Assembly (NCBI GenBank): GCA_965649825.1
Contig: OZ287698.1
Span: 945,949 to 1,009,948, forward strand
Length of the DNA stretch: 64,000 nucleotides
Source: Penicillus capitatus
Lineage: Eukaryota; Plantae; Chlorophyta
Direction of reading: 5' to 3'
Of the stretch, positions 1 through 64,000 are shown piece after piece. Each line of letters begins with the position of its first letter. The stretch's first letter is position 1. The notes beneath the pieces are model-generated. The model saw nothing but the letters and a program-made list of their open reading frames with translations. It searched no databases and was not told the origin of the DNA. The position numbers and the translations under genes were made by a program.

Positions 1-1117
1 TGCCAGTCCATACCCTACATGCCATTCTATCATCATGAAATCTCATACCCACATCAGCCCTACCGTAAACACACCAGCTATGCGTCAGAGACATCTGTGA
101 TCCATATCCTCTCAATGTCAAATGTAGCAACGCGCCCACTCCAAAGAGGTGAATGTAATACAGCAGTGCAGCTTTGCCAATCTACATCCGGATGAGATAT
201 CATGCTGGAACGGGAGAGGAGTGACATACGATCTTGTAGTCTCCATCCCAGTCTTCATCATCCTTATCGCTTTGTCTGCAATGCACAGCTTCATGACAGA
301 TGCAGGGTGAGATGATGAGCTGACTTATGATCTGTATACTCTCCTGCATTACTGCTTACGACGGTGATGAAGATCAGGGTCGTTGCAATCCAAAATGGTC
401 CGTAACTAGAAAAGGCATCTCCCTTGCGATGCTCTTTTTCAGCACACTTCTCACAGGTCAGGATTTTCGCGACAGTCTTCAACAAAGTCACGTTTGAATG
501 GCCCCTTCATGGCACTCAACAGCCTCGCCACAACTTCCTACCCACAGACATCCATCGACGACTCTCTCTTTTGAATACCAATCGACATTGACCACTTACC
601 TTGTCGTCCACATTGAAGTACCGATGGAACATTTTGAGTGACCACATGCTCTGTCTTTCACCCTGTTGTTCGTCTGAATCGGCGGCACCAAGGCCTTGAC
701 CGAATGTTGCATCTAGTATCTCTCACCCGTCTCGTCTGTCTGGGGTACTGGCGCCGTCCCGTCTGTCGGTTGAATCGTTCCCGTCGTAACAGGTGCCGCT
801 GTCGACTCTGTGAAGTCGAGGACGACCTCTTCCTTAGGCTCGAGCCGCGACGCCCCTTCCATTTTCGGCGTCACGGCTGGCACGACGTTCTCTTCCGTCA
901 CTTCCGGAATCGGAATCGATGTTGAAGGTTCTGCTGGAGGCGGTGGCGGTGGCGGCGCTGTCGTCTGCTGCAAGACTGGTGGAGGCGGTGGCTGGAAAGT
1001 GATTTCCGGTTCTTTGTCAAAATCTTCGTTGAATACGAGATCGCCTCCATCCTACACCGCACGGCGATCTATCCTCTGTCTCCCTTTATCGCGGCGCACT
1101 TTTTTCCCGCCAGACAT
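1..1117 (-). CDS. Yip1-domain Golgi membrane protein (YIPF1/2-like); 3' end runs off the left edge of the window
   Basis: Spliced minus-strand model: MSGGKK^DGGDLVFNEDF..., a Pro-rich region, then YFNVDDK^EVVARLLSAMKGPF...NPDL^YGPFWIATTLIF. The DLYGPFWIxTTLIF motif is typical of YIPF1/2. Introns are GT-AG, about 50-60 nt. Confidence 0.8.
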
Positions 1118-1217
1118 GATGTCGCTCAGTGTGGATGACGGAGGTCTGTCAACAAAGTGTACGACACCGTTCGCTCTCTAGCAGCAGTGCTTGTGGACGA
1201 CGGCGACGGCGACGATC

Positions 1218-3028
1218 ATGTTTGGCCGCGAAGCGACTCGACGCGTCGTTCTCGGACCGATTTCCCGCTATTCTTTCTTGACGCGATGGGAGACGTTCGT
1301 CACGACGACGCAGCCAACGCGACAGGACGCCATGACGGCGACGCCGAGTTGGGGGTCGCGCGGAGGAATCCTTTCCGTGCTTGGTTTCACGAACACGTCT
1401 GTGGGGACGGTGCCCATGACGGATCCCTTCCCTGGGACAGTCGAACCGCACCGCATCCCTCCATTTAAAGAACCCGCCAAAACGCAGTTGACGACGCTGG
1501 CCAATGGCTTCCGTGTGGCATCTGAAGACATTTGGGTCCGTCGCGAGGCATCTCCATCACGATCGACGTCTTTGTGTGTCCAGGGAGCGACGTCCGGAAT
1601 CGGACTCGCCGTCGCATCGGGAAGCCAGAATGAAAGCCAAACAACGTCAGGGGCTTCGCATTTTCTTGAGTACATGGCCTTTCGTGGGTCCCATCATCGC
1701 ACACACTTTCGCATCATGCAAGAGTTGAATGGTTATGGAGCGCATACAGCAGTGAGTGCATCGAGGGAGCAGATGTACTATTCCGTCGAGTGTCTCAAAT
1801 CGGATACAGCCGCCGCAGTGGAAGTGCTGTGCGATGCCGTGATGAATCCAAAATTCAATCCATGGGAAGTGGAAGAGGTGCAAGCATTGCTGAAATCGGA
1901 TCTCGACGAATTGAAGAAGAATCCTCAGTCTTCACTGGGAGAGCTTCTGATTGGAGCAGTGTATCAAGGCGGATTGGGTCGTCCCCTCATCGGCCCTGCG
2001 ATGGGCATCGATCGACTGAACGCCGAAGCGCTGCACGCTTTCCACGGAGAGCATTTTACACCAGAGCGTATGGTGCTGTCCGTGGCTGGCATGGATCATG
2101 ATACGCTGCTCAAAATCGCTGAACCCATTGCCGGAATTCTGCCAAGGGGAGGACCATACACGCCGCCACAGTCGATATATATGGGAGGAGAGATTAAGAA
2201 ACCGGAGGAGGATCCACTGTGCCATATTGTACTGGCATTCGATGTGGAGGTCCTGCAAAACCATTCAATATGGTGGAGCGACAGCTGATTTGACAGGGAG
2301 GATGGGAAGATGTGAAAGCAGCGTGCACGATGACGGTACTGATGTATTTGATGGGAGGCGGCGGCTCCTTCTCTTCAGGAGGTCCAGGCAAAGGCATGCA
2401 CTCCCGTCTCTACATAAACGTCCTGACGCGTTACGGCTGGGTACAGAACTTCACAGCTATTAACCAATCCTTTGACAAGAGGTCCGTCACATCACGTGAA
2501 CAACAGACAGGAGAGCGACGACGATGATGTGTGTGTGGACAGATGCTTGACAGGTGTCTATGGAGCTGTCCCACCGGAATGGGCACCAAAGCTTGTGGAT
2601 GTCATGACAGAAGAGCTCATCAGCCTGTCAAAGAGCATTAACAACGACGAACTCAATCGAGCCAAGAACGCCGCCATTGGCCAAGTGCCTCTCTTTTACC
2701 GTCTCTAGCAACAGGTCACTCACTCACTCTTTCTCCAGATCTTGATGACACTTGAGAGCCGTGCCGTTGCGGCAGAAGACATCGCACGACAGGTCCTTAC
2801 CTACGGCCACAGGTCTCCACGACATTCGGTTCGACCCATACGCCCTTTCGATCGGGGTTCTGCTGCAGGAAATCCCCTCAAGTGTTCATCGATGGATTAG
2901 AAAAAGTGACAAAGGAGGATCTCAAGGCAATGGTCTCGAACATGTTAAAGACGCCGCTGTCGATGGCATCGATGGGGAATATCTGGAATGTTCCACGCTA
3001 CCACGAGGTGGCTCGTCGTTTTAGCTGA
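1218..3028 (+). CDS. PMPCA: Mitochondrial-processing peptidase alpha subunit (M16 family)
   Basis: Motifs [24 protein letters not shown] (no HXXEH zinc site) and the Gly-rich loop [20 protein letters not shown]. Five short introns, the first at 1536-1583. Stop TGA at 3026-3028. Confidence 0.92.
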
Positions 3029-3199
3029 GACCCTGTCTCGAAGACAGATCCTTCGGCTGAGATTAACATTTTGTTGTTGGATCTTAACCGTCACAACGAC
3101 AGGACATCAACCGTCGCGTCGAGCCCGAGTCGCGTCCGTCTTCTTCACGCGTCTCCTCCAGCGTCTTTTGTTTGGAGCCTCGGTGCCGCGTCTCGAATC

Positions 3200-4137
3200 A
3201 TGGCTGGTGCCGCTGCGGCTATGGCCGTCTCACAGTCGCCCTTGATGGGCGGCGGCGAACAAGAAAACGTCTCCTTCTTTAAAAATCCCTGCGGCTGGTT
3301 TCGCAATTGGTTCTGCGCCAGTCCCTTAGATAACTGCACCGTTCTGGGCGTCGTCGTTGGCGGCATCATCTGCTTCATCGCCGCTTTTGGAGTAAGGCCA
3401 ATCATCCACGCATCGCTTCACTCTATCTATCCTGTTGGTTGTGACAGTTTCCAGAGTACATTGTTCCTATCGTTGGATTTGTCTGTCTGGCCATTGCTGG
3501 TGGACGTGTCACGTCTCTTCGCAATCTGGCTGCCGAAATCGATCGCTTTTCTAAAGAGAACGAACGCCTTGAGCAGACAGAAGCTCGTCTCGTTGGCGAA
3601 GTGGAATTCCTCGGAAAGAAGAAGAACGAACTGACAGGACATGTCGACAAACTCAAAGGAACGGTTGGCGAACTGCAGAACGTCAGCGAGGGATTGCAGA
3701 ACGAACTGGAGCAATTCCACAATCTCAAAGGTGCGACACGAGCCCATCATCAAAACGATCACTCATTGCTGATCGGTATAGGCAACATTGAAAAATTTGC
3801 TGCCGAGACGGGGGCGGATGTGAAGAAGATTTTGGGCGAAGCAAACAAGATTCACGCAAAGATGGAACGGATGACGAATCAGAACGAGAGGGCATTGCTT
3901 GGCAAAATGGCTCAAGATTTGGAGTTTTTGGACAAAGATGCCGGAATGCAAGAAGACGAATTCAACAACTTCTTTGCAAGAATGCCAACCCATCTCCAGA
4001 ATCGTTTCAAGGCAATGGGTCTAACCTTCGAGCGAGTTGCCGGAAACGATGGAGTGATCGATTTTATGGAGATCGAAGGCATGATCAACAAGCTGATGGC
4101 CGAAACAGAAGAAAAAATCGAGTCCATACACGTCTGA
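3200..4137 (+). CDS. Uncharacterised protein: two TM helices, coiled coil and C-terminal EF-hand-like motifs
   Basis: Splicing two GT-AG introns gives a continuous ORF: hydrophobic LGVVVGGIICFIAAFG^FPEYIVPIVGFVCLAIAGG, a heptad-rich segment, then DKDAGMQEDEF and GNDGVIDFMEIE. Confidence 0.7.
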
Positions 4138-4355
4138 CAAGAGATACCATCAACCCTCTCTGTTGCCATTCATCAAACATCGTCGACTTGATAACTACTC
4201 AATAACAAGAAAGCTTCTATGTTTTGCCATTGCTGTGTTTTCCTCTCTTCAAGAGATACAAGGAGGGTTTAGTGATGACATCGTGCCACGTCTGTTCTTT
4301 TTACGATTGATTGGTCCACCGATGATGATCCGTCTTGCGCTGTAAGAAGAGGGTT

Positions 4356-7300
4356 TTACTCGCTCTGCTCGTCCATCGCTGTGTCCGGGTTGTCGGTGGC
4401 AGAGGCGTGGGCTTCCCACTCGGTCGTCATTTGCCGAACAAGGACGTCCATTTCTTGCAGTCCTGGTATAGATGTCACATCGGCAGCATCGTGGATCGTC
4501 CGTGTGCATCTCCCGTATGCCTCGCCCTTGACCAGAGCGAGTTGAAAGGGACGTTCAGACCATTGCCGAAACACAGGTTGCATCTCATAGCAGTCTTGGA
4601 AGAGAGAGGCGGCGCCAAACACATACCAACCCAATCGAGCACGGGACGCCGCCACAATGAGGCGTCGGATGTCTCGGATGTGTCCAATAGCCCGTGTCCT
4701 CACAAGAGAGAGCAGCACAAAATCGTTCTGCTGTCCCTGATACTTATCCACTGTCGTGACCTAACACAACGCAGCCGCATCGATCAGATGTTCATCGAAG
4801 TGATAGGGGTGAGTGACCTTGTATGGTTTGCCGAAGGCTGGATGGGCGGCGCATCGTTTGTTCAGGACATCTCTCAGAAGATGCTTCTGTCCATTGTACG
4901 TCGTGAGAATGGTGATGCTGGATGGCGGATAGCCCAGCAGACGCATGAACTGATAGACACGGACAACGTATTCGGCCTCGGCGAGGTTCTGATAGAAGAA
5001 AGGGGTGGGTACCGATTCGCCAATACCAGTGGGATCGACCACATCGACCAGCTGATAGTCAAAAGCGAAGCCAGGATTTGCCTGAGCATGGAGGGCACTG
5101 TCTGTCACACAGGCAAGATTTCCCAGTCCATCATAGCGCCAGTTGAAGAGCCTTGCCAGCGATGGACGTGCACGGCCTTGAGCATCCAATTGGAGAAACG
5201 GCATACCAAGGCGGATGAATCGATGGAAAAGGGACTGGTCCATATGGCTGTATCTCTGAAAGGCTGGATGTTTGACAACGGGAGGCAACTGATGATGATC
5301 GCCGATGAGGACAATGCGTTGGAGATGACGACTGCCTTCACATGGCTGCAGTGTCCAGGGGAGAAACGTCTCGATCTCCAGGACCTGTCCACTCTCTTCC
5401 ATCAATACATTATCATAATGGAAACGCAGTTTCACAAATTCCTTTCGTTTGAGGGCAGCATGTGTGCATGTCATGGCGATGATCTTGGCCTGCTTTGTGA
5501 GGAGGTAATTCACCCGATCGTTCTGTGTCTTGAGCAATTCGAACGCTCGACACTCTTCCAATTCTTGAAACAGCGATCTGAGATGCCGGAAGCATCCCGT
5601 TGCCTTTTCCATGTCCTCCTCGAACGCATCTCCTTTGAAAATGGGCTGCTGAGGTGCCGACGAAAAGTATTCGGTAAAGGGAAAGTGTTCTTGCACACAG
5701 GCTGCTGTGCCCGTTGCGTGACACTGGGATGCAAACTTCTCCCATCTGGACAGAACATGAAGCATCCAGAAATGCCCTGCCGTTTCACAGGAGTACGCCA
5801 TATCTTCTGTGACATTCAGCTGACGGGCAAGCCGTTCCACATTCTTCAGGAGATCCAATCGACGCTGCAGCATGGCCTGAACGCGTCCTGTTCGACTAAA
5901 ATGTGATTCTGTATCCAGATCTTGCTCTCCCATTCCCAATCTCAACAGATAACGCGGCGGCACGTCTCTCTCCATCAGTTTCTGAAAGAGATCGTTGAGA
6001 GCGTGATTGGAGTGTGTGATGAGCAGGGTGCGTTGGTTCGGAAAGTTGTGGTACAACATGTGGAGTATCTGCACGGCCACATCTGTCTTGCCCGTTCCTG
6101 GCGGACCCACAACCATCGACAATCCCGGCTGCATTCCGGCGATCATGGCCTGACTCTGGACAGGTGTAAAGCGAACAGCATTCTGACGTGACGTGTCCTG
6201 AGCAAAGGGCCCAGGATCACATGGCGTGTAGGGCTCCACAGACAGCGTTCTCTTTTCTTCTGTCCCTACTCCAGGCAGCACAGAGAACGTGAGTTTGAGC
6301 GGAGGCACAATCTCTTTGCCGTCTGTTAGGATGACGTAATCTGGAAAGCTCTCTTCGATGTGTTGCCGGTCGAGGAAGGTGTCTTTCATGTCGAGCTCCA
6401 TCACGTTCTTTTCAGAAAGCTCTGTATAATGTGCAGCAGCTGGATGGCCATAACCAAGGAAGACATCTTGGAGCCAATCCATTTCCACAGAGCTCTCATT
6501 CATGACATCTCGCATACACTCCAACACCGACTTGAAATTGTTCTCCTTTGCTCTTCGACGCATGAGGAGAGAGAAGGACTGATAGAATGCCTCGCCTTGA
6601 GTCAGAGATGTGTCTTGATGGTACTGTGCGGTATCCAATGCCACCAACAATGTCCTGTTGAATCCAACTGGCTCACGGTATCCCCCAAAGGCAGATCTTC
6701 CTGTGAAGTCATTCATCAACTTGTCTTCCTCGTCTTTGATCTCCAGCACTTCGCATCCGCGTAGATGCGTCAGTCCATAGAGCTCTTTGGGATTGACATC
6801 GTCGTCGTCATCGCTTGGGTGTCGAGAGCTGTCTGGCTTCAGGGCCATCAGGAAGACGACGTCGTGCTGTTTGAGGGCATCCCATTCGGATTTGACGTCT
6901 GGACGCATCAGCTTGGTGGAAATGGTGATTTCTGCCTTGACAGCTGCAGGTTTATCGTATCCAATCTGCGGCTTCTGTACTTCGATGATCTTGAGACTGA
7001 CAATAGGCGAGGCCATGCGTGCCCATCCCTTAAAGATCACTTTTCCTTCGTCGTCCACTGCTCCGCCAACGCGACTCAGAACATCGCTCACATCTTCTTG
7101 GATCTCGTACGCAGCTTCCAATCGATAGAGCTCGAAGTTTCGCATCAAGTAATCGTGCAATGAGAGAAACTGCAGGTTGAGTTTGGGGATCGGCAGAGGC
7201 ACGTCGCCAGCGTCATCGACATTAGGAATCCTGTTCGTATCCCACAGCAGCTCTTCTGTCGGATACAGTGGCATGGCATTGATGGCCTCTCTCTGGAGGG

Positions 7301-8746
7301 AACGCCGCTCGTAATGACTGATCAGCATTTCCTTGAGGAATCCAGGACGATCTGTCCATGGAGCGTCGTCTGGTGAAACGAGCTTCAGTTGAGTGATCAC
7401 TAATTTTTGAAGCTCCTCGTGTTTCAAGTTATCTGCCAGCTTCGTCAGCGTTTCCCGTTTCTGCAACGTGGCACAGTCCATCATGGCATAGTCGTGTAGA
7501 ACATCGTCCCAGTAATGGAACATGAGTCTCTGGAACTGCGTCAGCTTTTCGTAGTGACGGTTTTGAAATTCTTCTTCGGTGAAAGGCTCGCCCGAATGTT
7601 CATCGATATTGAAATTGATATAGAATGCAAACAGATCCACCAACTGTCGAAAGAGGGATGCCCGCTCGCGACTGTACAGTCCATTCATTTTGCACTTGAC
7701 CACGATACCCCTCTCTTGCAGCAGAGCCTTGACAAATCTTCGGGTAGGCAGTTGACTCAACAGATCTGTCAGAAATTCGAGGCATCTCTGACAGAACACC
7801 TCTTCGAGGGGATCTATGGACGATGCATCACCATCCCCTTCGTTGTCGAATTCACTGAGCTTCGACAGAAAGAGGTCCATCAATCGAGGCAAGAAATTCT
7901 CTTCGTGTTGCGAAGCAGATTTCCCACCACTCTGTTCACTACTGGCTCTATTCTTGGCTTCTTTCCGCAGCAGTCGGTTCCATTTCTTCATCAGCGATGG
8001 TTGATCTCGCAACTCGAGCTGCACAATCATTACGATGGCGGGTGAGGCGAGAGTGAATGAATATACACGCACTTGGAGGCGTCCAGCTGAGAGGTGATGC
8101 CACAAAGGCAGCGAAACGAGTTTGAGAACGACATGACGAATCTTCTCACTCTCTAAGCTCTGGAAACAATGTGTGAGGAAAACCACATAGCTTGTCCTCT
8201 CCGATGCCGTGTGCTTCTCCATATTCAATGACAGGATTCGATCAAACAGTCCTGCAAACTTCTCCTAGATATGATGACGCAGGACACCGTCGTCTCCAGT
8301 GTCCATCTTCGTGACAAGACAGCACCTGGTCTTGTTGTAGATATGGCCATGGGTTGGTGCGTTCGTTGAGTTTTTGATTGACGAGCACGATAATGGAGAG
8401 AAGATGTTCTGGTGAGGCATCTTTGGCTGAGAAATTCGGCCAGAGGTATTTCTCCAGGTATTGTGAGATTTCCAACAGCGCCATGCGTCGCGGATTGGGC
8501 AGCTGGCCGCCCGTTCCTTTCAGCACCGAGCTGTAGATCTCTTCCACCAGCGCTGAAGAGAATGCTGCACAGGTCTCGCTGCCAGACCAATTCGCCGAAG
8601 CGACAGCCGTCAACGAATCCTCAGCGATCTGAGCACAAAACACTGAGAAACGAACACCGCATTGTCTCTGAGCGTACCTCGGTGACCGTGAGTCGCATCG
8701 TTCGCGACGTTCTCTGGCGCTTAGCTGCAGGCGTCGATTGCGACAT
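4356..8746 (-). CDS. AQR: Intron-binding spliceosomal RNA helicase Aquarius
   Basis: Motifs [31 protein letters not shown], Walker [29 protein letters not shown] and DKYQGQQND. Four introns join the ORF-track pieces. Confidence 0.96.
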
Positions 8747-8874
8747 ACTGATAACGAAGCCACCAGCCTTCGGTACGATCCGAAAAGTGACGTCCGATCT
8801 GCTGATTATATGCAATGCACAGATCGCGCGTGTTCGCCTGGCAAATTCGCGACTCGCTGAGACGATTTTTAGAG

Positions 8875-10212
8875 ATGAAGACGGAAGAGGTCTGCATTGT
8901 AGCAGCGACGCGAACGCCCATCGGCTGCTTCCAAGTACATGTGTGCGGGCAACACGCCATACTGACATCAGCCCTGGCGTCGTCAGGGAACGTTGTCGTC
9001 ATTGAGTGCGACCGAACTGGGATCCATAGCGATCCGAGGCGCTCTCCAGCAAAGCGGCGTGGATCCGAGTCACATCAACGAAGCTTTGATTGGCAATGTC
9101 ATGAGTGCCGGTCTCGGTCAGGTGAAGATCAAGCGATGGGACAGACATAAAGAAATGCTTACTGTTACACCAGGCTCCGGCTAAACAAGCCTGCTTGGGT
9201 GCAGGGATACCCGAAGGCGTCCCATGCACGGCCATCAACAAAGTTTGTGCCTCTGGGATGAAGGCGGCCATGATTGGAGCGCAGAGTATCATGATGGGGA
9301 TGCAGAAGGTTGTGTTGGTGGGCGGCATGGAGAGTATGTCGAATGTGCCTCATTATCTCCCTCATGTGCGAAGTGGACAGAAAATGGGTCACATCGAATG
9401 CCAGGATGGCATGATTGTGGACGGACTATGGGATCCCTATGAGCAACGACATATGGGTAACTTTGCAGAGAAATGTGCAGAGCACCATGGTCTGACACGC
9501 GAAGATCAGGACGCCTATGCCATTCGGTCTTTTGAGAGGGCACTGGCAGCTACGGAAGAAGTCACATCAGAGATCACGCAAGTCACAGTGCGCGATAGGA
9601 AGGGAAAGGAAACGACGGTCTCCAAAGATGAAGGGCTCCAGCGATTCAATCGGGAGAAGTTGACACAATTGCGTCCCTCTTTCCAGGAGCCAGGCACCGT
9701 TACGGCGGGCAACGCTTCGCAAGTCAAGTCGAGAAGCTGTCGAGAAGCTAAAGGGATGGACGATGCGTTTGTAGATATCGGATGGAGCAGCCGCCTTGAT
9801 TCTGTCGAGCAGATCTCAGGCAAAGAAGATGGGTTGGCCTGTTTTGGCCACCCTTGTGCAGATGGTGGATGCGTCTCAGCATCCTTCGTGGTTTACGACC
9901 ACGCCTTCTCTCGCCATTCGGTCTCTCCTAAACAAGTGTGAACTGGATATCGGGGCGATCGATCTGTTCGAAATCAACGAGGCGTTTTCGGTGGTCGCCT
10001 TGGCGAATCAGAAGATTCTGAGATTGGACGATGCCAAAGTCAATGTCCGGGGAGGGGCTGTGGCGATTGGGCATCCCTTGGGATGCAGCGGAGCCAGAAT
10101 CTTGGTCACCCTCATTCATACCTTGAAAGCACGAAAAGGCCTGTACGGAATCGCAGCCATCTGCAACGGAGGCGGTGGAGCCTCCGCTGTGCTTATCCAG
10201 AACGAACGCTAG
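8875..10212 (+). CDS. AACT: Acetyl-CoA C-acetyltransferase (biosynthetic thiolase, ERG10/AACT type)
   Basis: Motifs ATRTPIGCFQ^GTLSSL, CTAINKVCASGMKA (catalytic Cys), NEAFSVV, GHPLGCSG and ICNGGGGASA. Three introns. Confidence 0.95.
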
Positions 10213-10272
10213 AGGTGACTGTATGTGCACATTGTACGTATAACAAGCGCATAAGAGAGAACATCTTCGCTT

Positions 10273-11253
10273 TCATGTCGCGTGATCTTTCATTTCAAAT
10301 CTCCAGAAATCGACGTCGATGTCTTTACTTTCAGATCTGGACAGCTCGAATGACTCAGATGCAGAGAATGCACGAAGAGATGCTGCACCTATGGAAATTA
10401 TAGGAGGCGGGAAGATCGTATCTCAGTTGTGCGACGACTCTGGCGTGTTCTACCGAAGGACATCTGCACGAACATACATCGTTGCCGTATGAAGTCGATG
10501 GTGGCCCTTAGAGCTGTCATGTACATATGGACCGTCACCTGAAGGCGAATTTCTCGATGAAGGAGCGCGTGGAGGATTTGTGGAGAGAGTAGACAGATCT
10601 CTGGGCAATACGAAAGGCGGCGTCAAGAAAAAGGCGATCGGCGTTTTTCTTCTTTGTCCCAAAAGGAGGATTCATCACCACCACATCTGCTTGGAATCTT
10701 GTCCTCTCTCGAGCAAACATCGCCACATCGGCACAGACGAAGTCTGCATGCACAGCACCATGGTCTTATTCGTTCCGCGAAGTGAAACCACGACCGATGG
10801 GAAGCGATACATCAAAGCTATCGACATTTTCTTGAGCCGTTATGAGACATTGCGGGTCGATGTCCACCGCCATGACACAGGAACATCCCAACAAAGCGCA
10901 TCCGATACTTAACACCCCCTGCACAGCAACATCGTGGGGACGAGTCTTTATGGATACAGCAGATCTTCACCGTCCCGCATCCCAGGTCGACGATCGTCTG
11001 ATCTTCGAACGGCTCAAATGTTGTGTTCGCCTATCTCCATACGACCAACAAGCTTCACTTGAGATATACAGCATCCGAAGATCACTACCGTGTGCAGAAT
11101 ACGGGCTGCCAAGTGCGGAGGCGTGGGGTATTGCTCGTACTGTATAATGGGTTTGGCAAAGGATGCAAGGTCCTGTGAATACACAGACGATTCCGTTCGC
11201 TCTTTGGAGCTGCCCAGAACCTGGAGGTGCGATTCGAGGTCACGGAGACGCAT
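10273..11253 (-). CDS. METTL5: 18S rRNA N6-adenosine methyltransferase
   Basis: Sequence MRLRDLESHLQ^DLASFAKPIIQYEQYPTPPHLAARIL, then DLGCGT, NPPFG (m6A motif), VYSLHKSSTR and LRYDLPASYNFH. Confidence 0.9.
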
Positions 11254-12064
11254 GAAGGAGCTGTCACATCAAGCCGTGAAGTGAGGGTCAATAAACATGA
11301 CAGGTCCCTTGTCTTTTGTTCTCTGTGGCCAGTTTTCCGCCTTCACGTTTTCATTGCGTTCATGGATTTCTCAGAGCATAACAGCGGCGCTTTGTCATCC
11401 ATGCAGCACACGTGTCCCTATCACGTCACATCGACGACGCTCGATCAACTGGACTGCATGCGAAACCTTGCTGCCATGAATGCCCTGCCTTTTCAATTGA
11501 TGCCCCAAACGCCACTCCACAGCTACTGGCCACATCCAGCCTCATTACCCCAGACGCACGGCACGCCATTCATGCCAGGTGCGTCTCACTTTGGCATCCG
11601 GCAGAAACGCACGTAGACAGCAGGTTTTGCTCCATGGATTCCTCCATTGCCCAGTCCCTTCTTAATGGGCATCACCTGCGACGGCATTCCTGTAACAAAG
11701 GTATCATCCCATTCAGATATACATCGATCACAAAGATGATCTTTCTGATCGCCGTTTAGAGTAAGAAAACTTTGAAACAGACAACGTCTCTGTCCAAAAC
11801 CGCGAAGAAAACGCAGAAAAATAAAAAACAAGATACCGTATCATCTGCCACGTGTTGTTTTGGTCATGTCCCCTATGATGAAGCTACAAAATCCAGTTCA
11901 GATACCATAGATACGGTGCGTGCTGTCGATTTACGCCTCTCATATGGACCGACCGATCGTTGTGTGCTGATTAGGGAGAGTGTCCCAGTGTCTTCTCCGA
12001 CTTTCCCTCCATCGAAAACTCCAGTTCTGTTCAGTCAACAGATACAGGTATTCTGGGTGGCAGC

Positions 12065-12340
12065 ATGGACGATTCCTCTATGTTTTTGGAAGATTTTGAT
12101 CTGTTCTCGAGCGATTTTGAAGCATTTTTGAATGATCTCACATTCGAGAGCTTTGCTGAACCCGATAGTCTCCCTGCTACCTCCTCCGTTACTTTCATCC
12201 ACAGAAAGAACGTTCGGGTTCCACAACAAAAGAGAAGCGAAAGGAGAAGTCCTTCGAAGATAAACAAGAGAAAGAAGCAACAACAGCGACAGTTGAGTCC
12301 AGAGAGACTTGCATCTTTTTTGCGTTGTATTGGTGAGTAG
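12065..12340 (+). CDS. Possible first exon of an uncharacterised gene (acidic N-terminus, basic stretch)
   Basis: Protein-like composition (MDDSSMFLEDFDLFSSDFEAF...KRKKQQQ) ending at a GTGAGT donor. I could not resolve downstream exons, and a competing minus-strand ORF exists. Confidence 0.3.
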   Translation: MDDSSMFLEDFDLFSSDFEAFLNDLTFESFAEPDSLPATSSVTFIHRKNVRVPQQKRSERRSPSKINKRKKQQQRQLSPERLASFLRCIGE

Positions 12341-12979
12341 TCCGTCCGTCTTTTTGGACAGTTGGTGCTTTTGACACACGAGAAGAATGAACGGTCTCAT
12401 ACGTGTGAGGCCTTTTTGACGTTACACATCTTTCTGAGTTGGGCTTGAGCCCTTACTTTTCAAGTGCTCGTTTTCTATTCTTGACCGCAGCGCGTTCCGT
12501 GCTGTGCATCCCTCCTCCCCATATTTATATATTAATGCTGTCGTCTATCTGGAGACGTGCATGACTGGTGGAAGTTCGACGTATTAGTGCAAAACACGCC
12601 CTCTGCGCTTCCTTGTTAATGGATGGGTATGTTGATGTCTGGTTATTGGTTATTTGTTTAAGAAAATTCAGATTTGAAAGGGAATAGAGCAGCGATGCAC
12701 TCGTGTCGTCCAAGACGTCTCTGCGGATGATGCGATTTCGACCCAGCGTGTCATCGAGGCATGGGGGCGATTTGCGCGAAGAAATCGCACGTCAGCGATC
12801 CGGCGACGAAAGAGGACGAACGCATTGATGTTCAAGCAGCGAATACTGTTGCTACAAAAAACAGTTCCTCCTGCATTCATGGATATTCTGGATAACGCAA
12901 ACTGCACGTGCAGAGCGGCCAGTGGTGCCAGACAGGCACCCAAGCACACGCTCCCGGCGTCTGTCGCTTATCAACGCAG

Positions 12980-14718
12980 ATGAGATTGCCGAGAACGACA
13001 CGGTGCGTCGCTTTTTGGCACCTCGAGGCAACCGAAGGATCGATGGTACGTTTTTTAGAATGCGACCCCGAATCGATCGCAATCGAAGGACGCTCCGAAA
13101 CAATCGCAATCGAAGGACGCTTCGAATCGATCACAATCGAAAAACACCTCGAAACAATCGCAATCGAAGGAGGGCGCGCTAGAGAAAGGAGAGCAGAATT
13201 CCACACGCAATCGTCGACTCTCTGTCGTTTCGTCAGAAGCAGAGGTCGTACGGTTCAGGATGCACTTAACAAGAGGTGCCGATTGCAGGAGACGGCGCAA
13301 GAGACAGACGTTGAGACGACGACATCATCAAGAACGGATCTTATTCCTGTAGACATCACTCCGCCACTCCATGTTCGGCGAATGTCGCGTTCATCGAACA
13401 ACAAATCAAGAGTACCTTCTGCTTGAGGATGTTCCTGGCGACATTCGGCGATAAACGTGTGCAGATACCCTTCGTTTCCGACGTTAGCTGTCTGTCACAG
13501 ACGGGACAGGAACCCGGATTCAAGAAAACGAATCAAGACAATTGCCTTGCATTCGAGAAATTCTTGCGCCACGGGCAATCCCTCTATGCCGTTTTCGACG
13601 GCCATGGGTCCAACGGCAGGTTCATCGGCATCCCTTTCGCTATTCGAAGCGGTTGAATGGTAGGACACAAGGTGTCTTCGTTTGTGAAGCATCAATTGGC
13701 TCTGACCCTGTCGCAACGACTGACACATCGACTGATAAAAGAATCCACTCAGGCGGATGTCGAACAGACCATGCGCGATGTATTCGTCAGTGTACATGAG
13801 AGTGTCACTATGCAATCGATCAACACCGAATTCAGCGGCACCACAGCAACCGTCGCACTGACCCTCGTACGCTTATCGAAGCATAATCACGGCTGCTCTA
13901 TCCGTCTGATGTCGGTGTCAGGGAATGAAGTTGTATGTCGCATGGGTCGGAGATTCGAGATGTGTGATCGGCATCAAGGGACAGAACGATCGGCTCATCG
14001 CAAAGGATGTCACGCGCGATCACAAACCTGATATCGCGGAAGAGCGTCGGCGCATCGTTGCCAATGGAGGACGCGTAGCACGGTGACCATTCAGCCGCTT
14101 TTCGATATGGGTCGTGATCGCGATCTCAGAATGAAAGACGAGCGCGGCGATGAGTTTGGGCCATATCGCGTGTTTCGCATATTCCCATGGTAAGCTCGTC
14201 GAGTTGAGCTCATCGGGCGCCCCGTAATTGGCTACCTTACTAGGGAACCTGGTTTGGCGATGAGTCGTGCCATTGGCGATCTCTGTGCCCATCAGTGAGT
14301 CCTTCATGCATCATTTCTGCGCCATAGCGTTCTTTATTTATCAATGTCTCAGTCTGTGTGTGCACTAGAGTCGGCGTCAGTTGCGAACCGGAGGTGAGTG
14401 TGACTGAGATCACTCAAGATGTCGCATCTATTATCGTGGCGAGCGACGGCGTCTGGGAATTCGTATCGAGTCAGGAAGCGATTGATATCGTCCACAGTGC
14501 CGAGAACGCGACAACCGCCTGTCGACAAGTAACAATCGCTGTACACGGCGTTTGGCACATGTCTGATGACGTTATAGCTGATCGATGAGGCATACCATCG
14601 ATGGTTGGTGGAAGAGAACGGCGTTGTGGACGATATTACCGCTGTCGTCGTGCGCTTCGATCACGCCGTATCTGATAACGAAGATCTAGAAACGATCACA
14701 AATGATGAAACGTCATAG
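12980..14718 (+). CDS. Protein phosphatase 2C (PPM family); start uncertain
   Basis: Motifs KTNQD, VFDGHGSN^GHKVS, SGTTAT, VGDSR, DHKP, PGLAMSRAIGD, IIVASDGVWEF and VDDITAVVV. About seven introns, one of them GC-AG. Confidence 0.9.
13068..13170. repeat. Imperfect 27-bp tandem repeat, about 4 copies (AATCGCAATCGAAGGACGCTcCGAAAC-like)
   Basis: Seen directly; it translates as xIAIEGRxE repeats. Confidence 0.75.
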
Positions 14719-14732
14719 ACGCGATTGTTAAT

Positions 14733-15762
14733 CTAAAGCGACGGTGCATGCATTTGAGCGATCGGGAGATGATAGACGTCGCCATGCCAGTAACGTCGGC
14801 GGACGTGTTTCCAGATCTCATCGTTGTTCGCATTCAACGGCAACGACACGAACTGCGTCGTCAGACCCAAGATCGACAAATCGTCCTTCACGATCTCACA
14901 GTAGACGCGATGAAAGAAAGCATTGTCGGGAGCCAGTCCATTGAAGAACGAGTAGAGACCATCTGGCTTAAGCAGACGAGGAAGGTGACGGTGGAAGTCC
15001 TGCAGGTCGCTATAGTGTTCTCCGTATGTATCGAAAAACACGGCGTCGAACCCTGAGAGGTCTTCGATGATATCTTGCCATCTTCCGTAGAGTACACGCA
15101 CGCCGGGACATCGATCCCATCCTTCATCGACCATTTTGGCGTGGATCTGAGGGTGTGCTTCGATGATGGTGTGCGATCTTGGCTGTCTTCTTTGGATGGC
15201 AGCATCGACTAAACCCATTCCGAAACCCACATTCAGGACATCCCCATCGCGAACGCAGAGTGCCTCAGCGTGGGCCTCCATCAGTGGCATCTCCCACTGC
15301 ATCATAACGGCATCGCCTTTGGCATCGAGGATGCAGGATGTCCCGAATTCGACGTCTTGTTTAAGAAAGGTATCCTCGGCAGAGGTATCGCGATCTGTCT
15401 GACGTTCTAAGGCATTGAGAATGCGTTCGGCCCGGCATCCGGCTGATAACAATGCCCGGATCACATTCTCGTGTCCAGCAGCTTCGGCGTAGTCGCCCGC
15501 ACAACGTCCATTCTTGTCTAACGCATTCCACGGTACGCCGATGGAGAGTAGCCATTCCACGACACGTAACTGTCCAGCATGGCTCGCAACCTACGAGACG
15601 CGTGGCGTTATCGCGAGAAGACAGATGCGACGACACGATGAGAGTGTTTTGTCCGTCTTCGTTGTACCAAAAGGGATCGGCGCCGTCATCGACCAGACGC
15701 TGAGCGCCTTCCGTATCTCCGACCTCACAACGATGTAGTAGACGTCGATGCAGATCTTCCAT
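14733..15762 (-). CDS. RMT2: Protein arginine N-methyltransferase 2 (Rmt2 type: ankyrin repeats plus SAM-MTase domain)
   Basis: Ankyrin-like N-terminus with GVPWNALD, then VMMQWEMPLM, VLNVGFGMG, IIEAHP, FFDTYGEHY and YSFFNGL. One intron. Confidence 0.9.
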
Positions 15763-15859
15763 TATTCACATTGCAACGGGGAAGGCGATACCAAATGACA
15801 CAAAAGAATCTCAAAAGATTGCCAAAATGTCACACTCTGTATCACACAAGTGCAATTTC

Positions 15860-16241
15860 TCATAACTTAATGGTGCCATCTTCCGCCAGAGATTCCGCTC
15901 TTAGTAGTATGAAACCGACAGCAATGCCCACCATAACGCACGCAGCAGAAATCGCAGCAGCTCCCCAGATCAGCCCCACATCTGCTTCAGCGATCTGTGC
16001 GATCTCCATGAAATTTGTCGACTGCAGCGCCGTCGCCTTCTTCGACGCTGGCCTCGGAGATTTGCTGAGCTGACGGAACTGTGCCGCTGCATCTCTTCTG
16101 TTTAGAAACCCTTTTCACGAAATGATAGGTACAGGTGCTTAACCTGGTCGAGGTCGTTCGTCGGAGCCCCGCGAAAGTACCCAATCCTGCCACAGGCTTA
16201 TGTGAAACAGCAGCGCCAGTTCGTGTGCACATCGAGGTCAT
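15860..16241 (-). CDS. petM: Cytochrome b6f subunit PetM precursor (nucleus-encoded)
   Basis: Ser/Thr/Arg-rich transit peptide, a 46-nt intron, then MEIAQIAEADVGLIWGAAAISAACVMVGIAVGFILLRAESLAEDGTIKL. The GFxLLRxES tail is characteristic of PetM. Confidence 0.8.
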
Positions 16242-16449
16242 GATGAGGACGCTGCGCAGAAATGCAAAACGAGAGAACCAGGACAGTGCAAGCAGAGCGA
16301 ACGAACGTACAAACAACGCAGAAGCAATCGGCCAAAATGCGATCGGATGTCTCATCGACGATCCATTCGCATCGGCGGCGGCTCTCTGACATTCGTCGAA
16401 GGTCGGTGCGTCTGAGGCTCCTTGGTCGTCTCGAGCGTGCTTTATTCGG

Positions 16450-17674
16450 ATGTCGCATCGCAAGTTTGAACATCCGCGTTGCGGTTCTCTCGGTTTTCTG
16501 CCCAAGAAGCGTTGCCGTCGAGGAAAAGGCAAGATCAAAGCTTTCCCCAAAGACGATCCCTCAAAGCCATGTCATCTGACGGGATTCATTGGATACAAGG
16601 CGGGAATGACCCATATTGTCCGCGAAGTCGATCGTGTGGGATCCAAACTGCACAAGAAAGAGACATGTGAAAGTGTGACGCTCATTGAGTGTCCACCCAT
16701 GATCGTAGTCGGCGTCGTGGGTTACATCAAAACGGCTCATGGACTGAAAAGCAAGTATACCACATGGACAAAGCACATCAGCCCCAGTTTTAAGCGGAAG
16801 TACTATCGCAAATGGTATCGATCGAAGAAGAAAGCGTTCACGCATTTTTCTAAGAATATGTACAAAGATGGAGATGGTCTGGTGATCAATGTCTTGGAAA
16901 AAATGAAGGAAGAGTGTGCTATCATCCGCGTCATTGCTCACACTCAGATCGAACGGACCCCTCTAAAACAGAAGAGGGCACATGCAATGGAGATTCAGGT
17001 ATACGTGAGATCAGGTGTCTCATAGTGGAACGCGTGGTGATGCAAAGGTGAATGGAGGAACAGTGGCCGACAAAGTGAAGTTTGCGCACGGTCTGTTCGA
17101 GAAGGAAGTGCCGATCGATGCCATCTTTAATTCTGGAGAAATGATCGATTGCATTTCCGTCAGCAAGGGACGTGGTCGAGAAGGTGTGATCACACGTTGG
17201 GGAGTCACACGTTTGCCACGGAAGACGCATCGTGGTTTGCGTAAAGTGGCTTGTATCGGAGCGTGGCATCCAGCCCGTGTGTCTTGGACCGTAGCAAGGG
17301 CTGGACAGAATGGCTTTCATCACAGAACGCAGATGAACAACAAGATCTTCAAAATCGGAAAGAAAGGGACCGATTCTCACAAAGGAACGACCGAGTTTGA
17401 TGTGACTAAGAAAGAGATCACACCGATGGGCGGCTTTGTGCGCTACGGCATTCTCCGAGAGGATTACATTATGATTAAGGGGGACGTCGTGGGGCCAAAG
17501 AAACGACCGATCACTTTGAGAAAGAGTCTTTTTGCGCAGACCTCCCGCAAAGCGGAGGAGGAGATCAGTCTGAAGTTCATCGATACTTCGTCCAAAATGG
17601 GACACGGTCGTTTCCAGACGAGCGAAGAGAAGCTGAAATTTTTGGGAAAATTCAAAGAGAAGGCGGCTGCTTAA
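16450..17674 (+). CDS. RPL3: 60S ribosomal protein L3 (uL3)
   Basis: [21 protein letters not shown] through [13 protein letters not shown]. One intron at MEIQ^VNGG. Confidence 0.98.
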
Positions 17675-17990
17675 GGCATCACCATGATAACCGAATGTTC
17701 GATGTTATGCGCTTCGGTTTCATCACACGAATCGTTCTCGGATGTTCCGAACCGTCGCGGCGTTGCGCATCGAGACACGTGGGACCCGACAGATGCACTG
17801 TGTGTTTTGTTTCTCGCTATCAGCTGTGCTCTGCGACAAAGCTGTGCATACCCAAGAGACGCCGGATCCATAACGCTCTTCCACTCTCTGTACTTCTGGA
17901 TCTAAGCACTTCTGCGTTGTCGTCGTCATCTCCATCGTTCCTCTTGTTCGGAAGACGTGTCGTCTGTGTCACGATTGTTCTCTCGTGCCG

Positions 17991-19972
17991 ATGCCGGACG
18001 CTGAAAAATCGGTCCGTGAAGACACGGCCCCTGCTGTTCGGCCAAAACCTGAAAGGACGTCGACTGAAATGCGCAAAACACAAGACTATGGATCTGTGCC
18101 TGACTCGGCAAGCATCCCACGAATTGGCGCCTTCTATCCTGGACATGGGTTTTCGACGCCTGTTCCACCCGAAGCGGTTCTCTGCCAACCAGGCAATGGA
18201 CGAGACAATCAGTCTTCTGATCATGAATTCGTTGTGCTCTAGGAATGAATCCTTTCGTTTCTTATGCGCCACACGCTGCGCACAATGCGTTGTATGGACA
18301 GTCGAGTCTAGGGCCATATGGAATGCTCTATCCGGGGCCATCGTATGATGTCTCCATCGCCCTTGCGGCTTTGGCGGTTGGCGAAGCCCGCGCTCTTTTG
18401 CAATCGACACAAGAATTTCGCACCGCGCAGTCCATGGCGTCGATGCCTTCGCCATCGACGGGCGAGAATGTGACAACGACCTCTGCACGCGAACGAGACA
18501 CTGAGACATCGCAATCAGGAACGTGGAAACGACGCCCACCGTTGACGAAATCGCGAAGCGATGTGCCGACATGGCGAAAGGACGGAAAGATACCAATCGC
18601 CAGAACCAGCACCGTACCGCGTTCCGTCGACTCCCTTGCTTTCCTCGATAAATTCAAAACCACCCGTGGACGCGGGTGTACTCTCAAGGCACCTCTTCCA
18701 ACCACCCTCATCCATGTTTCGAAACCGAAAGATCTGTCGCAGGATATCAAGGGCAATGTCGCGCTTGTGGGTTTGGATCAGATGGGAAGTCGTTGGCTTC
18801 AGAGTCAGTTAGACGATACACGTTTGTCCGGTGCCAAGGTGATCGTGGGAGAAGTTCTTGAAAGCACTCTGCTTCTCAGTCGCGATGTCTTCGGCAACTA
18901 CATTGTTCAGAAGACGTTGGAATATGTCGACCAAGAGAACAAGGACGCCATCGGTCGTGCAGTAAAGGGACGTATGCGACGTCTTTCTTTCGATGTAGAC
19001 AAGTCACGCGCTACACTGTTCCTATGAAAAGGGTTTAGGTTTACGGATGTCGTGTAGCCCAGCGTCTCATTGAGCATACAAGCACGACGCTGGCTGTGGA
19101 ATTGGCACGTGAGCTCGGCGACGTCGTGCAGAACTGCGTCGTCGATACCAATGCGAGTCATGTCATTCAGAAGTGCATTCAATTTCTGCCGTCCGATCAG
19201 ATTCGATGTCTCTTCGATCCGCTCGTAGCGAATGTGCGTAGACAATGAGATGTCTCATCCTGATGACTAGGATTCTGTGCTGCAGATAAGGTCCATTGCC
19301 AAAAACGCTTCCGGTTGTCGGATTGTCCAGCGATTGATCGAGTACTGCTCTCTGAAGGACATCCGCGGGAAGGCGTTGAACGAAGTAATCGATGCGTTGA
19401 CCGATTTGGCGACGTCCGAATACGGGAACTACGTCGTTCAGCACGTCGCGCAGCATGGAGGTCCGCAGCATCGTTCCAAGGTATCGCCAATGAATGATGT
19501 GACTGGTGAATGCCGCAGCCCTGTGATCTAGGCGATGCATCGCATCGGCACCAACTTCAGAATCTTCTCGCATCACCGCTACGCTTCCCGCGTCGTCGAA
19601 CGGTTTCTCACGGTTGTCAACGCCAACGAGAAGCGATACATCATTGAGAGCATGTTTATGATCGGCGACGATGGCTTCATCGAGGAATCGTGGGTGCTCG
19701 ACATGATGTTAGATCCATTTGGCAACTACATCGTCCAGAAGATTCTCGAAGTGCGATTGCCCAATCATCATCAACGATTGTCGGCGATTGTTGCATAGGT
19801 TGCAGAAGACGACATTAGAGTGCTGTTAGCCAATGTTATTAAGGCCAACAAGAGAGCTCTGTTGGATAATGGCTACGGTAAGAAGGTCGCCGATTCAGCA
19901 GTCAACATGGGACTGCTCTCTGCATCTGAACTCCGATCGCACGGACCAGCGACTGAAAAGGAAGAAGAATGA
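17991..19972 (+). CDS. Pumilio/PUF RNA-binding protein with 8 repeats
   Basis: Repeat cores GSRWLQ, GNYIVQ, GCRVAQ, ASHVIQ, GCRIVQ, GNYVVQ, ASRVVE and GNYIVQ. The first exon joins through an inferred GC-AG intron at 18193-18242. Confidence 0.9.
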
Positions 19973-20457
19973 TGATAATGCGATCTGAGTCTCTGGCTTC
20001 GGCTGTCGATAAAATGATCAATGCATCATCGACTGTAACATGGTCGTGTGTTGCTCCTAATCGAAACGAACGTCATCTCGTCGAGAACAGCATCATACGA
20101 CGAGTGCATGCATGTGCGTCATCACCCTGAACGTTGAGTTGAGCGTCATCGATGGCTTCGATGACGGACGGGATATCTGCAACCGTCATTCGTGTTATCT
20201 TCGCAATGAGATGAAGAAGCAGTCCAGAGATAAATGTCAGTGAGACGCCGACTCGCGATATCTTCTATCCACCGTTCACCTTGGAATCCGCTGAGTTCTC
20301 GTCATTCAAAAGAAATCAGTGAAAACGACGTCCGCTATCAAAGCAGAACGCATATCGTGTCGCCACGTGAAGTTGCGAAGAAGTAAATTTCCGTACACAG
20401 ATTTGTTTGCACCGTCTCCATACTTTACTCTCTATACTGCAGCGTGGTCAATTTCCC

Positions 20458-21279
20458 ATGACGCTCTTATTCTTGACGTGTTTGTTCTGTCATGCGGCGA
20501 TGCAGGTTTTGAATGATGTTGTTTATTGCCACAGTAATCCTTTGTTGTGCAGGGTTTACAGGTTTCGGCAACAGAGCTTCCTTTTCGTCGCAGTCGTCGC
20601 ATAACTGCCGAAAGTTAGCACATACGACAGCACGCGAATTGAAGTCATCGTCGTTGTAGCATGCATGCATCGCAATGGCACGGATTGGGACGGTCATGAT
20701 ATCCATCCAAACCAACCAATAGAGAACCTCGAATCCGCCGAGGAATGCTGCAGCAGGTGCAAAGAAATTGAGGGTGAGCAAAACACATCGCCCGGAACCC
20801 TTCATCTGATCTCTTTCTTTAATCTCAGAGTGTGTGGCATATGTCTTTGACCTCGACTTTAACTTTTGCTGGCCAAAGAGTGATGTCGGATCACCCATGC
20901 AATGTCCAAGCTGCCAGTCTGAGAACTTTGGCGAACAAGTTAAGTGTCGCAGAAATCGAAGGGCTAAGTCGGGATAGCGGTTTTGTTTATGGCAGGTCCC
21001 TCCAGAGGCATGCAATGCTGAGTATGGGACTGACAGACTTGGCGGTGATTTACCGAATAGCCCACTTGAGGACATTACACAGCCGGGAGATTGCTGCCAA
21101 CAGTGTCAGGAAACGCCTGGTCTCCATACACTCATTACCAGTGTTGGCCATCCTGATTTCTTTCTGTCTCAGATTGTGTCAGCTACGTGTGGCGTCGGGA
21201 CTCCAATCGCTGCTGGTTGAAAAGGAAAAGGCAGATGAGAGAACCGTGTGCGGCATGTGTGTCGGGCGACCTCGATTAA
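20458..21279 (+). CDS. Secreted protein with two PAN/Apple domains
   Basis: Signal peptide, then C..GTDWDGHDI...ECCSRC..CVAYVF...CWPK and a second C..GTDRLGGD...DCCQQC..CVSYVW..CWLK..CAACVSG. Five GT-AG introns restore one ORF. Confidence 0.8.
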
Positions 21280-22143
21280 TCTTCAGATGCCAAAAGAAGT
21301 TGTCCCCATTGTGCGTAACACAAAAAAGTCGAATATCATTAACTTCGATCTCCTTCGGCAAACGATGGATATGAACTCATTTATGGCAATATCGAATAAA
21401 GTTGGTTGCGAGGACTTTGTGCACGGTTTTTGGACAAGAGTTTATGTGGTGAATGAAAGACACCAGTCTGTAATGTATACCATCTGCGTAACTTCTTGAT
21501 ATGCCGTTTAGGGATCTATCATACGAGACTGCTGGTATCTTTGAACTCATCAAAACACACATCCGAGGAGAAAATGGAGAGAGATAGCAAAGCCTCTTAC
21601 CATTGCCTGTTCGATTGCTCTGTCGTGATCGATTTCGATCTGTTCGATTGCTCTGTCGTCAAACGAGCGTTGATCGCATGCGATTAGGCGATTTGCAAAA
21701 ATGCATAAATCCAATCACTACCAATATCTACACGGAGGAATTCAGTTCACAACTTAACTCAAGATGACTGGAAAAGGCAGCTACACAATGCTAGTCCATC
21801 AGATGTGTCGTGCGCGCTGCGCGGTGGGCCGGACGCCGTCGGCGTCGCTGGACGCGCTGCCGTGGCGGGACAAACAAAACCACTTGGCGGACGGCCACCC
21901 CGTGTCCTTGGTTTCGTCGCAGCAGACGCCTCCTATCCAAACACCGCCCACGAATCCGAAAACCGATACGTTATGGTCTCAACGAGCGTTGCCGTGTCGA
22001 ATGGACGACTGAATGAAGTGCCTGGCCGAGGGTTTGTCGTTGTGGCTCTATTGCTATCTATCAACGCATCCCCCAACGTCTGTCCATTAGGCATGCCAAC
22101 TAGAGCGCATGCCTTGGTAAAAAGCGCACCTCTTCTTCGATTT

Positions 22144-22782
22144 TGTCGGCCTTGTCGCTCGGGACTCGATGGCCGGTCGCTTTCAGGGCCTTCGCGGCGG
22201 TGCTCTTCCGCGCCTACTCCGAGGTCTGAGGGTACTGCCTCGGCGATGTCCTCGGACCGATCGTCCTGGACTGAACTGCGCCGGGAGTCGAAGAGACCGG
22301 CGTTGTGGACCACTCGGTCAGCGCCCCGCTGGAAGAGATCTGTCGCGTCGACGCTCCTGCGCTCCGCTTCCCTGAAGTGCTCGAGAGCAGCGAGGAACGG
22401 TGGGTTCCGATAGAATGGCGGGTAAGGGACAGTCGCGCGCGAAATATGTCGTGTCTCGTCGTCGGCCAGAGTGAAGACGCGGACGCAAACACAAACAGAA
22501 ACGAGAACCTTACAAAGAAAGCAAACAAACAGCGTTTCCTCTCCTCTTATCCTGTCTAGGCGACGCGACCCTCTAGGCGACGCGACCCTCTAGGCAGATG
22601 AGTCATCCCTCACCCAGAACCAGAAAAAAAGGAATCCTTCATGGCCCAGGGTCTCATCTGACAAGACTCCGAGTGTCCCTTGAACGCATGAACCGGTCTT
22701 CAGCAAGGCAGTCCCATCATCAAGTCCCTTCCCGTATGCTCATTCATCTACTCCATCTTGCAGCTATGTCATCTCGTCGACA
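22144..22782. mobile_element. Solo-LTR-like insertion (TGTCG...CGACA) with 5-bp target-site duplication
   Basis: Ends are TG..CA with a 5-bp inverted repeat. Flanks are GATTT (22139-43) and GATAT (22783-87). Removing the insertion restores the BBS8 codons GAT ATC GAA GAA GAG. Confidence 0.75.
22555..22595. repeat. 17-bp tandem repeat (TCTAGGCGACGCGACCC, 2.4 copies) inside the solo LTR
   Basis: Seen directly. Confidence 0.9.
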
Positions 22783-23284
22783 GATATCGAGATCGTTAAC
22801 CCACGTCTTCAGCGATAGTGCACGGCATTTGAGAAACCACGCCGCTGTGTCGAGTCGATTCCGTTCGAGTAAGAGGGTGAATGTCTCGATGCAGTCATCG
22901 TAACGCCCGCGTCTCAGTCGATACTGAGCAAGCCATAGGGGATCGATCGCGGACCGAATGTTGTTGTGCATCAAGACCAAATCAAACAACCGTACATCCG
23001 CTTTTACCGCCCTATATCTTCTACTGATCAATTCTGTGTGTCCGACGAAGAGTGTTGTAACGTGTGAAAGATGTTTTTAAACAAACAGGCGTTTCTTTCG
23101 CAAAAAGATATCGAGTTTTTCAGAACCCCCTTTTTATACGCTTTCACAGCATGACGTTATGATCGCGTCATGCTTCTTGTCATGATGTCATCTTCTTCTT
23201 CAGTCTTTCTTCCTTCTTCAGTTTCTTGATAGTGACAGTGTGAAATCTCGTTCTTTTTCGAAAAGACAGATGTAATGGGCGCAG

Positions 23285-23480
23285 CAATGTTTGAAGAGAC
23301 GGATGCGGCGAAGACACGCACCACTCCGTACTTGTTGCTACAGTCCATGCATCGGAATCGCGAATGCTGCCCTTCGGGCTGCACAATTGCGGTCACTCCT
23401 GCTTGGCACGCTTTCTCCGCGGCATCGCTCCAAGAGAAAGGAAAGAATGCATCGCTTGCTAACACAGCCCCCTGGTCACC
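23285..23480 (-). pseudogene. purH: Frameshifted C-terminal fragment of AICAR transformylase/IMP cyclohydrolase
   Basis: Reads GAVLASDAFFPFSWSDAAEKACQAGVTAIVQP, shifts frame to GSIRDSD, shifts again to DCSNKYGV, then IRLFKH. This matches the PurH C-terminus (ASDAFFPF...GGSIRD...RHFRH). No upstream PurH sequence is present. Confidence 0.85.
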
Positions 23481-26400
23481 ATCGACAATCAATGCCGTGT
23501 TCTCTTGGGGAACCGATCACACTTCGCATCCATCGAGCGCTTCTGGAGAGGGATACATATATCAACCGTCGAGCATTTCGGGGGAAACCGAATGCGGTCT
23601 TCCACTCAGATCACGTCAAGTTTGTATCCTTCGGTCGCCGTGGCGCTGCCTTCGGTCGATGCCAAATCGTACCCCAACTCGGTCTGCCCCTGTCAAATCG
23701 TAAGCCATTCTTTTGCCAAGGGAGATAGACGCGCAGGGGTTCGCCGTTTAGAGTGTCGCGTTTTTCGAAAGTGTATCGTGACAGGACAGAGCCAAGAGGA
23801 ACAGGAACGCGTGGCGTGGCCCAATATCGAGCGATATCGCCATCTGCGCTTCAGGGCACGTCACGTCATTACCAGCCGTGGGCGATCATGCCATACAACG
23901 TTGCGCCTGCGTGGAACACCAGTCGACTGCTGTCGTTTACAGAGAATCTGAAGCACGGTTGTTTAGACTTTGTGCACGTCTTGAAGTTGATAATGTCAGA
24001 AAGAAGGTGAGCTAGCTCCATGCGTAAGCGTTTTCGAAACATATGACACAAAACGGTTTATCTTACCTTGATGAGGAGGTGGATCAACAATAACCCACAT
24101 CACAGTGCATCCCCAAGAACTTTAAGGCGAAATTGAGCGACCGGAGTTTAAGCGCGCACGCCTCCGCTAGGCTCGAAAAGAGAGGAACACAGAATCGCAG
24201 ATATGCCAAATGCGTTCACACAGTTCTACGTCACGCGCTCACTTCTCCAAGAGGAGAACGAGAGGCATGAAACGAAACGCAGGACTACTGTGTTCTCACG
24301 GATCGATCGCTGCTTGATTGTCGTACGTTGCAACATCGCCCGAAGGCGGAGCAAGCGAACGCACACACATACTTGATGGGATCAGTGGTCTGTGTCCTGC
24401 GAGCCATCGAGGACAATCTCGGTTAAGGACCGTCGGAAATACTCTTGGACACCAGACGACATTCTGCGCGCCGACAGATGATCAAAGAAGGACGATGCCG
24501 TTGCGATGCCTTGATCCATCGGAGAGCATCTCACTGTCGCGCTTCTCTCGATGGACATCCGCTCGAACGGCCTTTCCGTCTGTTTGAAGCAATTTGCAGC
24601 AGAAAGTGAAAGCAGCCGATCAAGATTCAACATGACGCAGGTGCGAATGATCGACATGGCTGAGTCCCGAACGAGTAGTAAACGGACGAGTCGTGCAGGC
24701 GTGTGTCGAGGGGAGAGTAGAAGATCTACGTGCGAAGGATGCGATCGTTCTCAAAGGCGAGCTTTAAACAGACAAGCGTTGCATTCAAAGAAGTGTCCTG
24801 CCCCTTTCGCCTTTCTCATCGCCGACAGACCGAACGACCAGCGCAGTGGTCGATTTCCGAAATGGTTATGTGAATTCTTCATCAGAAGGACAGGCGCCGT
24901 GGGCGCCCAAACAAAAAGGCGTACCCCCTTGCAGAGAAACATCCATTCTGTAAAACCAAGCATGGACGTTTCGTGAAAGGACAAGAGAAACCATACGCGC
25001 TTGCAGGATCGACGATATTCACTTGTCGCCGCGTACGCAGGCGGGACATGGCGAGGTTTCAGTCAGCACTGCTTTCAGCCAACAATGAGCGAAGTCGCGT
25101 CTCCACACCCATCCCACGCAATCTACAACGAGTATTGAGTCATGCATCGCACTTCAGAGGAAGGCGACAGACCAGGATTGCACTTGCACAATGTGCAACA
25201 CACTTTAGGTTGTGTAACGCTCGTGATGGGTCCATCTGTCAAATCACCGCCGAATCGATCTTCGCCAAAGGTAGCATTGCATGCCGGAGGAGGCACCTGT
25301 GAGCAATGCAGATGTCGCTGGTGTGAAGAATGGATGGATACAGCAAGCACAGCATTGGATTACCTCCTCAAGATCATAGCGACCGAAACAGACATCACAC
25401 GGTCTCGGCGTTCCAGCTGCGAACTTCAGGAAGCACTCATCAGTGTCTGTGCGATAGACGTACGCTTTGCATCCTAGATCATGGAGCGTCGTTCGAATGT
25501 GATGCGGCATCAGAGAGTCGATGGATACTGTCGCCTAGCGAAAGGCATTCATCTCTGCAGGCCACGGGATTCCCAAGGCCGTCGATCCTCGTTATATCGT
25601 TTCCTACGGGAGGCCGTTAGAGCCAGGAGGGTGGACGGCGTTTTGTTGAAATCGTTACCGAACCAGTCAGTTCCGTTGAAAACCTCGCCAAATAAAACTA
25701 TAGGATTCGTTTAGCGATTCAGAAAGGGTGCATGAATTTCTAACATGGTGATTTGAGAGAGCGTCCATTGTCGACGGGACGATGTATCGGGTGTGCCTGG
25801 GTTCCCTACGAAGCAGTCGATTCGAGAAAACACGGACAGCGAACGTCGAAGACTGAACCGCGAACAGCAGAAACAGTGCCACTCCGAGTGCGCAATGCAT
25901 GCTGTGCCACAAAAGCGTCGCGAGCAAACGACTGGTGGTTCTGTTCAACACGACAAAAAAGAACTGCAGCGCAAAGGTGCACGTTTGCTGAGTGCTGTCA
26001 ACCAGCGACTCCTTTATGTAGTCCGTCGTTGTGAACTTTCGTGCGAACATGATCGCTACGTTGCAGCGACGCGACGCTATCGTGGAGCGATCCGCGAAAG
26101 ATTTGGATGCGTTTTGCCTTGTTGCAGCACCTCACGTCTCTGTCCTCGTCATCACTTCACAGATGGCCATGGAATCTTGCTTCCCTGCAGCGACAAGCCA
26201 TCCAGAGCAGCACGTCGTTTCACGAACTTCATGATGCACTTCGTCTTCCATGCAGCAACAGAACGTTGGAAACGCGAAGCTCTCGTGCTGCGACGAGAAG
26301 TATTTCAGCCACAGGCACTTCGGCTTTGTTTTTTTTTCGCAGTGCGTTCCAGAACGACGTTCAAAAGCCGCATGACGCCCATCGTGCTGACAAGTTCAGA

Positions 26401-29400
26401 GCTTCGCCCCGGTCCCGCACTCAGAGCAGCGTTCGTTGGAGCATGCATTAGTTCGGATTGCGCCGTGCAGCAGCTGCGGGTGTCGCTCGGAGACATCGTG
26501 AACGTTCGGGTTGCTGCCCCACGGCTCAGATGGATGTCGCCTCTGTAGCCGCATCACCACACATCCACACCGCAGTTGTTGCACGCGCGCAGCTCCGTCC
26601 TTTGCACCTAGGGAACACACAGCGCTCGCGTCTTCGCCGTCAGGACGCTCTCCACACAGTGCGGGTAAAGTTGCCGTCTGGTGCCAGCCACAGATTTAAC
26701 TCCATTCAAGCAAAGAAAACAAACAATCGCGCCGTCGACAGGAAAAACGGCACGCTTTAGAGTTGCCCTTAACTTGACGACAGAGAAAGCACCGAGACGT
26801 GCGTTCCTGCGTTCTTCGACAAGTCGTTCGACGATTTGTCTCGTAAACCCCGCTCACCGGAAATCTAGGCGACCTGTCCCGCAAACCGTGTTTCCCAAGC
26901 AGCAAAACAGCAAGGACCGCGAAAGGCTTGGCACTGAACACAATGCATCCTTTCGTCGCAAACCTCACCGTTGCCGTGCCGTGCCGTGCTGCATCATCAG
27001 TACGAAAGATATGTCCGACGTAGGCGAATATCGTCTGGCTGAAGTACTGTCGTCGAGGCACTGACTGTTTTCGAGAAGCATGCCGTCGTTTAAATGTCGC
27101 GTACCCGCAACACGAGCAACGGTTCAGTTACAACTGTTAGATATCCCTCCACCGTCTTCGCAAGCCACAGCCAAGATGCTAACTCTGACATGAAAAGAAG
27201 GCATCTGCTCTAAGCCTGATGGATTCAATCGCACATGTTGTTTCTGCCGTAGCATTTCGTTATGCTCGATGACCGACCTCCACATGCTGGACTCCAATCC
27301 GATCGTGCAGCATCGAAACCGTCCCTAGAGATCAATCGGTACAGGACGGCGTCATCCTACAGGGATTCTGACCCTTTGCCGGAGACACAGGCAGGACAGT
27401 CCGCCTTGTGCCCGCTCAGCGAGTGCTTCAGATCGCAGGTATGAAGGTCGCGTCTCCACGTCCACCCAGAGCAGTCTGGGTGCGCGGATGAAATCGACGA
27501 GAGACGTCACGCTCCCTTGGACGTCACTTCTGTTCGTGTTGCACATCGCGCAGCAGAACGATGGATCTGTAGCGCCAACGAGGCTGCTGAACGCAACACC
27601 CTCTCTGATCGCGCCACACTCGGCATTGCATTCGTCCCCGGGGATCTAGATGAGAAACACATCAAGCAACAGTTAGTCGCCGACACCATCTCAATGCGAT
27701 CTTCTCCGACTTCTTCTCTCTCGTTTCTTCCCACACAGGTATCGCATGGAGTCGGACCGCCCACGTCATACTTGGGCCAGCAGTGATCGTACTCAGTACG
27801 ATAGATGTACGCAACACACTAAGAAGGACAGACGAGCATTTTTCAGCAGATGCTGTCGTCGTGCTCGAGAGTAAACGTTGTCAAGTCTTTGGCATTTGTT
27901 GCAACAGGCAGTCGCACTTCCAAGCCCGACGATCGGGTGGCTCTCGATGTCGTTTCCTGCGGAGAACGATGGACTCTGCCAAAAACGCAATGCGGCGGAT
28001 ACCGAACCAGTCCGTTCCCGAGTAGCTCTGGCCGCACACTACACGAAGAGAACGAGAAATGCGAAGCGGAGCAGCAGGGAATGAGCACTTGGCGCATTCA
28101 AGCTTCGTGCAAAATCCGAATCGGAGCCAGACAAATGGGATCGTGACCCCTACACAAAAGGTTCGATACCGACGAGGGACATCGAGACGAGGCATCCGGA
28201 CCGCGAACAAGAGGCACATCAACAGACCGGACGCGCGGTACATTGTTTGTTGGTCTTCAACCGGTTCGCACCAGACGGAAAGCGAAGAAATCTCTCAGAC
28301 GAGCCCCGGCGAACCCGACCGAGTTCTGTTTCCGCGGCAAAGACTCGTAACACGCAACGAGGAAAGACAAATCGAGAACGCGACGGCGCTGCAGCTCTTG
28401 AAGCTTCGACGGTTCACACAACGCGATCCTTCCGAGAAGTCCGATCAGCGCGACCCTATTGAGCAACAGCCGGTAGTTGAAATGCGAGCTGTACAGTCCA
28501 TCCAACGGGACGCCGGAGGACGTCCTTCACTTGGAATGAAGACAGCCAGCCATCCAGTGGCATATTGGCAGAAGACCACGATACAGTGTGGCCTCTGTCC
28601 GTCCCCATCGGATAGGAGATCAGCGAATCCATCGGAACGGAATGCGAGGTTGAGTTATCGTTCGTCGAGCATCTCTCAGAGCGCTCTCCGGGATGTTCGA
28701 TGTTATTGCCCGGACTGCCGGCAAGGTAGGTTACCTCTGGGTCTGTCCTTTTTCGTAAAGTGCCTTCCTTGTACGCATGAGATGGTTCGCAATATCCAAA
28801 CACCTTCTCGGAAAACAGATAGAAACCTGATGCTGCACCTTCTCACTTCTTCGCATTCGTCGCTTCTGACGTATTCGCGACAAGCCACAAGGTTTTCCGC
28901 CGGCCCCTTTGGTTGACGCGCATTCGAACTCGGGAACTTAACGTAAGCTACAGAATCTCATCGCAAAGACAGTCCACGATTCTGAGGAAACGTGACGTGA
29001 CGATAGTATAAGGGGTTGTATCTTTTTGTCTGTTGAGTCTTCTCACATTCTTGGCTGCGCGACATAGCTGTCGCCGCTGAGTCACGGACAAGTCATGATG
29101 ACTAGGAGTGAGTTCCTGCGAAGTTCTTTGGCAGCTTCTAGCGTTTCAGATTGAACTTCCTACTCTCATTGCGAACTCACTCTTGAAGTTCATCTGTTTT
29201 TCCTGTCGTCACATCCGGGACTGAGTATTTAAGCAAGGCTCTGACGCATAAAAATCATCTCTCGTGTTACATCTGAGTTTCCATTGTCATCTGTGAATCA
29301 CATACAATCGGTTTCTGTCTTACAAAACATTCACCGTCTATCATCAGTTGTAACAAGTCGCTCTTTGCTGCAAAAGCTGTTGGTGTGGCCTTCGAGCTTT

Positions 29401-29913
29401 CGCCCGTCCTCATCTGACTCCAAGACTTCCGCTGCGCTTGTGAGATGAGTCAACCCGGAGACGATTCAGGCGCTCACTCCCCACGACAACGCCTCCGCCG
29501 TCGCGCCAACGATGGGGAGATACGGGTCCACGCCGAGGATATCCTCGGAAATGTGGAGCGTGAGGCGGCTGAAGGGAGTTCTTCACAATCTCATCGCAAA
29601 GACAGTCCATAAAACCGCACAGTCGCTTTTAATCCAAATGGCACAGACCGCTCTCCTCTCCGCGTTCGTCGCAACGTGTCTCCCGACTTCCTATGTGTCA
29701 AAACGTGATCACGACTTCAAAACAATCTCGATGACAGATGCATTCGAGAGTCTAGAAACCGCTAACGACGCCAGGAGCAAACGCGTCGACGCGACTCCGA
29801 AGAACACCATCCAAGCGGCGAAGAGCTTCGATTGGCAAAATCGTAGATCAAAGGGCCCTTGACGACTGACGTCGCGCCGACGGAGGCGAGATTTGACGTC
29901 GAGCAGCATCGGC

Positions 29914-30620
29914 CGATGAACGCCATCGGCGACAATCGATCTCATCGAGCCACGTCCCAATCGCCTGCGCCATTATCCACGAACGACGGCGAAGTTTAAT
30001 CGACATCGACAGAGGCCGATCGATCGGGCTCACGCAGAAGAAGCTGTCAGGAAGCTCTCAGCGAAACGAGGTCTGAAGAGATAAGCATTCCACGCGGTTT
30101 CGTCTCTCAATCTCGCCGACTGATCTTGCATTCCCGTTCGAATCTGAACACCTTCAATGCAGCCTGGTCTGATCAATTAAGATCGTGTCGAATGTCGATC
30201 GATTGACGACCATCGATTTGCATTGTCACAAGGAGCCGACTCTCCAAGAAAGATCCGTGCCCTGCGCGTTATAAAGATTAATTCACGCGTAGTCGGATCG
30301 AATTCGACAGCAGCAAACAAGGATTCGGTGTAGTTTGATTTCGACGCATCGATGAACCTGTTTAGCGGATCACGCATCGACACTGCGGCGACGAGCAACG
30401 GGAAAAGCTCACTCGAATCATCGACGGTATCTGACACTGTTCGGGCAGCGATCGCCACGACAGGTGTTAATCGAGACAAGATCACCGACAGCTAGTCCTC
30501 TGACAGGCCGCGGACGACGATGATCGATGGCTGTTGCCGCACAATCGGACACAATCGAGGCTCAAAAAGCAGGAACATTGCGATACCTATGGCTCCCCAA
30601 ACAAACCGATCCCGATCCGA
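29914..30620. repeat. Dispersed repeat, copy A (homologous to 46327-47040)
   Basis: Colinear blocks shared with copy B, such as AATCGATCTCATCGAGCCACGTC, TAGTCGGATCGAATTCGA, GTTTGATTTCGACGCATCGATGAA, GGCCGCGGACGA and AAAAAGCAGGAACATT. Confidence 0.9.
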
Positions 30621-32014
30621 TTTTGTTTGCGTCTCAATTAACGCTGATCGATCTCTTCTTCGAAGTTGCCTACGTCTTCGGAAAGATCGCCAAGAAACAT
30701 GCACAGCTGTGCTGTCGGAAATGGGATCCTCGGTATGTCCTTTTCTCGACGCCTTTCAATTGTCGAGGTACTGCACACAACACTGAAGCCCTTTCCCATC
30801 GAACGCACCAACAATTGTGGCGTTAGAGACGCAAGACAGTTGTTATATTCGTCAAACGTTGCGTGCCTGATCGTTTCATAAGCAACATCGACGGTCTCTT
30901 TTGTTAGATGCCACTGTTGCTTCATCTCGCATGAGCAAACGTTCCAGCAACCGAACGCTATAGGATGCACACAAGTTTTAGAACAAGATCGATACCTTTG
31001 CAGCGACGCATCAACACGAAACGTCACGCTCACTGACAACGAAGTCCGCGACTAAAAAGACTTGGCCAAACGCTCCCAGACGTAGAGCTCTCACATGCAT
31101 GCGAGCCGGCGCTGCGCGTCCTTTCTAGAGCTCCCACCCGTCCGAAAATTCGAAAGACGCCTGACAACGGGGGTGCGAAGGAACGGATTTCGAGTCGCGC
31201 CGACTCTTTTGGCAGCTGCTGATTAACAATGGTTGTTCTTAAATCCTGGATCTGTCCGCTGTACACAGCAGACGTACCGATTCATCTCACAAACGCTCAG
31301 CGTCAACGGAAAGACACTCGGCTTCGGTTGTAACGATCGGAGCGGGAAAACGGTCAGGTCGTGCTGTGATGCCGATGCCGTCGTATCAGGTCAGCACAAA
31401 CAGAGAATGTCCCTTCGAGCACTTGAACGGCAGTTAGACTGTGTGCAGCGCTCTGACAGCGGAAGGCCCAGACGCATGTGGCTGCGAACGAACGAACGAA
31501 CGACGTAGGTTTCCTCTGCCTCGATGACGATGATGGGACTGCAAGGGTTCGAGAAGATGGGTGATGGAACTGCGAATGTTCCACGGGCGCGGGATTCTAC
31601 GACCTTGCTGACGATGGTGGCTGCGAACGCTCGAGAGGACGACGATGGAACTGCGAATGTTCCACAGGCGTAGGATTCTACAACATCCTGGTCGGAATGA
31701 ATCATCGCAGATCATTATCTCGGTATAAATGCTGACAGCTCAGATCTCTGAGGACATTCTGCTGCGATCCGTTTGCAACGATTTCCTCGACGAGTGCTGA
31801 CCTTTTTCAAACGCTTTGCGTCAGTCTTGTCGGCGCGCTATTTCGCGCAAAGGCCGTCTGTCACGATCTTTTGAACGCGTAGACGTTCAGAGAACACCCA
31901 TTACGCAAGGTGACGGCGTGCTGCGTTCGTTCGTTCCACAGCACAGCGCCGTTTCTTCGTCGTCGAACTCAAGAACTCGTTTTAAATTGTTTTGCTGCAG
32001 TGCTGTGGCCCAGG

Positions 32015-32892
32015 ATGCAAACCGTGTTCGTGGTGACGCTGCTGGTCCTCCTTACGGTTGAATCCCTTTTGCTCGCGAGTGTCTAGAAAACGTTCTTCTC
32101 GCAGGGAGTCCAGTCCAGATTTACGGATTCGCTCTTGAACTTCGTGGAGGAAACCAACGCACCAGGTTTTTACAGTACTCGACTTTTTGGTGGGCTCATC
32201 GTTTTTTCTAGAGTGTGGTGTGATCTACAAGGGAACCACCTGGGATGGTAACACCGCTTTACTCGAGACGAAACTGATCGCTTGACGCAGGAAACGATAT
32301 CGAGGAAATCAAAGAAGTCAAAAACGCAGAAGAATGCTGCCTGAAGTGCAAGGAGTATGGATACAGTAAAACCGAATCCACCAAAGGTCCTTTCCCTAAC
32401 AATGCTTTGCGCACTAGCGTGTCGGGCTTACGTCTACAACAGCAAATTCAAGAAATGCTATCCCAAGTATGCGGCATCGGCTCCACGTACCTGTACGGAA
32501 TGCTATGGTCGCAACGAATTCGAACTTGTGCGTTCATCGCTCTTTATTTCATTTGCACTAATGAGTTGTTGGTTAGACACCAAAGGCATCCTGCGAACCT
32601 GTCTATGACGAAACCAGATGGGGAAACGACTTTGCATTTATCGACGATATTACTCAGCCGAATGTGTGCTGCGAGATCTGTTATTCCCACCCAGGTTAGA
32701 CTCAGGGTCTTGATTACATGCACTATCACACCTATTTTCTCTGCAGACTGCGTTGCATGGACCTGGCATCGTAATGAAAACGGATGTTATCTGAAGAACA
32801 AACAAGGAGATTATAAACCGTGCAATGCCTGTATCAGCGGTGACAAGACAGTACAGCCCTTCATATCGATATCTCCAGCCTTCGCACAGTAA
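32015..32892 (+). CDS. Secreted protein with two PAN/Apple domains (paralog of 20458-21279)
   Basis: Sequence MQTVFVVTLLVLLT^GVQS, then CGVIYKGTTWD^GNDI..ECCLKC..CRAYVY..CYPK and CVAWTW..CYLK..CNACISG. Six GT-AG introns. Confidence 0.8.
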
Positions 32893-33762
32893 TGTTCTTC
32901 GTTTCTATTCTCGAGAGCTACATGCATATCTGTTTTCAGATAAGCAAATGTTGGTCAGAGATGCAGCCTGGCTGTCGCAGACGAGGAAGTCGCCCCTTTT
33001 TGAAGAGCAGTTTGCATGAGTCTTTCTCCATGCACACAACATTTCCTCTAGTGCATTTTTTCTTTTGTCGAAGAACGCAAAGGCGCAGGTCGCCTTCTGA
33101 ATTCCAGTCTTTATTGTGTAGCTGCATCTTTTCGATGCACGAACCTCTCTCGAAGTTTGCAGTCTGTTGATGTGTCCGTTGCATGTTGTCTCTTGAAGAA
33201 CGCAAAGGCGCAGGTCGCCTTTTGAAATCCAGTCCTTTTTTGTGTGACTGCATGGTCTCAAAGCGAACGCGCTACGCCGACAGCAGAGAGCCCCCTCCTT
33301 GGCGTTATGTACAGACGACGTCCATCTCCTGGCACTTCGCCACCGATCTCTAAGAGCAGTTTCATCCAAACACCTTCCGTTAATCGACCTGAGTGTGGCC
33401 TTGTCAATGCGCCTTCGGCACTTGCTTCGCCGAGCCAGATCGAATCGCCGTTTCGTTTACTTGACGACGGCAGACGTATGGCAAATCCTCATTGAACGCT
33501 TCAGTCATCTCACACTCGTGGCACTACCCGCCAACAACACATGCGACAAGTCGAACGCGTCGAAGAACTGCGGACACTTCGAGATCTCCCATCGAGCCTT
33601 TCGCCTTCATGAAGAGGGCGCAGGCGGTTCGAGTCGAATAGGCCTATCGCTCTCTTGTCCCCAGATAGAGATGTCATCGCCGTTCGTCGCGATGAAAACG
33701 TCTTGTCGCAGCTGACTCATCTGACCACAACTTCTGCGGATCAAAAACAACGGCGTTCTACA

Positions 33763-34604
33763 ATGTCGCGCGTTCGACAAGACTACGACCAGCTTATCAA
33801 ACTCCTGCTTATCGGCGACAGCGGTGCGTTTCTGCCGCGTGCTTTGAGTCTCCTGGAGCACTTGGCCTTCAGGCGTGGGCAAGAGCTGTTTGCTATTGCG
33901 ATTCTCAGATGGTACTTTCACGGACAGCTTCATCACAACCATAGGGTCAAGCATAACTTCCTCGACGATTCTTTCATGACGTACCGTTCATTCAGAATCG
34001 ATTTTAAGATCAAGAACCTCCACATCGACAACAAGTGGATTCGTATGCAAATTTGGGACACGGCTGGGCAAGAACGATTTCGAACTATCACGAGTGGTGT
34101 GTCATTGTCACACATGTCACATCACGTGTGTCACTCTTTCTTCATGTAGCCTACTATAGAAATGCCATGGGGATTCTGTTGGTATATGATGTCACAGACG
34201 AGGGTTCATTCAAGAATGTTCGAAACTGGATGCAGAACATCAAAGAACACGCCTCAGAGAAAGTGAACAAAGCAAGGATGGCCGTTTTCTGCCGTCCACG
34301 TCCCAGATGCATTGTGGCATAGGTTCTCATTGGCAACAAGTGTGACATCAAGAACGAGCGTGCCGTTTCCTATGGAGATGGACAAGCCTTAGCCCATGAA
34401 TTTGGGATACCTTTTATCGAAAGCAGTGCCAAAACCGGAGAGAATGTGGCAGAGATCTTTATGCAGATTTCGAGATCGGTGCTTCAAAGACTGGAAGAAG
34501 AGAAGAAACCCGAAAAATCCTCAACGAGTGCAACCAATGCTATTATAGGATCTGGACAGCTGGAGGATTTTTCTCCTAAACCCCGCGATGGAAGCTGTTG
34601 CTGA
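33763..34604 (+). CDS. RAB8: Rab8/RabE small GTPase
   Basis: Motifs [14 protein letters not shown]^GVGKS, TTIG^[29 protein letters not shown] and a C-terminal CC. Four introns, the fourth GC-AG. Confidence 0.95.
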
Positions 34605-34927
34605 AGTCCCAATTCCACGCATGCACGCATGCATTCACATCATTGTGGTCCTCTGTGAACACTCACTCCTTCTGTATTGATTTGAACATGTCCTTGAATG
34701 GCATGCGAAGGATCGAGACGTGTTTTTGTGTTTCCGTGCCTGAAAGCGTGAGGAATTATTTTACTCTTGTGATGGTGCATGTCTGAGAATGGATCACATT
34801 CTCTATTGTGATGACGCATTGTACGCTTCTGGAGGTGGTGGTTGCATTTGGATGCCACGAGAGTCCAGCAGCTGAACCAAAACCAGATACAGAACCTATC
34901 ATCCCACACAGTCACATCCATCATCGC

Positions 34928-35350
34928 CTAGAGACAGGTGGTGACATACGCCAATGGTAATGGAGATGACGCCTGTTGCAACAGCTACTCTCCGGGAACG
35001 TAAACGATCGTCATTCATCTCTACCTTCGCCTTCGCCTCGACATCTGACCCACAGATCGACACTGTAAGGACCAAAAAGAAGAGGGCGAAACTGGATGGT
35101 GCTCTGTTCAAGGGAGATGTCTTTTCACGCTCGACTATCTCGTCCTGCTGTATCATGTCCTGTAGGGATGACGGTTAGATATTGTTTGGTATGAAACGCC
35201 GCTTGAGTGACGTGCGGGTTCGATCGCAGTTACCTCCTCATCGGGTACGCATCGAAGAAGGGTGTGGCTTCGACGTGGCGGTCTCCACATCGATGGACGA
35301 ATACACGCAGTCCGATAGGTTATAGCGGACGTTCTTTGCGATGAATACAT
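34928..35350 (-). CDS. Small uncharacterised protein with a transit-peptide-like N-terminus; 3' end uncertain
   Basis: MYSSQRTSAITYRTACIRPSMW...DEE^DMIQQDE...SSFALFFLVLTV, joined by a GT-AG intron. No family recognised. Confidence 0.35.
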
Positions 35351-35565
35351 GATCGTCATACAACAACAAAACGAAAAGATGACCGAGTGGAAGGACTCAG
35401 CGCAATACGCAGGAATGGATGACCGTAGTTGTGTGTATAGATAGATATCACGAAAACGACGTACCTCATGCCCATATCATGAATCTGTCGTTATTTAAGC
35501 ATGAGTCATAAGGTCTATTCGTGGGATTCTTATTTCCCCGGTGTTATTACATGTATCTGCGGATC

Positions 35566-38562
35566 TTATCTTCTGTCCCTCTGATTTATCCAGTGGTCTT
35601 TGAGAAGTTCGAATCGAGAGACAGCTCCGTCACCTGAAGGGAAAGAACGTGTGAGGGCCTCCATTTCCGCTTCGCTGTCAGAATCAAAGTTCGTATCCAT
35701 CTCCGTATCGGATTCCATAATCTCGTGCTTTGTCTCGAATGGAGGCTCTTGGAGCTGCATGCTCCATCCGGACGCCGATTCGTGTGTCTCTTTCAATCTG
35801 GCTGTTAAACTGCGCAGGACATCCGGATTGACCGGATCTGGTGCGAACTCATCTGGTTGAAATTTTTCCAAAAGAATGCACATAGAATGAATGGACAGGG
35901 CTGCAAAGAGTTCTCCTCGCACTGAGGCATCTGTCAGGAGCTCTTTTGGCATCATCAGCAGATCAGCTGTAGCTTTGAGTGAGGGGAAGAACGACTGTCC
36001 TGGATCTCCGGTATGATGCGGCTCTTTCATATTGGATTCAATGGCCCACTCCGACCATCGCGTGACCGCCATCTTCAAATGCATACCAACGCCAAATGTC
36101 AAGGGTCCTTTTTTGAAGGGCAGAGCAGTTGGATGGATTTTGGGCCACGTCCGATGCTGAGATCCGACCAGATCTTCCTGAAAACTATCAACGGCGTCGA
36201 AAAATAGCTCTCCCTTTGCTGCACTCGAAAGCAGCTCCCGAAACAGCAGAGCGTCCATCATGCGACAGCAATTGCCAATTATTTTTCTCCTGAGTAGCGG
36301 GAGATGTCCAAGTTCAACATCTCCACGACCAGCCGGCAATGCAAATTGGTCATGGACAGCACACAAGGCGCTCAGCCATTTCTGTACACTGCCTTCGTGA
36401 TAAGAAGACGGTTTGGCTTCAAAGGCAGGAGAAGCAATGTGCGGAACAAAGATCTTCCACCAGAGATACTGTTGTAGACGATCAAAGATGCTTTTCTCCA
36501 TTTTGACAATCAACTGGTGCATCCTCCTTGCGGACCAGTCGGATGGATCTGGACTAGAAGGCCGTGATCGACCACGGTCTTCGCCGTGGGAAAGGAATAG
36601 GCGAAGTTGAAAACAGTTTCCCCACCAAAAAGACATCCCTGGAACATCTGCCCCACAAGATTCGACCATGACGCGAATTGCTTGGAGGCAATTCTGAAGG
36701 ACAGCAACACACTCTTCACCACCTCCACTTTCCAATAGACATGTAATCCCCCTCGCGATTCGACGAGCTGGAGCATGAACGTTACGGGCTGAGTACTTCT
36801 GTGGACCTGCAAGCATGTCATCGGCACAAATGAGTGACGATCAGGGATGGTTGAATGGTGGGTTGCTCACCGGGGCGTGCCAAATAGACAGAGTATTCTA
36901 AAAAAGCAGCAGTTCTGAGTTCAGTCATGAGAAACGACGAAGGTCCTTCAAATTGAGGTGGGGATTTTCTTGGAGAAATAGATCGTTCGGGTGTCAACAG
37001 GTGATCCTGAAAGGGGTGCATTCGTGGCGATGGACTTCTTCTTGGAGATTGTGAGATGGCATCGGCATCGAATGCAGGAGCCGTACGTTTCCAGCGTCTC
37101 TCGGCCGTGGCCTTATACGCCTTTCCAGGGATTCCACTTGTCGGGAGCTTCGGTACTTGTGGAAAGACATCGACATTTTCCTTCCTGCGTTTGTCATCTT
37201 GAACATCGGTCTTGTTTCCACCGAAGAGTTCAACCGAAGAGAGAATGTCATCCGATGCGCCATCGGTCAAAGGTTCCTCCCCCGGAGATCCACTGGACAG
37301 CGATTCTCGATCGTCTTCGACGCTCTGTTGAGGCGTGGCTTCGATGATACCAGCCGCCGGTTCTGTTTTGGACTCGGGGATTGGAGAGACATCGGGTGTC
37401 TTTGGTGCTTGACAAATGAGACCGTCCGTAGGGCTTTCGGGTACCACTCCCATCTCTAGCCCAGACAGCCACTCGCCCGTGCGATCTTGACCTTCTGCTG
37501 TGTCAGAGAGCGCGGTCGGCGAATCACTGAAGCGGAAATCCGGACTCTTGGTTTCGGACTCACGACTCGTCTGCCGTTCATGATTCTTCAGTTTGGCTTC
37601 GCTCAGCTGAGACAAACGCCGTTCCGCCATTGGATCATCGTACTGCTTCTCTACACATCCACAACAATCAGACGGCGCTTACAGGCTCTCCCATCCTGAC
37701 AACTGACTGACTGACCTGCAGTTGGACTGGGAACAAAGTCCTCGACGACGAATCCATTCGAGTCCTGTGTTCGGATGTGCCCTGAGCCATGAGATGTGCG
37801 TCGATGGGGTCGAACAGGCATGTCGTGGTCGCTCTCTCTAATAGTCTTCAGTCGATCAAATCCACGCAGATCGTCAAGCTGTTCCCCCGTCATCCGAACA
37901 GGAATGTCTTCGTTCTCAGCACCGCGGATATAGGCACTGAAGTTTGTCACAAATGTCCCGCCTGTTCGATCGGAGCTCATGGAACTCGCCATGCTCGCCG
38001 GACCTCCCGTGCTTTTCCACATGCATTTGACAGTCATTTGTAGGACAGGTTCACCCACGGCAGCCACAATATTCCGGCCGCATGCAACAGGGAAATCTTT
38101 TTTGACTTCGTTTTGCAGAGCTGCGAATTCTGAGAGATCAATGACAACACGCCCCAATGCGCTCGTGTCTCTTCCATTGGGCCCTGCATTCTCTATCACT
38201 GCTAGAATAAGGCATTTCTTTTTGAATGGTCCACTCGGCGTAGGGGCAGCGTTGTCTTCCTAAACCGAGGGAGGGTGTCGATGAAACGCGCTGAGATATC
38301 GACGACGGTATGGTCAAACCATATAGAGAGTGGCCGAGATTTGAATGACGTCATTGAATTCGATGACCGTTCCCAATTGCCCTTGAACTTGTTTAGGTCG
38401 GTGCGCTTCGGTCACGCCGCGCTTCTTCTTCTTTGAGCCTCGCTGCCAGGCTACGGCTATCGATTTGCCACTGGCAGGCCAAGGTGACAACACATGAAGA
38501 GTAAAGGAAAAACTGAAGCGCACGGCACTGGACCGTTTTCTCAATGCGTCTAATAGCCCCAT
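35566..38562 (-). CDS. NT-C2 (EEIG1/EHBP1-type) domain protein with a conserved plant-type C-terminal domain
   Basis: N-terminus VRFSFSFTLHVLSPWP..IAVAWQRGSKK and LGRVVIDLSEFA. C-terminal region has SFWWGNCFQLR, LTFGVGMHLKM and FQPDEFAPDPV. Confidence 0.8.
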
Positions 38563-38785
38563 GCAAAACGAATTCTCAAAACGCTGGCGACAATAGTGAA
38601 GGATAAATGATCATAATGAACGACATTACAACACAAATGGTCACCTCAGGATGATACTTTATCCATAGCTTTCAATTTTCGTGCCTAGGCACATACATGA
38701 TCGTGTGTCAAATTTTGAGTTCATAGTGCAACAACAACTATAACAACAAGAACGAATGATAGTAGATGTCTGTCTTTATTATGCG

Positions 38786-40925
38786 TCATGGTTCGCGAGG
38801 TAATGTCGGTTGACAACAGAGAAGTTCGCCTCCTGGAAGACAAGACCAAAAACGGCGAGTGGTAGGAGGATAACGCCGAGGTGATGAATAGCGACTCGGA
38901 TGGGGTTTGGTTGGCGACGTTCCCGAAACTGGTGTGACCCTTGCTTCGATTGGCACTTCCTCCTTGTTGACATCCTCTGTCGTTCCTTTGGCTTCTGCCT
39001 CTTTAGCCACCTTGGGAGCTGCTTCTCCAGCTTCTCGGAGCTTTGGCTTTTCAGAACTATGATTGTCATCGTTGGAAGTCGCCGCCGTTTCAGCGACTTC
39101 CTCAATCACTGCCACCACTTCCGTTGACTCTTCTGGCACTCTTTTATCCAATGAGCTTGTTTGTGGTGCAGCCTTATCGTCTATTGTCGTGATAGTAGTC
39201 GGATCATCATCTCTCTTCTCCTCTTTGGTTTGAGGAGCTGCCAGCGTCGTTATCACTTTGTCGACGTCGGCTTTATTCGCATTCTTTTCCGAGGAGCAAT
39301 TGATTTCTGAATACGCGGGTGCTGATTCCGCATTTTCTTTCTTCTCTTGATCCACTTCAGCATCCCTAACGACTTGAGTGGGGAAGGAAAATTCTGATGG
39401 ATGAGGTATCTGCGGTTGCGGCGGCTGCTGAGGCTCTTCCTCTTCTTTTATGGGAGCAACGGAATCTGATGTCGGTGAAGTGATAGCATCAGGAAGTCCT
39501 TCCAATCCAACCTCGCCATCCACCATCGCAGCCTTAAGAAATTTGTTAAGTTCATCGTCATTCTCTTCCAGAGCCAACGCCTCGTCTCCCGCCTCGCTTG
39601 TGATGGTGCTTAATCGATCAAATCTTCTGTGCAACATCAAAGATGATGCATCTAATGTGGAGGTCAATCGCTCTCCCTCTGATCGGTGCTGATCTACTGT
39701 CACAGCTGGAGGTGATTCAGCCTCCTCTTCATCGGCCTCTTCCTCCTGATCGGCAGTACTATCTTGAACATTGTTCTTCTCTACCTCATTGCTTTTTAAA
39801 GAAGCATCTTCTTTTGAAGTTTCTCCAGAAGTCACGCTGTCGACAAAACAGATCACCATTCACATATAACGATCCAAGTGAACAGCAACATAGACTTACG
39901 ATGTAGCAGTCGTTTTATCGAGGATCGCCGTCGTTGATGTCATTTGTTGGACCGAATCTGCTTTATCTGTTGCTACATCATCTTGTTCTTGACTCACATT
40001 CCCATCCACCTCTAGATTCTCCGGAACAGAGTCCCTGACAAGATCATCACACAAATGAGAATGGCCATGTCGAATGAGGATGCCTCCTGTACATGGTGTA
40101 TGTGCTGCTGGTTCTCTTTGGACTTCCGCTGACGGCATCGACCAGTTTTACAGGGTCTTCATGGGAATCGCCTGTTGTCAACAGCATCCCTGAGTCTTCC
40201 TCCTCCGAATCGGATGCTACATTCAACAAACCCAATCACACGAGTGGTCATTACACCTGTCACATCACCTGCTTCTGCCCACCCTGTGGAACTAACTCCA
40301 CTGCTCAGGCTTGTGCCGCCTGTCCCCTGTTTGTACCAAGACCTGAACAAGACGATCAGAACTGTACGGCTGCTCATGATCATCGTCAGCAAGATACCTG
40401 ATGCTGATTTCAAAGTGTGGTTGACCCACAGCTTCAATGATTTCCGAATCGCACTCTACCGGTACACGCAACTTGTAGTCCATCAAACCCACATACTCAT
40501 TAAGGTTAATGGTCAAGTTTCCAAGAATCGAGTAGAGGTCTCCGTCATCGCCGACTTCCATGATGACGAGCCTGAGCTCCTTTGTGCCATAAGGTCCTGT
40601 TTTCTTCGTTTTGTTGCTTTCCTAATGAAGAGACACGTGTCGCCTTGTTAGTTTGTGCGCTTTGAGGATGGCGGTTGTCTACGGCGTAGAGCGTAACACC
40701 GAGCTCGAAATTCTCTTCAATTTCGAGGGAGCCATTGTTTATGTGTGCACCCGGCGTACGCACAGGCATGCGTGGCTTCGTATGACCTTTCTTGTGCTTC
40801 TTGGAACCGCGTTTCCATGTAACTCGTGCTGGCTTTTCATGCATAAACCATGGGCTGACTCTGTGGAGATGAATCGAATAGACATATTTAGCAGCGTAGA
40901 AACGACGCCCAATTCTTTTCAGCAT
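38786..40925 (-). CDS. Second NT-C2 domain protein with a long acidic low-complexity tail
   Basis: Motifs KYVYSIHLHRV..VTWKRGSKK..FELGVTLY and LGNLTINLNEY, followed by an E/D/S/T/P-rich region. Confidence 0.7.
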
Positions 40926-41696
40926 TTTTCAACAAGAAAAAGAGGGAGTCAAAAATCGCTTAAACCGTGAAACGCAACGAGGGGTATGGAGAAATGGCAC
41001 GTCACGTCTGGGTCGCGGATGACAGCCGTCACTGAACACCCGCGGCGACGCGGTCCTGTCACCTAGCGCGGCCGTCGCATCAAAAGACGTCGTACTGCCA
41101 GAAGTCTGTTGACACGTAGCGCAGCGATGACGAAGGTCTCGACGTGCTCACTGGAGATGAAGACACAGATGGCGTCATGCTCATAAACATATTCCAGATT
41201 CAATGCATGCGCTTTCTGTTGTCGACTGATCACGGCGCCGCCAGCCAAGATTCGGAAGAACGCGTCCGATTGGACTGTTTTCGAGTGGTGTCGCGTTCGT
41301 GCGTCGACGTTGATGTGACATGACAGTTTGTGACGAGGGCGTCGAGTTCAGGAATCGAGGTCCGACATATTAAAGAGGACATGCTTAACATCGTATCATG
41401 CTGGCGAACATTCTGAGTCGCCTCCTCTTGAATGATTAACAAAATTGCAGTTGCGGATGAAGATACACACCACAGATAGGCAAGAGGGGCAAATCAATGA
41501 ATGGTTGTCCCGTACTCTGCTCCTCTACCAAAGAGCGATCACTCGTTGAGGAAAGCCCATGTGGAATACATGGTTGTGTGACTGACGTCTCTTGGACAGA
41601 CAGGAGGATATCTTTTGCGCGATGCTGGTGTGACGTCAGACTTAATCAGACACATTTGATTGTCATCTCCAAACAAAAAAGGGCAGTTCGACGAAG

Positions 41697-44600
41697 ATGG
41701 GTGCTGAAAACGTCACATCACGCTTACCCGTTACGACAGACGCTATGCATTCGAGCTCTCAAGGCGATGGACGATACAAAGAGTATACGCAGCTCGCCGA
41801 GCCACACGTTGCGTCATTTGATTATTTCGTCCGAGAAGGTCTGACGCGCGTCGTCAAAAGTGTGAAACCGGTCGAGGTTCGATCACCCGACCGACCTCAG
41901 AGAGTGGACATTCGGACACTGGGACTCAGGTTCAGCATCCTGTGACGGAGAAGATCTATCGGATGACCATTTCGAATCCCGTTTTCGGGAAACCGATACA
42001 TCCCTTGGCGAAAGATGGTGGTGCGATCTATCCCCGAGAGTGTCGTGAAATGGTCGATCTCCTTTGTCAACCCTCTCATCCACTAATCACTCTTCCTGCT
42101 GCACAGAAACTCACTTATGCGGCGCCGTTGCACGTGGACGTGGTGATCAATCGCATTCGTGTGACGGTTGGGTAGGTGAACCACGGCGCCATGGATCTCC
42201 CTATTGAGTGCATCGCTTGCTCTCTGGCAGACTGGGCAATTGGCCGATTATGGTACAGAGTGCGTTGTGTCATCTGCACGGTAAATCAAAAGATGAGCTC
42301 TATCAAAGAGGAGAGGAAGCCAACGACTTCGGCGGATACTTCGTTGTCGGCGGATTGGACAAACTCATTCGCATGCTCTTTACTCAAGTCCCTCCAGTAT
42401 CTCACAGTATCGTAGCTCAGAGTTCTGTTTGCTGCAGCGGCGGCATTATATCATGGCCCTAGATCGATCGAATTATCTCAAGAACGGCCCTCTGTTTACC
42501 TCCAAAGCAACCGTCATTCGGTCACACCTTTTGCTTCAGTGACAGTTCAGAGAAAAGAACTGCAGGTGTGTGAGCGATGATGAAAGAGGCAGTTTTCTTC
42601 GCTGCCATTACCTACGAGATGACACCGTCGTCGTCGGTTTGATCATCGGCAGTTTTAACTTCTTCCTCCCAGCCGGTGTACTGCTCAGAGCACTGAGTGA
42701 GGTTCTGTCCATTTCGCCCTGTGGTTTTCGCACCTGGTGTCCCAGGCAAACGATCGCGAGCTGTACGATCACCTAACAGCTGCCTGTCCGAGTGGTGAAG
42801 GTGTAGCCCATGCTATCTTTGTTGGCCAGCAGGCAGAGCAGTGTCTCTCTCAATTGCTAAAGTACGGACTCAAAACCCAGCACGAAGCAATCGAGTTTTT
42901 GGGAGGCTACTATCGTTCGCCGATGGGATGCGCGGCATCGATGTCGGACTACGATGTGGGGATGGAGCTTCTGCACGAGTACATCTTCTGCCATCTCTCT
43001 TCCTTGCAGCAAAAGTTCCATCTTCTGATCCAGATGATCCACAAGCTCTATGCTTTTGTAATGGGCCCATGCAAGATGCTTCTGCCAACATCTGTGTGTG
43101 ATTCTGAACAGTGCAATTCGCAATGTCAAGCAGACAATCCTGACTCTTTGGCAACCCAAGAGGCGATGTTACCTGGCTTCATTTTGATGAAAGTGGCACA
43201 CGATCTTTTCGGACAGTATCTGAGATTCATACAATCCTCCATTCTTAAACAGTGGAAGCGTTCCCCTGAAAAGACAGATCTTGAGGTGTCTTCCTCCTAA
43301 GCACACGAGCTTGATGTGGTGATGTAGGATGCCGAGTGTGTGTCCAAGATTCTGCGCAGCAGGATTTCAACGGAGATTGGGAACAGGCTCATCTCTATGC
43401 TTAAGACGGGGAGGTTTGTTTCACGCACTGTTCGAGATCTTCCTCAATCCACTGGATTAACAGTGAGGCCTTTAAAGTGGCATCCAGAATGTGTGTCCTT
43501 CTGTGAAGGTGACGGCGGATCGCATCAATTTCCTGCGCTATCTTGCGCATTTCAGAGCCATACATAAGGGCGCCGTCTTCACACAGATGAAAACAACTCA
43601 GCCGCGAAAACTCTTGCCAGATGCATGGGGATTCGTGTGTCCTGTCCACACACCAGATGGACCGCCTTGTGGATTGCTCTTGCATCTGACAGGCAGCTGC
43701 CGTATAACAGTCAATAAACCAAGAAACTACGATGCCCTTTACCTCAGCATCTGCAAGGTGATTAGAAAGATACGCATCTGAGAAACGGTCTGTCTATTCT
43801 TAGGTTCTGGCAAAACATGGAATGGTGTCCATCATGGCCAATGTGCATCCACCTCCTCTGTCGACATACGTCAAGGCAATGGTCGATGGACGAGTTGCCG
43901 GTTACATCTCTGCCTCTCTGCTCGAACCATTGGTCAACAGGTGTTCACTAAATCGCGAGAATTTCGCAGAGATAGCCTCTTGTTCCAGATTGCGATTCCT
44001 AAAGGCTGTAAACGATGCAGGAGAGGCACACAGGATCGCGGAGCTTGATACAGACGAACAGCAGATTCCATCGGACTTGGAGATTGGATACATTCCTCAT
44101 TTCGAAGGTGGGATGTTTCCAGGCCTCTATCTCTTCACCCTGGGTGGCCGCCTGATCCGGGAAGTCCGACAAATTACCAGTGGCATGTCGGAGTGGATCG
44201 GACCTCTTGAGCAGCAGCATCTGATGATCCAAGTTCCAGATGACAGTATCAAAGAAACTAAATCTGATGCCTCTCATCAAGAGATCCACACAAAGAACAT
44301 CCTCAGCATCTTGGCCTCGCTGACTCCGTTCTCTGAGTTTAATCAAAGTCCGAGAAACATGTATCAATGTCAGATGGCAAAACAGACTATGGGTACGCCC
44401 TGTTTGGACTTTCAGTTTCGGCCAGACAACAAACTATACAGGTCAGCCCCTCACCGTAAGAAGTGTTCTGCTCATCTCTGCAGGTGTGTCTAGGCTACAG
44501 ACACCTCAGAGTCCGATTTGCAGAACGCAGCGTTATAGAGAGTATCATCTGGACGAGTATCCTGCGGGAACAAATGCCGTTGTCGCTGTCATTTCGTTTA

Positions 44601-46102
44601 CTGGCTACGATATGGAAGACGCCATGATCCTGAACAAAGCATCAGTGGACAGGGGGTTCGCCCATGGCTGCATTTACAAAACAGAACAGCATTTTCTGAC
44701 TGAAGGTTACCACTAACAGCCCGTCTCGCTTTTGTGAAAGAGTGAGCATTGCTGACAGACAATGCCCAGCAGAAACAAAGCTTTCTTGCAGACACTAAGG
44801 CGGCAACATCGCGACAGACAACTGCTGAGAAGGCAGACACAACCAGAGATCGATTCCCACAAAACATCGTCATCGCTGCATCCAGCGACGCCGTTGACAA
44901 GTTTGGCCACTCCATGGCGGACCCCCTCGTCAATGGGTGTCTTTCGCCTTAGTTGGTCCGCCAGTGTGACCGATTATCATGAGAATGCTGACAGAATCGA
45001 TGTGGATGGATTGCCCTTCCCTGGATGCGTCATCCACCCAGATCAAGCCTACTGCTCTACACTGAACTACGAGACAGACGTATTTCGTACCTTTAAGCTC
45101 AAGGGAGAAGAATCCGCCATTGTCGACCAAGTGTGTGCGGTTTTTATTCTATCCCTGTCTCAAAGATGGACTCTGTTTTCACAGGTCACTGTCATCGGGA
45201 ACAACAAGACGACGCTGTCGAGTGCCAATATCCGACTGCGGATTAATAGAAATCCAGTCATCGGCGATAAGTTTGCTTCGAGAGCAGGTCAGAAGGGCAT
45301 TCTGTCGAGAATGTGGGCAGATATCGATTTTCCTTATTGTTCTAAGACTGGAATGCGTCCCGATCTCATCATCAATCCTCACGCCTTTCCTTCACGCATG
45401 ACGATAGGCATGCTGGTCGAGAGCATCACTTCTAAATCTGCTGCACTTCAGGGACGATTTGTCGATTGTTCACCCTTTCAAAGGTGCGATGATCCTGAAG
45501 AACCAGACAAGGTCGAGGTGTTTGGAGACTACCTAGAGAGAGCAGGATTCAGTCGTCAAGGGAAAGAGACCATGACTAACGGCATCACGGGAGAAGAGAT
45601 GCCCTGTGATATCTACATCGGTCTCGTCTACTATCAGAGATTGCGTCACATGGTGTCGGACAAGTATCAATGTCGCGCTACCGGTCCCATCAACGCCATG
45701 ACAAAGCAGCCAGTGAAAGGACGCAAATTTGGTGGCGGCATTCGTTTCGGCGAGATGGAACGAGACTCGGTCGCTTCTCATGGCGCAGCCTATACGCTGA
45801 ATGACCGTCTCCTCAAGTCCTCCGACTGGTGTCTGGCGTCCGTCTGTACACGATGCGGTTCTGTGTTGAGTCCTTTGCTGGAGCCTAACGTTATGCCAGA
45901 TCTCGAGAGGAAGATGTTTCGAAGAGCTGGTGGCACGGGAAACACCATGTCGGCTGGGAAGCTTGTCTGCTCTACTTGTCGTGGAGCGTCAGATGCGATT
46001 CAGCGCATTGCAATGCCTTATGTGACAGGTGTCTTGGTTGCCGAACTGGCAGCTGTTAATATATCTGTGAAATTCGAGACGACGACGTTTCCAAATCTGT
46101 GA
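41697..46102 (+). CDS. RPA2: RNA polymerase I second-largest subunit
   Basis: Motifs [76 protein letters not shown] and [11 protein letters not shown]. About 15 short introns. Confidence 0.96.
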
Positions 46103-46326
46103 AGCCACTATGTTGACGATCAGAACGCAGAAACAGATCGTTGTTGGTCGCACTTAGAAGAGTACGATTTCGATTTAAGGATATCTCCATCGCGACGACT
46201 AAGATCGTCGCGATGAAGGGCCGATTGGATACCAATGTGCCGAGGTGCAGCAGTGATGATTGCGATTGATCACATCAGACCACTTCGAAATCGACGTCAT
46301 GACTTTCGCCCACCTGCGAGTGAGTT

Positions 46327-47040
46327 CGATGAACGCGATCGGCGCCAATCGATCTCATCGAGCCACGTCACAATCGCCTGCTCCCTTATTCTCCAACGAT
46401 GACGAAGTTTAATCGACGTCATCAGAGGCCGATCGACCGCGCTCACACAGAAGAAGCTGCCAAGAAGCTTTCAACGAAACCAGATCTGGAAGAGATAAGG
46501 ATTCCACACGGTTTCATTTTCTAAAACTCGCTGACTGATTTTGCATCCCTTTCGTATCTAAACGTCTTCAATAGAGCCATGTCTGCTCGATTAAGATTGT
46601 TTCGAATGTCGATCGGTTGACGACAATCGATTTGCGTTGTCATAAGCAGTCGACTCTCAGAGAGAAAGATCTGCGTCGTTCGCGTTTTATGAAGATTAAT
46701 ACACAACTAGTCGGATCGAATTCGATAACAGTAAACAAGGACTCGATGGAGTTTGATTTCGACGCATCGATGAATCTACTTAACGAATCGTTCATCGAAA
46801 CTGCTGCGACGAGCGACAGGAAAAGCTGTCCTGGATCATCAATGATATGTAACACTATTCAGAAAGCGATCGTAACGACAGGCGTCACTGTTGACAACAT
46901 AACCGACAGCTGGTCCTTGGCAGGCCGCGGACGATAATGATCGATGGCTGTTGCGTACGATCAGACACGATGGAGCCTCTAAAAAGCAGGAACATTTTGA
47001 TCGGTGCCTATCGCTCCCCAAACAAGACCCGATCCCCCGA
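46327..47040. repeat. Dispersed repeat, copy B (homologous to 29914-30620)
   Basis: See copy A. Homology ends where the minisatellite begins. Confidence 0.9.
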
Positions 47041-47546
47041 TCCCCCGGGACCCGACCCCGATCCCCCGGGACCCGACCGACCCCGATCCCCCGGGACCCG
47101 ACCGACCCCGATCCCCGGGACCCGACCGACCCCGATCCCCGGGACCCGACCGACCCCGATCCCCGGGACCCGACCGACCCCGATCCCCGGGACCCGACCG
47201 ACCCCGATCCCCGGGACCCGACCGACCCCGATCCCCGGGACCCGACCGACCCCGATCCCCGGGACCCGACCGACCCCGATCCCCGGGACCCGACCGACCC
47301 CGATCCCCGGGACCCGACCGACCCCGATCCCCGGGACCCGACCGACCCCGATCCCCGGGACCCGACCGACCCCGATCCCCGGGACCCGACCGACCCCGAT
47401 CCCCGGGACCCGACCGACCCCGATCCCCGGGACCCGACCGACCCCGATCCCCGGGACCCGACCGACCCCGATCCCCGGGACCCGACCGACCCCGATCCCC
47501 GGGACCCGACCGACCCCGATCCCCGGGACCCGACCGACCCCGATCC
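47027..47546. repeat. 24-bp GC-rich minisatellite (GATCCCCGGGACCCGACCGACCCC), about 21 copies
   Basis: About 18 identical units preceded by about 3 variant units. There are no spacers. Confidence 0.97.
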
Positions 47547-50500
47547 TGCGGGTATTATTGACGTCCGGGTTCAAACCCAACACAGAAGTCTTTTCAGTCT
47601 ATGTCACGCGGAGGCGCCACGCAGAAAACGCAAACCAGCAGATAACTTTGCTGTCTACAGAGCAGGTCTTTCACTGGTTCAGAGTAGCCATTAAATACGC
47701 GCGCGGTGAGGTGACTTTCCGGGCACGTGAGTCATCCTAGCGCCAGAGCCAGAGAAAAAAACCTCGGATGACTCAACCGGCACACCCTGTCAGGGTGAAC
47801 CCTGCTTCAGCAAGACAATGGTCCCATCGCCGGGGACATCCTGCACTGGAGAAGATGCGCGTAAGCATTATGACGAACATGATGAGTGCAATTAACAAAA
47901 AATTCGACGACAGGCCAGGTGCAAAGGCTCCTTCTAGGGTTTGTCGACGCACCTGTAGTATTTCGATTTTTCTCCGACGTTTTCGACGATGATGAGTGTG
48001 GCGTGCCCGGTCACCTCCGGCCGCTGGCGGCCAGAGGAGGCGGACCGCTTACGCTGACGGATGCGGTTGATGTGACCATTGCGCAGCGGAAGTCGTGTTC
48101 CTTGCGTTCTTGGCCTCTCTCTACGGTCGAGGGCGTCATATGCGTTTCTACACATACGGCGTCCTCGGACGTATCGTCTTTCGATGCATTCGCGTTACAC
48201 CTGAATCTGCGCGTCATGCAACTTCGCGGTTCTCAGTGACAGGGCAGTCGTTCGGGGCACTGTCTTCGGCGTTGGATAGCGGGTCTCCGGAGATGCCTTC
48301 TCGTCGAGTCTCAACCCAAGCGACGCCCTCTGCGGGAAGTTGCCTGCCGTGTTACAGTGAAGTGGCACGAACTCGGTTGAGGCGCTTTACGACGGCGCTT
48401 TCGGCGGCGACCGCGTTTTCTGGCGGCGGCGACTCGAGAGACATGGGTTCTGACGGACTGGGCAGTGCTCACGGCTTTGGGGGCTCGAAATTGAACGGTT
48501 CTGCGGCTTGTTCGTGACGTTGCTGGATTAGATTGTCACGCGAGTTGTCTTTTTAGGTGCGCGCAGTAGATTTATATAGGTAAGTAGGCCTTCAGGCCAG
48601 ATTCGGTGGATGTTCAGCGCAGAGCAGTCATGCGCGGCCTCATTAGCGTGAGGTATGTGTTTTTGTGGCGCAGAGCGCATCTAGAGGGTTAATGTCCCAT
48701 CAGACTCTGTAGGATTCGAGTGAGATCTATGAGAATGGTTGTGGTCGAGTGAGAGTCGTGGTTCTGTAAGGATTTGGCGAGAGAACATGATGATTACTCA
48801 GTACACGGAGCTAAGTGTCATGTCACAACACTGTACATAAGGTGCGTCGCAGATTCTCTGTCGTTTCACGTGTCTCGTCCTCGTTACAGCAAAGCACTCA
48901 GTCCTCGGCCCGAAGTGCGTAACAATGAGGATTACCACACAACTAAGAGAAGAGCTTGACGCAGAGATCAGGCATGTCCTGAGCTTCACGCTCTTATCCG
49001 TAGATGGATCGGACCAAAAAGACAGCTGCTCTTGTCTGAAGTGGTTTACGCAATCGCAAGAGCGGAGCCTATCTTCCAAAACGAATGTAAGTAACATTTC
49101 ATTGTACTGTTGTCGTGCTGTCAATGAACGATGCGGTTAACGACGAAGGCAAATCGCTTTAAAGACTGTTTAATCGTTGTTAGTCCGGATTTTATAGGCG
49201 TAGACGTCACATCTACGCATCCCCTTGATTAATGTGAGCGGCGCAAGATGGGACAGATGGGATCGATAGGGCCGGAAACATCCAGAACCTTCGAAATCAT
49301 GAATAAAAATGAAGTTGATGAGTTGAAGAGACGAATTCGACCGTCGTTTTGTAAAACCTCGAACTTTCTAGACTTTTGTAAGGGTTTGCCCTTGTTGTTA
49401 CTCCGTTCTTAAACGCGCAGACGCGTAATTTTAGAGATCGCCGACAGTTAACTGCACGAAGGTGGAAAGCTGTCCACTGACAATTATTAACATATTTGAT
49501 CTAATGTTATTGTAAATGTGAAGACACGTCATGGATCAAAGCGATCAATAATGCAAAGAGAATCGAGTGGCTCATCGACGTCGGCCGTCGTGAATCCGCG
49601 ACCGAACGAGGTCGCATCGATAGCGATCAGCACGACAAAGGAAGGATAAAACGATTTAATGACGAATGCCGTCGATCGATCTCGCTCGCGGAATTCGATT
49701 GAGTATGCTCTTAGCAGTTTTGTCAATCGCATCACTGGGCCTATCTGGTGGATAAGATGCACGGCACTATTCGATCGGGATCGACACTATCAACATATTC
49801 TCTGTATTAGTCAAAACTTATTACCGAATAGCAACTAGACAAGCAGAAGAACGCGTCATGAATCAACTGTCGCAGCGAAATCATTGAAAATCACTGCTCG
49901 CTGTTGACAATCAAGTTTTGGTTTGGATTCCAGAACGAATACGAATGATATTGGCGCCAAGATGGCACGAACCTTATCGACAGTAAAACACGGCAAGCTC
50001 GATGGATTTACGATCCGAGTAAGGCCACGAGAAACTCGATACTCATCACGACTTGAGACTCAGACGGTTCAGTCGATAGGTAACTACGATGGGATGCTCT
50101 GTGAACTTTAGATGATGTGACAAGGTTTCTTGTTGTTTACGATCATTTTTTGTGATCAGGCATGTATGTCTTGCACCAAAAGCACAGCTTTCTGGGATAC
50201 GTAGCGATTGAGTACACTGGGAAGCGTGTTGACATTCCAGGTACCGGACATTATGATAGTCGGAATAAATAGAAATACGATTCGATCTTGGCGATGAATT
50301 GATTATACGGGTATAGTTTTCGTTTTTAGGAACACTTTGATGGGTATTTTATCTGTCGCGCAAAGTGCATCCACGCAGGGAATGAAACGATTGTTATGGC
50401 ATCGTGGATTCCCTCTTTCGTCAACGATATCGCGTGTCGTTGACGCTGATCGAATATCATACGCGTTTCTGTCATGCCGTAAGGGATAGATACAATGGCA

Positions 50501-50606
50501 TTAACCGACGGATGGTTCGAGGTCGATCGATCGAATACCTTCATTTGCCGTTTTCCAGTTCGCTCGATAGACGTAGATGTTGCGACAAATCTCGGGACGT
50601 GTTCGT

Positions 50607-51467
50607 ATGAAATGCAGTGCCTCAAGGGCACCGATCGCTGCTCGACTGCGCAGACAGCAACAGCCATCGCGAATTCGAATGCCGTGCGTCGCGTCTGCCG
50701 ATGTTAACGTTACGTTTCGAGTGCATCATCATGTGGAATATGGCGAACGTATGGGGATCTTGGGCGGTCATGTCGCCTTGGGAACTTGGAGAAAAGACAA
50801 AGTCGTGCCTCTCAAGTGGACCCACGGCGATGTGTGGTCTATGGACTGCGTCATGGAAACCAAGTGCGTTGCGTTGCCTTTGGGCTAATTGCATGATACA
50901 GGACCGTCGCTTAGAGGCAGCGTTGAGTATAAGTATGTGCGTTTAAATTGCGACGGTGAGGTGCAGGAATGGTCTCCTGGTTGCAATCTCATCTTGGATC
51001 TTGCATTGTGTGCGGATGATGAGGAGGTGATATTGGAAGAGATCTGGGGAAAGAGAGGAATGACGAGGCAATCCTTCACAGAGATGGATGAATCGCCGCC
51101 GCCGCCGCCGCCTCCGCCGCCGCCACGATCGACACCCACACCCTTCAAACCACCACCCACCCCTTCCCCGCCGTCCCCACCAACATCTCCCCCTACCGCC
51201 GAAACTCAGCCGCCGTCGAACGTAATCCCCGATGCCGATCGATCTCCTTGCCCGACGAGTGCTTTGCAGAAGAATTATCCGGCTGGTGATTGTAAACCTG
51301 TGCCATCGCCCGTGGATGAGAATTGCTACGGCACGTCGAAAGAGATCGACATCGGCTGTCCTCTGGACGCACCAGCCACGATCTACATCGTCGAACAGAA
51401 TCCCATTCTCTCCACTATCGTTGGCGTTAACATTAAACTTCCTGCCTTCCCGGCCATCCCATGGTGA
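50607..51467 (+). CDS. CBM20 starch-binding protein with a Pro-rich linker and Cys-rich C-terminus
   Basis: Transit-peptide-like MKCSASRAPIAARLRR, CBM20 core VNVTFRVHHHVEYGE..LGTW..LKWTHGDVW..^VEYKYV..W, then a poly-Pro linker. One intron. Confidence 0.8.
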
Positions 51468-51605
51468 ACAGAATGTTATGCATTAATAAAGAACGACCAC
51501 GCTTTATGATGTGATATAATGCGTTGAGCTCGTCGCCACGTGACGATTGTCGCCGTCGCCCTATCGCTTTGGTGTTGCTTCTTTTCATCTCTTCCGGTTT
51601 TGTTG

Positions 51606-53564
51606 ATGGACGTGGACAACAGCATCGAAGGCGCCGATGCCCTGGGGCGTTTGTTGCCAAATGGTAAATCACCTCTGCTTTGCGCGTTGACGAGGTCAGC
51701 GTCGTCGTCGTTTTCAGGTTGCCCGACAGTGCGACGCGATGCCGAACGTGGAGGACGCGTCTGGGAATTGCCCGGAACGCAACAGGACCCGCAATTCATC
51801 AATAAACGCATCGAGAATGCACGCCAGCCATTCACCATTTTCGAAATCATTCGCGACCAGCAACAGTCACTCACGGGGGCCAATTTGACAACGGCTTTTG
51901 TCAAGCTGGCACAATTGACGACGGTTGAGAATGTGAAACATGTTTTGAAATCGCACAGAATCTTCAAAGGTGTATCATTTCTTGTCACTGGCGGTTACCC
52001 TCTCTGAACACACGATAACAGAGATGACCCTGACCGCTGCTCAAAATGCACGGCTGTTTTCGGACGAGGAGCTTGTGAAGATCCTCTGGGCGTTGGCGCA
52101 TTTGGACGCTGAACCGCCAGTCGAAGTGATGGATACATTCATGTGCAATTTTTACACAAGGATGGACAAAGTGGATACCAAAGCATGCATCTGGAATCCC
52201 ATGTCCTCATGACTGAACCGGCCATGTGTGGTTATTTAGGTGCTCTCATTGGCCCTGTGGGGACTGGCACGTCTGGATTACATACCTGCTGAGAAAGTGC
52301 TGATTCGAGCCTGTCAGTCCATGGCAGAACGACTGCGATTGCGAGAGGGACGACTGTCAGATTTCACAACCTGTTTCTGGGCACTCGCTGTTATGGGCTA
52401 CTGTCCCACCTCCACCATTCTCCACGACTTCGTCACGTTGAGCTGTTCGTGTTTGGGATCACTAACGCCGATGGAAGTCGCTCAGATGCTTTGGAGTTTC
52501 ATCCAGTTTGGCGTTAACCCTGGCCAGACTTTCCTCAACGTGGTGGATGCACTCTTCTGCGGAGCCGAGTGCATGTGGAACATCGAGGAGACGTCCTTTC
52601 TCTTCTGGGGTATGGCAACGTATGCCTATCCGCTCAGTCAACTCTTCATCTTCAAGACGATCGAACGCATCCATGCCTCGCTGTCGGAGCTCTCCTGGTC
52701 GGTTCTGGTTCGTACCCTGAATGCCTGCGCAAGGTCAGGCGTCGATCACAGCGATGGCGGCGGTCAGTCTGATTTGTGAACAGGACGTGCTATCATCCAG
52801 GAGAGATGTTTCTGCAAGAGGCAGCTGGGTTTCTCTCGTCAGTGGTGGACGATATCTACTACGAAGCCATCGAGACCATTCTCTGGTCCTATGCCACGTT
52901 CTCATTCCATCCTGGATGCGATCTCCTTGGCAAACTGACGTCCAAGATCAACGGACAGCTGCGTTGTTTCAGCGCCCTGCATCTGGCAAATATTCTCTGG
53001 TGCTATGCACTGTTCGATTCCTGCACCCTTAGCATCTGGAACACGATTCTCGATGCGTTCAGCGCCTTTCCTGTCGCAGAAGTGTCGCCGGAGGCCCTTT
53101 ATCGTCTCTTCCAAGCGTATTTGCTTAAATCGCGGTGCACTGAAGATCGCTTTGAGCTACCCAGAGATCTTCAAGAGGCAGGAATGCAGCTCTGGAAGCA
53201 CCAAGTGGAGCATCAGAAAACGATTGCCTCTCCTTTTCATGCCGACGTCCTGCGCATCTTGAGTTCCTTTCATCTGCACTCTCAGATCTTTCAGCATTAC
53301 TGTTGTGCAAATCAGACGCTCTGTGTCTCCTTCTATATCGAATCTCTTCAGAGAGGGATCGAACTCATCGATGAGCACGAATTTACGATGAACACGACAG
53401 AGCCCATCGGATCGGCCATCATGCGAACGAAAGTGACCCAGACATTGTTCCCGGAAGCATTGGGATCGTCATCTACGGTGGAGTTTTTGAAATTTACTTT
53501 TTGGCAGTCCCTCCAGACGGATGGCGAGAAGCAAGAGCACCTCAGACGTATCTTGACGATTTAA
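51606..53564 (+). CDS. Helical-repeat (OPR/FASTK-like) organellar RNA-binding protein with a probable RAP domain; start uncertain
   Basis: Repeated motifs such as ELVKILWALAHL, VLSLALWGLARL, EVAQMLWSFIQF and HLANILWCYALF, plus a C-terminal RAP-like segment (GIELIDEHEF). Confidence 0.75.
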
Positions 53565-53724
53565 GCCATTACTTAAATTAATGCCAGTGTCAGCGAGTTC
53601 GCGATGATGTGCTTTGCTGGTTTGACTGGTTGGTCTTTCTGATTGCGTCTCATGGCCTTGTTACGTCAATAGCGACCTTCAATTTCTCATTCTCTTCTTC
53701 TATTTGTACCTCTCGTTGCGCAAA

Positions 53725-54520
53725 ATGCCAACGTCAAGTGTGGGAGGCCCGTTGCCGACAGAAGCGCGGCAAGGTCGACACAAACAAAAATATGGACAGA
53801 GCGGGGAGCGCCTATTGGCTGGGCAAGTGTTCTCCCATCTTCTGTGCTTCTCTTTACGGTGTCGCTTGACGCAGATGCATTCCGTTTCGTATGACGGACG
53901 AGAAGGACGGTAAGAATGAGGTTGAGGTGCTGCTCGTGACACGTCGGAACGGAATGGGTTGGGTTCTTCCCAAAGTGCGGGAGTCGATGTGAATCGCCGC
54001 GTTGTCGACGAGAGGGTATGTTCGTTCGGCTGACAGGGCGGATGGGAAAGCGACGAAGACAATGTAGAATCAGCGGCACTCAGAGAAACGGTGGAAGAAG
54101 CCGGTGTACGTGGCCATCTAGATGGTCCAATGCTCGGCGTTTTTGGATTTCGCAGCAAGAAACGGCGACATTACCCAGACATGAGCATGTGTCTAGCCCA
54201 TGTCTTCGCCATGCGCGTCATCGAGCAGCTCGATTCGTGGCCAGAACAAACTTTCCGCAAAAGAAAATGGGTATCCCTCGCTCAGTCCTTATGACATTGC
54301 GGTGAATGAAGGCGCTCTGCTTCCCTGTGTTCAGTTCTCTGTCGTGGATGCCTACAATCAGTGCATTGATGAATGGATGCGAGAGGCCTTTCGCGCTTGG
54401 ATCCAGCGCAATAACTGGCCGTTGTTGATCACAAATGGAACAGATCTCGCGGGTCATACCCTAGATGAAGATAAAACCAAGCAAATGTCGGAGACCACCA
54501 CCACCACTGCTTTAAACTAG
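53725..54520 (+). CDS. Nudix hydrolase (DIPP / plant NUDT12-18-like)
   Basis: Sequence ARQGRHKQKY..RLLAG^CIPFR, WVLPK^GGWESDED...AALRETVEEAGV (Nudix box) and WPEQTFRKRKW. Confidence 0.9.
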
Positions 54521-54784
54521 ATAGCGTCTTCTCATTATAGACTGTTTTGTACGGAAATGGAAGTGGGAATTTATAATGCCAGCCACAGAAAAGAGCAAAC
54601 AAGTGCGTATCGACGAAGTCTTTGCGCGACGTCATCCTTAATACGTTCGCTTTTCTCATGACCCTTTTGACGATTCTTTAAAGTGGCCGACAGGAGTGCG
54701 AGAAAGAGCGAAACAACGGGACTTCTTACAAGTGTTGATGATCATCGTTCTGCCATTTAAGCAGCACATAACACAGATACCTAG

Positions 54785-55524
54785 TCACTGTTGTCTGGCA
54801 ACTATCTGTTCGACCCTTCGACTGCGAGTTGACTGTTTCTGAGCCCATTTGGCATGACGCACAATTTCCTCACTCTAAACCCATACCTCTATTCTCGTGC
54901 TCATGATCAGAGATCTCACACACTCACTTGCAGTAGCTTTTCAAGTGTATTGTATTCCATGGCCAGTTGTTTTTCGGTGTAGAATCGATGGACGGCTCGA
55001 TGACAGAGCGAACAGATATTTACTGTTTGGCACAGCTGTTCTCTATCATACCCTCGCTTTCGTAATCTTCCATGCATTGTCCGCGGAATGAGATGGTGCT
55101 TCGTCAACGGCAGACATCGCTCACAGATTTCACACGCTCCCGGTTGGAGATATTCTTCTTCCTCTTCCCCTTCGTCTCTCTCTTCGTTTTGCATCACCTC
55201 GAAGAGCTTGGTACAGAAATCTTGAGCATCGTCGGCATCGATCCTTTCCGAATTGGCAAGGATATCTTCGAAGCGATCGATGGAGGATTGGACGGACGTG
55301 GGTCGACCATTGGTGACCAAATCGTCGCAGACCGCTTCGACGATATACTGCGCTATCGGGTCCTTATCCGACCGTCCCACTGTCCGACGCCAGACGGAAA
55401 GGACTATCCGATTACAGTGCTCTTCGTTCGTTTCTTTCTCCATTGACACGACTATCGACCGAATGCATTCGAGGATGATTAAAAGCGCATCGTCGGTTGG
55501 ATGTTGGATACCCTGTCGTTTCAT
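54785..55524 (-). CDS. HNH-nuclease-like protein
   Basis: Motif CEICERCLPLTKHHLIPR...NICSLCHRAVH. One intron, then SEEIVRHAKWAQKQ. Confidence 0.75.
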
Positions 55525-55653
55525 ATCGACTGCTCGCGGTCCATTATCGCGTAGCCGTACGAAACGCATGCATTTAGATGATGAATATCATCTCATGACG
55601 CGTATTAGATTGTTACATGCATGCATGTATGTGTGCATAGAGACATGGACACA

Positions 55654-56949
55654 TCATTCATCTTTCGTTGGAGAATCGATGAATTGTCTAACGGATGTCC
55701 AGTACGGGACGGAACAATCATCGTACGCACTCATGTGGCCGGCACCTGGGAAGGACTGAAAGGTTGAATGAGGAGATTTGCACAGGGACCGCAGTTTCCG
55801 CATGTGCTCTGGCGGGACGATTTCATCCTAAACGCACCATTGGCTTCATATGTCACATCATGGTCATCAAGAAAGCGAGGCCTGCTCGGAAGAGAGAAAG
55901 AGAATGGGTGTCCTGGTGATCTTCTGAATCGCTTCTTTGTTATTCCACTTGTTGCGTAGCAGCAGATAGGAAGCACTAGCGCAAAAAGAGTGATTTGATG
56001 TGACGTTTGACAGGATGGTACAGTTTGAGTCGGAAGAGGTGTCTGAGAAAAGGGAGGATGCACGGCACCATGTCTGCGATGCATGTAAAGGTATTCTCCA
56101 CAATCAATCCAGCAAACTAAAAAGAATGAGATCTCCGACAGAAGAGTGAGACTGACAGACTTTGTCTTGATGTTTAGAAACGAGGTCGATGGCAACGGCT
56201 CCTCCAAGAGAACGGCCGAAAACAAAGAGCTTAGAGGGATCAAAGTGCTCGTAGCCCAAGCAAAACTCCATTGCCGTCTCAGCATCGAGTTTCAGACCTT
56301 CCTCCGACGGAGATCCTTCACTGGGACCGTAACCACGATAGCTGACATATCGACAAGTGTTTTTTTGCGGATGGTATTTGAAAGAGAGACCTGATGGCGA
56401 CGATGGAGCAACTGAGTCTCGCAATCATGAGATAAAAAAGTGGGAGACGATGGGAGATGTTGCCAGCATTGGCCTGTATTGTCAGATTCCCATCACATTT
56501 CGTTGTGGGCAAATTGCATGAGACTTGGAAGAAGATGATGGTTGGACGCTGGTTCAACGTTTCGAGCGATCGGCAATGTTCCCATAGCAACCATCCATGC
56601 AATTTCTTGCCATCTCTTGTCTCCAACGATAGATCCTGACACACACAAACAATTCTCACACTTAAAGAGTGAGACAAATCGGACTCGGTAGTTAAGATGG
56701 GCTTGATTGGGAGAGCGTTCATATTCGTGTAACAATCCTGGGACATGCGGAACGTATAACTGCACAAACAAACAGCTTCACAGTGCGCGTCGTCGGCAGG
56801 CCACTATGCCATGTGGCCTTGGAAGAGATAGAGGAGTCCTAGGCCGAGTCCGGCGAGTCCACAGCCCTAATGCCCCATTCAGTTTCGCAGATGCGATCGA
56901 CTTATCGTCTTACGCCGTAAACGGTCGTCAATAACCATGCTGGAATCAT
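55654..56949 (-). CDS. ABHD13: Alpha/beta hydrolase, ABHD13/WAV2/BEM46 family
   Basis: Motifs LYLFQGHM^LYVP, IFFQ^ANAGNISHR, YRGYGPSEGSPSEEGL, GRSLGG (nucleophile), ENTFT, DEIVPPEHM and GAGH. Two GC-AG introns. Confidence 0.9.
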
Positions 56950-57131
56950 TGTGCTTTGCTCAAAAGCCGGTTTAGCGCCAGTGTTCCCGGTCGAATCTGG
57001 TCCAGTCACATCGCGAGGGAGGAGACATACGGCGACGGTTGGTCATCAGTCGCGCGTGCGCATCCATCCATTCTATCCGACAGCGTCTCTCTCCTATTGT
57101 TCGCACCTGTGGCTATCGATTTCGCGAAGAG

Positions 57132-59173
57132 ATGCTGAAACTCTTCAATGGACTCTTAGGACACCGAATTCGATCGTGTTTAGCCGTCGGCGACGGACAC
57201 GGCGATATCGAGCTCGCCATCGCCCCGTCGGTTGACGAATTTGGCGAAGTACTGGATGAATACCGTATCACACGTGAGGCACACGGCACCGTCTTTTCTC
57301 GACATTCATGTACTTTGTCTGTATATCCAGTCTCAGACAATGGCCGGCCCTTTACGCAAGAACACAAGGTGCGGAAGGGACCGCCGTCGTCTTTCGGTTT
57401 ATCGGAATGGCAATGCCTCTCTCCAGATGATCAAGTCGTTCGCAAGGTGCATCTTTGTGGATCAAAGTGTCGAGATTTTGAACAGAGGAGTGCATATCTA
57501 CACGACAGGTGAGCTCTTCCGCTGTTCACGACGTTCTATCGTCTCGGCGCCCGTGCAGTTGTCGACATCGGCGTGCAGCGTTGCTTGACAGTCAAGCGTC
57601 ATCCACGCAACGATCAGCTGCAGGTGATATCTACCCAGCAAACGGTGAAACGAAGAGATGCGCATGACACGCATCTGAGTTTCTGCTTGGCCAGCAAAGA
57701 TGCCGTCCTACACGGAGGTAAGTCACGTCTCTTAGCTAAAGAATCTCAAACAAGGGAATGGGCTTGATGGATTAGGAATGCCGTTTTCTGAGTTCTTTGA
57801 GATGTTGCACACATTGGTGACGTCTGTGCTGGTCTTGGCCCCCGGAGTCCGGATCACTTTGCGGATTGCCGGAGAAAAACTGGTGTACCTCTATAGAGCG
57901 CTGCCAGAATTGGGAAGAACAAAGAAGATGTGCTCGTTTCTTCATGTGTCCACAAAAGACGCCGGAAACTCGATTGACGTCTCCGTGGCATGGCGTGTTA
58001 CCATTGATCCACAGCAAAGGCATTTTCTCAAAGAAATGCTGTACCTGACGGTTCATGACACGTGGAAAGAAAGCAGAGATACACCCTGTCTTGCGGAATT
58101 GCCTGGTCTATTGGACAGTACGACCCTCATCGAAGCTCAGCAATACCATCCAGTACATCTACTGCGCTCCCGTGATGACGGAGATGGCGAACTGGATGCA
58201 TCTGGCTCGTGTATTGGTATCTGTCGGCACAAGAGTGACCGAGTATGGAAGCATGGCCCTTTGCACGCGCTGTGTGGTATTGCCACGCATATTGAAAAAG
58301 GCAACCATTCTTGCCGTGTCCTGCTCTACGATCACCACGGAATCGTCGTCAAAGAAGGACCAATCGTGATGGCTGCTCTGCAAAAAGGCATGGATCGATC
58401 ACACATCGTTGGCACGAAACCTCGAGCTTTGTATGTGGTGAACAGTTCAGTGGGAGAACTTTGGCCTTGAGCTCACCAGGACAGAAACTGGCACTTCATC
58501 TTCACTCGAAACAAGCAATAGTGAATCTGTATTGTCCCCATTCCGAAGTGCTGTGTTTGTTAGACACGCTGTTTTTTTCTCCAACGACAGTCGAGAATCA
58601 AGACGCTGTTGGTCTTCACACCATCGTGCTTCACTTTTGGTTCGAAGGAATTTCGGGTAATGAGCGCAGTGACTTCCTGCGGGGTCGAATGAGGCTGTCG
58701 TTGCAGATGTCCCTGTCCTGTTGCCCTTGCACGGTCTGAATGGCGTTGCGAAACGGGCAGTTGAAGGCGCTTTGCTCAATATTCGTCGGCAGGAACGTGA
58801 TCGATGGAAGGGCAAAGTGGAGGAGCGCATTCACACATCTATCCACTCTATCGGCCAGAGCATTTCCAACATCGTCCTGTAAGCAAAGAGAAGGCATAAA
58901 CGGCAACGCCGTCCACGATCCTTGCTGATACACAGGAGATGTCGACATCCATCCCTCCAGCAATACACTTGCGCATCTTTGAGATGCGATGGTCCCTCAC
59001 TGAACGAGATCTTGGCTCAGAAGATGCGAGCATCTGCAGATGGACTGTTGGATAAGAAATTCCATTTGCCCGATGGAGATGTCGATATACAGACACCGAC
59101 GATCTCGGCGTCATCGGCATCGGAGGGAATGGTGGTGATGGGGTACGATGACGATGAGGAATGGCGATTTTAA
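57132..59173 (+). CDS. MTOPVIB: Probable meiotic topoisomerase VI B-like subunit
   Basis: Colinear similarity, recalled from plant MTOPVIB, in the segments LKLFNGLLGHRIRSCLAVGD, CRVLLYD...MAALQK^VQWENFGL, KRAVEGALLNIR and SIGQSISNIVL..C..L...ILAQKM, plus an acidic tail. Some internal exon boundaries are uncertain. Confidence 0.65.
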
Positions 59174-59736
59174 TTTCCAGAAGCAAGTGGTTTTAATTGT
59201 GCCATTGTGTTGTTCTCTTTGTTAAGAGACACTTGACCAAAACAGACATGTCTACATCAAGAATGTCACCTTTCGTACCGCGTGATTGTTAACCGTCATC
59301 GACGGAAGGATCCAACGACAACAACGGTATCAATGAATGCTCACGACGGTACACATTGGGTCACTCCGCCTCACAAAGTACCAGTTACACATGTTGGGCT
59401 CATTCAGCAGAGAACTGTCTTTAGGAGCTTCATAGAGAAACAAAATGACCATCAGCTGATTCGGACACAAACAAGATAGATGCGTCCGGTTTCTCGATCA
59501 TAAAATGCGTATCTTTCGGTCCGTCTGACAGAGAATTTCCAAAGCAGGTGATGTTCTTAAGCGGTCATCATAGGAGGGCCAACAAAAAACTATCGTCCGG
59601 AACTACGCAAGCCTCTTCTTGACCACCTCGAAATGATAAGGTCTACATATCACAAACAGACAGTGATCCGGTCACATGTGACTGCACAGACACACAGCAT
59701 CATCAGATTCTGTGCTGACAGTTGAGAGTTGAGGTG

Positions 59737-61022
59737 TTACTGGTATCGTCTGCGTTCGTTGTGTGCTGCCATTGCTCCTCCTTCATCCCCTTGCCCGTCA
59801 CGGCCGGTAGCTAGAGCTGGATCCAGGCGACTTGAGCTGCGTGGATGTTGTTGGCTCTGTTGATACTTCAGAATCGTCCAGTCAAAGACATAATCCCATT
59901 GATAGCCCTCTCGGACAAAGAGATCTCTAAACAGCTTGCGGATGTAGCTGTAATCTGGTTTATCGTCGAATCTCAATGAACGTGCGTACTGGAAGTACGT
60001 CACGAATTCAAGGGGATACCCTTTGCAGAGGACTTCGGTATGGGTTGACATTTTCTTTTCGCTGATTCTTTCATACTTCTGTTTCTTGGTTGCCGCTTTG
60101 AGGCCTTGCCAGGGAAGACTCCCACGCAAGAAGTACATGAGAACATATCCCAGAGATTCGATATCGTCGCGACGTGACTGCTCGATCCCCAGATGCGTAT
60201 TAATACTCGCATAACGTGCCGTCCCTGTGAGATTCTTGTTTTCTTTGTACGGAATGTGGATGTGCGTTCTCGGATCACGGAACTTCTTGGCTAGACCAAA
60301 ATCGATGATGTGGACCTGATTGGCACGGCGGCCAAGTCCCATCAAGAAATTGTCCGGTTTGATATCCCTATGGATAAAGCTCTTGGCATGGACATACTCA
60401 ATCCGGGAAATCTACAGCACCGCCACTCCTGTATGGTCTCTCCGAACCCATACCATATATCCATCCCTACCAGTTGGTCTGCCAACATCAGGACAGTTTT
60501 GAGCGAGAACTTGCGATTGCAGAAATTGAACAAGTCCTCCAGCGAAGGTCCCAGTAAATCGAGGACCATCACATTATAATCGCCTTCGATGCCAAACCAT
60601 CTCACATTTGGGATTCCGGCTACAGCATCGCAACAGCAAACAGTTATCACTCTTTTCAGAAACAGTCACTCATTCTCACTTCCTCCTTGCAGAATTCGGT
60701 ACAGCTTGGATTCATAAAGCAGCTGCGGGTGCTTCGTTTTCACCGATTCCTACACAGAACACATGTCATACCCTCTTCATGTCCGGAACCGACGTTCGAT
60801 GCTGCGAGACGGCGACCGCCGGACCTACCAACTTGATCGCGACTTCTTCTTGAGTGTGAATGTGCGAACCTAGAAAGCGTACCACCAAGATGTCGTCCCT
60901 CAGTTGACCGTCGCTTCGTTGACTGAGAGGCGAGTGTTACCTAGGTAGATATCTCCGAAGGAACCGCCTCCTATTTTACGCCCAAGGCGATATTTCCCTG
61001 CGATTCTGATGTCCAAAGACAT
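59737..61022 (-). CDS. CK1: Casein kinase 1
   Basis: Motifs [68 protein letters not shown] and SRRDDIES. Confidence 0.97.
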
Positions 61023-61230
61023 GGGAACCGAAAACGCTTCGTGCGATACGCAAAGAGCAACGCGTCACAGACGTCGATGTGTTTTTTATTTTTTTGAGTT
61101 TGACGAGATACAAGAATCGACGAGCGCTCTAAAGGATGGCTCTAAATGCGCTGCACAAGAATCGGACACAGCGAACGCGAACAAACATACAGCGAGGGAG
61201 ACAAAGAGGTCTTATCATACGGTGTTGCTG

Positions 61231-62333
61231 TCACATCGATTGCGCCGATGATGGCGACAGGCTCAAAAGGTTCTCCGTACAAGTCCACAGATCCCGACAC
61301 TGCTCTCGGTCCAAAGAACACGCCAGAGGCCGTACTGCCTGAGTACTGTGAAAAATCCCTGCGTCGAAAACGCGTCGCAGTGGATAGTCGAGAAGCGAGG
61401 CCAACAGACAACGTGACAAGAAGGCGGCGCGTCGAATGCGTCCCATGACGTCATCCCTGTATCCCATGTACTGAGTGACCCATGGCATCGCAAAGAGTCC
61501 ACGGGCGAAAAAAGGACTCTCTTTGGTAGATGGCCATGATTCGATGGCGTGCAAAATCGTCAGAGCGGCGTCTTCGGGTGGGGCATAGCAGGCGTCAATG
61601 CACCAGCGAAAGGGTGGCCGGCCGAAGATCAGACTGTCGAAGATTTTGGTGCGGACGGCGCCGGGGTCGACGCAGCAGCAATCGATGGTCGCGCCATGCC
61701 GTTTCTTGAATTCGTGACTGAACATGACGAGGGCCAGTTTCGAATTTGGATAGTCACCTTGATCGCAGTTCGATAGAAAACGCTCGTGGTCTTGAATGCA
61801 GCCGTCGCGGTGTAACACGGAAGACACGTTGATGACCTTGGCCCGGCGCTTGGCTTTCTCGAGCTGCGGCACCAGCAGACGCGTCAACATGTACGGCACC
61901 ACATAATTCACCTGCTCGACGCCACACTGAGACGTCACATCAAAGGATAGAGGTCAGTCACACTTGGACGACTAAGGGAATGCCGTCTTCTGAAATGACA
62001 TCATCTGATGTGTTCATCCCTGCGTTATTGATGAGAAGAGTGATTGGCTGATCGCCTAAGCTTCTTGCAAACGTGCGAACATTTTCGATCGAACTTGCGT
62101 CCAGCGTGGGTCCAACTTCGACGATTCGATCTGGATAGCCGTCTATGATCTCTTGCTGGACCTCGAAAGCCAAGGAGCGGTTGCGACAGGCCAGGACAAC
62201 ACGATAGCCTTCGCATGCTAGCTTCTTTGCAACTTCCCTGCCGAAAGTGACATCTCTTTAAGAAGCGACTTTCGAGGCGGGGAAGTTACTTTCCGATGCC
62301 AGACGTGGCGCCCGTCACTACAGCTGTCTCCAT
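61231..62333 (-). CDS. Short-chain dehydrogenase/reductase (retinol-dehydrogenase-like)
   Basis: Motifs [28 protein letters not shown] (YxxxK) and VDPGAVRT. Confidence 0.9.
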
Positions 62334-62353
62334 TATTGTCGTACAATTGAACG

Positions 62354-63453
62354 ATGCAGTGGATTGCGGAAACGATTCAAGGGCTCTTCGGTCAGTCCGA
62401 TGACGACACCGACTCGAGTACCTTGCAGACGTCCGGCGTGTTGACGAAAGTCCGTCGACCAGAGGTCTCCCCACAAGACGTGATGTGCGGGTGGTGGCTT
62501 TCAGGAACAAATACTCAGATTTTTCGATGCGGGGCACAAAATGTTTGATGACCCAAGTAGAGTGCCCGAGAAGAGACTTCTGTTGACAGTTGGTGTCTGT
62601 AGTGGTGAAACTGAAGCTCAAAGAAGCAGCCGCTAGGCGACAGGTGTGAGAATACGAGATGACAGGTGTGACCATTGAGGTTCATGCTGGTCAGAATGTG
62701 GATATGGTTATCACCGAGATGCAGAAGCAGATCTTTGAGTCCCAAGGCATCGGTGGCAATTTTGGCGTGGCATTTCTAGCAAAGATCCGCACACTCTATG
62801 CAAATGATGCTGAAATGATACAGCAGCTCATGAAATTCGTGGAGCAGTAATACCTTTATCTTTGCCCCGTCCTGTCCCATCATTTCTTGGTCATTTAGTG
62901 AAGAGCTGTCGTTGGATGAAGCCGAATTGACCATCGACGATTTCTTGAAGAAACTCGAGATTCGAGACTGGGCACTAAAACAGGTGAACATCTCTGCAAA
63001 CGGTGTGCAGATCTTTGTTAGCGATGTGGTGCAGTATGAGACAATGCAACAGCAAATGAAGAACATGACACCTCAGGAGCAGCGTAACTTGATCCTACAA
63101 CAACAGCTAATGATGAAAGAAGTTCAGAAAGAGGTTTTCTGTGCAATGAGCGGCAGCTAAAAGAGCAGTGTACAATCTTGTTGCTGTAGACTCAAATGAT
63201 TGTGAAGAATGCGGAGAGCATGAGTGCAGAGGAGAAGAAGAAGTACATTGATGAGCAAGTGAAGAGCCTACAAGACAGATTTCAGATTATCCCATCAGGT
63301 GGAGGGGGTGGAGGAGCGACTTCATCTCAGTGCGAGCACTGTGATCACGGTCCTGCAAGGATGCCCGCTACGCATGGACCCCCCTTGGGATCGGTAATGA
63401 CTCAAGAAGAGCAGTCCAACTTTTTCAAGGCGCTTTACAATGCTAAACGATAA
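62354..63453 (+). CDS. Uncharacterised helical protein
   Basis: Five GT-AG introns join the ORF pieces into one frame (...VKLKLKEAAARRQ^NVDMVITEMQKQ...EELSLDEAEL...). No family recognised. Confidence 0.7.
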
Positions 63454-64000
63454 AGTGTGGTGCTGTCGATGTCATGTCCTCCTTCCTGTATCTGAGAACT
63501 GGTGCAAAGCTGATCACTGTTCTGTGAGTTCTCTCCATTTTTGTCACAATGAGATGGCGCGATCTGCAAAGTTCGATGGAAGAACAGGGGCGCCGCCCAG
63601 ACAACGGAGCTGTAGAATGTGCTGTTGAATCAGACGACCTCCCCCATAACAAGCGGTAGCTTACAGGTTGCGTCTGACCGATCGGTCCTGCTTAGCAGCT
63701 GGAGCAGTCTAGCGAAGTTCACCAGGTTTTTCTATTTTGTACAAAGGTTCGATGCGCAGCATGCGCGATCTATGTGAGTTTTGCTGCACAGATGCCGATT
63801 TAGCGACAAGTTACTGCGCGAGGACGAAACTGTGACGTAGATGTTCTAGGAAGAAGCACTATAAAAGCCTACACGAGCTTCTCGCTCTTCACTTTCGCAA
63901 GTTTGCTTTCGCTCTTCGCGCTAAAACTGAAAGAGATTCTTTAAATATTCGTTGCGCATCCGAGTCAAGAAGCGACAAACAAGAGAACATTGTTGATAAT

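Follow-up and report, generated by a model that had tools for sequence, protein, structure and literature searches.

The window, by which we mean the whole 64 kb stretch of DNA analyzed here (50.8% G+C), is gene-dense and bears about 25 genes, whose best named protein matches are to green algae with at most 55% identity. Length and position statistics were obtained from 44 verified introns, 38 of them with GT donors, which were 42–79 nt in length (median 52) and contained 50% G+C. Some ulvophytes use a non-standard genetic code; this was ruled out here, since genes terminate with each of TAA, TAG and TGA where the C-terminus is expected. Caulerpa, Ostreobium and Bryopsis were discarded as the source of the DNA on account of its G+C, its gene density and the absence of close matches. 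An earlier note on this DNA had assigned GC donors to six introns and considered them likely at two more. All eight proposed intervals start with GC and end with AG on the coding strand, exactly at the coordinates in Table 1, and are 48–58 nt long; reading frame and homology bore out every one of them, and the GC donor is conserved within the species at six and in a sister species at seven, as described below.

Table 1. GC-AG introns and selected GT introns of the window (a slash marks the splice junction)
Intron	Position	Strand	Type	Length (nt)	Donor	Phase	Residues joined	Basis or donor in relatives
PP2C	13616..13663	+	GC-AG	48	acg/GCAGGT	1	DGHGSN/GHKV	
Pumilio (N-terminal region)	18193..18242	+	GC-AG	50	cag/GCAATG			
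Rab1/Rab8-like	34272..34322	+	GC-AG	51	aaa/GCAAGG	0	EKVNK/VLIGNK	
OPR/FAST-like helical-repeat	52183..52239	+	GC-AG	57	aaa/GCATGC			
Nudix (DIPP-type)	53823..53874	+	GC-AG	52	tgg/GCAAGT		RLLAG/CIPFR	
ABHD13/BEM46	55828..55881	-	GC-AG	54	cag/GCCTCG		LSSEQ/DEIVPP	
ABHD13/BEM46	56760..56809	-	GC-AG	50	atg/GCATAG		FQGHM/LYVPHVPG	
MTOPVIB-like	58388..58445	+	GC-AG	58	aag/GCATGG	1	AALQK/VQWENFGLE	
Thiolase intron 3	9723..9774	+			GTCAAG			
Rab intron 2	33946..33995	+			GTCAAG			PDB alignment; position common to L002
DIL-domain gene	38260..38319	-			GTTTGA			L001 GTTTGT
RPA2 intron 1	41877..41929	+			GTTCGA			Window vs L002; L001 GTGCGA
RPA2 intron 2	42053..42106	+			GTCGAT			Window vs L002; same in L001 and L009
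RPA2 intron 4	42388..42437	+			GTCCCT			Window vs L002; L001 GTCTCT
RPA2 intron 5	42521..42565	+			GTCACA			Window vs L002; L001 GTCGCG
RPA2 intron 6	42702..42745	+			GTTCTG			Window vs L002; same in L001
RPA2 intron 10	43758..43803	+			GTGATT			L002 orthologue (8434-8475) GCACGA, sole candidate there
RPA2 intron 11	44442..44493	+			GTCAGC			Window vs L002; same in L001
ABHD13 intron 6	56117..56160	-			GTCTGT			Homologue alignment and sister species
ABHD13 intron 5	56342..56390	-			GTCTCT			Homologue alignment and sister species
ABHD13 intron 4	56474..56524	-			GTCTCA			Homologue alignment and sister species
ABHD13 intron 3	56636..56684	-			GTCCGA			Homologue alignment; sister species GTCTAT

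The direct basis of our assignments consists of the sequence itself, the logic of reading frames and homology, and the conservation seen in at least five related genomes. Three contigs (L009, L010 and L011) belong to an independent conspecific assembly and are 99.54% identical to the window; a sister species, whose contigs include L001, L004/L005 and L012, is about 86% identical, and L002, L006 and L008 derive from more distant relatives. Annotated or transcript-derived proteins of the lineage were absent from the protein collections searched, where its genes appeared only as unspliced ORF fragments; an exact look-up of the spliced protein models in the protein collection searched gave no match, and no relative was found in JGI metagenomes scanned with ABHD13.

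In the sister species, the GC donor was kept at all seven reachable sites, while the intron interiors had acquired substitutions and indels of 1–3 nt. For RPA2, comparison between species gave 87.9% identity in exons versus 77.3% in introns. In the distant relatives, GT and GC are exchanged at identical intron positions (Rab, MTOPVIB-like and RPA2 intron 10), and further GC donors are found there (one of 11 RPA2 introns in L002, and the MTOPVIB-like gene in L008). It is therefore scarcely conceivable that the C at +2 is a sequencing or assembly error, i.e. a T read as C in ordinary GT-AG introns, as the earlier note had allowed for: the same C is present in the independent conspecific assembly at six of the eight sites (L009, L010 and L011), which excludes the error there, and in two sister-species contigs at seven, and the relatives carry GC donors of their own, so that the error is refuted at seven of eight sites, i.e. 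all but Rab 34272.

Removal of the eight introns restored continuous homologous frames, and no GT-AG solution was equally good. We regard it as very unlikely that the junctions were mis-modelled, with nearby GT donors in use or the GC forms accounting for minor isoforms only, and that the GC-AG share is ordinary. What speaks for this reading is that an in-frame GT lies upstream of the Rab (by 9 nt) and OPR (by 12 nt) donors, downstream of the Nudix donor (by 6 nt), and also near those of MTOPVIB-like and Pumilio. At PP2C and both ABHD13 sites, which are the strongest cases in terms of frame and homology, there is no viable GT alternative. In PP2C, the only GT-AG alternatives remove the DGHG motif, and all options using the acceptor of the 13616-13663 intron have a GC donor; the spliced model matched Pfam PP2C with E=2e-48. 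This intron is identical in the conspecific L010/L011, and sister contig L012 keeps its GC donor with the acceptor changed from GGTAG to GCCAG. ABHD13 has eight introns in 1.3 kb, and an in-frame GT alternative is absent for both of its GC introns; no gaps arise when it is aligned to 17 homologues, and invariant residues adjoin both GC junctions. The corresponding donors of the sister species are GCATCG at 55828-55881, together with a 3-nt intronic indel (the conspecific L009 being identical here), and GCATAC at 56760-56809.

At the remaining sites, the GT alternatives fared worse than the GC donors. The spliced Rab model aligned without gaps to Rab1A/Rab8A (PDB alignment) across ASEKVNK/VLIGNKCD, and Nudix RLLAG/CIPFR aligned likewise to RLVAGCICL of DDP1; the GT alternatives would gap both alignments, that of Nudix adding two residues. 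The orthologous Rab intron in L002 lies at exactly the same position with the donor GTAAAT, and the Nudix intron is identical in L009 and retains GC in the sister species along with a 1-nt intronic indel. The OPR and Pumilio assignments rest on the sister-species comparison. The OPR repeat period is 38 residues with the GC donor but 34 with the GT alternative, and the disputed 12 nt, with only a synonymous change relative to the sister species, evolve like coding sequence; GC is kept in L004/L005, and the intron is identical in L009. For Pumilio, L012 keeps GC, and its read-through frame runs into an in-frame TGA ahead of the GT alternatives; the window and L012 diverge by 16% within 18193-18242 versus 3.4% just downstream. 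In the MTOPVIB-like gene, GC is kept in L004/L005, where the alternative GT of the window reads GC, and L006 (GTGCAT, 56 nt) and L008 (GCAAGA, 43 nt) have an intron that matches it in both position and phase.

When the eight GC introns were aligned, the sole invariant positions were G1, C2 and the final AG. An origin from introner repeats was ruled out, as they are not copies of a repeated family. U12-type introns carry RTATCCTT at the 5' end and a branch site TCCTTRAY 10–20 nt from the 3' end; this class was also discarded, as no donor at the eight sites matches RTATCCTT. The motif RTATCCTY occurs eight times in the window (4.1 ± 2.1 expected), none of them at the eight GC sites.

The GT donors proved as degenerate as the earlier note had described. 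The +3 position of the 38 verified GT donors was A in 14, G in 11, C in 10 and T in 3, i.e. a pyrimidine in 13 (34%), and by a hand estimate the 5' splice site beyond G[T/C] holds about 1–1.5 bits over seven flanking positions. Odd donors such as GTCGAT, GTCAGC, GTTCTG and GTCTCT are kept in the sister species, which marks them as functional rather than erroneous. One candidate intron of the DIL gene (37643-37707) was dropped, neither its GT nor its AG being kept in the sister species. The canonical 5' end of U1 snRNA is ACUUACCUG, and a residual U1-type consensus could be recognized in the GT donors (-1G in 22/38 or 58%, +4A in 45%, +5G in 18/38 or 47%). The GC donors, eight in number, had -1G in 6/8 and +5G in 5/8, but GCCTCG and GCATAG match U1 poorly. 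They were enriched in +3A (7/8 vs 14/38 in GT donors; Fisher p ~0.012, hand calculation), which is the compensation classically known from GC-AG introns whose pairing with U1/U6 persists. At the 3' end, YAG was found in 42/44 verified introns, and no strong branch-site or polypyrimidine signal was seen in them. Rfam scans of the window itself and of some 190 kb from related loci gave no U1, U6 or U5 genes.

The earlier note had proposed little U1/U6 pairing beyond G[TC], with reliance on intron length and the 3' end instead. The very low information content of the donors agrees with the former idea, whereas the residual -1G, +4A and +5G and the +3A enrichment of GC donors do not; as to the latter, the narrow length distribution fits recognition across the intron, but the 3' end, where only YAG and no strong branch-site or polypyrimidine signal was seen, lends no support to the reliance proposed. 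A more radical version, in which 5' splice-site recognition is altered (U1 5' end, U1C/LUC7, U6/Prp8, or a U1-independent mode) so that G[T/C] and a length ruler suffice, appears rather improbable. The very weak consensus with its 34% pyrimidine at +3, the odd donors kept between species and the narrow lengths are in its favor, but the residual consensus and the +3A bias are what would be expected if U1/U6 pairing counts. Introns are very few in the red alga C. merolae, unlike in the intron-rich genome with weak sites studied here. Its reduced spliceosome without U1 snRNP is a precedent and offers at most an analogy for how 5' splice sites might be recognized when U1 is absent (PMC4829280, PMC10158995). 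We likewise find it improbable that the 5' code of this intron-rich genome has been reduced to G-[T/C] plus a ~50-nt ruler, which would entail a U1 snRNP that is modified or dispensable, and GC donors selectively equal to GT without a GC-rich push.

Regarding frequency, GC-AG introns account for eight among an estimated ~60–110 in the window, i.e. 7–13%, a share that rests on one 64-kb window and small samples from relatives. The total of ~90 introns is approximate; ab initio runs gave 41–113. The self-trained Viterbi gene finder behind this bracket was used for no other purpose: it recovered no more than 15 of the 21 curated introns, and a decoy-donor swap test with other donor dinucleotides had no power in it. 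Codon bias is too weak for it (GC3 ~0.54). In plants, about 1.2% of introns are GC-AG (PMC6310983), and in the lineage studied here GC donors may make up roughly 7–13% of introns compared to ~1% for most plants and animals, in line with the several-fold excess claimed earlier.

It is nevertheless conceivable, though unlikely, that the window is a local outlier, the genome-wide GC-AG share being near 1–2% and the cluster a product of chance or of a selection effect of the scan. Five of the eight sites cluster in 52–58.4 kb, none of the 22 verified introns of six unflagged genes (thiolase, RPL3, CK1, SDR, RPA2 and the DIL gene) has a GC donor, and the window was chosen because of its GC-AG feature. 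Against this, at least eight GC-AG introns among 90–110 at a background of 1.2% would arise by chance with a Poisson p of ~2e-5 to 7e-5 (hand calculation), and the relatives show more GC donors, as noted above for RPA2 in L002 and for L008.

Higher GC-AG shares are already known in other algae. Emiliania huxleyi has 56% GC-AG introns (PMC4028052), Aureococcus 14–17% and Pelagomonas ~14% (bioRxiv 10.1101/2024.10.30.620910). As in these algae, GC donors appear to form a substantial class and the acceptor stays AG in the present lineage; the share here is lower, however, and the explanation offered for them, a genomic G+C of ~65% or more (PMC4028052; bioRxiv 10.1101/2024.10.30.620910), fails here because the window has 50.8% and the introns 50% G+C. 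Among green algae, the BOC1 introns of Mamiellophyceae (Micromonas, Ostreococcus and Bathycoccus) are likewise short, at <75 nt, occur many to a gene and are devoid of a clear conserved signal beyond the terminal dinucleotides. They are AT-rich (<43% G+C), confined to one low-GC chromosome region, and non-canonical at the acceptor (TG or CG) and not by GC donors (PMC3879977), whereas the introns here contain 50% G+C and their non-canonical feature is the GC donor. The lineage is not mamiellophycean; close matches were lacking, and no mamiellophycean protein was among the best 120 ABHD13 matches. The green alga Micromonas CCMP1545 is also rich in GC donors, which 53% of its introner elements IE-A1 carry, but these are repeated copies with a fixed donor AG/GYGCGT (PMC3879977), unlike the eight introns here, which have nothing in common beyond GC...AG.

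The eight sites are thus probably genuine introns of the U2 (major) spliceosomal type with C in place of T at +2, although their removal from the transcript, their assignment to that spliceosome and the cause of the tolerance are inferred from sequence. Like ordinary U2-type GC-AG introns, they combine a GC donor and an AG acceptor with other positions that may lean to the consensus (+3A in 7/8), are exchanged with GT at orthologous positions, and are unique in sequence; unlike them, they make up a far larger share in this one window, are only ~50 nt long, and stand among much more degenerate GT donors. The GC donors are stable between sister species and interchange with GT at the same positions over longer times. 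In the U2-type explanation, the normal U1/U6 contacts would still be used for 5' splice-site recognition with many mismatches tolerated, and donor, branch point and acceptor may be read as one ~50-nt unit, i.e. by intron definition; because they are read as one unit, we propose, little selection would act on single donor positions. Two observations run counter to the U2-type explanation: the donors GCCTCG and GCATAG complement U1 poorly, and no strong branch-site signal was seen that would supply the missing recognition information.

The relevance of these results lies mainly in gene annotation and splice-site evolution. Seven of the ~25 genes in the window (PP2C, Pumilio, Rab, OPR, Nudix, ABHD13 and MTOPVIB-like) are beyond correct modelling by a gene finder restricted to GT, and annotation of the genomes of this lineage must admit GC donors and very weak donor matrices. 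The enrichment at ~51% G+C coincides with ultra-short introns, a near information-free donor and conservation between species, which makes the lineage a useful natural experiment on the amount of 5' splice-site information that is required by a major spliceosome when introns are recognized by intron definition.

All eight intervals that the earlier note had proposed as GC-AG introns start with GC and end with AG on the coding strand and span 48–58 nt, and all eight appear to be genuine introns of this type, judged from hand-rebuilt gene models (reading frame and homology) and from relatives. The Rab gene has four introns, and its protein was aligned with human Rab1A and Rab8A without gaps over residues 1–176, including the GC junction (ASEKVNK/VLIGNKCD); an in-frame GT lies 9 nt upstream, and splicing from it would remove VNK. 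The Nudix junction (RLLAG/CIPFR) was likewise gap-free against yeast DDP1 (RLVAGCICL), the sole nearby GT option adding two residues. In ABHD13, which carries eight introns within 1.3 kb, 17 homologues could be aligned without gaps, which placed the invariant Y33, P35, P38 and G39 shortly after one GC junction and the invariant D245 shortly after the other, and an in-frame GT alternative was looked for at both sites and found at neither. For PP2C (Pfam match of the protein, E = 2e-48), the sole GT-AG alternatives lose the DGHG metal-binding motif, and every solution using the acceptor at 13663 has a GC donor. In OPR, the GC donor spaces successive LW motifs 38, 40, 38 and 38 residues apart, whereas the GT donor 12 nt upstream, which the earlier note had left as an alternative, gives 34.

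Related loci were obtained by using the RPA2 C-terminal exon as a query, whose matches among unannotated metagenome ORFs were 96%, 74% and 72% identical, together with cluster and representative look-ups. Three loci of ENA ERZ25074695 (L009, L010 and L011) belong to the same species as the window (L009: 99.54% identity over 21.2 kb), and the GC donors of PP2C, Pumilio, OPR, Nudix and ABHD13 (55881) were exactly identical in them. T-to-C assembly errors, named in the earlier note as another possible source of the GC donors, are thus ruled out at these sites. In this assembly the variant contig L011, at 5x coverage, occurs alongside a 42x contig. Four loci of ENA ERZ26696514 (L001, L004, L005 and L012) represent a sister species with ~86% nucleotide identity and conserved gene order, in which GC was kept at all seven reachable sites (PP2C, Pumilio, OPR, Nudix, both of ABHD13 and MTOPVIB-like), while the intron interiors carried substitutions and 1–3-nt indels. 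The disputed 12 nt of OPR differed by a lone synonymous GAT/GAC change, and divergence rose abruptly just past GCA. In Pumilio, CGA is replaced by TGA four codons beyond the GC donor, upstream of the alternative GT donors of the window, and the 50-nt interval was 16% diverged versus 3.4% over the following 59 nt. The alternative GT of MTOPVIB-like at 58408 is GC in the sister species. Nearby GT donors are thus very unlikely to be the true sites, given the alignments, the OPR spacing, the Pumilio TGA and the GC at 58408.

The sister species also showed a break in gene order, at which a segment homologous to window 24.5–27.5 kb lies inverted directly after RPA2 and directly before a CBM20 gene; L009 is collinear with the window there. 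A truncated, non-syntenic Rab fragment in L001 is probably a pseudogene or rearrangement scar. L004 and L005 (ctg303794 and ctg303772, ~1-Mb contigs) carry near-identical copies of one 20-kb locus, possibly as haplotypes, from two strains or through a large duplication.

Among more distant relatives, the Rab intron of L002 has the donor GTAAAT at an identical position, and the MTOPVIB-like intron was found at identical position and phase with GTGCAT in L006 (56 nt) and GCAAGA in L008 (43 nt). Conversely, RPA2 intron 10 starts with GT in the window and with GC in L002 (GCACGA, the sole candidate there). As judged from these alignments, GT and GC donors interchange within the lineage. Donor degeneracy also varies within it, since RPA2 donors of L002 are more canonical (GTGAGA, GTAAGA, GTAAGC).

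Homology or comparison between species verified 46 introns, spread over 12 genes (44 tabulated, plus Pumilio and MTOPVIB-like), 8 of them with GC donors, in a sample biased toward the genes flagged in the earlier note; the six unflagged genes (thiolase, RPL3, CK1, SDR, RPA2 and the DIL gene) had none in 22 introns. The window total is uncertain (~90 in the earlier note, 41–113 in ab initio runs), so that the GC-AG share becomes 8 of ~60–110, or 7–13%, with an estimated denominator, which bears out the claim that it exceeds the usual ~1%. If the share were 1.2%, as it is on average in plants (PMC6310983), at least eight among 90–110 introns would have P ~2e-5 to 7e-5 (hand Poisson calculation). 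A 6.3-kb stretch with four neighbouring genes (52183–58445) holds five of the eight.

The window is gene-dense, with 50.8% G+C. Besides the ABHD13/BEM46, DIPP-type Nudix, FAST/OPR-like repeat, PP2C, Pumilio and Rab1/Rab8-like GTPase genes, we recognised Aquarius, thiolase, ribosomal protein L3, a DIL-domain protein, RNA polymerase I subunit RPA2, casein kinase 1 and a short-chain dehydrogenase. The top named protein matches were green algal, at ≤55% identity, and four spliced models and close relatives of them were absent from a collection of ~15 billion proteins. A 217-residue exon of the MTOPVIB-like gene had no Pfam match and just 10 relatives, all metagenome ORFs, among 1.84 billion representative proteins; the MTOPVIB name is putative. 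The genetic code is standard, because TAA, TAG and TGA each occur at expected C-termini. A 24-nt tandem array skewed gene-finder training.

Introns and other features of the window and related loci
Feature	Position (window unless stated)	Observation
PP2C intron	13616-13663	GC-AG
Pumilio intron	18193-18242	GC-AG
Rab intron	34272-34322	GC-AG
OPR intron	52183-52239	GC-AG
Nudix intron	53823-53874	GC-AG
ABHD13 intron	55828-55881	GC-AG
ABHD13 intron	56760-56809	GC-AG
MTOPVIB-like intron	58388-58445	GC-AG
RPL3 intron	16999-17047	acceptor AAG, not YAG; verified
RPA2 intron 9	43463-43508	acceptor AAG, not YAG; verified; GAAG in sister species
Nudix intron 3	54271-54334	starts GTATCCCT, which resembles a U12-type 5' end
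Aquarius (intron-binding helicase) gene	4356-8484 (-)	one intron-free 3.5-kb exon; neighbours have one intron per 100-200 nt
MTOPVIB-like gene	57100-59200	
Tandem array	47052-47546	24-nt unit, 20.5 copies, 99% matches, near-perfect; several frames open on both strands (Gly/Ser/Arg-rich or Pro/Asp-rich peptides)
Gene-order break	46341-50413	versus sister L001 11092-14159 and L004 1-2661
Rab fragment	L001 19167-19566	exons 1-2 with internal deletion, then unrelated sequence
RPA2 introns	L002 6500-9200	same positions as in window, even shorter (38-57 nt)

The GT donors were degenerate, as the earlier note had described: A, G, C and T occupied +3 in 14, 11, 10 and 3 of the 38 verified ones (34% pyrimidine; 6 of 11 in RPA2), and −1G, +4A and +5G were present in 22, 17 and 18. 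In RPA2, whose exons and introns are 87.9% and 77.3% identical to those of the sister species, GTCGAT, GTCAGC and GTTCTG were unchanged there, and GTCCCT and GTCACA corresponded to GTCTCT and GTCGCG. Acceptors were YAG in 42 of 44 introns; AAG acceptors also occur in Rab and RPA2 introns of L002. Introns were 42–79 nt long and equal to exons in base composition; by eye, about half had a TGAY or CTnAY-like motif near the 3' end, and neither branch nor polypyrimidine signals were prominent. Nudix intron 3 contains TCCTTATGAC ~40 nt from its 3' end, too distant for a U12 branch site.

The eight GC introns are not introner copies, because alignment showed nothing in common beyond GC...AG. Nor are they U12-type: no donor resembles U12, and the window shows no excess of U12-like donors. 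A stronger form of the idea in the earlier note, that the lineage has largely abandoned U1/U6 pairing, seems quite improbable, since +3A was found in 7 of 8 GC donors versus 14 of 38 GT donors (hand Fisher p ~0.012), and −1G and +5G were also commoner in GC donors. Such a pattern is usual in major-spliceosome GC-AG introns, where it serves as compensation. The window and ~190 kb of related loci yielded no snRNA genes. Given this apparent compensation and the lack of introner or U12 likeness, we read the eight sites, from their sequences, as U2-type introns of the ordinary kind, in a lineage tolerant of weak donors. Introns of ~50 nt are probably defined as one unit, which would allow weak donors to be tolerated.

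The GC-AG finding is well supported as real, and frequent GC-AG introns are an already known kind of variation, here in a further lineage. Shares reach 56% in Emiliania huxleyi (PMC4028052), 14–17% in Aureococcus and ~14% in Pelagomonas (bioRxiv 10.1101/2024.10.30.620910); both sources attribute these values to G+C-rich genomes (65% in E. huxleyi), a cause inapplicable to the window. The closest green-algal analogues are the BOC1 introns of Mamiellophyceae, which are short and poor in signals, and the Micromonas introner elements, which are rich in GC donors; however, BOC1 introns are AT-rich and regionally confined, and window introns are neither, whereas the window GC introns differ from Micromonas introners in being unique sequences (PMC3879977). 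GC donors clearly affect annotation of this lineage, and have a moderate bearing on splice-site evolution.
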